Below, piece by piece: positions 1 to 64,000 of a DNA stretch of 64,000 nucleotides. The stretch spans positions 192,001 through 256,000 of the forward strand of contig CAWCKW010000012.1 in assembly GCA_963796285.1 (NCBI GenBank), in the 5' to 3' direction. The stretch's first letter is position 1. Every line of letters begins with the position of its first letter. The position numbers were made by a program, and so were the translations under genes. The notes under the pieces are model-generated. The model saw only the letters and a program-made list of their open reading frames with translations, made no database searches and had not been told where the DNA came from. Origin of the DNA: Nitrospirota bacterium (GTDB taxonomy: Bacteria; Nitrospirota; UBA9217).

Positions 1-397
1 TCCCGAGGGGAACCTTTGCGATTACGAGGATGTCTGGGCAAGTGTGCGCACCGAGCTTCGGGCCGCGCTCAAGAGCGGGCGCAGGCTGCCTGAACCGGGC
101 ACCCCTGTTTCACCCCAATCGTTCCCCGCGGCGATCACGCCCACGGTGGCGTTCGACAACGAGACCTCGGAGATATTCACGATCATCGATATCACCGCCC
201 GCGATCGCGTTGGATTTCTGTACCAGGTGACAAAGACCCTCTATGAGTTGAACCTGGATATCGGCTCTGCCAAGATCGTGACCGAAGGATCGCGAATCAT
301 GGATTCTTTCTACGTAACAGATTTGTTCAGGGAGAAGATCGACGATGTTGGCCGGCTTGAGAAGATCAGGGAAACGCTGATGAAGGTGATCGGGTAG
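1..397 (+). CDS. glnD: C-terminal part of [protein-PII] uridylyltransferase (ACT domain); 5' end outside the window
   Basis: ORF 44..397 contains the GlnD terminal ACT motif V.FDN.TSE.FTIIDITARDRVGFLY.VT..L....L.I.SAKIVTEG.R.MDSFYV. Confidence 0.85.
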   Translation, partial: PEGNLCDYEDVWASVRTELRAALKSGRRLPEPGTPVSPQSFPAAITPTVAFDNETSEIFTIIDITARDRVGFLYQVTKTLYELNLDIGSAKIVTEGSRIMDSFYVTDLFREKIDDVGRLEKIRETLMKVIG

Positions 398-464
398 TAG
401 ACAGGTGACGGAAGTCGGGAGTCGGGATGCAGAGGACAGAAGACAGCACCTTTTCAGGCATTGT

Positions 465-3400
465 ATGAAAAAAACATTCATCGTCATATCGATCATTCTG
501 ATCGTCCTGCTTGCGGGAGCCGAGGGCTACTTGCAGAGTGATGCCTTTTCAAGGAAGATCAGACCCTTCGTGCTCGGGCCGCTAAAAGAATTGCTGGGTG
601 CGGATGCTGATATTGGATTGGTAAAAGCCCACTTTGTCCCGCCCTATCTCGAAGTGAGGGATATATCGATTCGTGACGCAGATGGGAAAGAGGCGGTTGC
701 CATCAGGAAAATAAATGCCTATATCAATCCGCTTCCTCTGCTTCTGAAAAAGATCCGGTTGCCATCGATCTCCATTCTTGAGCCGCGTATTTACGCGGAG
801 CGTGCAAAAGACGGTACGATCAATCTCGGTCCACTCATAGACAGGCTCAGAATGAATGCTGCTCGGAGGGAATCGGAAGGCGCATCCGGATTCAGCCTGC
901 TGCTGCGGGATATTTCGCTCAGCAAGGGCAGGATCGAGTATAAAGACGGGATAACTTCAATTCAGCTCTCAATGAGCGATCTGAATATGGCGGTCAAAGT
1001 TGACCTTTCGCAAGAACGGTTCACCACGAGCATCGGGAACTCTCTCATCAGGGTTTCGACTCCCGCTTATCCTGAGATTTCGGGCAAGTTCAAGGCAACA
1101 ATGGAATACGACCGGGGCAGGACCCATCTGCGGGTGGTTGAGCTGTCAACGGCAGATGCTACGATCACCCTGTCCGGAGAAGCAGGGCTGTTGCCGGATT
1201 CCCCCCTTGATCTCAAGATCACGGGCAGGTCGGGTCCGGAGGTTATCGATCGGTATCTCGGTTTTCTGAAACCGGTCAAGAAACAGAAGGCCTCTCGCTT
1301 CGAAGTGCAGGCAGTTGTCCGGGGGAAACTGTCCGAACCTGTCATCGAGGGGAGCCTCAAAGTGTCGGCCGTTCCGTTCAGAGAATACCTGCTTCAGGAT
1401 GGCGTATTGTCATTTACATTCCGGGACGGGAATTTCGCCGTCACCGGCAGGCACGCGAAACTCACGAAAGGTGATAAAAATTTCGTCATTGATTCCATCG
1501 ACGCAGACGTCGGTTATAGCAGGGGAGGTTTGGATATCCGGCGTCTGGATCTTCTCGCCGGGGACCTTGCGCTGCATGGTAACGGCCGTGCGGACCCGGA
1601 AACGGGCTTCGATTTCCTTCTGAGCGCCGCGTCATCGGGCAAGGGGCAGACGATCTTCTTTCTGACCGGACTGCCGCTCGAAGGCGCAGTGAGCGTGACC
1701 GGACATCTTATCGGCGCTTTGACCTCGCCCCGGTTCAACGGCAACCTCTCGGCAGGGCCCGTGACCGTGCGCGGCGTTCGCTTTAATGAAGTGGACGGCA
1801 GGCTTGAGTATGACAATAAGAAGATCCTGCTGTCGGCCGTGGACATAGCAGAGCAATCATCTCATTATATCTTTCATGGATCCGTGGACCTGAGCGGCAA
1901 AGAACCGGTGTATTCAGCGCGGCTCCAGGTCCTCAGGTCGGATGTCGTGAACATTGTGGCGTTGTTCTATCAACAACTGCCGCTCAAGCTTACCGCTGTC
2001 GGCGAGTTGACCTTTCAGGGGACTGCGCAGAATTATTCAGGGAACGGTTATCTCAAGCTTGATGCAGGCAGCGCATACGGAGAGTCCTTTGTCCGGGGCG
2101 CGATCACTGCGACACTTACCACCGGAAAGATAGCCTTCCCGCAGGTTGTGCTCTATAAGGGACAGGGAATGGTAAAGGCGACTGGATGGATCGGGTTTAA
2201 CGGGACCTACTCCGCTGATCTGGAAAGCAGGGGCATCGACCTATCCCATGTCGATCGGCTGAACGAATTGCTGTTCAGCGGGGAGGGCAAACTCGATATA
2301 CACTCCTCGGGAACCTTCTCCGCGCCTCTGGTCAGAGCTTCGCTTGATGTTGATGCGTTGTCATACAATCAGGTCGAGGTGGGCGAGGTGCATGCTGAGG
2401 CGCTGGTCCGTGACGGGGTGCTGTTGTTTAAAACCGGATCGACCGATGATCGCGCGAGCCTATCAATGCGCTGGACGCTTCATAAACCGTACCCATGGAC
2501 CGCGGATATCAAGGTCCGTTCAGAGGACATAAACCCTTCCCTCATACTCGGGAACAAAGGTCTGGCTGATCAGGTGAAAGTGATCGCCGAAGGTACGGCG
2601 ACTGCGCAGGGCCGCGGACTTGACCTGTCCGCGCTTTCAGGGGGGGTGGTTTTCAAACGGTTAAGTCTGATCATCGGCGATTATCGGATGGACAACGAGG
2701 CGGATGCAAAGCTCGCGTTTGAAGGCTCCAAACTTTCGTTTGCGGCTCTGCATTTCGTCGGTCCCGGCACCAGGTTCGATATCACGGGCTGGGTTCGACC
2801 ACTAGCGGACATGGATGTCGTTTTGAAAGGCACGGTGAATCTTTCGTTTTTGAAATTGCTGTACCGTGAGGTAGAGCACGCAGCTGGTGTTGCCGAAGTG
2901 AAGCTTGCTATCAAGGACGACTGGAAGAACCCTGACGTGACCGGAGAACTGCTGTTACGGAATGGAGAGGTCAAGATCAAGGACATTCCGCAGCGGTTCA
3001 CCGCGTTGAATAGCAAGATCGTCTTCGCGCAAGGCAGGGTCGTTACGGATTCATTGTCCGGGGAGATGGGAGGCGGCACGCTGAGCGCGTCGGGATGGGT
3101 GCAGCTTGCCGGTGCGTCACTCCGGCAGTTCTCCGCCAAAGCATCCGTTGAAAACGCGACAGTTCGTTACCCCGAAGGGCTCACCTCGACGCTTTCCGGA
3201 GAACTGTTTTATGACGGCGACGCCACCGAGCAGTACCTTTCCGGCGATATCACGATCAAGCGTGCGCGGTACGATAAACGGGTGGAGTGGAAAAGCATGC
3301 TGGTTGATATCAGCAGAGGACTGTACCAGAAAAGAAAGACCGAGGTGGGGTGGATCGGCGACACGCAGATCAACATGCGTTTCCATGGAACAGACGACAT

Positions 3401-4091
3401 CCTGTTTCAGAACAATCTTGCCAAGATGCCGCTTGACGTGGACGTGTTCCTGCGGGGCACGGTAAACCACCCGCAGTTTCTGGGCAGGATCGAGGCCCGG
3501 AAAGGGGTCGTCTATTTCCGCAGGAACGAATTCAAAATACTCCATGCATCCGTGGATTTCGTTGATCCCAACCGGATGAACCCCGTGCTGGATATCCAGG
3601 CGGAAACACAGGTTCGAGATTATCTGATCCAGCTTGCGGTCACCGGTACCGCCGATCGCGCCGTGGTGACGTTCATTTCGGAGCCATCGCTCACTGACTC
3701 CGATATCTTGGCGATGCTGGCACTGGGAAAAACCGGAGCAGAACTCAAAGGTAAGGAATCCGGTGTGGGGGTAGGCGAAGCTACGTCATTCGCCACCGGA
3801 CAATTTCAGGATGTTATTGAACGCAATGCCAGAAGTTTTACCGGGCTTGATCGTTTCCAGGTGGATCCATACATCAACAAAAGCGATACGTCCGTACCCC
3901 GGGTCACCGTGGGTAAGGAGCTTGTGCAGAACAAAATCTACGTTACGTACTCATCAAACGTAGGCGCCTCGGCGCCGGAGCAGCTCTTCAGGATCGAGTA
4001 TCTCCTGGACAGGCATTATTCCCTTGTAGGAGAACGGAACGAGGAGGGGAACAATGGGGCTGATATCAAGTATCGGTTTGAGTTTAAGTAA
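465..4091 (+). CDS. tamB: Translocation/assembly module TamB (AsmA-like, DUF490) protein
   Basis: About 1200 aa with an N-terminal membrane anchor (MKKTFIVISIILIVLLAG, ATG at 465), a long beta-rich body and a TamB-type C-terminus (P.LDI.AET...Y.I.L.VTG, VTVGK.L...IYVTY, GADIKYRFEF). Confidence 0.85.
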   Translation: MKKTFIVISIILIVLLAGAEGYLQSDAFSRKIRPFVLGPLKELLGADADIGLVKAHFVPPYLEVRDISIRDADGKEAVAIRKINAYINPLPLLLKKIRLPSISILEPRIYAERAKDGTINLGPLIDRLRMNAARRESEGASGFSLLLRDISLSKGRIEYKDGITSIQLSMSDLNMAVKVDLSQERFTTSIGNSLIRVSTPAYPEISGKFKATMEYDRGRTHLRVVELSTADATITLSGEAGLLPDSPLDLKITGRSGPEVIDRYLGFLKPVKKQKASRFEVQAVVRGKLSEPVIEGSLKVSAVPFREYLLQDGVLSFTFRDGNFAVTGRHAKLTKGDKNFVIDSIDADVGYSRGGLDIRRLDLLAGDLALHGNGRADPETGFDFLLSAASSGKGQTIFFLTGLPLEGAVSVTGHLIGALTSPRFNGNLSAGPVTVRGVRFNEVDGRLEYDNKKILLSAVDIAEQSSHYIFHGSVDLSGKEPVYSARLQVLRSDVVNIVALFYQQLPLKLTAVGELTFQGTAQNYSGNGYLKLDAGSAYGESFVRGAITATLTTGKIAFPQVVLYKGQGMVKATGWIGFNGTYSADLESRGIDLSHVDRLNELLFSGEGKLDIHSSGTFSAPLVRASLDVDALSYNQVEVGEVHAEALVRDGVLLFKTGSTDDRASLSMRWTLHKPYPWTADIKVRSEDINPSLILGNKGLADQVKVIAEGTATAQGRGLDLSALSGGVVFKRLSLIIGDYRMDNEADAKLAFEGSKLSFAALHFVGPGTRFDITGWVRPLADMDVVLKGTVNLSFLKLLYREVEHAAGVAEVKLAIKDDWKNPDVTGELLLRNGEVKIKDIPQRFTALNSKIVFAQGRVVTDSLSGEMGGGTLSASGWVQLAGASLRQFSAKASVENATVRYPEGLTSTLSGELFYDGDATEQYLSGDITIKRARYDKRVEWKSMLVDISRGLYQKRKTEVGWIGDTQINMRFHGTDDILFQNNLAKMPLDVDVFLRGTVNHPQFLGRIEARKGVVYFRRNEFKILHASVDFVDPNRMNPVLDIQAETQVRDYLIQLAVTGTADRAVVTFISEPSLTDSDILAMLALGKTGAELKGKESGVGVGEATSFATGQFQDVIERNARSFTGLDRFQVDPYINKSDTSVPRVTVGKELVQNKIYVTYSSNVGASAPEQLFRIEYLLDRHYSLVGERNEEGNNGADIKYRFEFK

Positions 4092-4205
4092 GGTGTAACG
4101 TTGGGAGGGTGATAAAGCAGGGAGGTGTGAAGGAAGAGAAGAGGCTCTGTTTCTTAGAACCGAGGCACACATTTTCGCACGTTATACGTTCGTGCCGTTG
4201 TTTTT

Positions 4206-6887
4206 TTAATGCGCTTCATCCCAGTTCTTGCCCACGCCCATATCCACCCTGATCGGGACCGAAAGCCTAAGTACTCCTTCCATTTCTTCTTTCACCAGCA
4301 TCTTTATTATGTCGATCTCCTGGTCCGGCACTTCGAATACCAGTTCATCGTGCACCTGGAGGATCATTTTTGTTTCGAGGTTCTCCCGTGCGAGCCGCTT
4401 CTGAATGTTGATCATGGCCAGCTTGATGAGGTCCGCGGCGGTCCCTTGAATGGGCGTATTGATCGCCATGCGCTCTCCGAAATTCCGCACTGCCACCGAT
4501 GATGATGCGAGCTCGGGGATAAAGCGGCGCCTGCCGAAGAGCGTCGAGACGTAGCCTTTCGTCTTCGCTTCCTCAATGGTGTGGTCTATGAACTCCCGCA
4601 CCCGCGGATAGCGAGCGAAATAATTGTCGATGTAACGTTTTGCCTCTGCATTCGATACACCGATGTCCTGTGCCAGGCCGAATGCCGATATGCCGTAGAT
4701 AATGCCGAAGTTGACTGCCTTGGCCTTGCGCCGCATTTCGGGCGTGATCTCTTCCGGAGTGAGCCCGAAGATCTCCGAGGCGGTCCGGGTGTGGACGTCT
4801 TCATCGCTCTGAAAGGTCTTGATCAGCGCGGAATCACCGCTCATATGGGCGAGGACCCGCAGTTCGATCTGGGAGTAATCAGCCGAAAGCAGGCTCGCCC
4901 CGCGTTCGGCGATGAACGCCTGTCTGATCTCCCGCCCCACCTCGGTACGTATGGGGATATTCTGGAGGTTCGGCTCACTGCTCGAAAGCCTGCCGGTTGC
5001 GGTCACGGTCTGGTTGAGCGAAGTGTGAAGCCGGCCGGTTTTCGGATTGATCATCAAGGGGAGCGCGTCGATATAGGTCGACTTGAGCTTTGCAAGCGTA
5101 CGGTATTTCAGGATCTCAGCCGGCAGGGGATGGACCGGCGCCAGCTCTTCAAGCACGTCCACATTGGTTGAGAACCCGGTCTTGGTCTTTTTGGTCGGCG
5201 TGAGCCCCAGTCTTACGAACAGGATATCCGCGAGCTGCTTGGGAGAATTGATGTTGAATTCCGTTCCAGCCAGTTCGTAGATGGTCTTCTCGATCCCCGC
5301 CATGTCGCTGCCCAGTTTCTTTGACATGAGCTTCAGGAAATCGGCGTTGATCTTCACCCCGCTGCGCGCCATGTCAACAAGGACCTCCATGAGCGGCATC
5401 TCCATGTCGAGAAAAAGCCCTTCGAGGTTCTGTTCCTTGAGCAGGGGGGCAAGCTTTTGTTTCAGCCTGAGCGTTATGTCCGCGTCTTCCCCGGAGTAGC
5501 GGGTCGCAGTCTGTACATCAACATCGGCAAAGCAGATCTGTTTTTTGCCGCATCCCGTGATCTCGGCATAGGTGGTGGTCTTGTAATTGAGGTATTCGAG
5601 CGCCAGTGCGTCCATGCCGTGGGAAGGCTTGGCCGGGTTCAGGAGATAGGAGGCGATCATGGTGTCGAAGGCGATGCCCTCCACCTTGAGTCCATAATGC
5701 CCGAGCACCAGCAGGTCGTATTTGATGTTCTGCCCGATCTTCCTGATCGCAGGATTTTCCAGGATCGGCTTGAGCGCGCCCAGCACGAGGTCGAGGCTGA
5801 GCTGTTTCGGCGCACCGGGGCAGTTGTGGCCGACCGGGACGTAATATGCCTGGTGGGGCTGCAGCGCAAACGAGAGCCCCACCAGTTCAGCCTGCATGGG
5901 ATCGAGCGACGTGGTTTCTGTGTCAAAACAGAATTCATCAGATGACGAGAGCGCGCTGACCAGGTCCTGAAAGGCCTGTTCCTCGAGCACCGTGTGATAC
6001 TCCGCCTCCACATCCGGTTCCTGGGTGACGTGCTTGAGCAGGGCGGTGAATTCGAGCTCCTTGAAGATCTTGAGCAGAGCAGGGCTGTCAGGGGCCTTGA
6101 GTTTCAGGTCGTCATAGTTGATCTCGATCGGCACATCGATATGAAGGATCGCGAGCTCGCGGCTCAGGCGCGCGAGGTCCGCGTTTTCAATGAGGGATCG
6201 TTTTAATTTTGGCTTGGTGATCTCGTGCGTGTGGGCGAGCAGGTTGTCAATGGTTGTGTACTGTCTGATCAGCACCTGCGCTGTCTTCTCGCCGATGCCG
6301 GGCACGCCGGGGATATTGTCCGCCGCGTCTCCCATGAGGCCCATGATCTCAACCACGCGGTCAGGCGGCACGCTGAATCGTTCTTCCACGTCCGCGGCCC
6401 CATAGACCTTTTCCTTGAGCGTGTCGTAGACCTTGATATGCGGTCCCACGAGCTGGAGGATGTCCTTGTCTCCTGTCACGATCGTGATGTCCATGCCGCG
6501 CGCCTCCGCCTGGCGGGCGAGCGTGGCGATAACATCATCAGCCTCCTGACCTTCTATCACAAATACCGGGATGCGGAACGCTTCCACCAGTTTGTGGATG
6601 TAGGAGATCTGGGGGACGAGGTCCTTCGGCATGGGAGGCCGGTGGGACTTGTATTCCTTGTATTCACCGTGTCTGCGGGTCGGACCCTTGGGATCGAAAA
6701 CAATGGCGAGCAGGGCCGGTGCTTTGTCCTTAATGACCTTCAGCAGCATGTTGGTGAAGCCGAAGACGGCATTCGTCGGCAGGCCGGAAGAGGTGCTGAG
6801 ACCTCGTATTGCATAAAATGCGCGGTAAATGTACGAATTACCATCGATAATATAGAACGTGTCTTTAGAATTTTTGCTGATGCTCAT
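4206..6887 (-). CDS. polA: DNA polymerase I
   Basis: 5'-3' exonuclease IIDGNSYIYRAFYA, 3'-5' exonuclease DTET, polymerase motifs ADYSQIELR, AKAVNFGIIYG and LQVHDEL. Confidence 0.99.
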   Translation of the reverse strand: MSISKNSKDTFYIIDGNSYIYRAFYAIRGLSTSSGLPTNAVFGFTNMLLKVIKDKAPALLAIVFDPKGPTRRHGEYKEYKSHRPPMPKDLVPQISYIHKLVEAFRIPVFVIEGQEADDVIATLARQAEARGMDITIVTGDKDILQLVGPHIKVYDTLKEKVYGAADVEERFSVPPDRVVEIMGLMGDAADNIPGVPGIGEKTAQVLIRQYTTIDNLLAHTHEITKPKLKRSLIENADLARLSRELAILHIDVPIEINYDDLKLKAPDSPALLKIFKELEFTALLKHVTQEPDVEAEYHTVLEEQAFQDLVSALSSSDEFCFDTETTSLDPMQAELVGLSFALQPHQAYYVPVGHNCPGAPKQLSLDLVLGALKPILENPAIRKIGQNIKYDLLVLGHYGLKVEGIAFDTMIASYLLNPAKPSHGMDALALEYLNYKTTTYAEITGCGKKQICFADVDVQTATRYSGEDADITLRLKQKLAPLLKEQNLEGLFLDMEMPLMEVLVDMARSGVKINADFLKLMSKKLGSDMAGIEKTIYELAGTEFNINSPKQLADILFVRLGLTPTKKTKTGFSTNVDVLEELAPVHPLPAEILKYRTLAKLKSTYIDALPLMINPKTGRLHTSLNQTVTATGRLSSSEPNLQNIPIRTEVGREIRQAFIAERGASLLSADYSQIELRVLAHMSGDSALIKTFQSDEDVHTRTASEIFGLTPEEITPEMRRKAKAVNFGIIYGISAFGLAQDIGVSNAEAKRYIDNYFARYPRVREFIDHTIEEAKTKGYVSTLFGRRRFIPELASSSVAVRNFGERMAINTPIQGTAADLIKLAMINIQKRLARENLETKMILQVHDELVFEVPDQEIDIIKMLVKEEMEGVLRLSVPIRVDMGVGKNWDEAH

Positions 6888-7132
6888 GGCAAGAGAGTAT
6901 AGCGTACCTGCTCAAGAAAGACAATGGGAGAATAGTGTTGAGGCTCATCTGCAACACGATAATGATGCTGACTACTTAGGACTATCAGCAGCCGCAGACG
7001 GTTTCGCCGCACACGGCAAGGCGTTCTTGGGAAATAGGGATTACGGTTGTTGAAATTAACCAGTGTTCATCTGTCACGCCAATGGAGTGATCCGTCATTC
7101 ACTGGAGATAACAGCATTGGCGAAAGATTTTC

Positions 7133-7161
7133 TTGACGCCAAAGAGATAATGTTGTATAAA
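7133..7161 (+). promoter_or_regulatory. Sigma70-type promoter for tRNA-Thr
   Basis: TTGACG-17 nt-TATAAA about 50 nt upstream of the tRNA. Confidence 0.65.
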
Positions 7162-7209
7162 CTACCGTCAATTCAGTTTGTTTTAACCTGCTTAGTTACC
7201 CTCTCTCAG

Positions 7210-7285
<76 letters not shown>

Positions 7286-7692
7286 CATTCTCAAAAACGT
7301 GTACCATCTCACGAAGTATTTCAATAACCGCTTGCCTGACAGATTCGGTGGATAACTAAAAATGATCAGGACTCTCCGTATGGGAGATCGAGTAAACCGG
7401 GATCGACACTTGACATAACGGTTTTCTTCCCGAGAATCAAGAAAAGCGGACAGACATATCTCGAGATGACGAACGGTTTCAACGTGTCCAACAGCAGCGT
7501 TTCATGGACTGAACGAGACATGACTTGCGCAGCGCTCCAAGGCAAGGCTGAGTGGCTGAACAACGTAGATGGGCATGGGTGACGACGCCACGGAATCAGG
7601 GGAAGAGCTGAATTACTTATTCAGAGGTACGAGATACAGAATCAAGAACTGAATATTGGAGACTTACATAAACTCGGCTTTATCACGTTTTC

Positions 7693-7726
7693 CTAACCCC
7701 TCCCATTTTTACTCGGGAGGGGTTAG
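7693..7726. terminator. Hairpin, probable intrinsic terminator for the minus-strand 8761-7780 genes
   Basis: Perfect 12-bp inverted repeat CTAACCCCTCCC / GGGAGGGGTTAG. Confidence 0.6.
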
Positions 7727-7779
7727 TGTTAAAAAAATGGTACTGATTTTCGCTTTCTCTAACAACCCCGCGCCCGTCA

Positions 7780-8346
7780 CTAGTCCGAAGGGGGCGGCGG
7801 TGGCATAGGCTGCGAAGGCGCCAAGTAGGGCTCCGAAGACTCCTGCTGTTCGTACTCATAGTCCGGGGGAGGGGGCGGAGGCGGCATTGTTCTCCGAATG
7901 CGACGACTCCCCGGGATCACATTCCCTTTGGCATACATACACTGCTGATAGGAGATGTCGTATCGGCGCTGCGCTTCCCAACCGTAAACCTGGCCGGCGC
8001 TTGCACCTGACGACGCACCAACAGCAAGTCCGCTCGCGGCACCGATTGCCGCGCCGGCTCCCGCTCTCCCTGAGGCGGCTCCTACGGCGGCACCAAGTCC
8101 TGCGCCCACAGCCGTGCCAACAGCGGCCCCGGTAACGGCATTCTGATTGATCGCTTCCTGCGGGCTCATTCCTATCTGCTGTCTGGCCCATTGTCTGCAA
8201 AGAGCATCATCTGATTGGAATTGCTCTAGGGATTTTCCGTGAGCCGGTAATACCATTACGCTCGGCCCCGTGGGGAGAGTCACACATCCGCCAAGCACAA
8301 CAACCACCACCATCAACAACAATATATATCGTTTGTGCATTGTCAT
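7780..8346 (-). CDS. Glycine-zipper lipoprotein with Pro-rich tail
   Basis: Lipobox LGGC, GAAVGTAVGAGLGAAVGA glycine zipper, QRRYD..Y.QCMYAKG motif, poly-Pro C-terminus. Confidence 0.85.
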   Translation of the reverse strand: MTMHKRYILLLMVVVVVLGGCVTLPTGPSVMVLPAHGKSLEQFQSDDALCRQWARQQIGMSPQEAINQNAVTGAAVGTAVGAGLGAAVGAASGRAGAGAAIGAASGLAVGASSGASAGQVYGWEAQRRYDISYQQCMYAKGNVIPGSRRIRRTMPPPPPPPDYEYEQQESSEPYLAPSQPMPPPPPSD

Positions 8347-8350
8347 GTCT

Positions 8351-8761
8351 TCATTCTCCTCCCTTGGGTTGTGCTGGAGCCGGGGTTGGCGTCGGATTCA
8401 GAGTAGGAACAACCTTCATCCAGCCTTTTGGACATTGCTTTACATACGGATAGTAGGTTTTGGATTCCGCGCAGTAATACCAGTAATACTGTTCCTCCGG
8501 CTGCTGGGTCTGCTGTTCATATACCGGAGGCTGTTGCTCGATTACGATTGGTTGTCGCGGATAGTCATAGAACGGATAAGCAAGAGGACCCCACCACCAC
8601 GGGCCCCATCCTGGGCCCCATCCTGGTCCTGGACCGAACCAGACGCCTCCCCTTACCGGCGGAGGCCCGGGCCTGAATGCGTATACGGGCACAACGCTTG
8701 CAAAAAGCACGACAAAAATCATTACAGAGATAGCAAGAACCATATATATGGGCCTTTTCAT
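8351..8761 (-). CDS. Secreted Pro/Trp/Tyr-rich hypothetical protein
   Basis: RBS AGGAGA before ATG at 8761, signal peptide, GPGW repeats and YWYYC...YYPYV..CP.GW motif. Confidence 0.8.
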   Translation of the reverse strand: MKRPIYMVLAISVMIFVVLFASVVPVYAFRPGPPPVRGGVWFGPGPGWGPGWGPWWWGPLAYPFYDYPRQPIVIEQQPPVYEQQTQQPEEQYYWYYCAESKTYYPYVKQCPKGWMKVVPTLNPTPTPAPAQPKGGE

Positions 8762-9370
8762 GATATTTCTCCTTTCTCTCAACAAATGCGGAATACATCG
8801 CGCCGACAAACCATCTGAGGTTATCATCCGTTTTATAACTAATCTCCCTTGCTCTATTATGACACATTTCACTATAAATGGTTTAACGAAAATTTACGAA
8901 TGATACTCACTTGAACTCGTCAATTTCAAAATTAATATGCAGCTATAGAACAATAATTGTGGAGAAAAGAATTTGTTTTTTTTATTAATATGAATGATAC
9001 TATATACTTAATACATTCCTAAGGAGAAAAGAGTATAACGTGAAAAATGAAGGCTGTAACAAAGAACTTCAAAATATGCAGTTGTCGTGAAATCAAATAT
9101 CCTGGAAAGAGCATTTAGCCATAGAACGCAAAGATCAACGATAAAAACAAAAATTGGTGAGCATTTCACAAGCAGTTCTATATGTTATTCTTTGCGCTCT
9201 TGGTATCTTTGCGTGAAAAACTGCCGTTTTTTTTAGGAATATTAAATTCCTGATCAGCAGGTCAGTGGAACGTCCACTTTTATTCCTGCCCAACTGTATT
9301 TTTATAAATGACATCCATTCGTCCCATAGTCGGCAAGCACGAAAAAACAAATATTAACAAAAAGAAAAGG

Positions 9371-9399
9371 TTGACATCCCAAATAATTATGTTTATATT
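9371..9399 (+). promoter_or_regulatory. Sigma70-type promoter of the pgsA operon
   Basis: TTGACA-17 nt-TATATT with AT-rich upstream DNA. Confidence 0.7.
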
Positions 9400-9431
9400 T
9401 ATAGTTATTGAGCGTACACAATAGGGTGCCG

Positions 9432-9956
9432 ATGAACATTCCGAACTATATCACGCTTGTCAGGATAGTCCTCATCCCTTTTTTTATTAACTCGATGATT
9501 TATGGCTACTACCGGTTAGCACTCGCAATTTTCGTTGCTGCTTGCGTTACCGATGCGCTCGACGGACTGATCGCGCGAGTTACAAACTCCATAACAGAAC
9601 TGGGCGCACTCCTGGACCCGATAGCGGACAAACTGCTCATCCTCTCCTCGTTCGTCACTCTGGTACTGCTCGGGATGCTGCCGGTATGGCTCGTCATTAT
9701 TGTGGTGAGCAGGGACGTGATCCTGGTCCTCGGCGGTCTCGTAATTTATTTTCTTGGGCATGAGGTGCGGGCTCGGCCTTCTTTCATCGGTAAGGCCACG
9801 ACGGTATTGCAACTGCTCGTGGTGACTCTTTCGCTGGTATTGAAGGCGTTTGGCATCGATATGGCGTGGATGCAGGTGCTGTATTGGACAACGGCAGTCT
9901 TCACACTGGTTTCCGGTATCCAGTATGTTGTGCGTGGAACCAAAATCGTCGGCTGA
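9432..9956 (+). CDS. pgsA: CDP-alcohol phosphatidyltransferase (PgsA-like)
   Basis: MNIPNYITLVRI start and the signature D.LDG.IAR......LGALLDPIADK. Confidence 0.88.
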   Translation: MNIPNYITLVRIVLIPFFINSMIYGYYRLALAIFVAACVTDALDGLIARVTNSITELGALLDPIADKLLILSSFVTLVLLGMLPVWLVIIVVSRDVILVLGGLVIYFLGHEVRARPSFIGKATTVLQLLVVTLSLVLKAFGIDMAWMQVLYWTTAVFTLVSGIQYVVRGTKIVG

Positions 9957-9990
9957 CATTTAAATTGATACGTTTAACACGGAGGGCGCA

Positions 9991-10425
9991 ATGAAGATAT
10001 CCGAAATAATTAGGCAGGCACTGGAAAAGAAAGGTTTTAAAAATCTTAAAGATGCCTCGAAGGTCCTCGGCATCAGCCCCGAGCTTCTGCGGGTCACGAT
10101 CAATAAAGGGCACATTCCGAAGGATTCGACTCTCATCGTGATCGCGAATAAACTGGGTCTGGACAAGTCCATGCTCATACTGGGCGCCCACCAGGAAAAA
10201 GTTCCGGACGAGGTCAAGGGTTTTTTCCTTTCTCCTTCGCAGGCAAAGGGCAGGCGGGGGAAGCGTAAATATCCCCTCTCCGAAGAACAGACCAATTACC
10301 TGGAAAAAATCCTGACGACTGACGAGATCATGATGTTGCGGAAATTCCGGCAGGTTTCCGAAGAAGGCCTTGTGCAGATCGCCGGGTATATAGATTTCAT
10401 GTACGCCTCCAAGAAGAGATCCTGA
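9991..10425 (+). CDS. Putative XRE-like helix-turn-helix protein
   Basis: RBS GGAGG; N-terminal LKDASKVLGISPELLRVTINKGHIP..STL..IANKLGL resembles an HTH_3 fold. Confidence 0.65.
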   Translation: MKISEIIRQALEKKGFKNLKDASKVLGISPELLRVTINKGHIPKDSTLIVIANKLGLDKSMLILGAHQEKVPDEVKGFFLSPSQAKGRRGKRKYPLSEEQTNYLEKILTTDEIMMLRKFRQVSEEGLVQIAGYIDFMYASKKRS

Positions 10426-11721
10426 TTGTTGGAAATTGTAAAAATCCTGCCGGACGCAACTGCTGAAGGGTTGGGGCTCCAGGCGGGGGACATCTTGGAC
10501 ACTATTAACGGAAAAGAAGTCCATGATGTAATCGATTACCGGTTTTTGGTCGCTGACGAAAACGTCACTATCTCATTTCATTCGAAGGACGGCCGAGCCC
10601 GCAAGATCGTTGTTGAAAAGGACCCTGACGACAATCTCGGTCTGGAGTTCTCTCCGTTCCGCATCACCCGATGCCGCAACCGATGCATCTTCTGCTTTGT
10701 CGATCAAATGCCGGCTGGTTGCCGGAAAAGTCTGTATATTAAAGACGACGATTATCGGGCTTCTTTCCTTCATGGGAATTATATTACGCTCGGCGCCCTT
10801 TCAGAAAATGATCTGGAAAGGATCTTTTGTGAGCGGCTATCACCGCTCTATATCTCCGTCCATACTACGGACCACTCGCTCCGTACATTCATGCTGGGTA
10901 ACAAGAAGGCGCCTGATATCCTGGCGAGTATGGAGCGCCTGGCTGCGGGCGGCATTCTGATGCACACGCAGATCGTTTTGTGCCCCGGGATCAATGACGG
11001 CGATCATTTGCAAAAGACTCTGGACGACCTGTCCAATCTGTTCCCGGCGGTTGCCTCCATAGCAGTGGTTCCGGTGGGAATGACGGCATTCAGGGAAAAG
11101 TTATTTCCTCTCAAGTTGTTTACCCGGTCTGGGGCGCGTGCGGTGATTGAACGTGTTACTCAGCTCGGATCGCGGTTCAAACGGAGGTTTGGGACCCGTC
11201 TGGTGTTCGCTTCTGATGAGTTTTACATCAAGGCAGGAGAAACGTTCCCTCCCCTGTCTTTTTATGAGGAACTACCCCAGCGGGAGAACGGCGTAGGCAT
11301 GGTGTCCGAATTCTTGCGCGATGTTGCACGTACCCGGATCCCGAAAAAGCTGGCACCGAAAAATCTGACCCTGGTGACGGGGGTGTCGTTCGGCAGCATT
11401 CTCAAAAGTATTCTTGAGCGGTTGAGAACGGATGAAGTATCCAGGATCAGGCTGGTGATTGCGCATAACTTTTTTTTCGGGTCTTCGGTGACGGTTGCGG
11501 GGCTCTTGACCGGACAGGATATTCTCCGTGCGCTCAAGGGCAAGCGACTGGGCGATCTGGTGCTGATACCAGCCAGTTCGCTGAAGGAAGATGAAGACGT
11601 ATTCCTTGACAACATGCGTCTTGAACAGTTGGAGCAGGCGCTCTCCGTCAAGGTCCTGAAGGTAGAGAAATTCAGTGAAGTGATAACCGTGCTGCGTGGT
11701 GAAGGGAGGCGGTCTCGATGA
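10426..11721 (+). CDS. PDZ + radical SAM-like DUF512 protein
   Basis: N-terminal PDZ-like segment, CRNRCIFC motif, LYIKDDDYR.SFLHGNYITL, SDEFY, Q.ENGVG and VTVAGLLTG.D. Confidence 0.9.
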   Translation: MLEIVKILPDATAEGLGLQAGDILDTINGKEVHDVIDYRFLVADENVTISFHSKDGRARKIVVEKDPDDNLGLEFSPFRITRCRNRCIFCFVDQMPAGCRKSLYIKDDDYRASFLHGNYITLGALSENDLERIFCERLSPLYISVHTTDHSLRTFMLGNKKAPDILASMERLAAGGILMHTQIVLCPGINDGDHLQKTLDDLSNLFPAVASIAVVPVGMTAFREKLFPLKLFTRSGARAVIERVTQLGSRFKRRFGTRLVFASDEFYIKAGETFPPLSFYEELPQRENGVGMVSEFLRDVARTRIPKKLAPKNLTLVTGVSFGSILKSILERLRTDEVSRIRLVIAHNFFFGSSVTVAGLLTGQDILRALKGKRLGDLVLIPASSLKEDEDVFLDNMRLEQLEQALSVKVLKVEKFSEVITVLRGEGRRSR

Positions 11722-12563
11722 TCTCCGGAAAGACGAAGATCTACGGCATATTCGGATACCCCGTGGAGCATACCTTTTCCCCGGGCATGCATAACAGCGC
11801 ATTTAAAAAACTCGGGATGGATGCCAGGTATGTACCCTTTGCGGTCCCTCCCGAAAGACTGGAAGACGCCGTACGAGCAGTGGTTCCTCTCGGTCTCTGC
11901 GGATTGAACGTCACGGTGCCTCACAAAGAACGAGTGCTGGCATTTCTGGACGAACTTTCAGAAGAAGCCCGGCTGATAGGCGCGGTGAACACGATCGACG
12001 TCAGGAAGGGGAAACTGATCGGCCACAATACCGACGGACGGGGGTTCCTTAGGTCCCTTAGGGAGCGTGGTGGGATGGATCCAAAAGGGAAGAAATTCCT
12101 GTTCATCGGCTCGGGCGGCGCGGCCCGGGCGGTGGGCTTTAGCCTGGCGCTTGCCGGTGCTGCCGAGATCGTATTCCGCGACCTTGATGTCAGAAAAGCT
12201 TCTCTGCTGGCGAGCGATATACAGGACAAGACCGGGGTACCGGCAGTATGCATAACACACGAAATGCTCCGGGAGTATGCGACCGGTGCTGACTGTTTGA
12301 TCAACGCCACTCCGCTTGGCCTCAAGAGAACGGACCCTTTGCCCATACCTGCGGCAATAGTCATGCGAAAGCATCTCTTGTGTGATCTCGTCTATAATCC
12401 TCCGGAGACCGCACTTTTAAAGATGGCGAAAAAGAAAGGAGCCAAAAGTCTACCGGGTCTTGGCATGCTCTTATACCAGGGAGTAATTGCTTTCGAAATA
12501 TGGACCGGGCAAAAAGCGCCGATCCTGGTCATGAAGAATGCGCTTTCACGGCAGATTCGATAA
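11718..12563 (+). CDS. aroE: Shikimate dehydrogenase
   Basis: G.PV.HTFSP.MHN, NVTVPHK, GAVNT, NTDG.G, G.GGAARA and GLGMLLYQG motifs. Confidence 0.96.
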   Translation: MISGKTKIYGIFGYPVEHTFSPGMHNSAFKKLGMDARYVPFAVPPERLEDAVRAVVPLGLCGLNVTVPHKERVLAFLDELSEEARLIGAVNTIDVRKGKLIGHNTDGRGFLRSLRERGGMDPKGKKFLFIGSGGAARAVGFSLALAGAAEIVFRDLDVRKASLLASDIQDKTGVPAVCITHEMLREYATGADCLINATPLGLKRTDPLPIPAAIVMRKHLLCDLVYNPPETALLKMAKKKGAKSLPGLGMLLYQGVIAFEIWTGQKAPILVMKNALSRQIR

Positions 12564-12600
12564 CGTATTATAAAATCGGGAAAAAGTACCTTCTGGCATC

Positions 12601-12629
12601 TTGACATACATGCATTATTCAAGTAATAT
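12601..12629 (+). promoter_or_regulatory. Sigma70-type promoter upstream of pilB
   Basis: TTGACA-17 nt-TAATAT, followed by RBS AAGGAG before 12665. Confidence 0.65.
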
Positions 12630-12664
12630 AGGTCATAAAATTTTATACTGACCAAGGAGTTCCT

Positions 12665-14518
12665 ATGGCAATGTCTGGAAGACTCGGCGCTATGCTCGTA
12701 TCGTCGGGTCTGATCACGGAAGATCAGTTGAAAAAATCTCTGGCCACGCAGAAAAGCGAGGGCGGCAGACTCGGCACTATCCTGGTGAAACTGGGGTTCG
12801 TACAGGAAGACAAGCTGATGACGTTTTTGAGCAAGCAGTATGGTGTCCCCTACGTTGACCTGAGCAAATTCGAGATCAATCCCGCCGTCATTAAACATAT
12901 TCCCGCGGAAGTCGCCCAAAAATATCGCATCATGCCGATCAATCGCGCCGGTGCGACGATTACCATCGCCATGGTGGACCCCTCCAATATATTCGCCATC
13001 GACGACATCAAATTCATGACCGGCTATAATGTCGAGGCTGTCGTGGCAACTGAGGGCGCCATCGTTGAGGCGGTAAAAAAATATTACGGCGCCGCGGCAA
13101 GGTCCCTGGTAGCAGCCAAGGCGGGCGGTATTGCGGCCTCGGCACAACCCCGGGACGAGAAAAAGGTCACCCTTGACGCCAAGGACTATGCATTAGATGA
13201 CAATAACATGGAGGATTCCGTTATCGATGATATCGATACAGGCGGGATCGTGGACGTCGATGATTTCGACAATCTTGTACATGGCGCGGTCGATGAGCTC
13301 GAGGTCATTGAAGATGAAAAGCTGGACACGTTGTCGGATGAAGTTGAGGCGCCGATCATCAAATTGGTGAATGGTATCCTGCTTCGCGCGGCAAAGGCGG
13401 GCGTGAGCGATGTCCATATTGAACCTTATGAAAAAAAGTTCCGGGTGCGGTACCGGCTCGATGGCGTGCTGAAGACGGTCATGGGGCTTCCGCTCAAGAT
13501 CCGGAATGCGATTATATCCCGCGTAAAGATCATGGCTTCTCTTGACATCGCGGAACGGCGGCTTCCGCAGGACGGCAGGATCAAACTCAAGATGAGCAGG
13601 AACAAGGTCATGGACTTCCGTGTATCCGTCATTCCGACCCTCTTCGGTGAAAAGATCGTCTTGCGACTGCTCGACAAATCGAATCTTCAACTCGATATGA
13701 CCAAGCTTGGCTTCGATGAGGACCAACTGAAGGATTTTAAAGATGCTCTCGGGAAACCCTTTGGCATGGTGCTGGTGACGGGCCCCACCGGAAGCGGTAA
13801 GACCACTACCCTCTACTCGGCGCTGAGCGAACTGAATACCGATTCCGAAAATATTATGACCGCTGAAGACCCGGTGGAATTTAATCTGATGGGTATCAAT
13901 CAGGTCCAGATGAAAGACGAGATCGGGCTCAACTTTGCCGCAGCGCTTCGCTCCTTTCTCCGTCAGGACCCGGATATCATCATGGTGGGAGAGACCCGCG
14001 ATTACGAAACAGCAGAGATCGGTGTCAAAGCCGCGCTTACCGGCCACTTGGTGCTTTCGACGCTCCATACCAATGATGCTCCAAGCACCATCAACCGCTT
14101 GCTCAATATGGGCGTTGAACCCTTTTTGGTGTCCTCAGCAGTGATCCTTATCGTGGCACAGCGGCTTGTACGGAAGGCCTGCCAGAACTGCAAGAAGCCG
14201 CAAAAAATACCGGTCGAGACATTTGTCGCCGCCGGGTTTGACCCGGAAGAGGCCAAGACCATCGTCAGCTACAAGGGTGAAGGATGCGATATTTGCAACC
14301 AGACCGGCTACAAGGGCAGGGTAGCGCTTTATGAGGTGATGCCGCTCAAGGACGAGATCAAGGAACTCATCCTGCAGGGCGCATCGGTCTTTGATTTAAA
14401 AAAAGCGGCTGTGAACGGGGGGATGAGGACCCTTCGGGCGAGCGGACTGCTGAAAGTGAAAGCTGGGTTGACGTCACTGGAAGAAATCGTTGAGAATACG
14501 TTCTCCGATAGTAATTAG
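12665..14518 (+). CDS. pilB: Type IV pilus assembly ATPase
   Basis: MshEN-like RLG.ML/RLG.IL repeats, SDVHIEP, GPTGSGKTT, LRQDPD and CxxC...CxxC zinc motif. Confidence 0.97.
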   Translation: MAMSGRLGAMLVSSGLITEDQLKKSLATQKSEGGRLGTILVKLGFVQEDKLMTFLSKQYGVPYVDLSKFEINPAVIKHIPAEVAQKYRIMPINRAGATITIAMVDPSNIFAIDDIKFMTGYNVEAVVATEGAIVEAVKKYYGAAARSLVAAKAGGIAASAQPRDEKKVTLDAKDYALDDNNMEDSVIDDIDTGGIVDVDDFDNLVHGAVDELEVIEDEKLDTLSDEVEAPIIKLVNGILLRAAKAGVSDVHIEPYEKKFRVRYRLDGVLKTVMGLPLKIRNAIISRVKIMASLDIAERRLPQDGRIKLKMSRNKVMDFRVSVIPTLFGEKIVLRLLDKSNLQLDMTKLGFDEDQLKDFKDALGKPFGMVLVTGPTGSGKTTTLYSALSELNTDSENIMTAEDPVEFNLMGINQVQMKDEIGLNFAAALRSFLRQDPDIIMVGETRDYETAEIGVKAALTGHLVLSTLHTNDAPSTINRLLNMGVEPFLVSSAVILIVAQRLVRKACQNCKKPQKIPVETFVAAGFDPEEAKTIVSYKGEGCDICNQTGYKGRVALYEVMPLKDEIKELILQGASVFDLKKAAVNGGMRTLRASGLLKVKAGLTSLEEIVENTFSDSN

Positions 14519-14752
14519 CGACAGCAGGGAGAGAACGACAGCATGTTTGCAACTGCTCAGGACATAATAAAACGTAAGAATATTATCCGAAGAATAGGGG
14601 TTACATAAGGAGAACGAAAGAACAGACAAAATCTCACACGGCCTGTCTATCATTTCATTCCTCCTTTGCCTTTTTTGTTTCTTTATTTCGTCTCGATGGT
14701 TTTGGTTGTAGACCTGCATAGTTGCAAAACTACTCAATAAGGGGTTCACCAT

Positions 14753-15856
14753 ATGGCCAACCTGCATGATTTACTCAAGTTCATGATAGAAAAAGGGGCT
14801 TCTGACCTCCATCTTACCACGGGAATTCCACCATCGATCCGTATTGACGGCAAGATAAAGCTGATACCCGGACTGGAACCCCTTAACGCCACGCAGACCA
14901 AGGACCTCTGTTACAGCATCCTCACCGATGCCCAGAAGCACAAGTTTGAAGAGAACAGCGAACTCGACCTCTCCTTCGGCATTAAAAATCTGTCCCGCTT
15001 TCGTGCAAATATGTTCGTGCAGCGGGGGGCCGTTGCTGCTGCGATAAGAACCATTCCTTTTAAGATCAAAACGTTCCAGGAACTGGGTCTGCCCGAGATC
15101 GTATCCGATCTCTGTAAGAAGCCGAGGGGACTCGTTCTCGTCACCGGCCCCACGGGCAGCGGCAAGTCAACAACCCTCGCCTCTATGATCGACAAGATCA
15201 ACAACGAACGGCAGGAGCATATCATCACCATTGAAGACCCGATCGAATATCTCCACCCGCATAAGAAATGTCTGGTGAACCAGCGGGAGGTCAATGCAGA
15301 CACCAAATCGTTTAAGGACGCATTGAAATATATCCTCCGGCAAGACCCTGATGTCGTGCTCGTGGGTGAAATGCGCGATCTTGAAACCATTGAAGCGGCC
15401 TTGACCATTGCTGAAACAGGACACCTTACCTTTGCGACACTGCATACGAATTCCGCGGTGCAGACGATAAATCGCATTATTGATGTGTTTCCGCCTTACC
15501 AGCAATCCCAGGTAAGGGCGCAGCTTTCATTCGTTCTTGAGGGCGTGATATCTCAACAGCTCGTGCCGAAGATAGGCGGCGGCCGGTTGGTCGCTCTTGA
15601 GGTCATGATCCCAAATGCCGCTATACGGAATCTCATCAGGGAAGACAAAATTCATCAGATCTATTCCATTATGCAGACCGGCCAGTCAAAATTCGGCATG
15701 CTGACCCTTAATCAGTCGCTGTATGACCTCTATACTAAAAAAATGATTTCTTATGAGGACTGCATCGGCCGGTCGTCGAATCCAGATGAACTTATTCAAA
15801 TGGTGGGACGATCAGGTCTTGGAGGGGCGCAGCCGGTCCATAAGGACTACCGTTAA
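14753..15856 (+). CDS. pilT: Type IV pilus retraction ATPase
   Basis: ASDLHL, GPTGSGKSTT, LRQDPD and AIRNLIRE. Confidence 0.98.
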   Translation: MANLHDLLKFMIEKGASDLHLTTGIPPSIRIDGKIKLIPGLEPLNATQTKDLCYSILTDAQKHKFEENSELDLSFGIKNLSRFRANMFVQRGAVAAAIRTIPFKIKTFQELGLPEIVSDLCKKPRGLVLVTGPTGSGKSTTLASMIDKINNERQEHIITIEDPIEYLHPHKKCLVNQREVNADTKSFKDALKYILRQDPDVVLVGEMRDLETIEAALTIAETGHLTFATLHTNSAVQTINRIIDVFPPYQQSQVRAQLSFVLEGVISQQLVPKIGGGRLVALEVMIPNAAIRNLIREDKIHQIYSIMQTGQSKFGMLTLNQSLYDLYTKKMISYEDCIGRSSNPDELIQMVGRSGLGGAQPVHKDYR

Positions 15857-15895
15857 GGCGATATCTTGTTGATCTTAATTATAATGAGGTGAAGA

Positions 15896-17110
15896 ATGGC
15901 AACGACCGTATTTACTTGGGAAGGCAAAACACGGCAGGGGTCTGTCCAAAAGGGCGAGATTGCCGCAAACAACAAAGAAGACGTGCTCGCACTCCTGCGG
16001 AAGCAGAATATTCAGCCGATCAATGTGGTCGCCAAACCGAAGGAGCTCAAGCTGAGCTTCGGCGCTCCAAAAGTCAACGATAAAGACATCGTGATCTTTA
16101 CCCGGCAGTTGGCGACCATGATCGATGCGGGATTGCCGCTCGTGCAATGTCTTGATATCCTCGGCAACCAGACGGAAAATAAGACGCTTGCCAAGACCGT
16201 GAACCAGGTAAGGTCCGATGTGGAGAGCGGAGCGACCTTTGCCGATGCGCTTAAAAAACACCCCAAGATATTTGACAATCTTTATTGCAATATGGTCGCC
16301 GCCGGAGAGGCAGGCGGTATTTTGGATACCATACTCGGACGGCTTGCCGCATTTATGGAAAAATTTGCGAAGATCAAAGGCCAGATCAAGTCGGCCATGA
16401 TTTATCCTTCGGTCATCCTGTTCGTCGCGGTATCCGTGGTTGCCCTTCTGATGGTGGTCGTCGTCCCCATGCTGGCAAATATTTTCGTTGAAGCAAAAAT
16501 GCAGCTGCCTTTTCCTACCCGCGTTGTAATGGCGATCAGCAACTTTTTGAAATCCTGGGGAGGTCTGATCCTTCTCTTTGTCATTATCGGTTTCTTCGTT
16601 GGCCTCAGGCAATTCAGAAAAACAGAAAAAGGACAGAGAATGACAGATGCCATTGCGTTAAAAATACCTGTTGCAGGCTCGTTGATTCAGAGGGTGGCGG
16701 TTGCCAAGTTTACGCGGACCCTCGGCACGTTGCTAACGAGCGGGGTCCCTATCCTTGAAGGGTTATTGATCGTTTCGAGGACCGCGGGCAACAAGGTCGT
16801 GGAAGAAGCGATTCTCGCCACCCGGCAGAGCGTGAGCGAGGGTAAAACGCTCGCTGACCCGCTGGGAAGGGCAAAGATCTTCCCCGCCATGGTTGTCTCG
16901 ATGATATCGGTTGGTGAGGCCACGGGAGCGCTCGACAACATGCTGAACAAGATCGCGGACTTCTACGATGATGAGGTGGATTCAGCGGTGGCGGCTCTTA
17001 CCTCGATGCTTGAGCCCATGCTCATGATCTTTCTGGGCATTACGGTCGGTTTCGTGATTGTGGCCATGTACATGCCGATATTCCAGATGGGCTCGGCAGT
17101 GGGTGGTTAG
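15896..17110 (+). CDS. pilC: Type IV pilus platform protein
   Basis: FTRQLATMIDAGLPL, two GspF repeats and YMPIF C-terminus. Confidence 0.97.
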   Translation: MATTVFTWEGKTRQGSVQKGEIAANNKEDVLALLRKQNIQPINVVAKPKELKLSFGAPKVNDKDIVIFTRQLATMIDAGLPLVQCLDILGNQTENKTLAKTVNQVRSDVESGATFADALKKHPKIFDNLYCNMVAAGEAGGILDTILGRLAAFMEKFAKIKGQIKSAMIYPSVILFVAVSVVALLMVVVVPMLANIFVEAKMQLPFPTRVVMAISNFLKSWGGLILLFVIIGFFVGLRQFRKTEKGQRMTDAIALKIPVAGSLIQRVAVAKFTRTLGTLLTSGVPILEGLLIVSRTAGNKVVEEAILATRQSVSEGKTLADPLGRAKIFPAMVVSMISVGEATGALDNMLNKIADFYDDEVDSAVAALTSMLEPMLMIFLGITVGFVIVAMYMPIFQMGSAVGG

Positions 17111-17118
17111 AAACTCAC

Positions 17119-18825
17119 GTGACACGAGAGTTTTCAAAAGAAGAATACGCGATACGGATAACGTGGCTTATCTGGAGCAGGGTGGTGCTCACGACCGTTC
17201 TGGTCGGCATGCTCATTTTTTTTCAACGGCACTATAGTATTTACCCGTTTCAGACCGTATATATTTACGATTTTCTGCTCTTAGTATACGGCTTGACAGC
17301 TGTTTACTGGTATCTCCTCAGGAGAATAAAGAGTCTTTCCTTCCTTGCCTATCTCCAGACATCAGGCGATATACTTCTTGTTACCGCTCTCACCTACCTT
17401 ACCGGTGGAGTTGACAGCGGGTTTTCGCTACTCTACCATCTAACGATCATATCTTCCAGCATTATCCTGTACCGCCGTGGGGGGTATTTGTCGGCATCTC
17501 TCTCGAGCATCCTGTACGGGGCCATGCTGGACATGCAGTATTACAATGTTTCCGGTTTCGTCCGGAGCCAGAATTTCACAGCAGTCCAGGTGCTCTTTCT
17601 GGTGTTCATCAATATCCTCTCGTTCTATATCGTGGGGCTTTTGAGCGGCTATCTTGCAGAGCGTCTCAGGAAAACGCGTCAGGAACTCCAGGAAAAGAGC
17701 GTAGACTTCGAAGGCCTCCGGGTTTTGCAGGAGCACATCCTGCGGAGCGTCGGAAGCGGGATCCTCACCATGGACCTGCAAGGCAACATCGCGTCATGGA
17801 ACCCTGCGGCGGAACACATCACGGGCTACCGTTATGATGAGATCAAAAGCCGCTGGCAGCAGGTGTTTGGAGACGGAATGAAGGGGATCTTCGGCCATAC
17901 CGATTCACTGAAGGCGCGCCCGTTCCGTTTCGATGGACGGATCGTGAAAAAGGACGGGAGCACGGCAATTCTCGGGATGACCGCCTCTCTGCTCAAGGAC
18001 GAAGCGAACGCCGTTCGCGGGATCATCCTTATCTTCCAGGACATTACCAAGATGATCGAGATGGAGGAACAGGTAAGGACACAGGAGCGGCTGGCGACCG
18101 TTGGGAGCCTGGCCGCGGGCATTGCCCATGAGATCCGGAACCCGCTCGCGTCGCTCAGCGGGTCCATCCAGGTGCTTCAAGGTGAACTCGACTTGCACGG
18201 AGACAATAAACACCTTATGGATATTGTTGTCCGCGAGACCGACCGGCTCAACACGATCATCACGGAATTTCTGGAATATGCCCGCCTCAAGAACGCACAG
18301 AACGACCAGGTCGAGCTTCTGCCTATCCTTGATGAGACGATGATGCTTCTGAAGAACTGCAAGGATTGTTCGTGCGATATCCGCATCAAACACACTATTG
18401 ATCCCGACGTCGTGATACAAGGGGACGCCCAGCGGCTCCGCCAGGTTTTTTGGAACCTTCTTATTAACGCCTGCCAGGCGATGCCGCAAGGCGGCGAGAT
18501 CGTGATTACGGCGAGGCCGTTTACCCGGGAGAATGACCAGACGTCTTGGTGGGAAATCAGTATAGCAGATACGGGCCGGGGGATCGCATACGACGACCGG
18601 GACAAGATTTTTAGCCCCTTTTTTACGACAAAGACCGGGGGCACCGGTCTTGGGCTTGCGATCGTCTACCGGATCGTCGAGGACCATCGGGGTACGATCA
18701 CGGTGGACAGTGTGCCGGGTAAAGGGACACAATTCATCATCAGGTTGCCGACGATGGAGGAATCCACTTATCAAGCAAGTAAGAACAATACGGAGCAGGC
18801 GCAGACGAGGACAAGGCGAAAGTGA
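17119..18825 (+). CDS. pilS: Sensor histidine kinase PilS
   Basis: Multi-TM N-terminus, PAS-like region, AHEIRNPL and GTGLGL; directly follows pilC. Confidence 0.9.
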   Translation: MTREFSKEEYAIRITWLIWSRVVLTTVLVGMLIFFQRHYSIYPFQTVYIYDFLLLVYGLTAVYWYLLRRIKSLSFLAYLQTSGDILLVTALTYLTGGVDSGFSLLYHLTIISSSIILYRRGGYLSASLSSILYGAMLDMQYYNVSGFVRSQNFTAVQVLFLVFINILSFYIVGLLSGYLAERLRKTRQELQEKSVDFEGLRVLQEHILRSVGSGILTMDLQGNIASWNPAAEHITGYRYDEIKSRWQQVFGDGMKGIFGHTDSLKARPFRFDGRIVKKDGSTAILGMTASLLKDEANAVRGIILIFQDITKMIEMEEQVRTQERLATVGSLAAGIAHEIRNPLASLSGSIQVLQGELDLHGDNKHLMDIVVRETDRLNTIITEFLEYARLKNAQNDQVELLPILDETMMLLKNCKDCSCDIRIKHTIDPDVVIQGDAQRLRQVFWNLLINACQAMPQGGEIVITARPFTRENDQTSWWEISIADTGRGIAYDDRDKIFSPFFTTKTGGTGLGLAIVYRIVEDHRGTITVDSVPGKGTQFIIRLPTMEESTYQASKNNTEQAQTRTRRK

Positions 18826-18826
18826 T

Positions 18827-20200
18827 ATGAGTAAAATACTCGTTGTTGATGACGAACAGGGCATACGGGACTTTCTTGCGATCATGCTCAAAAAAGATGG
18901 TCACGAAGCCGTGACGGCCGGGAACGGTGCAGATGCACTCAGGGCGGTCCAGGCCGAGATCTTCGATCTGGTGATCACCGACGTGAAGATGCCGGGGAAA
19001 GACGGTATTGAGGTGCTCAAGACGATCAAGGAGATCTCGCCCGAGACCGTGGTCATCATGATAACGGCATTTGCAACCGCCGAGACCGCAGTCGAAGCCA
19101 TGAAGCTCGGTGCTTATGACTATATCATCAAACCCTTCAAGGTCGACGAGCTGAAAATAATCATCAACAATTCACTCGAGAAACGCCATCTCAGAAAAGA
19201 GAACATTCTTCTCAAACGGGAGATCGAATCCAAGGCCGGCTTCGAGAATTTCATCGGCAAGAGCGAACCGATGCAGAAGGTGTTTTCTCTTATCAGGCAG
19301 GTTGCTGATACCACGAGCACGGTGCTGATAACCGGCGAGAGCGGAACAGGAAAAGAGCTCGTTGCGAAGGCCGTATACATGAACAGCTCGAGAAAAAGCA
19401 GGCCTTTTGTGACCGTCAATTGCGGGGCTTTGCCCGAAACCCTGCTCGAAAGCGAGTTGTTTGGATATATGAAAGGGGCATTTACCGGAGCGACATCGAA
19501 TAAACAGGGCCTTTTTGAAGCCGCCAACGGCGGAACTATTTTTCTCGATGAGATCAGCGCGACGACCCCCGGGCTCCAGATAAAACTCTTACGGGTCCTC
19601 CAGGAGCGTGAGTTCATGCGGGTAGGGGGGACCACGGCCGTAAAAGTCGATGTGCATGTGATTGTCGCGAGCAACAGAAATCTGCTGGACGAAGTCGCAA
19701 AAGGAACCTTTCGGGAAGATCTCTACTATCGCTTGAACGTCATCCCCATCCAGCTTCCTCCCCTTCGGGAACGGAATGAAGATATACCGCTCCTGGTGGA
19801 TTTTTTCCTGAAAAAATATGCTAAAAAAGATGCCCATTCGGCGGCGATCAAAAAGATCGATCCTGCGGCAATGAAGATATTGATCGATTATAATTGGCCG
19901 GGCAATGTCCGCGAGCTAGAAAATACGATCGAGCGTCTGGTGATTATGACGCCGAATGACAGCATTTCTCAAGAGCATATCCCCGATACCATCAAAAAAG
20001 AACGTCCCAGTTCCGAACTCGTGCCACTTAATATACCAGATACCGGTGTGGACCTCGAAAAGCTGCTGGAGAATGCCGAAAAGATGTTTCTCCGAAAGGC
20101 TCTCGCGAAAGCAGGGGGCGTAAAGACAGAAGCGGCAAAACTGCTTGGCCTGACCTTTCGGTCCTTCCGGCACCGGCTGCAAAAGTATGGTGACTTGTAG
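18827..20200 (+). CDS. pilR: Sigma54-dependent response regulator PilR
   Basis: ATG at 18827; receiver domain, GESGTGKE, GAFTGA and C-terminal HTH with TFRSFRHRL. Confidence 0.92.
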   Translation: MSKILVVDDEQGIRDFLAIMLKKDGHEAVTAGNGADALRAVQAEIFDLVITDVKMPGKDGIEVLKTIKEISPETVVIMITAFATAETAVEAMKLGAYDYIIKPFKVDELKIIINNSLEKRHLRKENILLKREIESKAGFENFIGKSEPMQKVFSLIRQVADTTSTVLITGESGTGKELVAKAVYMNSSRKSRPFVTVNCGALPETLLESELFGYMKGAFTGATSNKQGLFEAANGGTIFLDEISATTPGLQIKLLRVLQEREFMRVGGTTAVKVDVHVIVASNRNLLDEVAKGTFREDLYYRLNVIPIQLPPLRERNEDIPLLVDFFLKKYAKKDAHSAAIKKIDPAAMKILIDYNWPGNVRELENTIERLVIMTPNDSISQEHIPDTIKKERPSSELVPLNIPDTGVDLEKLLENAEKMFLRKALAKAGGVKTEAAKLLGLTFRSFRHRLQKYGDL

Positions 20201-20257
20201 CCGGCCATGGAGTTTTTGATTGCAAATCCCCATTGATTCCGATACAATTCAATTCCC

Positions 20258-21727
20258 ATGGCATACGATACGTTAAGAGATTTTATCGCGGTCCTCGAAA
20301 AAAACAGCGAGCTCGTCAGGGTCAAGGCTGAAGTCAACGCCGAACTTGAGATCGCTGAAATTACCGACCGGATCTCGAAAGAAAAAGGAGCGGCGAATAA
20401 GGCGCTCCTGTTCGAGCGCGTTAAGGGATCGGCCTTCCCGGTCCTGACCAACGCATTCGGCTCCATGAAGCGGATGTGCCTTGCGCTCGAGGTCGGCAGT
20501 CTGGATGAGATCGGCCAGCGGATCAAGGAACTTGTCGACCCCACGAACCTGTTCCCTGGTCCGGGCGCCGGGATCATGGAGAAACTGGGGATGCTGCCGA
20601 AACTGGCAGATCTCGCCAACTTTTTCCCCAAGACCGTTAAAAAAGCCCCCTGTCAGGAAGTTGTTCTCACGGGAGACCACGTAGACCTTTCTAAAATTCC
20701 CGTGCTACAGTGCTGGCCTGCCGATGGCGGTCGTTTTATCACACTCCCCATGGTGTGTTCGGTCGATCCCCTGACAAAGATCACGAACGTTGGCATGTAT
20801 CGCATGCAGGTCTTTGACCATCAGACCACCGGTATGCACTGGCACAAACACAAGGACGGCGCCAGGCAGTATCAACATTACGAAGCTGCAGGCAGGCGCA
20901 TGGAAGTGGCGGTTGCCATCGGCGGCGATCCTGCCATCATCTATTCCTCCACCGCGCCGCTTCCACCGGCCATCGGCGAGTTCATCTTTGCCGGTTTTCT
21001 TAGGAAAAAGCCTCTGGAAGTTGTCCAATGCAAAACCGTTGACGTGCGCGTGCCGGCGGAGGCGGAGTTCATCCTGGAAGGCTTCGTCGATCCTTTCGAG
21101 CGGCGGAGGGAAGGACCGTTCGGCGACCATACGGGCTACTACTCCGAAGCTGATGAATACCCGGTATTCCATGTAACCGCCATTACGCACCGGAAGGACG
21201 CCATCTATCCGGCCACGCTGGTCGGACGCCCGCCTCAGGAAGACGCCTATCTCGGCAAGGCCACGGAACGGATATTTCTTCCGCTTCTCCAGATGGTCGC
21301 TCCCGATATCCTCGACATGGACATGCCCGTTGAAGGCGTGTTTCATAACAACGTGATCGTCAAGATCAAAAAACGCTATCCCGGCCACGGCAAGAAGGTG
21401 ATAAACACGATCTGGGGTACGGGTATGCTCATGCTCTCCAAGTTCGTCATTGTTTGCGATGAGGACGTGAATATCCACGATTATTCCGAAGTTACCTGGA
21501 AGGTCATGAACCACGTAGACCCGCAGCGCGATGTGGTCATCACCGATGGGCCGCTCGATATTCTTGACCACTCCTGTCCACAGATCGGTTTCGGCGGTAA
21601 AATGGGGATCGATGCTACGCGCAAAGGGCCCGGCGAAGGCTTCAGCCGCTCATGGCCGGATGAGATCAAGATGTCGCCTGAGGTGCAGGAGCTTGTTGAG
21701 CAACGCTGGAAGGAGTACGGGTTCTGA
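20258..21727 (+). CDS. ubiD: UbiD-family (menaquinone-pathway type) prenyl-FMN decarboxylase
   Basis: NVGMYRMQ, MHW..HKDG, EGPFGDHTGYY, GRPP.ED and KMGIDAT. Confidence 0.93.
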   Translation: MAYDTLRDFIAVLEKNSELVRVKAEVNAELEIAEITDRISKEKGAANKALLFERVKGSAFPVLTNAFGSMKRMCLALEVGSLDEIGQRIKELVDPTNLFPGPGAGIMEKLGMLPKLADLANFFPKTVKKAPCQEVVLTGDHVDLSKIPVLQCWPADGGRFITLPMVCSVDPLTKITNVGMYRMQVFDHQTTGMHWHKHKDGARQYQHYEAAGRRMEVAVAIGGDPAIIYSSTAPLPPAIGEFIFAGFLRKKPLEVVQCKTVDVRVPAEAEFILEGFVDPFERRREGPFGDHTGYYSEADEYPVFHVTAITHRKDAIYPATLVGRPPQEDAYLGKATERIFLPLLQMVAPDILDMDMPVEGVFHNNVIVKIKKRYPGHGKKVINTIWGTGMLMLSKFVIVCDEDVNIHDYSEVTWKVMNHVDPQRDVVITDGPLDILDHSCPQIGFGGKMGIDATRKGPGEGFSRSWPDEIKMSPEVQELVEQRWKEYGF

Positions 21728-21871
21728 CGGATGCCATTGCAGATCATGCGGAACCAAAGCAGAGATATGTACCAACGCCAAATTTCCGGTCGAAATGAAT
21801 TATGCTTGAGAGCTGTGTATTGGACAGTCGAAATTTGGGATTGTAATCCGTTCATTGGTTACCCCACATCT

Positions 21872-23212
21872 ATGCTCTTTCTTCAACTGCTGATAATTAT
21901 ACTCCTGGTCCTGATGAATGGTTTTTTTGCGGCATCTGAAATTTCTCTGCTCTCGCTGCGCAAAAGCCGCGTGCGGCATCTCGTAAAAAGCGGCAACACG
22001 AAGGCAAGGAGGATCCAGAAACTTCAAGAGGAACCAGAGCGATTTCTCGCCACTGTCCAGATCGTGGTCACTCTTATCGGCACGCTGGCGGCCACGTCCG
22101 GTGGTGTAATAGCCATTGAACGGATTAAGCCGTTTTTGGCTTCCCTGCCCGTTGAATTCATCAAAAAAGCTGCCGAACCGATCGCGGTCGGCATTGTCGT
22201 AAGCATCATCGCGTATTTAACGCTGGTGTTCGGTGAACTGGTCCCCAAGTCGCTGGCAATCCGCTATTCCGAAAAAATCGCGTTTGCTACGTCGGCGTCC
22301 GTTGATATCCTTTCCAGGTTTTTTCACTGGATCCTGCGCATCCTTACGGTTTCCAACAACTTTGTGCTCGGCTTGTTTGTTTCCTCTGATCATCAGGAAC
22401 CGTCACTTGTATCGGAGGACGAGGTCAAATACCTGATACGGGAAGGCCGCAAGAGCGGTGTGTTCGAACCATCGGAAGAGGACCTCATCCACAGCGTGTT
22501 CCGGTTTACCGACACGGTGGTTAAGGAGGTTATGGTCCCCCGGACCGAGATCGTGGCGCTTGAGGCGGAAAGCGACGTCGATACCATTCTCCGGACTATG
22601 AACGAGAAGGGGTTCTCACGGTTGCCGGTCTATGCAGAGACCATCGACAACATAATCGGCGTGGTCTATCTCAAGGACATTCTGGCGCTCCATATGGAGA
22701 AACGGACGTTCAAACTCGACCAGGTGCTTCGCAAGCCCTATATCGTACCGTCGAACAAGAACGTGAGCGTGCTCCTTAAGGAGATGCGGGAAAAGCGCAT
22801 CCACCTGGCGCTCGTCGGTGACGAATACGGCGGTACCGACGGCCTCGTTACGATGGAGGACCTCATCGAGGAGATCGTCGGTGATATCCGGGACGAGCAG
22901 GAGAAAGTGCTGCGCGAGATCGAAGAAATAGCCGCGAACCGGTACCTTGTCGATGGAAAGACTGATATTGAAAAAGTGAACCAGCGGTTGGGCGCGAATT
23001 TGCCGGAGGATGAATTCGAGACCATCGGCGGTTTTGTTCTTGGTCTCTTTGGACGGCTGCCGGCTGAAGGGGACCAGGTCCGATACCAGAACATGATGTT
23101 CACCGTGCTCCGGCTGCGAAAAAACCGGATCTCTCGCATCCGGGTCCTCAAATACGCACCAGAACACAATGGGAGTGAAAGCGATGAAAACACCACTGAT
23201 ACTCGAGACTAA
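21872..23212 (+). CDS. Hemolysin/CNNM family protein (DUF21-CBS-CorC)
   Basis: [18 protein letters not shown] pair (VMVPR, FSRLPVY, DEYGG..G.VT.ED..EEIVG) and CorC tail. Confidence 0.93.
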
Positions 23213-24068
23213 TCTTGCGGGGCTTAAGCCGCCAACGCGCGGCAAGGTGCGCGATATCTACGATCTCGGAGAGACCTTGCTCATTGTCGCTACGGACAGA
23301 ATATCCGCCTTCGATGTGGTGCTTCCGAACGCGGTCCCGGAGAAGGGGAGAGTGCTTACTCAGATTTCGAAGTACTGGTTCGAGAAGATGTCGGACATTG
23401 TCAGGAACCATCTGATCTCCATGGAAGTCAAAGACTATCCCGTCGAGTGCAGGAAGTATGCTGCGGTCCTCGAGGGCCGGAGCATGCTCGTAAAGAAATC
23501 ACAGCCTCTCCCTGTGGAATGCATCGTGCGCGGCTACCTGACCGGTTCCGGTCTTAAGGAGTACAAGAGCACAGGATCGGTAAGCGGCATCAAGCTCCCT
23601 GCCGGATTGACCGAGGCATCACGTTTGCCCGAACCGCTCTTTACACCTTCAACCAAGGCGGAGATGGGCGAGCATGACATGAATATTGCTTTCGATTCTG
23701 TTGTTCAACTTGTGGGAACGGACACGGCAGAGAAGATAAAAAAATATACACTTGCCATTTACAAACGGGCATGCGAACTCGCGGAGCCCAAAGGGATCAT
23801 CATTGCCGATACAAAGCTGGAATTCGGTCTTTATCATGGAGACGTGATCCTGATCGATGAAGTGCTGACCCCTGACTCGTCGAGGTTCTGGCCGAAGCAT
23901 GACTACCAAGAAGGCGTTGTGCAAAAGAGTTTCGATAAACAATTCGTCCGCGACTACCTCCTTTCCCTCACCTGGGACCAGAAACACCCCGCGCCCGTCC
24001 TCCCTGATGATGTCGTGAACAGAACGAGCGAAAAGTATCTTGAAGTTCTTAAGATGCTGACGGCATAG
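23184..24068 (+). CDS. purC: SAICAR synthetase
   Basis: [35 protein letters not shown] and DKQFVRD. Confidence 0.98.
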
Positions 24069-24304
24069 AAATGCGTAACGTCTTCTTGGTCACTAAACTA
24101 TACATGATCTCGACTAGTGATAATCTACCGCGGAGGCGTAGCCTGCTGTTGCCCCCTGCTCTTGCGATAGCGCGGGGACAAGCCAAAACGCGGCCATAAA
24201 CGGAGATGCCGAGAAATGCATGCTAAATAGAGTTGGAATTTTCTCTGCGCCTCTGCGTCTCGGCGGTGAATAATATAAATTGCGAGTCCGACAAAATTAA
24301 TGGT

Positions 24305-25294
24305 ATGGAAAAGTTCATCTCCATCGTCATTCCGAATTATAACGGGAGCGCTACCATTGGGAAATGTCTCGATGCAGCGTTCGCTTCGCGATACAGCAAC
24401 TTTGAAGTTATTGTCGCAGATGATTGCTCCACCGATGATTCCATCGAAATCATCAGACGATTTCCCTGCAAACTCGTGAGGCTTGAGAACCATTCGGGCG
24501 TGTCCACGGCAAGGAATCAAGGGGCGCAAAACAGCCGGGGCGAACTGCTGTTCTTTACCGACGCCGACTGCCTCATCCGGGAAGACGCGCTGTCCCTCGC
24601 AAACGCGGCAATGGAGCAGCACGCGAATGCGGTCATCGGTGGGACCTATACTCCCTTACCCCTAGATACCGACTTCTTCAGCGTGTTCCAATCCCTCTTT
24701 GTTCATTACTCAGAGACAAAAAACAAGGAACCGGATTATATCGCAGGACACGCCATGGTCATTGACGCGGATGTGTTCAGGAAAAGCGGCGGCTTTGATG
24801 AACATTTTCTCCCGCTGTTTGAGGATGTGGATTTCAGTCACCGGCTCCGCCGGACCGGTTGCCGATTGGTCATGCAGCCCGGGATCCTGGTGACACACAT
24901 TTTTAATTTTACGTTCCTGAGATCTCTTCGGAACGCTTACCAAAAATCGAAATACTGGACCAGGTATTCCCTTACGAACCACGACGTGCTTGCTGACTCG
25001 GGCACGGCTTCGGTGGAACTCAAAGTTACCGCTGCCTGTTTGTTCCTAACCATCCTGCTTGCGGTCCTCTACTTTATTCGGAGAAATCCCTGCTATCTGG
25101 GCCTCATACCACTCCTGTTTGCTTTCGATCTTTATTTCATAAGAGGCACGATCTCATTCTTTTCCCGGGAAAAGGGAACCAGGTACTCCATTCTTGCGGC
25201 GTTGTACTACATGTGGGTCTACGCCCTTGCGGTGGGAGTGGGTGCGTTCATGGGAATCGTGAGTTGGATTTTAGCGAGGCGCGACACGGTTTAG
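24305..25294 (+). CDS. Glycosyltransferase family 2 with C-terminal TM helices
   Basis: SIVIPNYN, DDCSTD, ARNQGA, FTDAD and ED.D motifs plus a hydrophobic C-terminus. Confidence 0.92.
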   Translation: MEKFISIVIPNYNGSATIGKCLDAAFASRYSNFEVIVADDCSTDDSIEIIRRFPCKLVRLENHSGVSTARNQGAQNSRGELLFFTDADCLIREDALSLANAAMEQHANAVIGGTYTPLPLDTDFFSVFQSLFVHYSETKNKEPDYIAGHAMVIDADVFRKSGGFDEHFLPLFEDVDFSHRLRRTGCRLVMQPGILVTHIFNFTFLRSLRNAYQKSKYWTRYSLTNHDVLADSGTASVELKVTAACLFLTILLAVLYFIRRNPCYLGLIPLLFAFDLYFIRGTISFFSREKGTRYSILAALYYMWVYALAVGVGAFMGIVSWILARRDTV

Positions 25295-25400
25295 TATTTG
25301 TGGACTGTAATGGTATGCAGGGGAAACAGAGAAAACGCGCACGCCGTGGGTTGTGGCTACTCAGTATAATCAGGATGTTTACAGAGACTCATGGGTTTGA

Positions 25401-25500
25401 TCTTTTCCTGAAGATGTCCTTTGCCACCCAGAGCCAGAACAGACTTCGTGCCGCCTTAACGAGGGACGCGAAGTCATCCCAGTTTCGGACCGAACATATC
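25401..25500 (-). pseudogene. Orphan copy of the 3' end of the radical SAM gene at 33985-35423
   Basis: 25421-25493 matches 34011-34082 with 2 substitutions and 1 indel; encodes SVRNWDDFASLVKAARSLFWLWVAKDIF. Confidence 0.85.
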
Positions 25501-25525
25501 CTGCAAGTTTTGCGACGATGCCGAG

Positions 25526-26937
25526 TTAAAGGAAAACTCTGAATGCCGTGCGAGCGTATTCGCGGATAGTCCACAGCGACGACATGTTTCTCAAATGCTG
25601 CGCGAGGATGCGCGGCCTCAGGTAGAAACGGCGATAGGCGCGGCGTGGCGCCTGGTAAAGCTGCTCATTGGTGACGTATTTGAGACGATTTATCGGCTGG
25701 CTCATGCTGTCATACAGACGCCAGTCCTCCGTCAGCGGCAGGCTCTCCGCTCGGTTGCGATTAAATTCCTCAGTGCCGGGCAAAGGCACCATCACCTGGA
25801 AGGTGGCGCTGTCCAGATCCAGTTCCCGTGAAAAGGCAATCGTCTCTTCTATGGTTTCCGGGGTCTCGTCGACGAAGCCGAAGAGAAAATAGCCGTGGCC
25901 GAGATCCCAGCCTTGCGCGTGTTCCTGACTGCCTGCGCCACACGCTCTTTTGTGATCTTCTTGATCGCCATGAGCATTTTTCATTACCGACCTCGATACC
26001 ATATTGCACGCGGCGGCATCCAGCTTTGTACATCGCGACGAGCATCTCGGTGTCAATTTCGTTCACCCGGCCGTTGCAAGTCCGGGCGATATCAAGTCCT
26101 CTTTCGCTGATCAACTGGCACAGCTCCATCAGCCGTTTCTCGGTCGCAAATCATCGACGGGTCCCGGAAGGAAAACATGGTTACGCCGAAATTACGGTTC
26201 AGCCATGCAAGCTCGTCGACGATGTTTTTTGCGCCGCGGAGCCGGTATTGTTTGCCCTGTTGCATGGACACATCGCAAAAACAGCAGCCGTGCGGGCAGC
26301 CACGGCCGCTAATGATGCAGGAGAAATTCCCCTTTTCCCCCCAGGTGGCGAAGGGATTGTACATGACTGGGTTGGGCAGCAGATCATGAGCGGGAAAAGC
26401 GAGTTGATCAGGATTGGTGTTAAAGTGACGCGTCGAGGTCACCCTCGGAACGCCGTTCTTTCTGACGACGATCCCTGGCACCGATAGAAAGTCTCCGCCG
26501 GTCGCGGCAACCCGGCAAATTTCCTGCATTGTTTCCTCGCCCTCGCCGATGAGGGCCAGGTCTACAGAGGGGCTTGCGGAAGCGTCAAGAGGAAGCGCGA
26601 TAACGTGCGGATCGCCGACCACAACCAGAACTCCTGGGTCGATCTTCTTGGCCATCTGTGCAGCCTTTTCCGCATCGGCCCATTGCAGCGTCAAAGCACT
26701 TATGCCGACGAGGGAAGGTTTGAAGGCCCGGATTCTCGCCCGCAGTTCCTTGGCCGGAGCGCCGAGGGAGTAAGCGTCAATTACCTCAACGGGAAATCCC
26801 GCAGCCCGGACGGCGGCCGCTACATAGGCCAAACCGAGCGGTTGCGTTGAGTGCACGGGAAGTTCAACGCGGCCGTTCCATAAACCCCGCGGTGGCGTCA
26901 TGAGCAGGACCTTGAAGGCGGCGCCCTTGTCCTGCAT
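25526..26937 (-). CDS. B12-binding (class B) radical SAM protein, frameshifted in this sequence
   Basis: PLGLAYVAA B12-binding N-terminus, GEGE, RGCPHGCCFC, YGIEVG; continues over three overlapping ORFs (26092-26937, 25770-26129, 25526-26056). Confidence 0.85.
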
Positions 26938-27043
26938 TGCCTTAGACTTTATTTAGTTTTTGTTGATCATAATTCAGAAGGACAGTGGCCGGGTATTTTC
27001 GAATTTCGAGAAGTGCCATGGATCATATTTTACATGATACTAG

Positions 27044-28601
27044 GAGTCTGTCGGACTTAACGATCTGATCCGACGACTATTTATCAAATTTCTGAGATCA
27101 TCAACGTTTTGATCGGTATTCACCAATCAAAGTAACGGGTGCTTTGTTCTTTCTTATCGCTATCAACTTAAGGCATGCAGCCTTTTTAGGTTCCAGGCGA
27201 TGCAGACCAAGTCCCATTCGCCTTGTACCGACTCAAAGCCTCGCAGCAGGAACTGCCGGAATCCCATGACTGCCTTGATGATGCCGAAGACCGGTTCCAC
27301 CGTACTCTTACGCTTGGCGTAGAGCTTCTTCCCGGCCTGTGTCCGGAGCCGGTGCTTCATCTTGGTAACCGCATCTGCATCATCCGGCAGCAGGCAACGG
27401 TTCACGGAACCGATCCATGAGCGGCTGGTTGTGCTGATCCCGGCCAAAGGCAAGGTACGGTGTGATCTTGTTTTTCTCGCAAGCGCCGACGTTGGTTTCG
27501 CTGTAGAAGCCGTTGTCAGTAAGGACCGCATCTACCGTGCCGAGGGCTTCCGGTAAAGCCGCGAGATTCGCGATCGCTGGTTCCAGTTCGCGTTTGTCGT
27601 TTGTCTGTTGGCTCACATGGCTGGTGACGATCATCATTGATTCGATATCGACGCCAGCCTGGGCATTATAAGCCTGCTCAAAGCCGCCGCCGGACTTTTT
27701 CATGATGCGGGATTCACCGTCCGTCAGGTTGACCTGGTCTTTACCCTTGACGCCGGGTTCAGGCGGTTGCGGTTTAGGGCCACGAGGCTTTTTGCCGGTC
27801 TTCTGTTCTTTTTCGGCGCGCTCGGCCAGGTTCTTGTCGTACGGCTTCTTGTTCCTGGGCGTAACGCTCGGCGGCACGCCGTTCAATCTCGGCCTTGGCG
27901 TCGGCTATGGCCTTGAGCCGCTCTGTCCGCCGGGACAGTTCTTCCGGGATGTTCATCCCATCCGGGATATCGGCCTGATCGGCAGCTTCTGCTTGGCGAA
28001 GGAGTTCGGCCACTTCCGCCTTGAGCTGCTCTTCGAGCTTGCAGGCGTGAGCGTAACTCAAGGCTTTATGCTTAGAGGCATTCGCCTTGACCTTTGTCCC
28101 GTCCAGGCTGACTGTGCCCAGCTTCAAGACGCCCGTCTGCTGGGCGATCAGCAGGATCTGGATGAACAGAGCTTTGAGCTGCGGCAGAAACCGCTTCCGG
28201 AAAACGGCGATCGTATCGTGGTCCGGATGAGCATTGGCAGCAATAAACCGGAACGCTATTGAATCATAGGTGCTCCGCTCCAGTTTCCGGCTGGAGAATA
28301 CCCCAGTGGCGTATCCGTAGAACAGGAGTGCCAGAAGCATCTCCGGATTATAGGGCTGCGATCCGCGTCCTGCATACGCTGCTTTCAAAGAGCTAAGATC
28401 GAGCTGGTCAACGATCTCGACGACAAATCGGGCCAGATGATCTTCGGGCAGCCAGTCTTGAAGAGACGGCGGCAATAAATAGAGTGTTGACTGATCATAG
28501 TCGATAAATTTTGCGCTCATCTTGTTCAACCTCGTTATGTGCGATTGAAAAGCTGAGCGACTATAGCATATTTTATTTAGTCGGGAAAGTCCGACAGACT
28601 C
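27044..28601 (-). mobile_element. IS1182-family insertion sequence (transposase 27163-28529, frameshifted)
   Basis: 15-bp terminal IRs GAGTCTGTCGGACTT / AAGTCCGACAGACTC, flanking CTAG duplication (27040-43, 28602-05); motifs LPEDHLARF, SSRKLE, DGTKVKANAS, YNAQ and R...VEPVFG.IK. Confidence 0.93.
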
Positions 28602-28604
28602 CTA

Positions 28605-29452
28605 GAACCTATCTCAAAATTAGATTTTTCTATGTGATCTAAGTTGGGTGTGGTATTATCGCGCATGGCATTGCGTCTAACAGACGAACAATGGGAACGA
28701 ATCCGGGAAAATTTTCCCGAAGAGAACATTCCCGATGGTCGCCCAGGACGCAAGCCAGTACCCGCGCGTCATGTCCTCGAAGGTGTGCTCTGGATCCTGA
28801 ACACCGGAGCGCAGTGGCACATGCTTCCGCAATGCTACCCCAACTACAAGACCGTCCATCGTCGTTTTCAGCAGTGGTGCCGCAATGATGTACTGCGTGA
28901 TGCACTATGCCAGTTGGCAAACGCACTGCGCGAGTCCGGGGCACTGGACGAATCCGAGTGCTACATCGATGCTACTTTCTCTCCGGCCAAAGGCGGGGGG
29001 GAGGAATCGGCCCAACAAAGCGTGGAAAAGGCGTGAAAATCATGGGTATTGTGGATCGCAATGGTCTGCCGCTGGCCATCACCACGCATGCTGCCAATCA
29101 CCATGAAGTCACACTTGTTCAGCTGACCTTTGACTTCTATATGATCGAAGCAAAGCCAGAGAAACTGATCGGCGACAAAGCCTACGATAGCGATCGCCTG
29201 GACGAGCTGAAAAGAGATAGGGTATGGAGATGATCGCGCCGCACCGTCACAAGAAGAACCGCGTACTCAAAGACGCAAGACGGTCGAGCGCTTCGCCGCT
29301 ACAAGCGTCGCTGGATCGTCGAACGATTCTGGTCCTGGCTTCATTGGCATCGTCGTCTCGTTGTCCGCTGGGAATATTACACGACGAACTTTCTTGGCTT
29401 TGTTCAGCTTGCTTCAATTTGTATCTTACTCAAGCAATTTTGAGATAGGTTC
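28605..29452 (+). mobile_element. IS5-family (IS427-like) insertion sequence with two-ORF transposase
   Basis: IRs GAACCTATCTCAAAATT / AATTTTGAGATAGGTTC flanked by TA; ORF A LTDEQWERI...G.QW..LP..Y....TVHRRF..W; ORF B with GDKAYDS and RW.VER; G-run near 28995 at the ORF junction. Confidence 0.9.
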
Positions 29453-29723
29453 TAATACAAACGCACTGAGAATTGTGACAAAGTCAAAATAGTTGCCTCA
29501 TGTAATCAATGTGTTAAGATGACTCACTGTATCAATTTATTCTGCGTTTGCATTAACATGATGTATTTCAAAATCAAGGCATAAGAACAGGCCTTGATCC
29601 CGTCCGCTAAAAAGGTTATGATCTTAAAGAAAGGCCAACCTTTTGCACGAATCAAAACTGAGAAAGCGGTGGATTAAAAAAGATTCAAAATTCAAGCTGT
29701 CGGTTTGTGTGGTACTGTAAATC

Positions 29724-30805
29724 ATGTATACGCCCTTAAAGACGCGCCGTCAATCCTCTGGAAACGAAAACCTATCCAGCTTACGTTTTTCCTGACTAGG
29801 CATTGCAACTCGAAATGCCCGTTCTGCTTCTATCTCCGGAACTCTGATGCGGCACCAACCGGGAATCAGGAATTGTCCGTTGAAGAGATCGGCAAAATTT
29901 CCGTGTTCCCTCGGGCCGCTTTTTTGGGTCGCCTTCTCGGGCGGCGAGATCTATCTGCGGGACGATCTGGCCGAGATCAGCAAGATATTTCATGACGTCA
30001 ACAAGCCGCCCGTCATCCTTTTCTCAACGAACGGAATGCTCCCGTCCGTGATTCGTTCGAAGACCGAGCGGATCCTGAAAGAATGCGGAAACAGCGTCAT
30101 CGCCGTGAAGCTCTCCCTTGACGGGGTCGGCAAAGATCATGACGCGGTGCGTGCGACGCCGGGGAGTTTTGAAAAGACTATCGAGACGTACAACCTGCTC
30201 GAACCGCTTCTGTCCGAATATCCCCATTTCGAGCTCGGCATCAACACCGTTTTCTGTTCCGAGAACCAGGACAAGATGGACGGGCTGATCGATTTCGTTG
30301 CCGGGTTGAAGAATATCGGAACGCACACGATTTCGCTCGTCCGGGGAAATCTGTCCGAGGGCCGGTACAAGGAGGTCGATCCGGGAAAATACCGGGCCGC
30401 GATCGGGAGGCTCGGAAAGAACCTGACGGACGGATGCGCGAAGACGTATCGCTTCGCGGGAGCGCGCATCAAGGCCGCGCAGGATGTCCTCCAGCGGAAG
30501 CTGATCCATCGCACGCTGCTCGAACAAAAAAGGGTGATACCGTGTTATGCTGGAAGACTGAACGTGGTGGTGACGGAAACAGGAGAGGTGAAGCCGTGCG
30601 AGATGCTGCGCCGTCTCTTTTGGAAACGTGAGGGATGCAGGCTATGACATCGAGGAAGGTCCTCAATTCAGCAAAGGCAAAAGAGATCGTCCGTGCGATA
30701 ACACAAGGAGAATGTTTCTGCACCCATGAATGCTACTTCATGACGAATATTCTGTTCAATCCAGGCCTGTACCCTCGGCTTTTTCAGGAATATGTGAAAA
30801 TATAA
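29724..30805 (+). CDS. Radical SAM/SPASM(Twitch)-domain protein, frameshifted
   Basis: CNSKCPFC, FSGGE, STNG, SLDG, CYAGR...G.V.PCE and C-terminal CFCTHEC ending at TAA 30803-30805. Confidence 0.85.
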
Positions 30806-30810
30806 CTGTA

Positions 30811-32189
30811 TTACGGTCCGCGTTTAATCTTTTCCGCCGCGTTCATTCCCGACTCGATCGCATGGTCCATATTGTAATACCGGAACATACCGGACCGGCC
30901 GGCGTTATGGAGGTTCTCGAAGCCTGCGAGATACGCGGCGATCTCATTAAAATATTTATCGTAGCCGACCTCGAACAAAGGATATGCTTTCGGGACCCTC
31001 ACGATGACGCTGTCAAGCACTTCGCCGCGATTGATGAAGCCGAGCCGCTCGAGATGGTCAATCCCGATATCGGCGATCGTGCGGTCGTCTGCATTCCAGA
31101 TAACGTCGTCTTTGTAACAGAAAAATTCGAGCACGAGGAGGGTCTTCCCCTGAGGGGCCATAGCCTTGCTCCAGTTGGTCGGCTCGTGGAGTCTGCCGAA
31201 GGGGATCGCCCGCTCGGGGATATAGATCCATGTCTGGTCCGTCACTTTGGACCTGTCGATCATCACGGCCGCTATCACAAGGTCCCTGAACCTGAGTTTT
31301 GACGTTGCAGCCATCACCCGTTCCGGGGGAGCCGGGTCCAGCATTTTCACGAGGGCGGTAACCGGCATACTTGAAACGAATTGGCCCCCATACTCTCTGC
31401 GCGAGGCCCCGTCGCTATTCACAATGATACTTTCTATACTGCCACCCGCATGGTTGATCTGCTCGACCCGGGTCCGGGTAAAGACCCTGCCCGACTTCTC
31501 TATTCCATCCTTTAAGACCTCTGCGATGCGGCCGATACCGAGCCGGGGATACATAAAAAGAATCGACGAGTGTTGGAAACTCCCCGGTCTTTTTTTTGAA
31601 CGCGGCATTTACTATGGCCTTGGAAAGAGAAAGTCCCTGGATTCTCCAGGTCCACCCATTCCGCGCTGATCCGGCCGCAGTCGATCCCCCAGACCTTCTC
31701 GCTGTATTCCTTGAAGTAGATATCGAACATGGTCCGTCCGAAATGTGAGATCACCCAGTCTTCGAGTGAAGCCGTTTCCGGATCCCAGAAAATCCGTTTC
31801 ACCCGCTCGATGCCGTAACTGCCGAGTATCCTTAAGGTCGTCGGAATCCCTATGTCGAACGCCGCATTGAGCGGTTTCAAGGGATATTCGAAGTACTTCC
31901 CCCGCAGGAAGATACTGCTCTTGCGCGGCACGTTGATCAGCTCACCGTGCATCAGGTTTTTTACGAAGGCATCGATCCGCGGGTCTTTCGTGAAAAAACG
32001 ATGGCCGCCGAGATCGAACCGGTATCCGAGATGCTCGATCGTTCTCGAAATACCGCCTACGGCGCGATCGGCTTCGAATACGGAAACCGGAATACCCGCC
32101 TCGGCAAGGACATATCCCGCGGAGAGGCCCGTAAGACCGCCGCCGAGGATAAGAACTTCGTTTTTCGCTTGAGTCAAGACATCCTCCAA
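30811..32189 (-). CDS. FAD-dependent oxidoreductase (HemY/UGM-like), paralog 1, frameshifted
   Basis: ILGGGLTGL, VGGISRT, FDLGGHRFF, KVWG and GRSGMFRYYNMDHAI; split near 31610-31650. Confidence 0.88.
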
Positions 32190-32221
32190 ACCTGTTGCAG
32201 CGCTGCTTAGTATAGGACCCG

Positions 32222-33932
32222 TTACCAGAAGATCGTGACGAGCGTTTGATATTCATAGAACGGGCACGCGACTGAAAATTCTTTCGACCTGGTGTACTTT
32301 CTAGTTCTTTCCTTAATTGACTGCGGCACGATATCCCTCGTGCGGCCGGAAATCACCGCAATCGCTTTCTTCTCCACGGCGGCCGCGACGTCAGGGAGAT
32401 AATAAGAAGGGTTCTTATATTCCCAACTGAACCGAAAGGTGGACAGATTAACATCCATATCGGCAGAAGATGCCCCGGGTTCATAGTTGAAGATAATTTT
32501 TTTCTTCGTGAACAGATGCAGGATCGGAACGGCAATCGCCGGATTGATAGGGTATTCCCGTTCCGGAACAGGAAAGACCTCGACGACATCTATCCCCAGT
32601 GTATCAAGAAATGCGCCTGCCTCCTGAATATTTACCGAGCTCAATTGTTTCATATAGGGGATATAGGCGAAGAAACACAGCGCAAGGGCCGCGGCAACTG
32701 AGCACGAACGGCTGCTTTTACAACACGCCGGTCCTTGAGAACAGTAAGGGCGTATGCAGCCATAAGCGCCAGCATCGGGAAAGCGGGAAGCATATAGCGG
32801 ATACGTTTTATCTGAAAAATGACGACCAGGAGGGGCAGCCAGGCAATTATCAGGTATTTCAGGTCCCGCCTCACGCCGGCCACGAAAAGAGAAGCGAACG
32901 CCGCTATCGAGATTATCGGGCTGATCTGAAATAAAAAGGTGGAAACAAAGCTCTCAGACCACCGGTCGAGCCCCGGTTTCTGATAAGAAAGCAGAAGTCG
33001 TATCTGTTCCGCAACGACGTCATGTGTGAGGATCACAGCAATGCCGACCAGGAGACAAGAAAAAAGAAATACCAAGAAAGTATTTTTGAGTATCAGCCTG
33101 CGTTGCTTCGGATGCATCAGATAATAGCTGAGCGATATAAGCGGTAAAACCGAGAGCAGAAAGAGCGCTGAATACTTGCAAAAAACGGTAAAAACAACGG
33201 CGATTGAAGCCCCGACGGCAGATCCTGACCGCCTGATACGATTGCTTTCAAAAAGAGAGAGATGGAGAGCATCAGAAAAAACATAGTCGGAACGTCAACA
33301 AGCATAAGCGGCGTCATCATGATGAGATACGGCATCCCGAGCAGTAAGACGCCTCCGATAAACCCCGTGTCTTCATCCCAAAGCATTTTGCCGATAAGCC
33401 AGGTGAGGACCGTCGTATTCCGAAGAGAAGCACGGTGAATATTTGGGTAAAAATCCGCGTTTCGCCGAAGAGCCTGAAGATTAATCCATAAAAAAAGGGG
33501 ACCGCGGGGAGGTGGTAAGGCTGGTATCTCTCTTCCCCATTCCTTCAAGAAAAAGGCGACGCCGTACTGTTCGAGATATTTCGCCTGTTGGAAATACCGC
33601 GAAGCATCTATATTCACCTGCGGTATCGACCAACAGAGCGCGGCCACGGCTGTCGCGGCGGCAAAAAGAAAGAGCGGGCGGACGCGGGCGGGCAGGGAAA
33701 TACGGGAAATGGAAATCAGGGACGCGAAGAGCAACGCCGCCGATAAAAAAATAAAAAATCGGGCAGGTTTGGCCCCGGACAGAAAAATGATATTCCAACT
33801 GGCAAGACTGTTGTCATCATACCGCCGAAGAAAAAACAGCGCCGTGGTCATGAGTATGGTGAAAAGCGCGGGAATCCAGGCTGTTAATTTTGCCGTTGGT
33901 TCGTGTCGGTCGATGAAATCATTATAGTCCAA
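32222..33932 (-). CDS. GT-C fold (ArnT/PMT_2, GT39-like) membrane glycosyltransferase, paralog 1, multiply frameshifted
   Basis: D.SRYF.QAK.LE.YG, TPLMLVDVPTMFF, many TM segments, RY.LPAFP, NPA.AVP.L.L, ending TIFW; start approximate. Confidence 0.75.
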
Positions 33933-33984
33933 TGTCCATTGTCTTTTTTTGCTTCGTGGCTTTGTAAGAGAGAGACGTGAGTAG

Positions 33985-35423
33985 TTACCTTCTTTTTTTG
34001 AAGAGATCTTTTGCCACCCAGAGCCAGAACAAACTCGTGCCGCCTTAACGAGGGACGCGAAGTCATCCCAGTTCCGGACCGAGAGAATTCTCTTGACGAT
34101 GAACGATGGGCGGGAGTAGAACTTTCTGAACGCCTTTTGCCTGAGGTCGATGATCTGGTCCTTGGTCATGGTGCGGGGAACAAATGCGGCGCCCTGATAG
34201 GTGAAGTCCGTGAGTTCCTCGGAAATCTCGCCGTACTTGTCCAGGTTGTCGTAGAGCTCGGTCCCGGGAAAGGGCGTTATGGCATGGAAACTTACCGTGT
34301 CGGGATCCAGTTCAATGGCGAACCGGATTGTCTCCAGTCCCTCTTCGTAGGTTTCTCCGGGGATGCCGAACATGAAGGGCGTGTGAACTTTGAGCCCGAC
34401 TTGCTGCGCGTCTTTCACCGCCGTTCTTATCTGGTCGAGGGTTGTTCCTTTTCTGATGGTATTGAGATTTTTCTGCACACCGCTCTCCGCGCCGAACAGG
34501 ATCGCCCAGCAGCCCGCGTCCTTGAAGGCTTGCAGCAGGGGTTTGTCCACCTGGTTGACGCAGGCCGAGACGAACCAGGTGAAATCCAGTTTCCGCGCCC
34601 TGATCTCCTCGGTAAATCGCATTGCCCTATCGTAGTCCGCGGCAAGCGTATCATCGAGAAATTTGATCTCCCGGTACCCCTGGGCAAGGCATTGCTCGAT
34701 CTCCTGCATCACGTTTTCGATGCTGCGGTAGCGGATCCCGCTTTTTCTGTCCTTGTCGATCTGAAAACAGTAGATGCACCGCCTGTTGCACCCCCGGGAC
34801 GTCATCATCACCGTCACGGGCGTTCGTTTGTACGTGGCCGGCGTGGGCAAGTATCGGTTCGGGTCCCCGAGGAGTTCCCGTGCAGGGAAGGGGAGCGCGT
34901 CGAGGTCTGCAATCAACGGCCGTGGCGGATTTTTGATGATCCGTTCCCGCTCGCGCCAGATGATCCCCTCTACGCCTTCAAGCGTGCGTCCTGCCTGGAG
35001 TCTCTCTACCGTTTCGAGCACCGTGAACTCCCCCTCTCCGGTCACGATGGCGTCGATGCTTTCCCCGGCATCGATAAGACAGCGCTCCTGCACGGCGATC
35101 GGATAGGGGCCTCCTGCGCAGATGAATGCCCGGTCTCCATACATTGCTCTGAGATCAACAGCCGTCTGTTTTGCTTTTTTCCATCCAAAGGTTGTTGAAT
35201 AAATTCCGATGAATCGGGGCGCGAATTTCTCCGTTTCCCGGAGCAGTTCTTCATGGGTGAGGAACGCGCCGTTCTGGAACATTACTTCATGGCCTGCGTT
35301 TTGGAGAACTGCGGCCACATACAGCGTTCCCAGGGGCTGCCAATAATTGATCTGGGATGCGGCGGTTTTAGAAGAAAAAATATCCCGCGGCACCCAGGAG
35401 GGTATGATAAGGGCGCATTTCAT
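33985..35423 (-). CDS. B12-binding (class B) radical SAM protein; true stop probably at 33985
   Basis: QPLGTLYVAA, GGPYP, GEGE, SRGCNRRCIYC, FGAESG and TPFPGT. Restoring the base present in the 25.4 kb copy gives ...ARSLFWLWVAKDLFKKRR-stop. Confidence 0.9.
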
Positions 35424-35473
35424 TACGTTCTAACCTCGTTTTAAAATAATATGTCCAGGTCTCGGGTCTCGGG

Positions 35474-36873
35474 TCAGGTCTTGCAGCTAACATGAGACTT
35501 GAAACTTGCAGACTGACGTATGATCTTATCCGCGGTTTTCATTCCCGAGTCTATCGCATGGTCCATGTTATAGTACTTGAACATTCCCGCTCTTCCGGCG
35601 ATATGGAGGTTCGTGAATTGAGCAAGATAATCATACATGACGTCGAGATGTTTCTCATATCCTATCTCGAACAGCGGGTAGGCCTGCGGCACCCTCAGCA
35701 CGACGCTCTCCAGAACCTCGTGGCCTTTGATATACCCAAGGCGCTCAAGACTTTCGACGGCAAGTGCGGGTAAGGTCGTCATCACTCGAATTCCATATGG
35801 CATCGCCCTGAAAACTGAAGAATTCCGTTACCAGGAGCGTCTTGCCTTCGGGCGCCATTTCCTTGCTCCAGTTCGTGGGTTCGTGGAGCCTGCCGATGGG
35901 AATATTTTTCTCCGGGATATAGATCCAGGTCAGATCGGTAACGCGTGGCCTGTCGATCATGACGGTAACGGTCACGAGGTCCCGGAATTTGAGGCTTGAG
36001 GCGGCTGCCAGAATTTCCGCAGGCGGCGGCGGATCAAGCATGGTGATCAGCTTCGTGATCGGGATGCTCGATATAAATTCCGCTCCCCCATAGATCCTTG
36101 AACCGTCCCGGTCCCTCACCGTGATGCTGTCCACGGTAAAGCCGGTGCGGCTGATCCGTTCCACCCCACGATTGGTGTATACCTCGCCTGAGCGCTGAAT
36201 CCCCTCAGCGAGTTTATCGGATAACCGTCCGATGCCCAGTCCGGGGATAGAGAAACTCATCCACAAGAGAGGGGATGTCCCTTCCCTTTATTTTGAAAAA
36301 AGCGTTCGCAACGGCTGATGACAGCGACAGCCCTTTGATTCGCCGGGCCACCCATTCGGCGCTGATGGCACTGCAGGGGATGCCCCAGACTTTTTCACTG
36401 TATTCCTTGAAGTAGATGTCAAACAAGGTGCGCCCGAAATTGGCGACAACCCAGTCCTCGAGTGAAACAGGTTCGGGATTCCGGAACAGCCGTTTGATCC
36501 GCTCAAGCCCATAGTCCCCCAGGATCCTGAGCGTGGTAAACAGGCCCATGCCGAAAACCGCATTGACCGGCTCCAGCGGATAGTCGAAGTATTTTCCGCG
36601 AATGAATATCTTCGTTTTGCGCGGCACCGTGATCAGTTCATCTCCCATCAGGTCTTTCACAAAGGCCTCAAGCCGCGGGTCCTTTGTGAAGAACCGGTGG
36701 GGGCCGATGTCGAACCTGAAGCCGTTATGCTCGATGGTCTTCGAAATGCCGCCGACCGTGGAATCATGTTCGAAGACCGTGACGCTGAGACCGGCCTTGG
36801 ACAGGACATATCCGGCGGAAAGCCCGGTAAGACCTCCGCCCAGAATGAGTATTTCGTTGTTCGGTTCAGTCAC
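35474..36873 (-). CDS. FAD-dependent oxidoreductase, paralog 2, frameshifted
   Basis: RBS GAGGA then GTG at 36873; ILGGGLTGL, FDIGPHRFF and GRAGMFKYYNMDHAI; collinear with paralog 1. Confidence 0.88.
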
Positions 36874-36887
36874 GGTTCCTCTCAAGG

Positions 36888-38794
36888 TTACCAGTAAATC
36901 CGCACAATGGTGTGATTGGCTAAAAAGGGGAAATAGGTAGTAAACGATTTCGTATGATGCAATCTTCCGATTGTATCCGTTAATTCGGGAGGAATCTTTG
37001 TCATTGACGTCCGCCAAAATCACGGCGACAGCCTTTTTCCCTGCAGACTGACCGGCGCCGCTTTCGTAGTAAGGAGGATTCTGGTATTCCCAACTATCGC
37101 GGAAACGGGAGGTGTGGTAATCTTCATCGGGCGTTGAAGCGCCTGGAACATAATGATACAAGATCCTCTTATGGGTAGAGAGGTCGAGCAGAGGCACGGC
37201 AACGGCAGGGTTGACAGGATAATTTTGCTGAGGAACGGCAATGACCTCAACGGCATCGACATCGAGCGTGTCCAAAAATTGGCCGGCTTCCTTTAAATTG
37301 ACGGCGCTCCATTGCTTGAGGAAGGGGCGATAGAGAAAGAAACAGGTCGCGAGGGACGTTGCTATAACCGAAGCCACAATGATTTTTCTCAGATCGCGGT
37401 TTCGCAGACTGAGGAGACCCCGGGCCGCCATGAGGGTCAACATCGGAAACGCGGGGACTATGTAGCGGACCCTCTTTATTTCAAAAAAAACGGCGAGAAA
37501 TGGCAACCAAGCTACGATCAGATATTTGAGGTCCCGATTCCATGCTGCAAGGAAGATGGATAAGATTGCCGCGATGGTGATAGCAGGGTTGATCTGAAAG
37601 AGGATAGATCGAGGCACAGGTCTCGGTCCACCGGCCGAGACTCGGTGTCAGAAATTCCGATCATGAGTTTGATCTGGCTGACAACGACGTCGAGTTTGAG
37701 CAACAGGGGAACGCCGATAAGAAGGAGGGAAAGCAGGAGCACCCGGAGAGTCGTTTGCAGCACCTGCCGGGATGCGGCATTGCCGAATTTTCTCCCTCTG
37801 CCCTCGTTGGAGAGGGCTGGGGTGAGGGGGAAATCTGAAAGAATAGGCCCGTGGTTCCTGAAATAATAGACGGCCGATATAACCGGCAAAACAGACAGCA
37901 TGGGCCATACGGAATATTCCAAAAAAAAGCGATGAAAATCGGCAAGCCACCGCTATCGCGCGGCCGATGCCACCTGCATCAACTGCCAGGATAAAAAGAT
38001 AGATGGACAGCGTAAGGAAAAACATCGTGTGAATGTCAAGAAGCATAAGCGGCGTCCTGGATGATGAGAGTAGGGTATCCCGAGGAGCAGTATGCCTCCA
38101 TAAAAACCGGTATCTTCGTCCCAAAGCTTTTTCCGATCAAGAGACGTGAACCACAGCGGTCATCCCGAAAGGAAGGCGGTGAAAAGCTGAATAGAAACTC
38201 TGTACTCCCCGAATAGTTTGAAGATCAGTCCGTCGAAGAACGGTACGGCAGGCAGGTCCATCCAGGCCTGGATTCCATGCCCCATTCTTTTAAAAAATAG
38301 GTGTGCCGTAGAGTTCAAGATGTTTCGCCTGCGTGACGTAGCGCGCGGCGACAGTGTTTATTTCGGGCACGCTCCAAAAAAAGCGGCAGCGAAAAAGCAT
38401 GCAAGAAAAAGGCAGAGTGCACGAGGAAAGGGGGAGGAAATCCTGAACGCGGCCCATGCGAATAGCACGCGGTAGAGGAAAACAAATAATAAAGTGAGGT
38501 GAGGCGTGGTAAGGAAAATCAGATGCCAACCGGTAAAGGGGTTGTCGTCGAATCGGCGAAAAAGAATTCCGCAAGAGGCACAACAAGGCAGATTAGGCAT
38601 GCTAGAACCAAGGTGACGGGACGATTCCATCCGTATCGGGGCATCCAATTCATTATTTCATACCTTAATACAGTACACCTGAAAAAGCAAGAAAAAGGAG
38701 AGATGAAAAAGTAGAGATGACTTGCGCCGGCCAATATCACCGCTAACAGACCGATATGCGAATGCTTGGCAGGGAGGGAAGCGCTCGGCCTCAC
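36888..38794 (-). CDS. GT-C fold membrane glycosyltransferase, paralog 2, multiply frameshifted
   Basis: ARYVTQAKHLELYG, TPLMLLDIHTMFF, RYIVPAFP and NPAVAVPLLDL; ends ...IYW-TAA at 36888. Confidence 0.75.
37791..37830. repeat. REP-like palindromic element inside the GT-C gene
   Basis: TCTCCCTCTGCCCTCGTTGGAGAGGGCTGGGGTGAGGGGG; read in frame as PLTPALSNEGRG; absent from the equivalent loop of paralog 1. Confidence 0.65.
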
Positions 38795-38919
38795 TTTTTT
38801 CGCACCCCTCGTAATATACTAGTTAAGAAGTTCATAACAATTGCGTTAAAAACGTGAAAAATGAAACGAAGATAATCTAAAGCGTGAACTTTAGAAAATC
38901 GCATGTTTGGATATTTATG

Positions 38920-38947
38920 TTGACTTTAGATAACCATTTTATATAAT
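38920..38947 (+). promoter_or_regulatory. Sigma70-type promoter of the porin/Ig-lipoprotein operon
   Basis: TTGACT-16 nt-TATAAT in the AT-rich divergent intergenic region. Confidence 0.65.
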
Positions 38948-39097
38948 GCACACGTTGCATTCTTGAGCGCTATTTGAAAAGGAAATACCTTTCTATTGAC
39001 AGCAAAACTTGGAGATAAACTGGATATAAAGCCGACTGTTGATAATAAATGTTCTGACGATTCCGAAGGGGCGAGACTATTTCTTAAAGGAGGACTG

Positions 39098-40296
39098 ATG
39101 ATGCGCGTTGTAAAGGAGTTGATGATGGGGATGTTGATCAGCGGTTTTGTCCTAATCGGACTGGGGAGTGAAAATGCCGCGGCCTATAACGTTATTGACA
39201 ACGGCAATGGCGGATTCCTGGACATCGATTACCAAGTTCAGGCGCGAGAGGCATTCAGCAACATCGGCGGCGGACCGACCGGAGCGGCAGCTCTAACAAT
39301 TTCTATTTACGGAGAAACCGCCTCAGCTTTCTCGGCAACGTAATCAGACCTACGGCTTTGCGCTGGAATATGAATACAACGGCGGAACCAGGATCGGCGA
39401 TTTCACAGTACAGCAGCAGGCCACCGACTATACCGTTATCATCCTGGATGCCTATCTGACCGCGGACTATGGCGACTTCCTGAAATTCCGCGTCGGCAGA
39501 ACAAAGCAGTTGCTCACCCGCGAGGTGTCGGAAGGCTGCTTTGACCCCCTCTCGATGGATCGTTCCATCTTTATCGGAGGCCCCTTCACCACGGACAATT
39601 ACAATGGCGGGGACAAAACGACACGTGATGTCGGCGTCGCGGCCATGGGGAATTTATTTTCCGATGTCTTCCAGTATCGCCTGGCCATCATGCAGGGCAA
39701 TAAATATTCCTCAACCGACAAACCCGACAACGTCGGGTACCGGTATACCGGCCGCGTGCATCTGTCCCTCCTCGATCCCGAGACCGACTGGGGTACAAGG
39801 GCACCTACCTGGGGAAGAAAAAAGTGCTCACTCTCGGGGCGGGGTATGAAATGGAGCCGAATGCGGTCTATTCCGTCGGAACCACAGGCGCCGAAAAATA
39901 TACTGCATATACCTATGACCTCTTCTTCGAATATCCCACTCAGATGGGCACCTTCACGCTTTCGAGCGCCTATCTGAAGCAGGATTTCAACGAGGCGGGC
40001 ATGCGCGGCGTTCAAGACGCTACGGGCGTCAACGGAGAGAAGAACGGCTATTACGGCAAGGTGGCCTACATGCTGGGCAAATACCAGGTGTACGGCCGCT
40101 CGGAAAAGTGGTCCTTTGCAAACCTCAGCGGCGTCTCCGATCAGCATGTAGACTGGAATGCTGCAGGAATCAACTATTATATAAATGGACAAAACCTGAG
40201 GCTCACCCTCGAAATGCAAAAAATAGCCTTTAGCAAATCGTCGGCGTCGGCCAGGGATTTCAAACAACACTATTCCAGTTTCAGGCAAGATTTTAA
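39098..40296 (+). CDS. ExtI-like outer-membrane porin (OprO/P-related), frameshifted
   Basis: RBS AGGAGG, signal peptide, RE..E.C..PL..DRS.FI, YRYTGRVHLSLLDPE, GEKNGYY.K, INYYI.GQNL.LT; reconstructed C-terminus FQFQARF is a beta-barrel signal. Confidence 0.75.
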
Positions 40297-40321
40297 CTTA
40301 TAGCGATTGGAGAATTCCAAA

Positions 40322-41251
40322 ATGAAAAAAGGTAAAGACAAGAAAGTTTTTGCGGTTATTCTTGCACTTTCGGCATTGATAGTAACCATAATCGCGGTTC
40401 ATGGTTGCGCTATTTCATCTTATGAAGGGCTTAAAATAACCTCTATTTCGATAGAACCCGTCAACAACACTGCAGCAGCAGGTACTGTTACGATCGTGGC
40501 GCAGACCGTGCAGCAGTTCAAAGCAACCGGTCTTTACTCCGATTCGACGACGACCGAACTCTCTCCGTCGAGTACCTGGAGTACGTCGGATGCAAATGTC
40601 GCTACCGTATCCGCTACAGGACTCGCCGCTGCCGTAGCGCCGTCAGGAACCTGCACGATTACAGCGACAGCTCAAGGGGTGAGCGCATCTATACGGCTGA
40701 CCATCAAAAACCTGGCGATCCAATCGATCACGGTATCTCCGGGTACGGCGACCACGAACAAGGGGTTCACTCAGCAGTTCACGGCTATGGGACTTTTCAG
40801 TGACGGAACCGATACAATGAACCAGGACATCACAACCCTGGCAACATGGAGTTCCACAACAACGTCGGTCGCCACTATTGACGCTCAGGGAAAGGCCACA
40901 GCAGTTACTGCGGGTACAACCGATATTACCGCACAATGGAACGGCGTAACCTCCAATGCGGTTACCTTGACCGTTTCGAGTGGGACATTGACGGCGATCG
41001 CAATTACGGCATCTTCTTCTACGTCCGTACAGACGGGAAATACAATCCAATTGACGGCAACCGGCACCTTTGAGGACGCTACCACTCAAGATATAACCTC
41101 CCAAGTTGTGTGGAGTTCGGAGCGCCCTGATATCTACCGTAGACAATTCCGGCTGGTTACGACGATCTCTGCGGGCCGTGCAACAATCACGGCCACGGCG
41201 GAAGGGATAACGGGCAGTATTCAGATAACCGCACTCCATATCGGGCACTAG
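40322..41251 (+). CDS. Lipoprotein with three bacterial Ig-like (Big_2) domains
   Basis: Lipobox VHGC; three repeats of SI.V.P...QF.ATG..SD....T...TWSS....VAT....G...A...GT..ITA. Confidence 0.88.
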   Translation: MKKGKDKKVFAVILALSALIVTIIAVHGCAISSYEGLKITSISIEPVNNTAAAGTVTIVAQTVQQFKATGLYSDSTTTELSPSSTWSTSDANVATVSATGLAAAVAPSGTCTITATAQGVSASIRLTIKNLAIQSITVSPGTATTNKGFTQQFTAMGLFSDGTDTMNQDITTLATWSSTTTSVATIDAQGKATAVTAGTTDITAQWNGVTSNAVTLTVSSGTLTAIAITASSSTSVQTGNTIQLTATGTFEDATTQDITSQVVWSSERPDIYRRQFRLVTTISAGRATITATAEGITGSIQITALHIGH

Positions 41252-41446
41252 GGCTTAAGGTCAGCCCCATCATGACTCGTATGGTTTTTTTACAAATCAT
41301 AGTGAATGGAAGCATGATCGATACTGTTTAAACTGTATAAAAGGAGGTGAAGATATAAATTCAATAGGCGCTCTCATCGCCCGGCAAGGAGTCAATAATA
41401 TTTTCAAGAGATCTAATAACTCTAACCAAGGGGAGGAATTAAAGTG

Positions 41447-43179
41447 ATGAAAAAATCAGTAAAAGCTACCTTTCTCGTTGTTTTATCGGTTGTCGTCGTA
41501 TATAGTATGATGCTGTTCTCTGGTTGCAGCAGCAGTAGTAGTAGTGACAACGGCGGCGGCACCCCGGTGCTCCAGACAATCACAGTGACTCCTGCGGTCA
41601 AATCCATCCAGACCGGCAGCACGGCGCAGTTCACGGCAAGCGCAGTGATGTCCGATGGTACGGCTACGACTCCCGCCATAACGTGGAGTTCATCGGCTAC
41701 TAGCGTTGCGACGATCAACGCAGCGGGCCTTGCCACTGCTGTTGCGGCCGGCACGACGACCATCACGGCAACATCGGGCAGCGTCAGCGGCACGGCCGTT
41801 TTGACGGTGACGACGACGACTCTCACGTATAGTGGCACGCTCTATCAGGCCTCCCAGAATGGCGGTCATATCGGTGTGTTTTCGGTGACGATCAATCCGT
41901 CGAATACCACCTCGCCTATTACGGTGGACACAGCGAGTGCATCAAAGATCCAGCTCAACGGATCGCCAAGCGACACTGCTAATCATACTGTTTTCCACGA
42001 TATAAAATTTGATGACGAGACTAACCCCACTAAGATTTACTATTCCGCGATCATGTCCAGGCCCGGAACTACCGGGGTTGCCGACATCGGCTACGTGGAT
42101 TTGACCCAAACCAGTTATGCTACGACCAACAACGGCATAAACTCGGTAATCGATATTGACTATGCGGGCACCCAAAATATTGCGTGGGCCTTATCTCTGA
42201 TGGCGCCTGAGGAGTTCGGCACCACATCGGCCATTGAATACTGCGCATCGGGAATGGACAAGACGAATGGTTATTTTCTGCCGATGTCGATGAGCTTCCC
42301 CGCGTACGTTGATGCTGTTCCGCTGGCGAAACTCGCTACCGGCGCAAAGGGCAGCGTTAGCAACGAACTTATGAGCGGAAGCGCGGACTTTACCAGAACG
42401 TATGTCTGGCAGATCGACCACGCCATGGATAATCTCAATCCACCCAGCAACTTCGGTCAGCCCCGCTGGCATTTATTCACGGCACTTCCAATCCTGCCGG
42501 CGACAAGGTTTATATGGCGATGAACGTCGTAAGCGGCCTCTCCACTACGACCAACTTGGCGGGTATTGTCAGAACTTACCTTGTCAATGCAAGCGATCTT
42601 GAATCAGCCAGCTCCACGACGCTCGGCATCAGCACCATGACGCCTGAGAAAGTTCTTTCGAGCGCTTCCTACACCGTGGCACCGTCCGATTCAACCACGA
42701 GCGGCGACGGATCGCTCCAGGGGACGATTGTGTATCGCGCCTCCTATACGCCTGATGACAAATATATCCTGCAATCAGGATCCGACCGCTTGCTGATCTT
42801 CAAAGCCAATGACCTGAGCATCTATGCCGACACCGGTACCACCAGTAACGCTAACTCCGTAACAAAACCGGGAGCCATCACTGCTGGATTGGGAGCGGGC
42901 ACGGACGGCGGCATTGAAGTACACGATGTCATTTCGACTCCGGATAGCAAATATGCTATCCTGTCGGTTCGGTACTATGCAGACTCAACCCAGGCTGCTA
43001 TTGGGGGAGCTGGGGTACCGGGGATCAAGACCAGCGGTGTTCAGCTTTACGATATTGCCAACAAGCAGTTCATCGGCGGCGTTGTACCGACCTGCGGTTC
43101 GAGTGCTAGTTCTTGCCATGCCGCGACCGGCGACTTTACGACCCGCGCGACGTGCGGCATTCTTTTCAAGAAAAACTAG
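41447..43179 (+). CDS. Lipoprotein: Big_2 domain plus probable beta-propeller domain with C-terminal CX6CH; one frameshift near 42460
   Basis: Lipobox FSGC, poly-Ser linker, one Big_2, TPDDKY/TPDSKY propeller-type repeats, and motifs GGH, FHD, YC, FIHG, VHD and CGSSASSCH. Confidence 0.75.
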
Positions 43180-43203
43180 TCTCGATACAATTCTTGATCT
43201 TTC

Positions 43204-43235
43204 AAGGGGGGGCGGGATAACCGCTCCTCCTTTTT
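43204..43235 (+). terminator. Intrinsic terminator
   Basis: G-rich/C-rich stem GGGGGGGCGG-GATAA-CCGCTCCTCC followed by TTTTT. Confidence 0.7.
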
Positions 43236-43501
43236 ATTGTGTGGGGAACTCCTGGGTACTTCTATAATGCTCCTGTCCAGATACCGGGCAAATCAGGAAA
43301 GAGGCATCGTCCGTGAGCGATAGACGCGCCTTTCAGTGCCCTGCAGATTTTCACGATAAGAAAGCACCGGGAACCTTATGCCGCCGCTGCGCGAACCGCA
43401 CGCTTGCGCTGCAGAGCGAAAGAATTGCTGCCCAGATAACTGAGGCATTATCCGCGCGTGCACAAACATACAAAAAAGCAAATTAAAAAGCTAATTAAAA
43501 C

Positions 43502-43530
43502 TTGACAATTTGCTCAAGCGAAAGTAACAT
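43502..43530 (+). promoter_or_regulatory. Sigma70-type promoter
   Basis: TTGACA-17 nt-TAACAT upstream of RBS AGGAG and ATG 43587. Confidence 0.6.
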
Positions 43531-43586
43531 CGAGTGCTAACGTACTCCGCAGTGATGCCGTATTGTTCGTAAAAAAGGAGAGAATC

Positions 43587-44042
43587 ATGGTGCTTCATAG
43601 AAAGATCACTTTCATTGTTACTGTTTTTCTGTTGGCACTCCTTTTCGGTCCGTCTCTTCATGCAGGCAGCCTTGAAACGTCAGGAATACAACAATCGCCG
43701 ATATTCGTTTCTATGCCCGGACCTGGAAAAATACCGATCAATAGCGACTATTATATAATCCTTGGTTTCGACAAGGAACCGAAAATAGGTACCGTGATCC
43801 TGAGGGTCAGTGTTTACACCAAAGACGGGAATAAGGACACCTCACTCGAAATTGCCGCTGATTCCGGCATGCCTTCCATGCGAGGGGCCCATGACACAGG
43901 TGACCTCCCCATGCAACTTTCACGAAAGAAAGAATATCTTCTCCCTATCAATATCGTGATGCCCGGAGAATGGGAAATCCGGCTAACGGTCAGAAAAGCC
44001 GGGAAGGTTATTTACCGTGGCAGTTATCGGTTCGATGTATAA
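43587..44042 (+). CDS. Periplasmic YtkA/FixH-like protein
   Basis: Signal peptide, D.GMPSMRGAH and ..MPGEWEIRL.V motifs. Confidence 0.7.
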   Translation: MVLHRKITFIVTVFLLALLFGPSLHAGSLETSGIQQSPIFVSMPGPGKIPINSDYYIILGFDKEPKIGTVILRVSVYTKDGNKDTSLEIAADSGMPSMRGAHDTGDLPMQLSRKKEYLLPINIVMPGEWEIRLTVRKAGKVIYRGSYRFDV

Positions 44043-45082
44043 GACCTTATCTTGTGTTCGTATTTTCTGCTTTTTGCGGCAGAGCGCTCGGGCTTCGGAT
44101 CACCTTCTTTATTTTGAGGCACAGGAAATGTTCGGCTACTCATCATCGCTAGGGAAGACGGTGCCATACTCGATCAATCCCCGATCTGAAATGCAGCAGC
44201 CCAGTCTGGGGTTCGATTATCTGCAGCGGATTTCAGGTGAACCAGGGGATGTGGCTATATTTGCTCTCCAGTGTCGTCTTGCTGTGACTCCGGGTTGACC
44301 AGGTTCCGGGCTACAGATCCATCCGCGCTGAGCTTTAAAGGGAGCAAGATGGCTTTAAATGCAATTGCAGATATACAATGCTTATTTAAAAGTGAAGACG
44401 CCGTGGACGTACGTATGGATCGGACACAATCGTCCCGCGTTCGGGCTTTCATCAAATCTCGACAGCCATGGACTGTTGCTTGCGACCCTTGAAATGCGTC
44501 GGTATTTATGACCGGGACTGGGGGGTGGGGGGCATACAAGGATTTTTCCTGGGGCGATATTGCGGCCAGCGTCACCTGCGGGTCGGGGATGCCGATCTAT
44601 CAAAGCGTTCCGGGAACGCCGTTCGATAGCCATTATATGACTGCTGCGCGGGTCTCCTACGGTGTGTTGGAACGGGACAATTTCAATGCCGGATTTTCAC
44701 TGGGCTAAGGCCGGACCCTTCAGACCGTAGGATACACGCTTATGGACATCGAAGCCGCGTTCGATGCGGCTGGCGGGTGCGGACTTGACCATGCTCCCGG
44801 ACAACCTTGAGCACCGATTTGAACTGCTCAGGGAGAGTGGCTGGGGGAGGATGTTCGCGCCGTTCTACCGGTTTGGCGTGAATCTTGACCAGGAAGGACG
44901 GTCCAAGATCGAGACCCAGACGATATACTGGAAATACGCCGGAGAAGAGGATCACCAGACTGCATTGTGTTTTTTCGTTCTGGCTGACTCCGGATCTCAC
45001 GGTGCGGACCGAGTATATTTACGATCACCAAATGAACGACAACAGGTTCCTGCTGCAGATCTATTACTATAGCCCGATATGA
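44035..45082 (+). pseudogene. Probable outer-membrane beta-barrel, broken by frameshifts and a nonsense codon
   Basis: Fragments LYFEAQ, PSLGFDYLQR, QIYNAYLK, WIGHNRPAFGLSS, ARVSYG and C-terminal LLQIYYY across several frames; in-frame TAA at 44706-44708. Confidence 0.6.
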
Positions 45083-45112
45083 ATCGTCATCAGGAAAGGG
45101 AAAAAACTACCG

Positions 45113-45864
45113 ATGAAGACGGATAAACACACTGACGAAAATGCCCGGTCCCGGACGGGCCACTCAATGTTCTTCTGTTGTTCACGGCGGAATATTCGGG
45201 GAGGCGCGGCGCCGGTATCAGAGTGCCGTTACCGCGGGCCTCATCGTCATGCTGTTGAGTTCCGGCCCGGCATTTGGCGCGGTCGGGTGCGATCTCAATG
45301 ATCCCGACCGCGATGTGGCGAGGATCTTCCCGGAATCAACGGGGTATAAGGCGGTTTACCTGTCCGTGCAGCAGCAGGGAGGCGAAAAACTCCTCGCGAC
45401 GATTGAGGCGGAGCTGGGCGACAAGTTTCACGGTCTGTACGAGACGATCGACAATCCCTTATACGATTTACGAAATATATGCGAAAAAAAAGAAGGTCGG
45501 TTATATCCACGGCGTCAACCAGAAAGGACAGTTCGGCGGCATCCAGGTTTTTCTTGCCCTCGACCTCGACGGGGGGATCAAGGCATTCTACATCCAGAAA
45601 ATGACCAGCCAATATGCCGGGAAACTGCGCGCTGCTGAATTCGGGAAGCAATTCATCGGCTTTACGCTCAAAGATTTTGAACAGTATGACGTCGTTTCGG
45701 GAAAGGCGGCAGGCAAGGTCGGGGAGATCAGGAACCCGGCGCCTAAGGCGGAGGCGGATTTCCGGGCGATCCTGCGGGCCACGAAGAAAAACCTCATCCT
45801 GATGAAGGAACTTGTGTATGCGCCGCAATCCCCGTCGTCGAAGAACGGAGCAGCTTCGCAATGA
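45113..45864 (+). CDS. Secreted protein with FMN-binding-like (RnfG/NqrC-type) fold, frameshifted
   Basis: AVGCDLNDPDRDV..IFP, VGYIHGVNQKGQFGGIQVFLALD..G.I...YIQ and F.KQFIG.T. Confidence 0.55.
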
Positions 45865-47053
45865 TCACGAAATTCCAGGTAGCCTATAAAAATCTTCTGC
45901 GGAAAAAGATCCGAAGTCTCCTGACCCTCGTCGGCATCGCTCTTTCCGCCTGGGTGCTGGTGAGCCTTCTCGGGTTCAATCACGGCTTTGAAACCGCGCT
46001 GAACAAGGACATCGACAACATGGGTTTTCAGATGATGGTCATGGCCAAGGGCTGTCCCTACGAGGCCGCGACCATGATGCTGAAGGGCGGCACCGGGCTG
46101 AAATATATGGATCAATCGATCAGGCGATACCATCAGGAAAGAGCCGGGGGTGGAGAAGATCACGCCGATGCTGATGGCGGCCGTATTTGATCCGAACAAG
46201 GGTGAAAGCGGCGGCATCGCCGCATACTTCGGCGTGGAGCCGAAAAGTTTCAGCGAGATGAAGACCTTTCTCAAATTCAGGCAGGGAGGATGGTTTAGCA
46301 AGCTGAACTCCTACGAGGCGGTAATGGGATATGAAGCCGCCGAGCTTGAACAGCGGGAGGTCGGCGACCTGATCCTCATCCCCGAAAAGAACGTCCAGTT
46401 CAAGGTCGTCGGCATCCTGAACGGAACGGGAACCCAGGACGACGGAACGATTTTTGTGCCCCTCGGGACGCTCCAGAAAATATTCGATAGAAGTCGATGA
46501 ATTGACAACGATCGGGGTCAAAGTCAGAAAGGACGCCGACATCGCCCGCATCGAGGAGAAGCTCTATGCGCTGCCGGACGTCCAGGTGGTGAGCCTGTCC
46601 CAGGTGAAGGAGACGATCATGTCGCTTGTTTCCACGGCGAAAGTGCTGGTACTCTCCATTGCGATCATCGCGATCCTGATTGCCATGGTCGGGGTCGTCA
46701 ACACGATCCTGATGTCGGTCCATGAACGGTTCCAGGAGATCGGCATTTTAAAGACCATCGGCGCCATGCCGCTGGGACATATTCCAAATCATCTGGATCG
46801 AGACACTGCTCCTCTGCACACTTGGAGGCATACTCGGCGTATCATGGCGCTGCTCCTCTCGGATAACGGAGCTGGTGATCGCGCACCATCCTGTCTTATT
46901 CGCCTTACGGAGGTCTGGTAATGATGACCATGAAGCTGGTCCTGTTCACGCTGGTGCGATCTGGGTATAGGGATCCTCAGCGGACTCTATCCGGCCTGGA
47001 AAGCGGGCAGAATCAGGCCACTCGAGGCGATACGGAGCGATGTCAACGGATGA
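45861..47053 (+). CDS. MacB/FtsX-family ABC permease, frameshifted
   Basis: KNLLRKKIRSLLTLVGI, NTILMSV.ER..EIGILK.IGA and YPAWKA.RI.P.EAIR. Confidence 0.85.
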
Positions 47054-47814
47054 AACAGGATGATATTTCCATGGAAGCAAATAATTTGACCAAGGTCTAT
47101 ACCATCGCGGAAGCGAGGAGATAACCGCGGTCCATGATGTTTCGCTGAAGATCAACAGGGGGGAATTCGTATCGATCATCGGACCGTCAGGGTCCGGCAA
47201 GACCACTCTGGTCAATTTGCTGGGTTGTCTCGACAACCCGACTCGGGCGAATTGCCCCTCGACGGCAGGAGGATCTTCAGCAGGGAGGCAATAAGCTTTC
47301 GGAGACGCAAGCTGACGGAGATCAGGCGGGAGACGTTTGGATATATTTTCCAGAATTTCTACCTCATTCCGACACTGACCGTGATGGAGAACGTGATGCT
47401 GCCGCTGACCTTTTATCGCAAAGCAGGGCGCCGGGAACGATGTGATGGGACTCTTAAAACTCTTGGGCATCGACCACCGGAAGGACCATCTGCCGGGCCA
47501 GATTTCCGGCGGCGAAATGCAGCGGGTGGCGATTGCGCAGGGCATTGGTGAACAAGCCGGAAATACTGCTGGCCGATGAACCCACGGGAAATCTTGACAC
47601 AAAACGGTCTGCGGAGATCGTATGGATCTTGAGGGAGCTCAGCACAAACGACGGATTGACCATAATCATGGTCACCCATAACCTGAAATTGGCCGGTCAG
47701 GCCGACCGCTTGTTTGAGATGAGAGACGGGTTGATAATTCACGCCCCGACCAACGACGCGGCGACATCCGCGGTCCGCGGCATTGCTTCAAACGATCGAT
47801 CCGGTATATTATGA
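47050..47814 (+). CDS. ABC ATPase (LolD/MacB type), frameshifted
   Basis: [37 protein letters not shown] and VTH. Confidence 0.85.
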
Positions 47815-48755
47815 AAGCACCACAAAAAAGAAAAGTCCGTGCGATCGTTCTCACGCTCGCGGCGACGGCCGTATTTGCGGGATTGGCATCGCTCAACGCC
47901 TGCCGGGTATCTCAATTCGGCTTCTTCAATAAGCTTAACTCCATAACGATCACGCCTGCCAATCCGGTCGTGGCGGGAGGTACCCAATTGCAGTTAAGGG
48001 CCACCGGAGTCTATTTGGATGCCTCCACTCAGGACATGACCACGCTCGTAAGCTGGGCCGCATCGGGACCGATAGTGACTGTCTCCGCAACAGGCCTCGC
48101 AACGGTGGCTCAGGTGACCGCTCCCGATACGTGCACCATCACGGCAACGGAGCCGGGAGGCATTTCTGGCAGCGTGTCTCTGACCATAAAGAACGCACAG
48201 TTGACCGCCATCGACGTATCTCCCGCGAGCGCTGATCTCGACGGCGGGATCATGACCGCTCTCACGGCTATGGGGACGTTCGCAAGCGATGGAGAGACTT
48301 TTCTCCAGGATATAACCGCAATGGCGACCTGGAGCAGCTCCGATGAAGCTGTTGCAACCGTTGATGCAGGCATCGTCACGGGTGTAAACGGCGGGATAAC
48401 CGCTATTACTGCGTCATGGGGGAATATAACATCGAACAATGCCGAAATTACCGTATCGGGCAAATCGCTCGTGTCACTGGATATCAATCCAAAGGATGCC
48501 GTTGTCCAGAGAATGACAGGGATTTTCTTTACGGCCACCGGAACATTCAATGACGGCTCTGTGGTGGATCTTACCCAGTCGGTGACCTGGAGCACCTCGG
48601 ACCCAACGATTGCGAGGATCGGATCGTATAATGCAAATGTGCCGGGGATGACCATAATCACGCTACACATCCCCGGGACGGTAACGATCACAGCAAAGCT
48701 GGGTAATATAACAGCGAGTACAACGTTGACCGCGTCAGCTACGGCACCATATTAG
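47811..48755 (+). CDS. Lipoprotein with three Big_2 Ig-like domains (paralog of 40322-41251)
   Basis: Lipobox LNAC; same three-repeat architecture, including TCTITAT and QDIT..ATWSS. Confidence 0.88.
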   Translation: MKAPQKRKVRAIVLTLAATAVFAGLASLNACRVSQFGFFNKLNSITITPANPVVAGGTQLQLRATGVYLDASTQDMTTLVSWAASGPIVTVSATGLATVAQVTAPDTCTITATEPGGISGSVSLTIKNAQLTAIDVSPASADLDGGIMTALTAMGTFASDGETFLQDITAMATWSSSDEAVATVDAGIVTGVNGGITAITASWGNITSNNAEITVSGKSLVSLDINPKDAVVQRMTGIFFTATGTFNDGSVVDLTQSVTWSTSDPTIARIGSYNANVPGMTIITLHIPGTVTITAKLGNITASTTLTASATAPY

Positions 48756-48805
48756 TCAGCAACACTGCCCCTATGGGGCTATACCAAACCACCGTACGCC
48801 GGTGG

Positions 48806-49000
48806 TCATGACATGAAGAATATCCATACCCCTATTTTGCCGGCGCCGCTGAAATCGATCCAGGGTATTACGTGCATGTCGTTTATCGAGAGATGTCCCA
48901 GAAGAGCCATCAGGACGGCAATCCCCCTCAGGCCATCGAGCGCATCTATCTGTAATAACGGGTCAGAAATCCTAAGTTGGAAGCGATCTGGCTATGTCAT
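48806..49000 (-). pseudogene. N-terminal fragment of an acyltransferase-3 (OafA-like) gene
   Basis: My translation: QIDALDGLRGIAVLMALLGH...SGAGKIGVWIFFMS-stop; not in the ORF track; TAG at codon 3 after ATG 49000. Confidence 0.75.
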
Positions 49001-49170
49001 TTCTGTTTCGAGATGGATTTATTGTCTCCTGACGAGAAGAAAGCGCTGATCTCTGTGAGGCGAAATCGGAATGATCGTTGATATTAACGGTGCATTGGGT
49101 ATAAAACCCATCGGCATGGTCATAGTATACGCCGACATCGACATCGCTAATCAAGAGCTTTTCTCTGATG

Positions 49171-49424
49171 TGTCAACCCAAAATAGAAATGTCCGCTTTT
49201 AGGAAGCAACGGAAAGTTGTTCCTTTGTTCTTCGGTTTGGTTTAAAAGATCTCTTCCAGGGGTGATCTGGTAGTTGTTTCCGTCCTTTCTTTTTCCGAAT
49301 ACATATCGGTGTTTTAGGGTTTTCTTTGGCTGGGCGTGTCGAGATCTCCCGGTATCTTGAGTCCAGGCCCTTGTTGGTTATGTGCAATGAGACAACGATT
49401 CGTTCTTCCACGGCGACCTTTTGG
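49171..49424 (-). mobile_element. ISNCY/IS481-like remnant (one end plus transposase C-terminus)
   Basis: Terminal TGTCAACCCAAAATAGAAATGTCC; V.VEER...SLHI..KG....YREI..RP...DHPWKR tail. Confidence 0.7.
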
Positions 49425-49515
49425 GCTTTTCTCTGATGACGGTAAACGCAAAAACGTCTATCGGCCTTGAGACTTGGTCATGACCGGATAGGCAAACCGT
49501 TTATTCTGTTTATCC

Positions 49516-49543
49516 TTGACGATTATCGCAGAATCAGTATAAT
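49516..49543 (+). promoter_or_regulatory. Sigma70-type promoter of lysS
   Basis: TTGACG-16 nt-TATAAT. Confidence 0.7.
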
Positions 49544-49579
49544 CCGCTGTAGATTATCAATTTATTGAAGGGGATTTTC

Positions 49580-51118
49580 ATGGAAGATTACAACGAACTG
49601 ATCCAGCAGCGGTTTAAGAAGCTTGCCGAGATCAGCGCGATGGGCCATAAACCGTACGCCGGCAGGTTCGATGTTTCGACGTCGTCGCAGGCCCTCCTGG
49701 ATACCTATGGACAATCGACAAAGGAAGAGCTTGAACAAAAAAAGGTCGAAGTTACCGTAGCCGGACGGATCGTGGCCATGCGGAGCTTCGGCAAGGCCGG
49801 TTTCGGCCACATCCAGGACGGCTCGGGAAGGATCCAGGTCTATTTCCAGAAGAACACGCTCGGCGATGACCAATATGCCTTGTTCAAAAAGCTGGACATC
49901 GGTGACTTCATCGGCATGAAGGGTTTTCTGTTCCGTACCAAAACGAATGAGCTCACGATCGACATGGAGGGGTTCACCCTCCTCTCGAAATCACTGCGGC
50001 CCTTGCCCGAGAAATGGCATGGCCTGACGGATGTCGAGATCCGCTACCGTCAGCGGTACGTGGACCTGATCGTCAATCCCGAGGTCAAGAACGTTTTTTT
50101 GCTCCGCACGAAGATCGTCCAGGCAATCAGGGGATTTCTGAACACGCGCGGGTATATCGAAGTCGAGACGCCGATGATGCAGTCCGTTCCCGGAGGCGCC
50201 ACGGCCCGGCCGTTCAAGACGCACCACAACGCCCTGGACATGGACCTTTTCCTCCGCATCGCGCCCGAGCTGTACCTCAAGCGGCTGCTGGTGGGCGGTT
50301 TTGAAAAGGTCTACGAGATCAACCGCAATTTCAGAAATGAAGGCATCTCGACCCGGCATAACCCCGAGTTCACCATGCTCGAGTTCTATACAGCCTACGC
50401 CGATTACCGCGACCTCATGACCATGACCGAGCTGATGATCAGCTCCGTGGCAATGGAGGTCCTCGGCAGGACCGAGGTGGATTACGAGGGACACCGGATC
50501 AATCTTTCGCCGCCGTGGAAGCGTATCACCTACCTCGATTCTCTTCGTGAAGCGGGCGTGCCGGAGGAGGTCCTTGCCGATAGTGTGCAAGCCCGGGAGT
50601 ATGCGAAAAAACTCGGAGCGAACCTGACGGGCGGAGAACCTGTGGGAAAGGTCCTGAATGAGATATTCGAGGCGCTTGTAGAGCCCAAGCTCATTCAACC
50701 CACCTTTATCACCGACTATCCAACGGACATATCTCCGCTCTCAAAGAAATGTGATGACAATCCTGATTACGTGGAGCGGTTCGAGCTGTTCGTTGTGGGA
50801 AGGGAGCTGGCGAATGCCTTCTCCGAGTTGAACGACCCGGTGGACCAGAAAGAGCGGTTCCTTAAGCAGGTTTCGGAGGGCGAGGCAGGGGACGAAGAGG
50901 CCCACAAGATGGACGAAGACTTCATCCGCGCCCTGGAGTACGGGATGCCTCCGGCTGCCGGGGAGGGGATCGGCATCGACCGCCTGGTGATGCTTCTTAC
51001 CGGTTCAAACTCCATCCGGGATGTGATCCTGTTCCCTCAGATGAAAAAGGAAAAATCGAAAAATGCGGTTTCAACCACAGAGGACGCAGAGGTTCAGGTA
51101 TCAGATAGCTCGAATTGA
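49580..51118 (+). CDS. lysS: Lysine-tRNA ligase (class II)
   Basis: RYRQRYVDL, LRIAPELYLKRL, FRNEG, HNPEFT and GIGIDRLVM. Confidence 0.99.
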   Translation: MEDYNELIQQRFKKLAEISAMGHKPYAGRFDVSTSSQALLDTYGQSTKEELEQKKVEVTVAGRIVAMRSFGKAGFGHIQDGSGRIQVYFQKNTLGDDQYALFKKLDIGDFIGMKGFLFRTKTNELTIDMEGFTLLSKSLRPLPEKWHGLTDVEIRYRQRYVDLIVNPEVKNVFLLRTKIVQAIRGFLNTRGYIEVETPMMQSVPGGATARPFKTHHNALDMDLFLRIAPELYLKRLLVGGFEKVYEINRNFRNEGISTRHNPEFTMLEFYTAYADYRDLMTMTELMISSVAMEVLGRTEVDYEGHRINLSPPWKRITYLDSLREAGVPEEVLADSVQAREYAKKLGANLTGGEPVGKVLNEIFEALVEPKLIQPTFITDYPTDISPLSKKCDDNPDYVERFELFVVGRELANAFSELNDPVDQKERFLKQVSEGEAGDEEAHKMDEDFIRALEYGMPPAAGEGIGIDRLVMLLTGSNSIRDVILFPQMKKEKSKNAVSTTEDAEVQVSDSSN

Positions 51119-51167
51119 TTATTACTCAGTACTTCTAACTTGATCTCTGTGGTGAACGATTTAACTC

Positions 51168-52403
51168 ATGAAAATCCCCTACGAAATATTCATCAGTCTC
51201 CGCTACCTGAGGACCAAGAAGCGCTATGGTACTATCTCACTCAACACGTTCATCTCCATCGCCGGGGTGGTGATCGGGGTGGCCACCTCCTTGATCACCC
51301 TTGCGGTCATGACCGGTTTTCAGGGTTATTTCCGCGACAAGATCCTTTCCGCCATGCCGCACATTGTGGTGATGGAGTTCACCGGCACCGGCGTTACAGA
51401 CCAGAAAACCCTTCAGGAAAAGGTCGAACGGGTCAAGCACGTCACGGCCACAACCCCTTTTATCTATGCCCAATCGATGCTGACGACCAAAGATCGCATG
51501 CAGGGGGTGGTTGTGCGGGGTATCGACCCGAAAACCGAGGGAAAGGTGACCGATCTGGCGAAGAACATGACCGTCGGTTCGCTCACGGACCTTGACGATG
51601 CGGAGGGGAAACCGCCCCGGATCATCATCGGCGAAGACCTTGCCAGAAAGCTCGGAGTTTCGGTCGGAGAGACAATTACGATGGTGAACCCGCTCGGCGA
51701 GGAAACGTCCATGGGCGTCATCCCGAAAATGAAAAAATTCGTGGTGGCCGGCCTGTTCGATGCCGGGATGTACGATTATAATACCAGCTTCGTCTACATA
51801 ACGATTCCCGCCGCCCAGAAGTTTTTTGAGATGCCGGGCCGCGTAAGCGGAGTCCAGGTGAGGGTCGATGATATCTATCAGGCCGATACAATCGCTTCGG
51901 CGATCCAGGCGTCCGCAGGATATCCCTTCTACACGCGCAATTGGATGGAGATGAACAAGAACTTCTTTTCAGCCCTGCTGCTCGAAAAGATCGGCATGTC
52001 GCTTATCCTTGTCGTCATCATCATTGTGGCATCGTTCAATATCGTCGGGACCCTCACGATGATCGTCATGGAGAAAAACAGGGAGATCGCCATCCTGAAA
52101 TCCATGGGTTCGCCCGCGCAGAGCATTATGAAGATATTCATGTTCGCGGGCCTTGCCATCGGCTGCGTGGGAACGATCATCGGGGTGGTCATCGGTTACG
52201 GAGCGGTTACGATCATCACCAGGACCAACATCATAACGCTGCCGAAAGACGTGTACCAGGTAAGCCATCTGCCGCTCTCCATTACCGGACTCGATGTGCT
52301 CACGATAGCGCTCACCGCGCTCGGGATCAGTTTTCTCGCCACGCTCTACCCGTCATGGCAGGCGGCAAAACAGGACCCCGTGGAAGTGCTGAGATACGAA
52401 TAA
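51168..52403 (+). CDS. lolE: Lipoprotein-releasing ABC permease LolC/E
   Basis: IAGVVIGV...I...VM.GF, EK.REIAILKSMG and YPSWQAAK.DP.EVLRYE. Confidence 0.9.
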   Translation: MKIPYEIFISLRYLRTKKRYGTISLNTFISIAGVVIGVATSLITLAVMTGFQGYFRDKILSAMPHIVVMEFTGTGVTDQKTLQEKVERVKHVTATTPFIYAQSMLTTKDRMQGVVVRGIDPKTEGKVTDLAKNMTVGSLTDLDDAEGKPPRIIIGEDLARKLGVSVGETITMVNPLGEETSMGVIPKMKKFVVAGLFDAGMYDYNTSFVYITIPAAQKFFEMPGRVSGVQVRVDDIYQADTIASAIQASAGYPFYTRNWMEMNKNFFSALLLEKIGMSLILVVIIIVASFNIVGTLTMIVMEKNREIAILKSMGSPAQSIMKIFMFAGLAIGCVGTIIGVVIGYGAVTIITRTNIITLPKDVYQVSHLPLSITGLDVLTIALTALGISFLATLYPSWQAAKQDPVEVLRYE

Positions 52404-52519
52404 ATACGAAGAGGGAAGAAGGACGAGAGACGGAAAGGCATTGAAGATCGCGTCCATCGTCCCAGTGAGCGACGCAAACGGACATCCCTCGTCTCTCGCG
52501 TAATCACAAGGAGGTCATC

Positions 52520-52759
52520 ATGGCACAAAAGGGAGGAAAAATGAAAAGGTTCATTCTCATCGTGATCTTTCTGGCAGTGTTTTCCGCGGCTTTTATCCTC
52601 TTGGGAGGCGGAAACTTTCTTAAATCCGCCGGTATTTGGATCGGCAGTCTGGGCAGCAAGGCGGAAAACATGAAAGGGAAAATCGAGGAAGGCGCAACGT
52701 CGGTCGAAAAGAAGGCGGGAAAGGTGAAGGAAGCGGTAACGTCGGGAGAAAAGAAATAA
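52520..52759 (+). CDS. Small membrane-anchored Lys/Glu-rich protein
   Basis: RBS AGGAGG before 52520 (and GGAGG before 52541); hydrophobic N-terminus with amphipathic tail. Confidence 0.7.
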   Translation: MAQKGGKMKRFILIVIFLAVFSAAFILLGGGNFLKSAGIWIGSLGSKAENMKGKIEEGATSVEKKAGKVKEAVTSGEKK

Positions 52760-53442
52760 CGCATACACTTATCCATATTGAGCAGCTCCGAAAAACGTTC
52801 ATGAGCGGTCCCGTGGAACTCCCCGTTCTTGACGGCATCGATCTCGACATCCAGGCAGGAGAGATGCTCGCAATTGTCGGAGCATCGGGTGTCGGGAAAA
52901 GCACGTTGCTCCACATCGTGGGCGGTCTCGACCGGCCGACGTCCGGCAAAGTCTATTACGGGGATATCGACGTTTTCGGTCTTGACAACGGCCAGCTGTC
53001 TCGATTTCGCAACGCCCGGGTGGGGTTCGTGTTCCAGTTCCACCATCTGCTCCCTGAGTTTACAGCGCTCGAAAACGTCATGTTGCCCGCGCTCATCCGG
53101 AGGATGGCCCGCGAAGAAGCGGCCGATGCTGCCAGGAGAATATTGACCGATGTCGGGCTCGGAGCGCGGGTCCTTCACCGTCCCGGTGAGCTCTCGGGCG
53201 GAGAACAGCAGCGCGTTGCTGTCGCCCGGGCCCTGATGCTGAAACCGGATGTCGTGCTTGCCGATGAACCGACCGGCAATCTCGATATGCATACCGGCGA
53301 GTCTGTCCATGACCTCCTTCTCGGGATCAATAAACAGCAAGGCATAACCTTCGTGATCGTGACGCATAACGACAAACTTGCGCTCCGTGCGGACCGCGTG
53401 CTCAAGATGACTGAGGGCAAACTCATCCTTGATCATTCATAG
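52759..53442 (+). CDS. lolD: Lipoprotein-releasing ABC ATPase LolD; apparent ACG start
   Basis: GASGVGKST, GFVFQFHHLLPEFTALENV, LSGGEQQR and ADEPTGNLD. Confidence 0.92.
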   Translation, partial: THTLIHIEQLRKTFMSGPVELPVLDGIDLDIQAGEMLAIVGASGVGKSTLLHIVGGLDRPTSGKVYYGDIDVFGLDNGQLSRFRNARVGFVFQFHHLLPEFTALENVMLPALIRRMAREEAADAARRILTDVGLGARVLHRPGELSGGEQQRVAVARALMLKPDVVLADEPTGNLDMHTGESVHDLLLGINKQQGITFVIVTHNDKLALRADRVLKMTEGKLILDHS

Positions 53443-53526
53443 AAGGGTAGTCAGCATTGCCTGCCGGTTGCCCCGATTCCATGACTCTGTGGTACGTTTG
53501 GCTCGTGATCGGACCCAGTTTTTCCC

Positions 53527-53556
53527 TTGACTTTAAGCAGCGGTAAAAAGTATTAT
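53527..53556 (+). promoter_or_regulatory. Sigma70-type promoter of the ccsB-hem operon
   Basis: TTGACT-18 nt-TATTAT. Confidence 0.5.
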
Positions 53557-53594
53557 AAAAAAATATCCATCAGACCATCATTGGGAATGACCTT

Positions 53595-54407
53595 ATGAAT
53601 CTCTTGTTTTTTCAACTAGCATTCGGCTCTTATCTGCTCGCAACAGCAGGGTACATTGCTTACTTCATCAAGCCTGAACAGAAGTGGACGGCTACCGCTT
53701 CGCTCTGGGTGACGGTCCTTGGCTTCCTGCTCCATATTGCTTATTTTCTCCTCCGGTGGACCGAATCAGGACGCATCCCGATCACCAGCTTCTTCGAGGC
53801 GGCGAATTTCCTCGGCATGGGCATCGTGCTCGTGTTTCTTATCATGGAGTTCCGCTTCAAGATCGCAACGCTCGGATCGTTCATGCTTCCTCTCGTTATA
53901 GTTCTCATGGCCCCGGCACTCATCCTGTCAGGCGACATCAAAGAAATAAATCCCGTGCTCAAGAGCGGATGGCTCGGCGTGCACACGAGTCTGGCAGTCC
54001 TCGGAGACGCAGCCTTCGCATTCGCCTTTATCGTTTCGATCATGTATTTGATCCAGGAGCGCCAGCTCAAGTCCAAACACCTGGGCGCGATCTTTCACCG
54101 GCTGCCGTCCCTCGATATCATGGATACCCTCGGCTACAAGGCACTGACGTTCGGCTGGCCCCTCTACACACTTGGTATGCTTACCGGCTCTATCTGGGCG
54201 AACAGTGCCTGGGGTTCGTACTGGAGCTGGGACCCGAAGGAAACCTGGTCGCTCATTACGTGGGTCATTTATCTCGCGCTTCTGCATCTTCGTACCATCG
54301 GATGGCGCGGAAGAAAAATGGCCTTTCTTTCGATCATCGGCTTTGTCTTTGTACTGGTCAGTTTTTTTGTGGTAAGCCGCTTAGAGATGGGGAAACACAG
54401 TTTTTAA
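53595..54407 (+). CDS. ccsB: Cytochrome c biogenesis (system II) protein CcsA/CcsB
   Basis: WWD motif WANSAWGSYWSWDPKETW, W...H motif and terminal HSF. Confidence 0.93.
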   Translation: MNLLFFQLAFGSYLLATAGYIAYFIKPEQKWTATASLWVTVLGFLLHIAYFLLRWTESGRIPITSFFEAANFLGMGIVLVFLIMEFRFKIATLGSFMLPLVIVLMAPALILSGDIKEINPVLKSGWLGVHTSLAVLGDAAFAFAFIVSIMYLIQERQLKSKHLGAIFHRLPSLDIMDTLGYKALTFGWPLYTLGMLTGSIWANSAWGSYWSWDPKETWSLITWVIYLALLHLRTIGWRGRKMAFLSIIGFVFVLVSFFVVSRLEMGKHSF

Positions 54408-54419
54408 GGTGATGGCAGA

Positions 54420-55787
54420 ATGAGTATCCTGGTAGTCGGTCTCAGTCATAAAACAGCGCCTATTGAGGTGCGTGAGAAGCTCAATTTTCCTGAAGCTACT
54501 GTTTCGGAGGCGCTCAGGAAACTGGTGAGCTACGAGGGGATCCGGGAGGGCCTTATTCTGTCAACCTGCAACCGAGTGGAAATCTACGCGTCAGTGCAGG
54601 ACAGCGCCAACGGCATCGAACGGATCAAGCAGTTCATCTCCGAGTACCATGGGCTCTCCCGGGAGGCCCTGGACCAGTCGCTCTACGTGTATCCCGATGC
54701 ACAAGGAGTGCGTCACACGTTTCGCGTGGCATCAAGTCTCGATTCCATGGTGCTGGGAGAGGCGCAGATCCTGGGGCAGCTCAAGGATGCCTTTGATATC
54801 GCCCTCAAGGCAAAGACCACGAGCACCATTCTTAACAAGCTGACCAAGAAGGCTATATCCGTCGCAAAACGCGTGCGTACCGAAACCAGGCTTGCAGAAG
54901 GAGCTGTTTCGATCAGCACGGCCGCCGTGGAACTGGCAAAAAAGATCTTCGGCGAACTGACGGGAAAGTACGTCATGCTCCTGGGCGCGGGCGAGATGGC
55001 GGAACTGGCGGCCCAGCACCTCCTGGGCAATGGCGTGAAGAACATCATGGTCGCGAACCGCACCTTTGAACGCGCCGAAGAACTCGCCAAGGAGTTCAAA
55101 GGCGACGCCATCCGTTTCGAAAATTTCCCCGATGCCCTGGTCATGGTGGACATTCTTATCTGCGCTACCGGCGCATCGCACTACGTCGTCGATCGAGATA
55201 TGGTCGGCCGGGTGCTCAAAGAACGCCGCAACAAGCCGATCTTCATGATCGACATCTCAAATCCGAGGAACATCGACCCCGAGGTCGACAAGGCCGACAA
55301 TGTCTATCTTTATGACATCGATGACCTTCAAAGCAAGGTTGACGTGAACACCGGTGGAAGGGCAAAAGAAGCTGAGAAGGCCGAAGAGCTCATCACACAG
55401 GAGGTTGAGACATACCTCCAGTGGGAGCGTGCCCTTGATGCCGTGCCGACCATCGTGGATCTTCGCGAAAAAGTGGAAGATATCCGCAAGCGGGAACTTG
55501 ACAAGACAGTCGGCTCGTTGAGCGGCATTACCGAAGACCAAATACGGGCCATGGAGGCCATGTCCCAGGCAATTGTGAACAAGCTGCTCCATGCGCCCCT
55601 GGTGGTCCTGAAGCAGGCTGCTTCCACCCCCGGTGAAGGCGATACTACGATCGCTATCGCTCGCAGGCTGTTTAACCTGGACAAGGAATTGAAACGGCCG
55701 GTACGTGAGATAGGGGCAGAATCACCTGGTAAAGAAGGATCTGATCAGAGTTTGGAACACCAGACAGCAAAGAATAGTTGCCACTGA
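54420..55787 (+). CDS. hemA: Glutamyl-tRNA reductase
   Basis: GLSHKTAP, STCNR.E, GE.QILGQ and GAGEM. Confidence 0.98.
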   Translation: MSILVVGLSHKTAPIEVREKLNFPEATVSEALRKLVSYEGIREGLILSTCNRVEIYASVQDSANGIERIKQFISEYHGLSREALDQSLYVYPDAQGVRHTFRVASSLDSMVLGEAQILGQLKDAFDIALKAKTTSTILNKLTKKAISVAKRVRTETRLAEGAVSISTAAVELAKKIFGELTGKYVMLLGAGEMAELAAQHLLGNGVKNIMVANRTFERAEELAKEFKGDAIRFENFPDALVMVDILICATGASHYVVDRDMVGRVLKERRNKPIFMIDISNPRNIDPEVDKADNVYLYDIDDLQSKVDVNTGGRAKEAEKAEELITQEVETYLQWERALDAVPTIVDLREKVEDIRKRELDKTVGSLSGITEDQIRAMEAMSQAIVNKLLHAPLVVLKQAASTPGEGDTTIAIARRLFNLDKELKRPVREIGAESPGKEGSDQSLEHQTAKNSCH

Positions 55788-55870
55788 TACACACGGAAAG
55801 AATCGAATTTTATTTTTGGTTTTGTAATCCGTGTTCACGTACGGTTAAAATGTCCTGAAGGAGTATTTCA

Positions 55871-56835
55871 TTGAGAAAACAGATCAGAATCGGTACACGC
55901 GCGAGCGCGCTCGCGCTTTGGCAGGCGGAGTGGGTGAAGTCGGAGCTCGAGAAGGAATATCCGGGCATGACCGTGTCGCTCACGAAGATCAAGACCACGG
56001 GCGACAAGATCCTCGATGTGCCGCTCGCCAAGGTCGGCGGCAAGGGGCTCTTCGTGAAGGAGATCGAAGAGGCCATGCTGGCGAATGAGATCGACATCGC
56101 CGTGCACAGCATGAAGGACGTGCCGACCTTTTTCCCCGACGGTCTGCATCTTTCGTGCATCACGAAACGCGAGGACGCGAGGGACGCGTTGCTTTCACGG
56201 AACAACATTAAATTCAATGACCTTCCCCGGGGCGCGAACATCGGCACGAGCAGCCTCAGGCGCCAGGCCCAGATCATGAGCATCCGTCCGGATTTTGTGA
56301 TCCACCAGCTGCGCGGCAACGTGGGCACGCAGGCTGCAGAAATTGAAAGAAGGAAAGTTCGACGCAATCATTCTTGCCGCGGCAGGTGTGAAGCGGCTCG
56401 GGCTTGAGGCAAACGTCGCGGAATACCTTTCAACTGAGATCAGCCTGCCCGCCATCGGCCAGGGCGCCCTCGGCATCGAATGCCGGGTGGATGATCGGGA
56501 CCTCAATGACATGATCGCGTTCTTCAATCATGCAGACAGCCGCACCTGCGTTACCGGGAGAACGTGCGCTCCTGCGCAGGCTCGAAGGAGGCTGCCAAGT
56601 CCCGATCGCCTGCTATGGACAGATGAAGGACGGGAAGCTGAAACTCAGCGGTCTCGTGGGAAGCGTTGACGGAAAGCGGATCGTCAAGGACTCAATCGAA
56701 GGAGAGCCGGAAAAGGCCGAGAAGCTCGGTGTCACGCTGGCGGAGAGACTCCTGTCCCAGGGTGCGGACGTGATCCTTCGGGAAGTATACGGGAATACGA
56801 CCGATTTCAGCGGAAATAATCTTTTAGAAAATTAA
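55871..56835 (+). CDS. hemC: Hydroxymethylbilane synthase with two +1 frameshifts (about 56330 and 56557)
   Basis: [41 protein letters not shown] and LEGGCQVPI across three frames. Confidence 0.93.
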
Positions 56836-57026
56836 TCAAACTTTAACCACAGAGATCGCAGAGAAAAAATTCAAATATCACATCAATACACAAGGAACAA
56901 GAAACTAAAAGGATTTTCCCGCCGTGTTGGATAACAAATCATAGATATTCGTATTAACCTTGAGCATCGATTTTTGTCATTCATTTACACTGCGATCTCT
57001 GCGTTTCTGCGGTAATAATATAAAAC

Positions 57027-58556
57027 ATGACTCCTTCAATCGGAAAAGTATATTTAATCGGAGCAGGACCGGGTGACCCAGGATTGATCACGGTCAAAGG
57101 CCTGGAGTGCGTGAAAAAAGCCGATGTGATCATCTACGACTATCTTGCGAACGAGCGGCTGCTCGACCAGCGGCGGCCTGACGCGGAACTCATCTACGTG
57201 GGCAAGCAGGGTGGCAGGCACACGCTCCCCCAGGACGAGATCAACAGCTTGATCGTTAGGAAGGCCAAAGAGGGAAAGATAATAGCGCGCTTAAAGGGAG
57301 GCGATCCGTTCATTTTTGGCAGGGGCGGCGAAGAGGCCGAGGACCTGGCTGACAACGGCATCCTTTTCGAGATCGTGCCCGGGGTTACCGCTGCCACCGC
57401 GGTGCCGACCTACGCGGGCATCCCGCTTACCCACCGCGATTACACCGCAAGCGTGGCCTTCGTGACCGGCCATGAAGACCCCACAAAACCGGAATCAAAG
57501 GTGCACTGGGACAAGCTATCGACCGGCATCGGTACGCTGGTGTTCTTTATGGGCATGAAGAACCTCCAGAATATTGTGGACAATCTCATCTCCCACGGCA
57601 GAAATGCCGAGACGCCGGTGGCCCTGATCCAATGGGGCACCCGCACGGACCAGCGGGTCGTGACGGGGACCCTGAGGGATATCGTCCCGAAGGTAAAAGA
57701 GGCCGGACTCGGCCCCCCCGCCATTATTGTCGTCGGCGAGGTTGTGAAACTCAGGCAGAAACTGAACTGGTACGAGTCCAAACCGCTTTTCGGAAAACGG
57801 GTCATGGTCACGCGTTCGCGCGACCAGGCAAGCGTATTCGCTGAAATGCTGATCGACCGCGGCGCAACGACCATTGAGTTCCCCACTATCGATGTCGTTC
57901 CTCCCGCGAGCTGGGCCGAGCTGGACAGCGCTATCCAGATGATAGAAACATACAACTGGATAATCTTCACGAGCGCGAACGCGGTCAAATATTTCATGGA
58001 GCGGCTTCGCGGGCTCGGCAAGGACCTGCGCATCCTCAAAGGCGTGAACATCTGCACGGTTGGACCAAAGACAGCGGAGCTGCTCGAACAGTACGGCCTG
58101 AGGGCAGATCTGATACCCGCGGAGTTCAAAGCCGAAGGCGTGATCGCCGCTCTCGGCGGTGCAGCCGTGAAGGGCCGGAAATTCCTGATCCCCCGGGCGA
58201 AAGTGGCCCGTGAGATCATTCCGGACAAGCTCAGGGGACAGGGCGCCGATGTGACTGTCGCTGTTGCCTACGAGAATGTGCGGCCGACAGCAGACGTGGA
58301 CCGGGTTAAAAAGCTATTTGAGGAGAAAAAGATCGCCGTAGTGACCTTCACCAGCTCATCTACGGTTCATAATTTTGTTGAAATACTCGGCCAAAAAGGG
58401 TATATAAAACTTATCGAGGGTGTGTCCGTGGCCTGCATCGGCCCGGTAACGGCAAAGACCGCGGAAGAATACGGCATGAGGACGGACATTATGCCGAAAG
58501 ACTATACCATTCCGGCCCTCGTCGATGCGATGGTAGATTTTTTCAAGAAGTCATGA
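57027..58556 (+). CDS. cobA: Uroporphyrinogen-III methyltransferase / synthase fusion (CobA-HemD)
   Basis: GAGPGDPGL, RLKGGDP..FGRGGEE, then HemD motifs FTSANAV, FTSSSTV and CIGPVT. Confidence 0.96.
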   Translation: MTPSIGKVYLIGAGPGDPGLITVKGLECVKKADVIIYDYLANERLLDQRRPDAELIYVGKQGGRHTLPQDEINSLIVRKAKEGKIIARLKGGDPFIFGRGGEEAEDLADNGILFEIVPGVTAATAVPTYAGIPLTHRDYTASVAFVTGHEDPTKPESKVHWDKLSTGIGTLVFFMGMKNLQNIVDNLISHGRNAETPVALIQWGTRTDQRVVTGTLRDIVPKVKEAGLGPPAIIVVGEVVKLRQKLNWYESKPLFGKRVMVTRSRDQASVFAEMLIDRGATTIEFPTIDVVPPASWAELDSAIQMIETYNWIIFTSANAVKYFMERLRGLGKDLRILKGVNICTVGPKTAELLEQYGLRADLIPAEFKAEGVIAALGGAAVKGRKFLIPRAKVAREIIPDKLRGQGADVTVAVAYENVRPTADVDRVKKLFEEKKIAVVTFTSSSTVHNFVEILGQKGYIKLIEGVSVACIGPVTAKTAEEYGMRTDIMPKDYTIPALVDAMVDFFKKS

Positions 58557-58653
58557 TTGTCAAGAGGATAAACAGGATGTACTGGATACAGTAAGATCAC
58601 GAAGTCTTACTCCTGTTGAATACTTTGATCCAGCCTATACAAAGGAGAATAGC

Positions 58654-59031
58654 ATGATTACCATTTCAGAAGTTGCAGCGGACAAGATCAAGGAGATACT
58701 TAAAGCGGAAGGCGTACCCAACCATGCCCTGCGTGTAACAACAGCCGGCGGCGGCTGTGGTTGCGGCCCATCCTATGAAATCATGATCGACGACAAGACC
58801 GGCGACGGCGACACGGTGGTCGAGAAAAATGGGGCCAGGCTTTTTGTCGATGCCTCAACTGCCAAGTCGCTGGCTGGGGCTGAGCTCGGCTTCATTAGCG
58901 ATGAGCGCGGCGAAGGTTTTGCCATCGGTTTCCCGAACGGCGCACCGTCAGGTGGGAGCTGTGGCTGCGGCGGTGAAGAACCCAAGTCGAGCGGAGGCGG
59001 ATGCGGCTCCGGAGGCTGCGGGTGCAGCTGA
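58654..59031 (+). CDS. IscA/HesB-family Fe-S carrier with Cys/Gly-rich tail
   Basis: MITISE.AA, LRV...GGGC, D.VVEK.G..LFVD..T...L.GA.L.F and SCGCG. Confidence 0.85.
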   Translation: MITISEVAADKIKEILKAEGVPNHALRVTTAGGGCGCGPSYEIMIDDKTGDGDTVVEKNGARLFVDASTAKSLAGAELGFISDERGEGFAIGFPNGAPSGGSCGCGGEEPKSSGGGCGSGGCGCS

Positions 59032-59037
59032 TCCCAT

Positions 59038-59065
59038 TGCGGATTGCGGAGTGCGGATTGCGGAG
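59038..59065. repeat. Heptamer tandem repeat (TGCGGAK)x4
   Basis: TGCGGAT TGCGGAG TGCGGAT TGCGGAG. Confidence 0.85.
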
Positions 59066-59118
59066 TGAAACCCTGATTCGCATTCATCGATGGTCAGATG
59101 AGGTGATGAGGAGATTGC

Positions 59119-60093
59119 ATGTTTGAGCCTTTATACCGGCCGAGAAGGCTGAGGTCCAACGAGAACATACGGCGCATGGTACGGGAGACAACGCTTTCTC
59201 CTGATGATTTCATCTATCCGCTCTTTGTCATGCACGGCAAGGGTGTCAAGAAAGAGATCAGTTCCATGCCCGGGAACTATCAGCAGTCCATCGACAACAT
59301 CGTGAAGGACTGTGAAGAGGTGAAGGACCTCGGTATTCCAGCCGTTCTCCTCTTCGGGATTCCCGAGCACAAGGATGAGGTCGGCAGCGAGGCCTACTCC
59401 GATGAGGGCATTGTCCAGCATGCGATCAAGGCGATCAAAAACAAGTTTCCTGAACTTGTCGTGATCACCGACGTCTGTCTCTGCGAATACACGAGCCACG
59501 GCCACTGCGGCTTGATCAAGAACGGCGTGGTCCAGAACGATGCCACGCTCGAACTGCTTGCCAGGGAAGCGCTTTCCCATGCCAGGGCCGGCGCGGACAT
59601 GGTTGCACCATCGGATATGATGGATGGCAGGGTCGGCGCCATCCGGGAGACACTCGACAGCGATGGTTTTTACGATATACCCATCATGTCCTATGCAGCG
59701 AAATATGCGTCAAGCTTCTACGGCCCGTTCCGCGAGGCAGCTGAGTCGACGCCGCAGTTCGGTGATCGCCGTTCGTACCAGATGGATGCTCCGAACAGCC
59801 GCGAGGCCTTGCGCGAGGTCGCTCTGGACATCGACGAGGGCGCCGACATCGTTATGGTAAAGCCCGCACTCGCCTATCTCGACATCATTTACCAGGTCAA
59901 GCAGCAATTCAATCTGCCTGTTGCGGCCTATAATGTGAGCGGAGAATACTCCATGATAAAAGCCGCGGCAAAGCTCGGCTGGATCGATGGAGAACGCGCC
60001 ATGATGGAGTCGCTCATTGCGATCAAACGGGCAGGCGCAGACATCATCCTTACGTATTTCGCCAAAGAGGCCGCAGCGCTGTTGAATAAATAG
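59119..60093 (+). CDS. hemB: Porphobilinogen synthase (Zn type)
   Basis: [27 protein letters not shown] and MVKP. Confidence 0.99.
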
Positions 60094-60415
60094 CTCATGA
60101 GCTCGCTGGGTCGGTGAAGTACGAACAATTTCCCGTTCGATGTGTGAAAGCTCTCGGACGGGATTGTTTTATCCCCCTCGATCATCTTTTCGTCACTACC
60201 TCTCACAATTCCCCGTAATTAGACATAGCTGCCATGTACCGCCAAATTAAAGTCCCCTTTCAGGTTTCTTGAGGTGCTTGATTTCAGGGATCGAGTCCGC
60301 TGAAAAGATTTATTCAGCTGACGTGCCGGAGAAGGACCTCGAGTGTTTTGTTGATTAAAACCTTGTTCTGTTGAAAAAATCCAATGTTACGACATCATAT
60401 CGTAACTAACGGGGC

Positions 60416-61213
60416 CTAGACGTTCTTTTCAGTACTCTGTTTGTGTTCATGGCTGAATATATGGTCCTTGCAGTATCCCAGCCCGCCGCAGTCTGAGCAG
60501 TAACGAAATTCCATCTGGGGATGGGATACATCAGTGATACCGCAGGTCGCGCAGGTATGGAATGCTTCCTTCTTTCCGGAGTACTGTCTGACCTGAGTAG
60601 CCATAATACGTTTACCGCTCTTCATCCTCCACAAAATATCGTTTCCGAAGAACAAAAGGAAGTTGCTGATCGATGCAAGCACGAGCAGCCGCGTCGACCA
60701 TGAGCCGAACAGGACCTCATAGGCATAGCCGATCCACGTGAGCAAAGCCAGCCACTTGATCTTTACCGGGAGGATAAAGAAGATCAAGAGCTGAAAATCC
60801 GGATACAGGAAGGCGAATGCCAAAAACACAGACCCGCCGATAAACATGTTCGTTGCCGGATAAAGGGGCAGAATGAACGATACGGCTACGGTGACGACGT
60901 AGCCGACAAGGAGAAAAAAATCATAACGGAACGCCCCCCAGTGGTCTTCAAGTGCGGTGCCCATGAGGTAGAACATGTACCAGGCAAAAAATGCGAATAT
61001 CGGGTTGGTCACGGGAGGGATGAACAGGAATGTGATGAGCCGCCACCACTCGCCGGCCATGACGAGGTCGGGAATGAGTACGACGCGTTGGAGGATGAAT
61101 CTGCCGGACAGGGCGAAGACGAAGAAGAGCACCTGGCCGAGGATGAGGTAGAGGGTCACATTATGGACGGCATAGCGCCGCAATTTTCGTTCGAGGTTTT
61201 CAAGCAGGTTCAT
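60416..61213 (-). CDS. Rhomboid/Derlin-like membrane protein with C-terminal zinc-finger-like motif
   Basis: GEWWRLITFLF, G.ALE..WG and LPVKIKW; tail CATC...FRYCSDC...YCKDH. Confidence 0.75.
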   Translation of the reverse strand: MNLLENLERKLRRYAVHNVTLYLILGQVLFFVFALSGRFILQRVVLIPDLVMAGEWWRLITFLFIPPVTNPIFAFFAWYMFYLMGTALEDHWGAFRYDFFLLVGYVVTVAVSFILPLYPATNMFIGGSVFLAFAFLYPDFQLLIFFILPVKIKWLALLTWIGYAYEVLFGSWSTRLLVLASISNFLLFFGNDILWRMKSGKRIMATQVRQYSGKKEAFHTCATCGITDVSHPQMEFRYCSDCGGLGYCKDHIFSHEHKQSTEKNV

Positions 61214-61249
61214 GTAACACTCCATGCAGGATGGACACCCATCCCGATA

Positions 61250-61921
61250 TCAGACGGAGATTGTTGCTCCGTTTAGTTGCATTAGCTTGCCGGCATCGTC
61301 AAATTCAGCGCTCAACCGTTCTCCGGAGTCAAGTTCGCAGGTGATCGCGGGGCCGGTTTCTGCAAACAGCAGTTTTTTTATCCGGAGATAGGAGAGGAGC
61401 GTCTTCCGGTGATTGAGCTCGTACCGGGAGATCAGGTCCAGGAACCTGCGTGATAAGCGCGACAGGTCAAAGGAAGGTTGCGCGTCTATCCTTTTATCGA
61501 AGAAGAGCAGATATGCCGATCCGCCTTCGTATGCATCCCGGAAATAGCAGCTCGCATTGCAGAGCTCGCTGGCGATCATCGAAAGAACATGACCATCAGC
61601 CTTGTGAAGATCAACGGAGGGGAGCGTAAATTCCCGGACACCCTTTCGCGATCCCCAGTCCCTGAGCTCGCGGGATGCCAGGTGCAGGTCCGCGGGGAGC
61701 TCCTCTGTCTGCTCCTCAGCCCATGCCCAGAGCCAGATCAGCGTGTTGTCTGATTCCGTTCCGAGTACCTGAAAGGAGATTTCGAGGCCGTCGTTGAACC
61801 TGATCTTCCCGGTGTCGAGGTCAAGATCATACGCGTAGTCGCCGAGAAGGAGCGCCAGCTTGTCCTGCTTTTCGAGGGATCGGAGGGCAAATTGTTCGAG
61901 ATATTCAGTAATTGAATTCAT
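61250..61921 (-). CDS. Hypothetical protein (DUF6882-like)
   Basis: KQ..L...LG...Y..DL..G.I.F......QVLGT.S....WLWAWA pattern. Confidence 0.65.
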   Translation of the reverse strand: MNSITEYLEQFALRSLEKQDKLALLLGDYAYDLDLDTGKIRFNDGLEISFQVLGTESDNTLIWLWAWAEEQTEELPADLHLASRELRDWGSRKGVREFTLPSVDLHKADGHVLSMIASELCNASCYFRDAYEGGSAYLLFFDKRIDAQPSFDLSRLSRRFLDLISRYELNHRKTLLSYLRIKKLLFAETGPAITCELDSGERLSAEFDDAGKLMQLNGATISV

Positions 61922-62159
61922 GGTCAGCCGGATGTCTCTGTAAGAATACCGTTACTATACTGTTATTCATTCTTTTTTGCAAGACTGGTAAGAATGGCTA
62001 CATTGAGGAAGAAGATTTAGCTCCCTTTTATGCCAGGAAGGATGCGTTCGAAGAGGCTCATATTCAGACGTTCGCTCGTCGGGCCTTTAACGCCGAAATG
62101 CCGTCTTCCGCCGGCTTAACCTCGTACCCGTACATCCCTAGATTCCCTCGGGTCAACTT

Positions 62160-62552
62160 CTATCCGTAATGATGTCCCGAAATCTGCCAGTGCAGGAACT
62201 GATGGATCTCGTCAGACGCTGATTTTGCGCTGATGCGCACATACCCGTCCGCATCCTGCAGCGCGGCCTCGATGATGGGCTTCACTGCCTGCTCTTCGAG
62301 ATGCCGATAGCGTCTTGCCAGGTGGCCGAGGCTTACGAGCGCGTTGCCGCGGACCATGCTGTTCTCGCTGGAGCAAAGCCGGATGCAGACGGCCTGAGTA
62401 AAGTTGAAATCGAGATCGGACAGCGCGAGCGTAATGGATGCGAGCTGGAGTTCCCCGGGGTCGTTTCGCGAGAGCGCGGCGTTTACATCTTTCTCGGTAA
62501 TACTATTGAGGTCCTGAAGTTTATCTATCATGGTCGAGGTGACATTATGCAT
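62160..62552 (-). CDS. Small HEAT-repeat protein
   Basis: VRGNALVSLGHLAR and AALQD.D.YVR..A..A repeats. Confidence 0.7.
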   Translation of the reverse strand: MHNVTSTMIDKLQDLNSITEKDVNAALSRNDPGELQLASITLALSDLDFNFTQAVCIRLCSSENSMVRGNALVSLGHLARRYRHLEEQAVKPIIEAALQDADGYVRISAKSASDEIHQFLHWQISGHHYG

Positions 62553-62799
62553 CTTTATTCAGGAATACTACATCGGTGAATGTATAGTGTCACTAATAAA
62601 ATAGCTTCGGTCGGCTCCAGTCTTTCGTAAAATAGGTTGATACCGTGATCCGTAATATCTGCTCCGCAATATTTCGAGACGGGAGGGAGCATGAGCTTGT
62701 TACACGTGTGTCCCGGCGATTCCCTGCTACAACTCCGCAGAGTCCTCATTTTGCACAAAATATTTGCATTTGCCGGCCTCATGGTGTAATATTCGACGC

Positions 62800-64000
62800 A
62801 TGAATAAGAAAACATACCGGTTCCTCTATGCGGCATTTCTCCTATCCTTCTTCCTTGTCGGTTGTGCTGTGCCGACCACATCGCAGACAGCGGCCACTAA
62901 CACCGATATCAACCAGGTCCCGACCTCTAATGATCATGCAGGCAACGCACTGCTTTCGCATGCAGACCCTTCATCCGATCTGATCGCCGCCGACGCGGAT
63001 GATGGGGAAGATTCCACCCTTGAAGAGACAAAGAACGGCATCGCCTCGCCCGGTGAGGAAAGCAGCCTCGACGCGGCACTTGAGCTTACCGCGACCTCCC
63101 AGGAGCTCTGGGCATCGGGAGATGCCGGAAAGGCCATTGAAGTTCTGGATCAAGCATACGCGCTCATCTTGAAAGCGCCTGCGGACGCTGATGGAAAGAA
63201 CAGCCAGCAGAAAGACGATCTTCGCTTCCTGATCTCCAAGAGGCTCATGGAGATATATACGTCGCGTCTCACCGCGGTGCGGGGCAAGCATAATGAGATC
63301 CCTCTTGTCATGAACGAGCATGTGGCGGGCGAGATCAAACTTTTCCAGACAATGGAGCGTGATTTCTTTATAGAATCATATAAGCGATCGGGCAAATACC
63401 GGGAGGAAATGGTCAAGGCATTCCGCGAAGCCGGCATTCCCGAGGAGATCACCTGGCTTCCGTTGATCGAGAGCGGATTCAAGGCGCGCGCCATGTCCCG
63501 TGCGCGGGCACTGGGTCTGTGGCAGTTCATCCCCTCAACAGGGTATAAGTACGGCCTCAAGCGCGATGCATGGATCGATGAGCGACTGGATCCGGGAAAG
63601 GCCACAGCGGCGTCCATTGCCTATTTAAAGGAATTGCATCAGATGTTCGGCGACTGGGCCACGGTGCTTGCGGCGTACAACTGCGGGGAAGGGAACGTGC
63701 TGCGCGCAATCCGGGGACAAAAAATCGATTACCTCGATAATTTCTGGGACCTCTATCAACGCCTGCCGCGAGAGACCGCCCGGTATTACCCGCGGTTCCT
63801 GGCGGTCCTTACGATCATGAAGGACCCCGCAAAATACGGATTCACCCTTGATGAGCTTGAGAAGCCGGCCGCGTACGAAGTGGTCACCATAGAAAAGCCG
63901 GTCCATTTGAAAAAGATCGCGGAAAAGACCGGGTGTTCCGCTGAAGAACTTGCGAACCTGAACCCCGAACTTCGAAATCAAGCCACACCTCCCGAGCCGT
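62800..64000 (+). CDS. mltD: MltD-type lytic transglycosylase lipoprotein (runs off the window end)
   Basis: Not in the ORF track; my translation from ATG 62800 gives lipobox LVGC, LPLIESGF, A.GLWQFIPSTG, AAYNCGEG and LPRET..Y. Confidence 0.88.
   Translation, partial: MNKKTYRFLYAAFLLSFFLVGCAVPTTSQTAATNTDINQVPTSNDHAGNALLSHADPSSDLIAADADDGEDSTLEETKNGIASPGEESSLDAALELTATSQELWASGDAGKAIEVLDQAYALILKAPADADGKNSQQKDDLRFLISKRLMEIYTSRLTAVRGKHNEIPLVMNEHVAGEIKLFQTMERDFFIESYKRSGKYREEMVKAFREAGIPEEITWLPLIESGFKARAMSRARALGLWQFIPSTGYKYGLKRDAWIDERLDPGKATAASIAYLKELHQMFGDWATVLAAYNCGEGNVLRAIRGQKIDYLDNFWDLYQRLPRETARYYPRFLAVLTIMKDPAKYGFTLDELEKPAAYEVVTIEKPVHLKKIAEKTGCSAEELANLNPELRNQATPPEP

Follow-up and report, generated by a model that had tools for sequence, protein, structure and literature searches.

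The island of about 24 kb between purC (PF01259) and lysS, within the 64,000-nucleotide stretch analysed here (the window), is a patchwork of separable envelope modules and not one clearly new machine; in relatives, some of these modules are again found side by side. The host is a Nitrospirota MAG of the Thermodesulfovibrionales type, an uncultured sulfur-cycle bacterium, and lolCE and lolD also border the island. In a relative, L029, the genes follow each other as in the window, and all of them are whole. Our preferred reading, to which as a whole we give about an even chance, is a strain-variable envelope island of four separable modules in which GT-C glycosylation would link two of them, the frameshifts would be consensus errors and a second contig of the assembly (C2) would be the other allele. 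The genes listed by the first-pass annotation do lie between purC and lysS, although several identities and gene boundaries had to be corrected. Hopanoid cyclase, cytochrome and rhodanese genes are absent. The features are as follows.

24233..25294, + strand: GT2 glycosyltransferase, intact (PF00535 at 100.7 bits)
25401..25502, − strand: relic copy of a B12-rSAM#2-type gene, its final ~34 codons
25508..26952, − strand: B12-binding radical SAM gene B12-rSAM#1, a distant paralog, broken (PF02310 and PF04055)
27166..28601, − strand: IS1182-family transposase, spread over three or more frames (DUF772 and DDE_Tnp_1_6)
28638..29490, + strand: IS5-family transposase in two frames (DUF4096, DDE_Tnp_1, NF033580)
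29735..30802, + strand: radical SAM/SPASM enzyme, 2–3 frameshifts
30826..32189, − strand: FAD enzyme #1, PRK07208.1-4 type, UGM-like, 2 frameshifts
32225..33905, − strand: GT-C #1, PMT_2 type, tandem duplicate, 2 frameshifts
33991..35426, − strand: B12-rSAM#2, order-wide ortholog (PF04055 and PF02310)
35513..36858, − strand: FAD enzyme #2, UGM-like, 3 single-base insertions relative to C2
36891..38707, − strand: GT-C #2, PMT_2 type, at least 3 frameshifts (tblastn to the C2, G004 and L029 GT-C)
38708..39097, no strand: AT-rich divergent intergenic region (GC-based)
39098..40300, + strand: ExtI-family outer-membrane porin, 3 frameshifts
40322..41248, + strand: lipoprotein with three Big_2 domains (PF02368, 3 stretches), open frame
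41447..43179, + strand: Big_2 plus six-bladed beta-propeller lipoprotein, one frameshift at ~42463
43587..44042, + strand: small YtkA-like protein, exported, Met-rich loop
43996..45079, + strand: porin-like outer-membrane protein, broken (tblastn to 364-aa L029 and 394-aa G013 proteins)
45210..45837, + strand: member of a widespread hypothetical family, exported, ~220 aa, broken, FMN-bind-like at best
45858..47050, + strand: MacB/FtsX-type ABC permease, broken (MacB_PCD and FtsX pieces)
47097..47745, + strand: ABC ATPase, LolD/MacB type, frameshift at ~47540
47811..48755, + strand: lipoprotein with two Big_2 domains, intact (PF02368, lipobox LNAC)

Module 1 would be a conserved cluster of GT2, radical SAM/SPASM enzyme, GT-C, UGM-like flavoenzyme and HpnJ/AprD4-like B12-rSAM, to which the window adds an extra tandem GT-C/flavoenzyme pair. 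The GT2 is 60% identical to its L029 ortholog in a single frame and shares with lipid glycosyltransferases the features Glyco_transf_21 and Glyco_trans_2_3; its closest NCBIfam models, MftF-like and arsenosugar-GT-like, are both below cut-off (96.7 bits with TIGR03965, cut-off 280). The earlier suggestion that it loads polyprenyl-phosphate sugars finds no support in NCBIfam, by which the enzyme is not of that type (ArnC model 24 bits, cut-off 529). Three radical SAM genes, two B12-binding and one SPASM, are present as described. The SPASM enzyme is 79–83% identical to its L029 ortholog, spread over three frames; the ortholog matches PF04055 and, weakly, SPASM, and the AhbD and NirJ models are far under cut-off. 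B12-rSAM#2, whose ORF extends to 33120 because of a frameshift close to its 3' end, has 99% amino acid identity to C2, 95% to G004 and 81% to L029, and 85 of the 401 Nitrospirota genomes that were sampled carry an ortholog. It scores 205 bits with the HpnJ model (cut-off 577), and among solved structures AprD4 matches it best (6fd2, E 1e-25). HpnJ and AprD4 carry out sugar rearrangement or dehydration, and these closest relatives, not being methylases, count against the proposal that the B12-rSAM is a methylase. B12-rSAM#1 is only 26–29% identical to B12-rSAM#2 (orthologs included), has only generic BchE, ladderane and HpnR matches and is missing at the corresponding position in L029. The relic beside it has 82% amino acid identity to the C-terminus of the G004 B12-rSAM, 96% identity to C2 over its final 54 bp and 91% to window positions 33991–34082.

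Both FAD oxidoreductases are of the amine-oxidase type. FAD enzyme #1, with Amino_oxidase and NAD_binding_8 pieces, is 80–90% identical to L029 over three frames; its L029 ortholog and the C2 ortholog of FAD enzyme #2 score 468 and 469 bits with NF005548. The insertions in FAD enzyme #2 relative to C2 are at 36242, 35765 and 35509. The flavoenzyme has a full-length match to the eukaryote-type UDP-galactopyranose mutase 4dsg (E 9e-22); this sugar mutase is the one solved structure related to it along the entire length. The broken GT-C pieces of the window gave no Pfam match, but intact orthologs reach 34–38.8 bits with PMT_2 (cut-off 26.1), which bears out the call of two GT-C genes. GT-C #1 is 65–80% identical to a 575-aa L029 ortholog over three frames and is sister to the clade of ExtI-adjacent GT-Cs; the GT-C/FAD pair is a tandem duplicate in the window. 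On these family matches the chemistry of the left half looks like that of a sugar, as first proposed; the product may be a rearranged or deoxygenated sugar, transferred on the periplasmic face.

GT-C #2 and ExtI are divergently transcribed from the AT-rich region seen at 38.8–39.1 kb (GC 0.349 at 38800–39100 versus 0.528 for the window). From here, module 2 would be an ExtH/ExtI-type porin–lipoprotein cassette. Two ExtI pieces score 191.7 and 125.1 bits with NF040900 (cut-off 150), so that one piece of the window's own passes, and identity to L029 ExtI is 58–75%. The Big_2 lipoproteins were rightly described as Thr/Ser-rich: they have lipoboxes and 23–31% Ser+Thr, versus 11.7% in flank proteins, the one at 40322..41248 having lipobox VHGC, 31% Ser+Thr and a probable compensated double frameshift near its C-terminus. 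A second Big_2 protein and a His/Cys propeller had been read as two proteins; they are one lipoprotein of about 600 aa split by a frameshift, since a single 604-aa L029 protein matches in two frames. The propeller itself is sound (AF2 model pLDDT 85; 1npe_A Z 23.7; family profile 331.5 and 332.2 bits), and carries a C-terminal C-x6-CH...C motif; columns of His, Cys, Met and Tyr are conserved in the family.

Module 3 would be an independent block of YtkA-like, porin-like, FMN-bind-like and MacB-type ABC transporter genes, and module 4 one further Big_2 lipoprotein, at 47811..48755, which has a homolog at the same position in L136–L138. The YtkA-like protein is 55–62% identical to orthologs in L029 and G013 and the name can stand as a likeness, its 20.2 bits with PF13115 being under the cut-off of 25.9. 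Similarly, the second barrel is porin-like on an Atlas lead only (Porin_O_P clusters, 0.97–0.98), and the FMN-bind-like label has an Atlas lead of just 0.85 and no Pfam match, the protein being 65–77% identical in two frames to a 242-aa G013 protein. The ABC transporter is present as described: the permease is 59–88% identical across frames to that of contig G013:C1, and the ATPase matches the G013:C1 ATPase by tblastn in two frames, this ortholog having PF00005.

The first-pass annotation had joined both halves into a single candidate system, not described before, in which a sugar or cofactor, methylated or oxidised, is put on the exported right-half proteins to form a surface complex, possibly for redox or metal handling. 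We consider this quite improbable, although the full architecture is kept intact not only in L029 but also in L136 and L138, the propeller family keeps His, Cys and Met, and the YtkA-like protein has its Met-rich loop. No redox cofactor motif was found, CXXCH being absent throughout 24–49.5 kb, nor was any cytochrome family, and the fold matches of the propeller are generic. Module 3 stands alone on a separate contig in G013 (G013:C1), and Atlas places its component families in other phyla. The constant neighbour of the propeller gene is not an enzyme but a MacB-type permease, directly adjoining it at 17 of 20 loci. Among 42 ExtI places in 39 genomes, the neighbour of ExtI is a rhodanese lipoprotein at 22 and Big_2/propeller at 10, and enzyme genes, counted within the fetched flank, lie beside it at 17 (16 genomes) in at least three arrangements. 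Conversely, when only fully flanked B12-rSAM loci were counted, ExtI adjoined 6 and the propeller 7 of 35. The pairing is thus recurrent but optional. The ExtI-adjacent GT-Cs fall in two clades only, so that shared ancestry could explain the adjacency, and the pairing rests on few independent events. The original interpretation is partly supported, by the apparent sugar chemistry of the left half, by its GT-C genes and by the recurrence of enzyme genes beside ExtI cassettes.

In our preferred reading modules 1 and 2 would be optional, recurring neighbours, and of the enzyme genes a GT-C would lie closest to the cassette. The likeliest functional link, a plausible one, would be glycosylation of the Ser/Thr-rich lipoproteins by GT-C. 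The best 80 B12-rSAM loci (65–100% identity, nearly all labelled Nitrospirota or Thermodesulfovibrionales) have adjacent FAD (74), GT-C (52), radical SAM/SPASM (30) and GT2 (25) genes, with GT-C, FAD and B12-rSAM spaced by 4–27 bp in L029. Relatives typically line up their genes as DsrE-like, Sec-signal rhodanese, GT-C, YeeE-like Sulf_transp (55/80 loci), Usp, FAD and B12-rSAM, with GT9 heptosyltransferases upstream of GT-C at 23/80. As heptosyltransferases, YeeE-like, DsrE-like and Sec-signal rhodanese genes accompany the enzymes in most relatives, the surroundings there speak rather for a role in LPS or in sulfur chemistry. The enzymes might accordingly modify an envelope glycolipid such as LPS or lipid A, adjacency to the cassette being inherited synteny of envelope genes (lol, heptosyltransferases). 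PMT_2-type GT-Cs include ArnT-like lipid A transferases, and the lol genes at the island's borders, the lipid-type features of the GT2, the two GT-C clades and the majority of B12-rSAM loci without ExtI all fit. This alternative is unlikely but has appreciable weight; against it, the cluster lies beside ExtI in 16 of 39 ExtI genomes in varied gene orders and two families, and G005 and G100 have co-directional GT-C, FAD, B12-rSAM, rhodanese lipoprotein and ExtI genes. Alternatively, the flavoenzyme/B12-rSAM pair (with GT-C) could serve to move sulfur or selenium through the envelope, with the ExtI cassette as outer-membrane entry or exit point. Besides the order in relatives and the rhodanese lipoprotein as usual ExtI partner, this draws on Geobacter, where, according to PMC6148476 and PMC5877670, extI deletion impairs selenite and tellurite reduction. 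We regard it as very improbable, as the window keeps the enzymes without a rhodanese, Sulf_transp or DsrE-like gene, no sulfur-insertion radical SAM family scored close to cut-off, and the flavoenzyme's solved relative is the sugar mutase.

The ~20 one-base frameshifts all lie within 25.4–47.6 kb, with none in ~38 kb of flanks. Over 4.17 kb aligned with L029 there are 11 gaps, nine of 1 bp, one of 2 bp and one, intergenic, of 7 bp; none is divisible by three. Two IS elements, missed at first, sit between GT2 and radical SAM/SPASM genes and interrupt what is an operon in L029; the IS1182-family element (two of its pieces score 198 and 86 bits with NF033551) has no further copy in the genome. 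These disruptions and an intact version of the locus on C2 would also suit a genuinely decaying, non-functional island, with real frameshifts after IS insertion and function supplied by C2, which we hold to be a tentative and rather unlikely alternative. The disruptions are all 1–2 bp indels, with no nonsense substitutions or larger deletions seen within island genes and no in-frame stop codons inside correctly framed L029 matches, and amino acid identity to L029 is ~80% inside each frame. Moreover, the frameshifts cease where the window is 99% identical to C2. C2 covers exactly the stretch bounded by the two positions at which the window becomes syntenic with G004 again, and because synteny thus gives it the same chromosomal position it is read as an allele, not a second locus. 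Identity to G004 is 98% for lysS and 96% for lolCE but 35–77% for island genes, and bin contamination is 5.04%. On this pattern, the many frameshifts most probably reflect consensus errors where coverage of the haplotype was poor; the C2 haplotype would rejoin the main contig either at the repeat at 25.4 kb or at 34030.

ExtI cassettes have a described counterpart in the ExtHI pairing of Geobacter. PMC6148476 gives ExtH as a rhodanese lipoprotein and states that the surface lipoprotein is often swapped by non-orthologous replacement. ExtI with a rhodanese lipoprotein, usual in the places surveyed, corresponds to this pairing, whereas in the window the phylum's usual rhodanese lipoprotein is replaced by Big_2 and Big_2 plus beta-propeller lipoproteins.

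The island runs from purC to lysS, at about 24–49.5 kb of the window, and belongs to a 3.58-Mb assembly in 13 contigs (96.22% complete, 5.04% contamination). To establish its gene content, every stop-to-stop piece of at least 80 aa in the window was scanned against Pfam. The scans mostly bore out the gene list of the first-pass annotation, with purC, a GT2 glycosyltransferase, two FAD genes (amine-oxidase-type), Big_2 proteins, MacB_PCD/FtsX pieces and lysS all recovered. The three radical SAM genes listed there were also found, at 26.9–25.5 kb (minus strand, B12-rSAM1), 29.7–30.8 kb (rSAM/SPASM) and 35.4–34.0 kb (B12-rSAM2), both B12-rSAM genes carrying a B12-binding domain and a radical SAM core (PF02310 and PF04055). 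Two features were absent from that list:

28601 to 27166, minus strand, IS1182-family transposase
28638–29490, plus strand, IS5-family transposase

Further copies of these IS elements, wanted for comparison of indels, were not found elsewhere in the assembly. An intact related locus (L029, identical in position with L137) shares the window's gene order, at 72–82% nucleotide identity and with all of its genes whole. Read in reverse of the window's left-to-right direction, its order is:

First part: porin-like protein (364 aa), YtkA-like protein (175 aa), Big_2 protein (604 aa), Big_2 protein (322 aa), ExtI (422 aa)
Second part, divergent from ExtI: GT-C (584 aa), FAD (492 aa), B12-rSAM (509 aa), GT-C (575 aa), FAD (463 aa)
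Third part, on the other strand: rSAM/SPASM (360 aa), GT2 (395 aa)

Compared with L029, GT2 and rSAM/SPASM of the window are separated by an insertion, made up of a distant B12-rSAM paralogue (B12-rSAM1, 26–29% identical) and the two IS elements. The second Big_2 lipoprotein and the propeller lipoprotein, which had been annotated separately, constitute one protein, with a single 604-aa orthologue in L029. The modules of this mosaic island are an unnamed conserved cluster of sugar-type enzymes, an ExtHI-like porin cassette in which the lipoprotein has been replaced, a propeller gene associated with MacB, and an ABC module that is independent; the site they occupy, between purC and lysS, varies among strains.

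Long ORFs are whole at 0.4–24 kb and 49.5–64 kb, whereas between 25.4 and 47.6 kb nearly all genes are split across frames. Against the L029 proteins there are three frame switches in ExtI, at least three in GT-C2, two to three in FAD2 and in rSAM/SPASM, two in GT-C1 and in FAD1, and one in B12-rSAM2 (near the 3′ end) and in the 604-aa protein; the porin-like gene is also affected. The frameshift near the end of B12-rSAM2 is the reason for a 770-aa ORF that seems to fuse this gene with GT-C1. No stop codons were found inside correctly framed window matches to the L029 proteins. Over 4.17 kb aligned with L029 (GT-C1, FAD1 and rSAM/SPASM; 82% identity) there are 11 gaps, none of them a multiple of three: nine are of 1 bp, one is of 2 bp and one, which is intergenic, is of 7 bp. 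At the C-terminus of the three-Big_2 lipoprotein (41150–41200) about 16 residues are wholly unlike the otherwise well-aligned L029 orthologue while the frame stays open, which resembles the effect of two one-base indels, close together, that cancel out.

The assembly also contains a second version of the region, on a contig of 10.7 kb (C2; L025:1–10693), in which all the genes are open (FtsX, two propeller-family ORFs, Big_2, ExtI, GT-C, FAD and B12-rSAM) and relative to which FAD2 of the window has three single-base insertions. Identity between this contig and the window is 96% over 34030–36854 but only 68–75% beyond, and with a same-genus genome (G004) the contig shares 88–91%. When placed via the syntenic contig G004:C10, its ends lie no more than about 60 bp from the points where homology with the window resumes (33994/34030 and 49508). 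Identity of the window to G004 is 98% for lysS and 96% for lolCE but 35–77% for the island proteins. We read C2 as an alternative allele of the window's locus in a mixed population. No frameshifts occur in the part of B12-rSAM2 where C2 matches the window at about 99% identity, and they return as the two sequences diverge. Judged from these alignments, the frameshift-rich path is probably a poorly covered haplotype containing consensus errors. The other reading of the split frames, real and recent decay of the genes, is less likely. A 92-bp relic of a B12-rSAM 3′ end is found at 25401–25502, exactly at the start of the frameshift zone, which hints at a direct junction with GT2 in the other haplotype. 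When long-ORF coverage was scanned genome-wide for frameshift islands, this region did not stand out, as its frameshifts are hidden by spurious long frames. A minor-haplotype path in a metagenome-assembled genome can resemble a field of pseudogenes, of which the island would be an example.

The ExtI-like porin named in the first-pass annotation was confirmed by window pieces scoring 191.7 and 125.1 bits on NF040900 (curated cut-off 150), with the C2 allele and its G004 counterpart scoring 330 and 338 bits respectively. Of 401 sampled Nitrospirota genomes 39 contain ExtI, and all 42 of their ExtI places, the window included, were examined. A rhodanese-domain lipoprotein lies beside ExtI in 22 of these and Big_2 and/or propeller proteins in 10, all in the window's family; the 10 with neither partner include several contig ends or weak matches. 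In published work on Geobacter, ExtH and ExtI are described as a rhodanese lipoprotein and porin pair (PMC6148476, PMC5877670), and the outer-surface lipoprotein of such clusters is often swapped for a non-orthologous one (PMC6148476). The window fits this reported replacement of the surface lipoprotein. An ExtH-like rhodanese next to ExtI was absent from the window both by tblastn with a Nitrospirota ExtH-like protein and by Pfam. As for multihaem cytochromes of the ExtK/L type, Pfam detected no cytochrome family in the window, and open stretches of at least 60 aa within 24000–49500 contained no CXXCH. The Big_2/propeller lipoproteins have Ser-rich stretches past the lipobox and are 23–31% Ser+Thr overall.

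The propeller family, for which no Pfam or NCBIfam model was found, comprises about 36 cluster representatives covering the domain, with names that are generic or ‘hypothetical’. Several columns of its alignment conserve His, Cys, Met or Tyr, among them those of a C-terminal C-x6-CH...C motif. The confidently predicted model (pLDDT 85, pTM 0.81) shows a Big_2 domain followed by a propeller of six blades, similar to the YWTD/NHL type, with 258 residues aligned to 1npe_A at an rmsd of 2.8 and Z 23.7. Fold searches returned generic WD40, YVTN, YWTD and NHL propellers alone, with NosZ at Foldseek rank 50, and the modelled fold is by itself uninformative on function. An analogy with NosZ or Nos accessory proteins was considered and set aside as without sequence support. 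The family occurs in 61 of the 401 sampled genomes, and neighbourhoods were inspected at 20 loci from the top of the list for these 61. An FtsX/MacB permease directly adjoins the propeller gene in 17 of the 20, followed by an ABC ATPase in 15 of the 17, so that the propeller and MacB form a conserved, uncharacterised pairing. At L139–L155, from several Nitrospirota families, a propeller protein of about 385 aa is almost always followed by the MacB/FtsX permease and ABC ATPase, and in three genomes (L152–L154) this trio adjoins lysS-lolCE-lolD. The remaining three loci are of the window type, with a five-gene block downstream:

43587–47745 of the window; 6861–11256 of L019 (contig C1 of the relative genome G013): five-gene block recurring as a unit, comprising a small exported YtkA-like protein with a Met-rich loop, a porin-like protein, an exported widespread hypothetical protein of about 220 aa (FMN-bind-like), a MacB permease and an ATPase

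In G013 the block stands alone, on another contig, and two of its protein families are placed by Atlas mostly in Thermodesulfobacteriota, Aminicenantota and Omnitrophota. The ABC permease annotated here was recovered as MacB_PCD (PF12704, 48.8 bits) and FtsX (PF02687, 29.5 bits) in window pieces, and both domains occur in the G013 orthologue. The YtkA-like gene does encode a small exported protein, but its assignment to that family did not hold (PF13115 20.2 bits, E 0.00095, cut-off 25.9; G013 orthologue unmatched). The FMN-bind-like protein had no Pfam match at E 0.01, and an Atlas lead (0.85) points to a cluster with FMN_bind (PF04205) in 13% of its members.

A B12-rSAM profile search of species-representative genomes gave 317 relatives. 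Among the best 80 of the 317 loci, neighbours were FAD in 74, GT-C in 52, rSAM/SPASM in 30 and GT2 in 25, and members of the flavoenzyme/B12-rSAM pair are 65–100% identical, making this a highly conserved family without a functional name. The usual order elsewhere begins with two GT9 heptosyltransferases, a DsrE-like protein, a Sec-signal rhodanese and GT-C, and continues with a YeeE-like Sulf_transp protein (55 of the best 80 loci), Usp, FAD and B12-rSAM. The stretch from the DsrE-like gene through rhodanese, GT-C and Sulf_transp to Usp is a persistent sulfur-trafficking context in the relatives that is absent from the window, where no rhodanese, Sulf_transp, GT9 or CXXCH motif was found. In most Thermodesulfovibrionales-type relatives (L030–L104) the Sec-signal rhodanese upstream of FAD/B12-rSAM has a CVTGQT active-site loop. 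Beyond GT2, six relatives (L064:19483–20403 and five further loci; family c23) have a multihaem cytochrome gene (Cytochrome_C7, Paired_CXXCH) that lacks a window counterpart. The B12-rSAM orthologue (E ≤ 1e-150) is found in 85 of the 401 sampled genomes, concentrated in certain families, and the names on 120 B12-rSAM homologues are generic or ‘hypothetical’. A literature search on Thermodesulfovibrionia with radical SAM, glycosyltransferase and outer membrane found nothing relevant.

NCBIfam places the flavoenzyme in a family without a proper name, PRK07208.1-4 (469 bits), a label under which no literature was found. For B12-rSAM2 the best NCBIfam model is HpnJ (TIGR03471), at 205–209 bits (204.9 on the window gene) over a full-length alignment against a cut-off of 577.6, and the best solved relative is AprD4, a diol dehydratase. 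HpnJ and AprD4, its nearest known kin, rearrange or dehydrate sugars and do not methylate, a point against the methylation by a class B radical SAM enzyme proposed in the first-pass annotation. The assignment of GT2 to the polyprenyl-phosphate type fared no better (ArnC NF007986 24.4 bits against 529, PpgS 19.2 against 370); it resembles MftF-like and arsenosugar glycosyltransferases, both below the NCBIfam cut-off. PMT_2 (PF13231, cut-off 26.1) matches the intact GT-C orthologues of C2 (37.5 bits), G004 (34.0) and G013 (38.8) but not the frameshifted pieces of the window, and no solved structure for GT-C was found by sequence. The HpnJ model has 24 matching places across the assembly. A second region with several B12-binding rSAM genes (contig C12, 1460628–1476027) includes a closer HpnJ-like paralogue (425 bits, below cut-off).

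The first-pass annotation had proposed the island as a candidate undescribed system in which the left-hand enzymes modify the exported proteins on the right. The enzyme-side test used 35 of the 80 best B12-rSAM loci, those with full 10-kb flanks; ExtI lies near B12-rSAM in 6 of these and a propeller gene in 7. From the porin side, the flanks retrieved around ExtI include enzyme-cluster genes in 17 of 42 places (16 of 39 genomes). The link between the halves is weak seen from the enzyme side and stronger from the porin side, so that integration is favoured by the latter and opposed by the former and by the solitary five-gene block of G013, and the one-system interpretation has support in part only. 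ExtI and enzyme genes are found in at least three kinds of order, in two families:

Order 1: GT-C, FAD, B12-rSAM, rhodanese lipoprotein, ExtI
Order 2: GT-C, rhodanese lipoprotein, ExtI, facing rSAM/SPASM and GT2
Order 3: GT-C divergent from ExtI, Big_2, propeller

Both the B12-rSAM orthologue and ExtI are present in 25 of the 401 genomes (of 85 with the former and 39 with the latter in all), a figure inflated by shared ancestry. Independent events of ExtI/GT-C adjacency are few, since the ExtI-adjacent GT-Cs form two clades in a quick tree. In every arrangement the enzyme gene nearest to the ExtI cassette is GT-C, and with Ser/Thr-rich lipoproteins as candidate acceptors their glycosylation by GT-C would be the most economical link.

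A wider reading can be built on this, although we consider it unlikely as a whole. The Nitrospirota ExtI-family porin would act at the surface in a porin–lipoprotein device, free of cytochromes, whose passenger can be exchanged: in most lineages it would be a rhodanese, here a Big_2/β-propeller lipoprotein with a Cys/His site. The adjacent GT-C would O-glycosylate the passenger, using a sugar that the UGM-like flavoenzyme and the HpnJ/AprD4-like radical SAM enzyme had altered beforehand, and the alternative cassette alleles of one natural population (window and C2) might reflect diversifying selection on an exposed structure. If the GT-C/flavoenzyme/rSAM cluster does glycosylate ExtI-associated lipoproteins, this would add a new chemistry to bacterial protein glycosylation and offer a first way into the function of ExtI cassettes that lack cytochromes outside Geobacter.

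Several known systems come close to parts of the island. Like ExtHIJKL of Geobacter sulfurreducens, the island has an ExtI-model porin with outer-surface lipoproteins after or before it, but the partners are Big_2 and Big_2+β-propeller lipoproteins, and MacB-type transporter and GT-C genes are adjacent. The propeller loci share FtsX + MacB_PCD permeases, a LolD-like ATPase and the adjacent propeller gene with MacB/LolCDE-type ABC transporters, but the extracytoplasmic partner belongs to a family lacking a Pfam model and no adaptor or TolC-like gene was seen. The best solved relatives of the flavoenzyme are UDP-galactopyranose mutases (UGM) of the eukaryote type (4dsg, 3ute; residues 34–480 of 500 aligned, 4dsg E 9e-22), whereas with the bacterial UGM model (TIGR00031) it reaches 51 bits against a cut-off of 303.75, full-length likeness being to the eukaryote-type structures only. 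A GT2 together with a B12-binding-domain rSAM whose best model is HpnJ recalls the HpnI/HpnJ/HpnK pathway to hopanoid cyclitol ethers, but the HpnJ score is far under its cut-off and squalene-hopene cyclase (PF13243) was not found in the 96.22% complete assembly, and the hopanoid pathway is ruled out on these grounds. Two-step periplasmic glycosylation by a GT2 and a GT-C is carried out by ArnC/ArnT and Ppm1/PMT. The island resembles these in having, in one cluster, a GT2 and GT-C genes whose intact orthologues are of PMT_2 type, with Ser/Thr-rich lipoproteins as candidate acceptors; it differs in that its GT2 is weak on ArnC and PpgS, that no flippase or nucleotide-sugar genes were identified, and that it adds two radical SAM enzymes and a UGM-like flavoenzyme.
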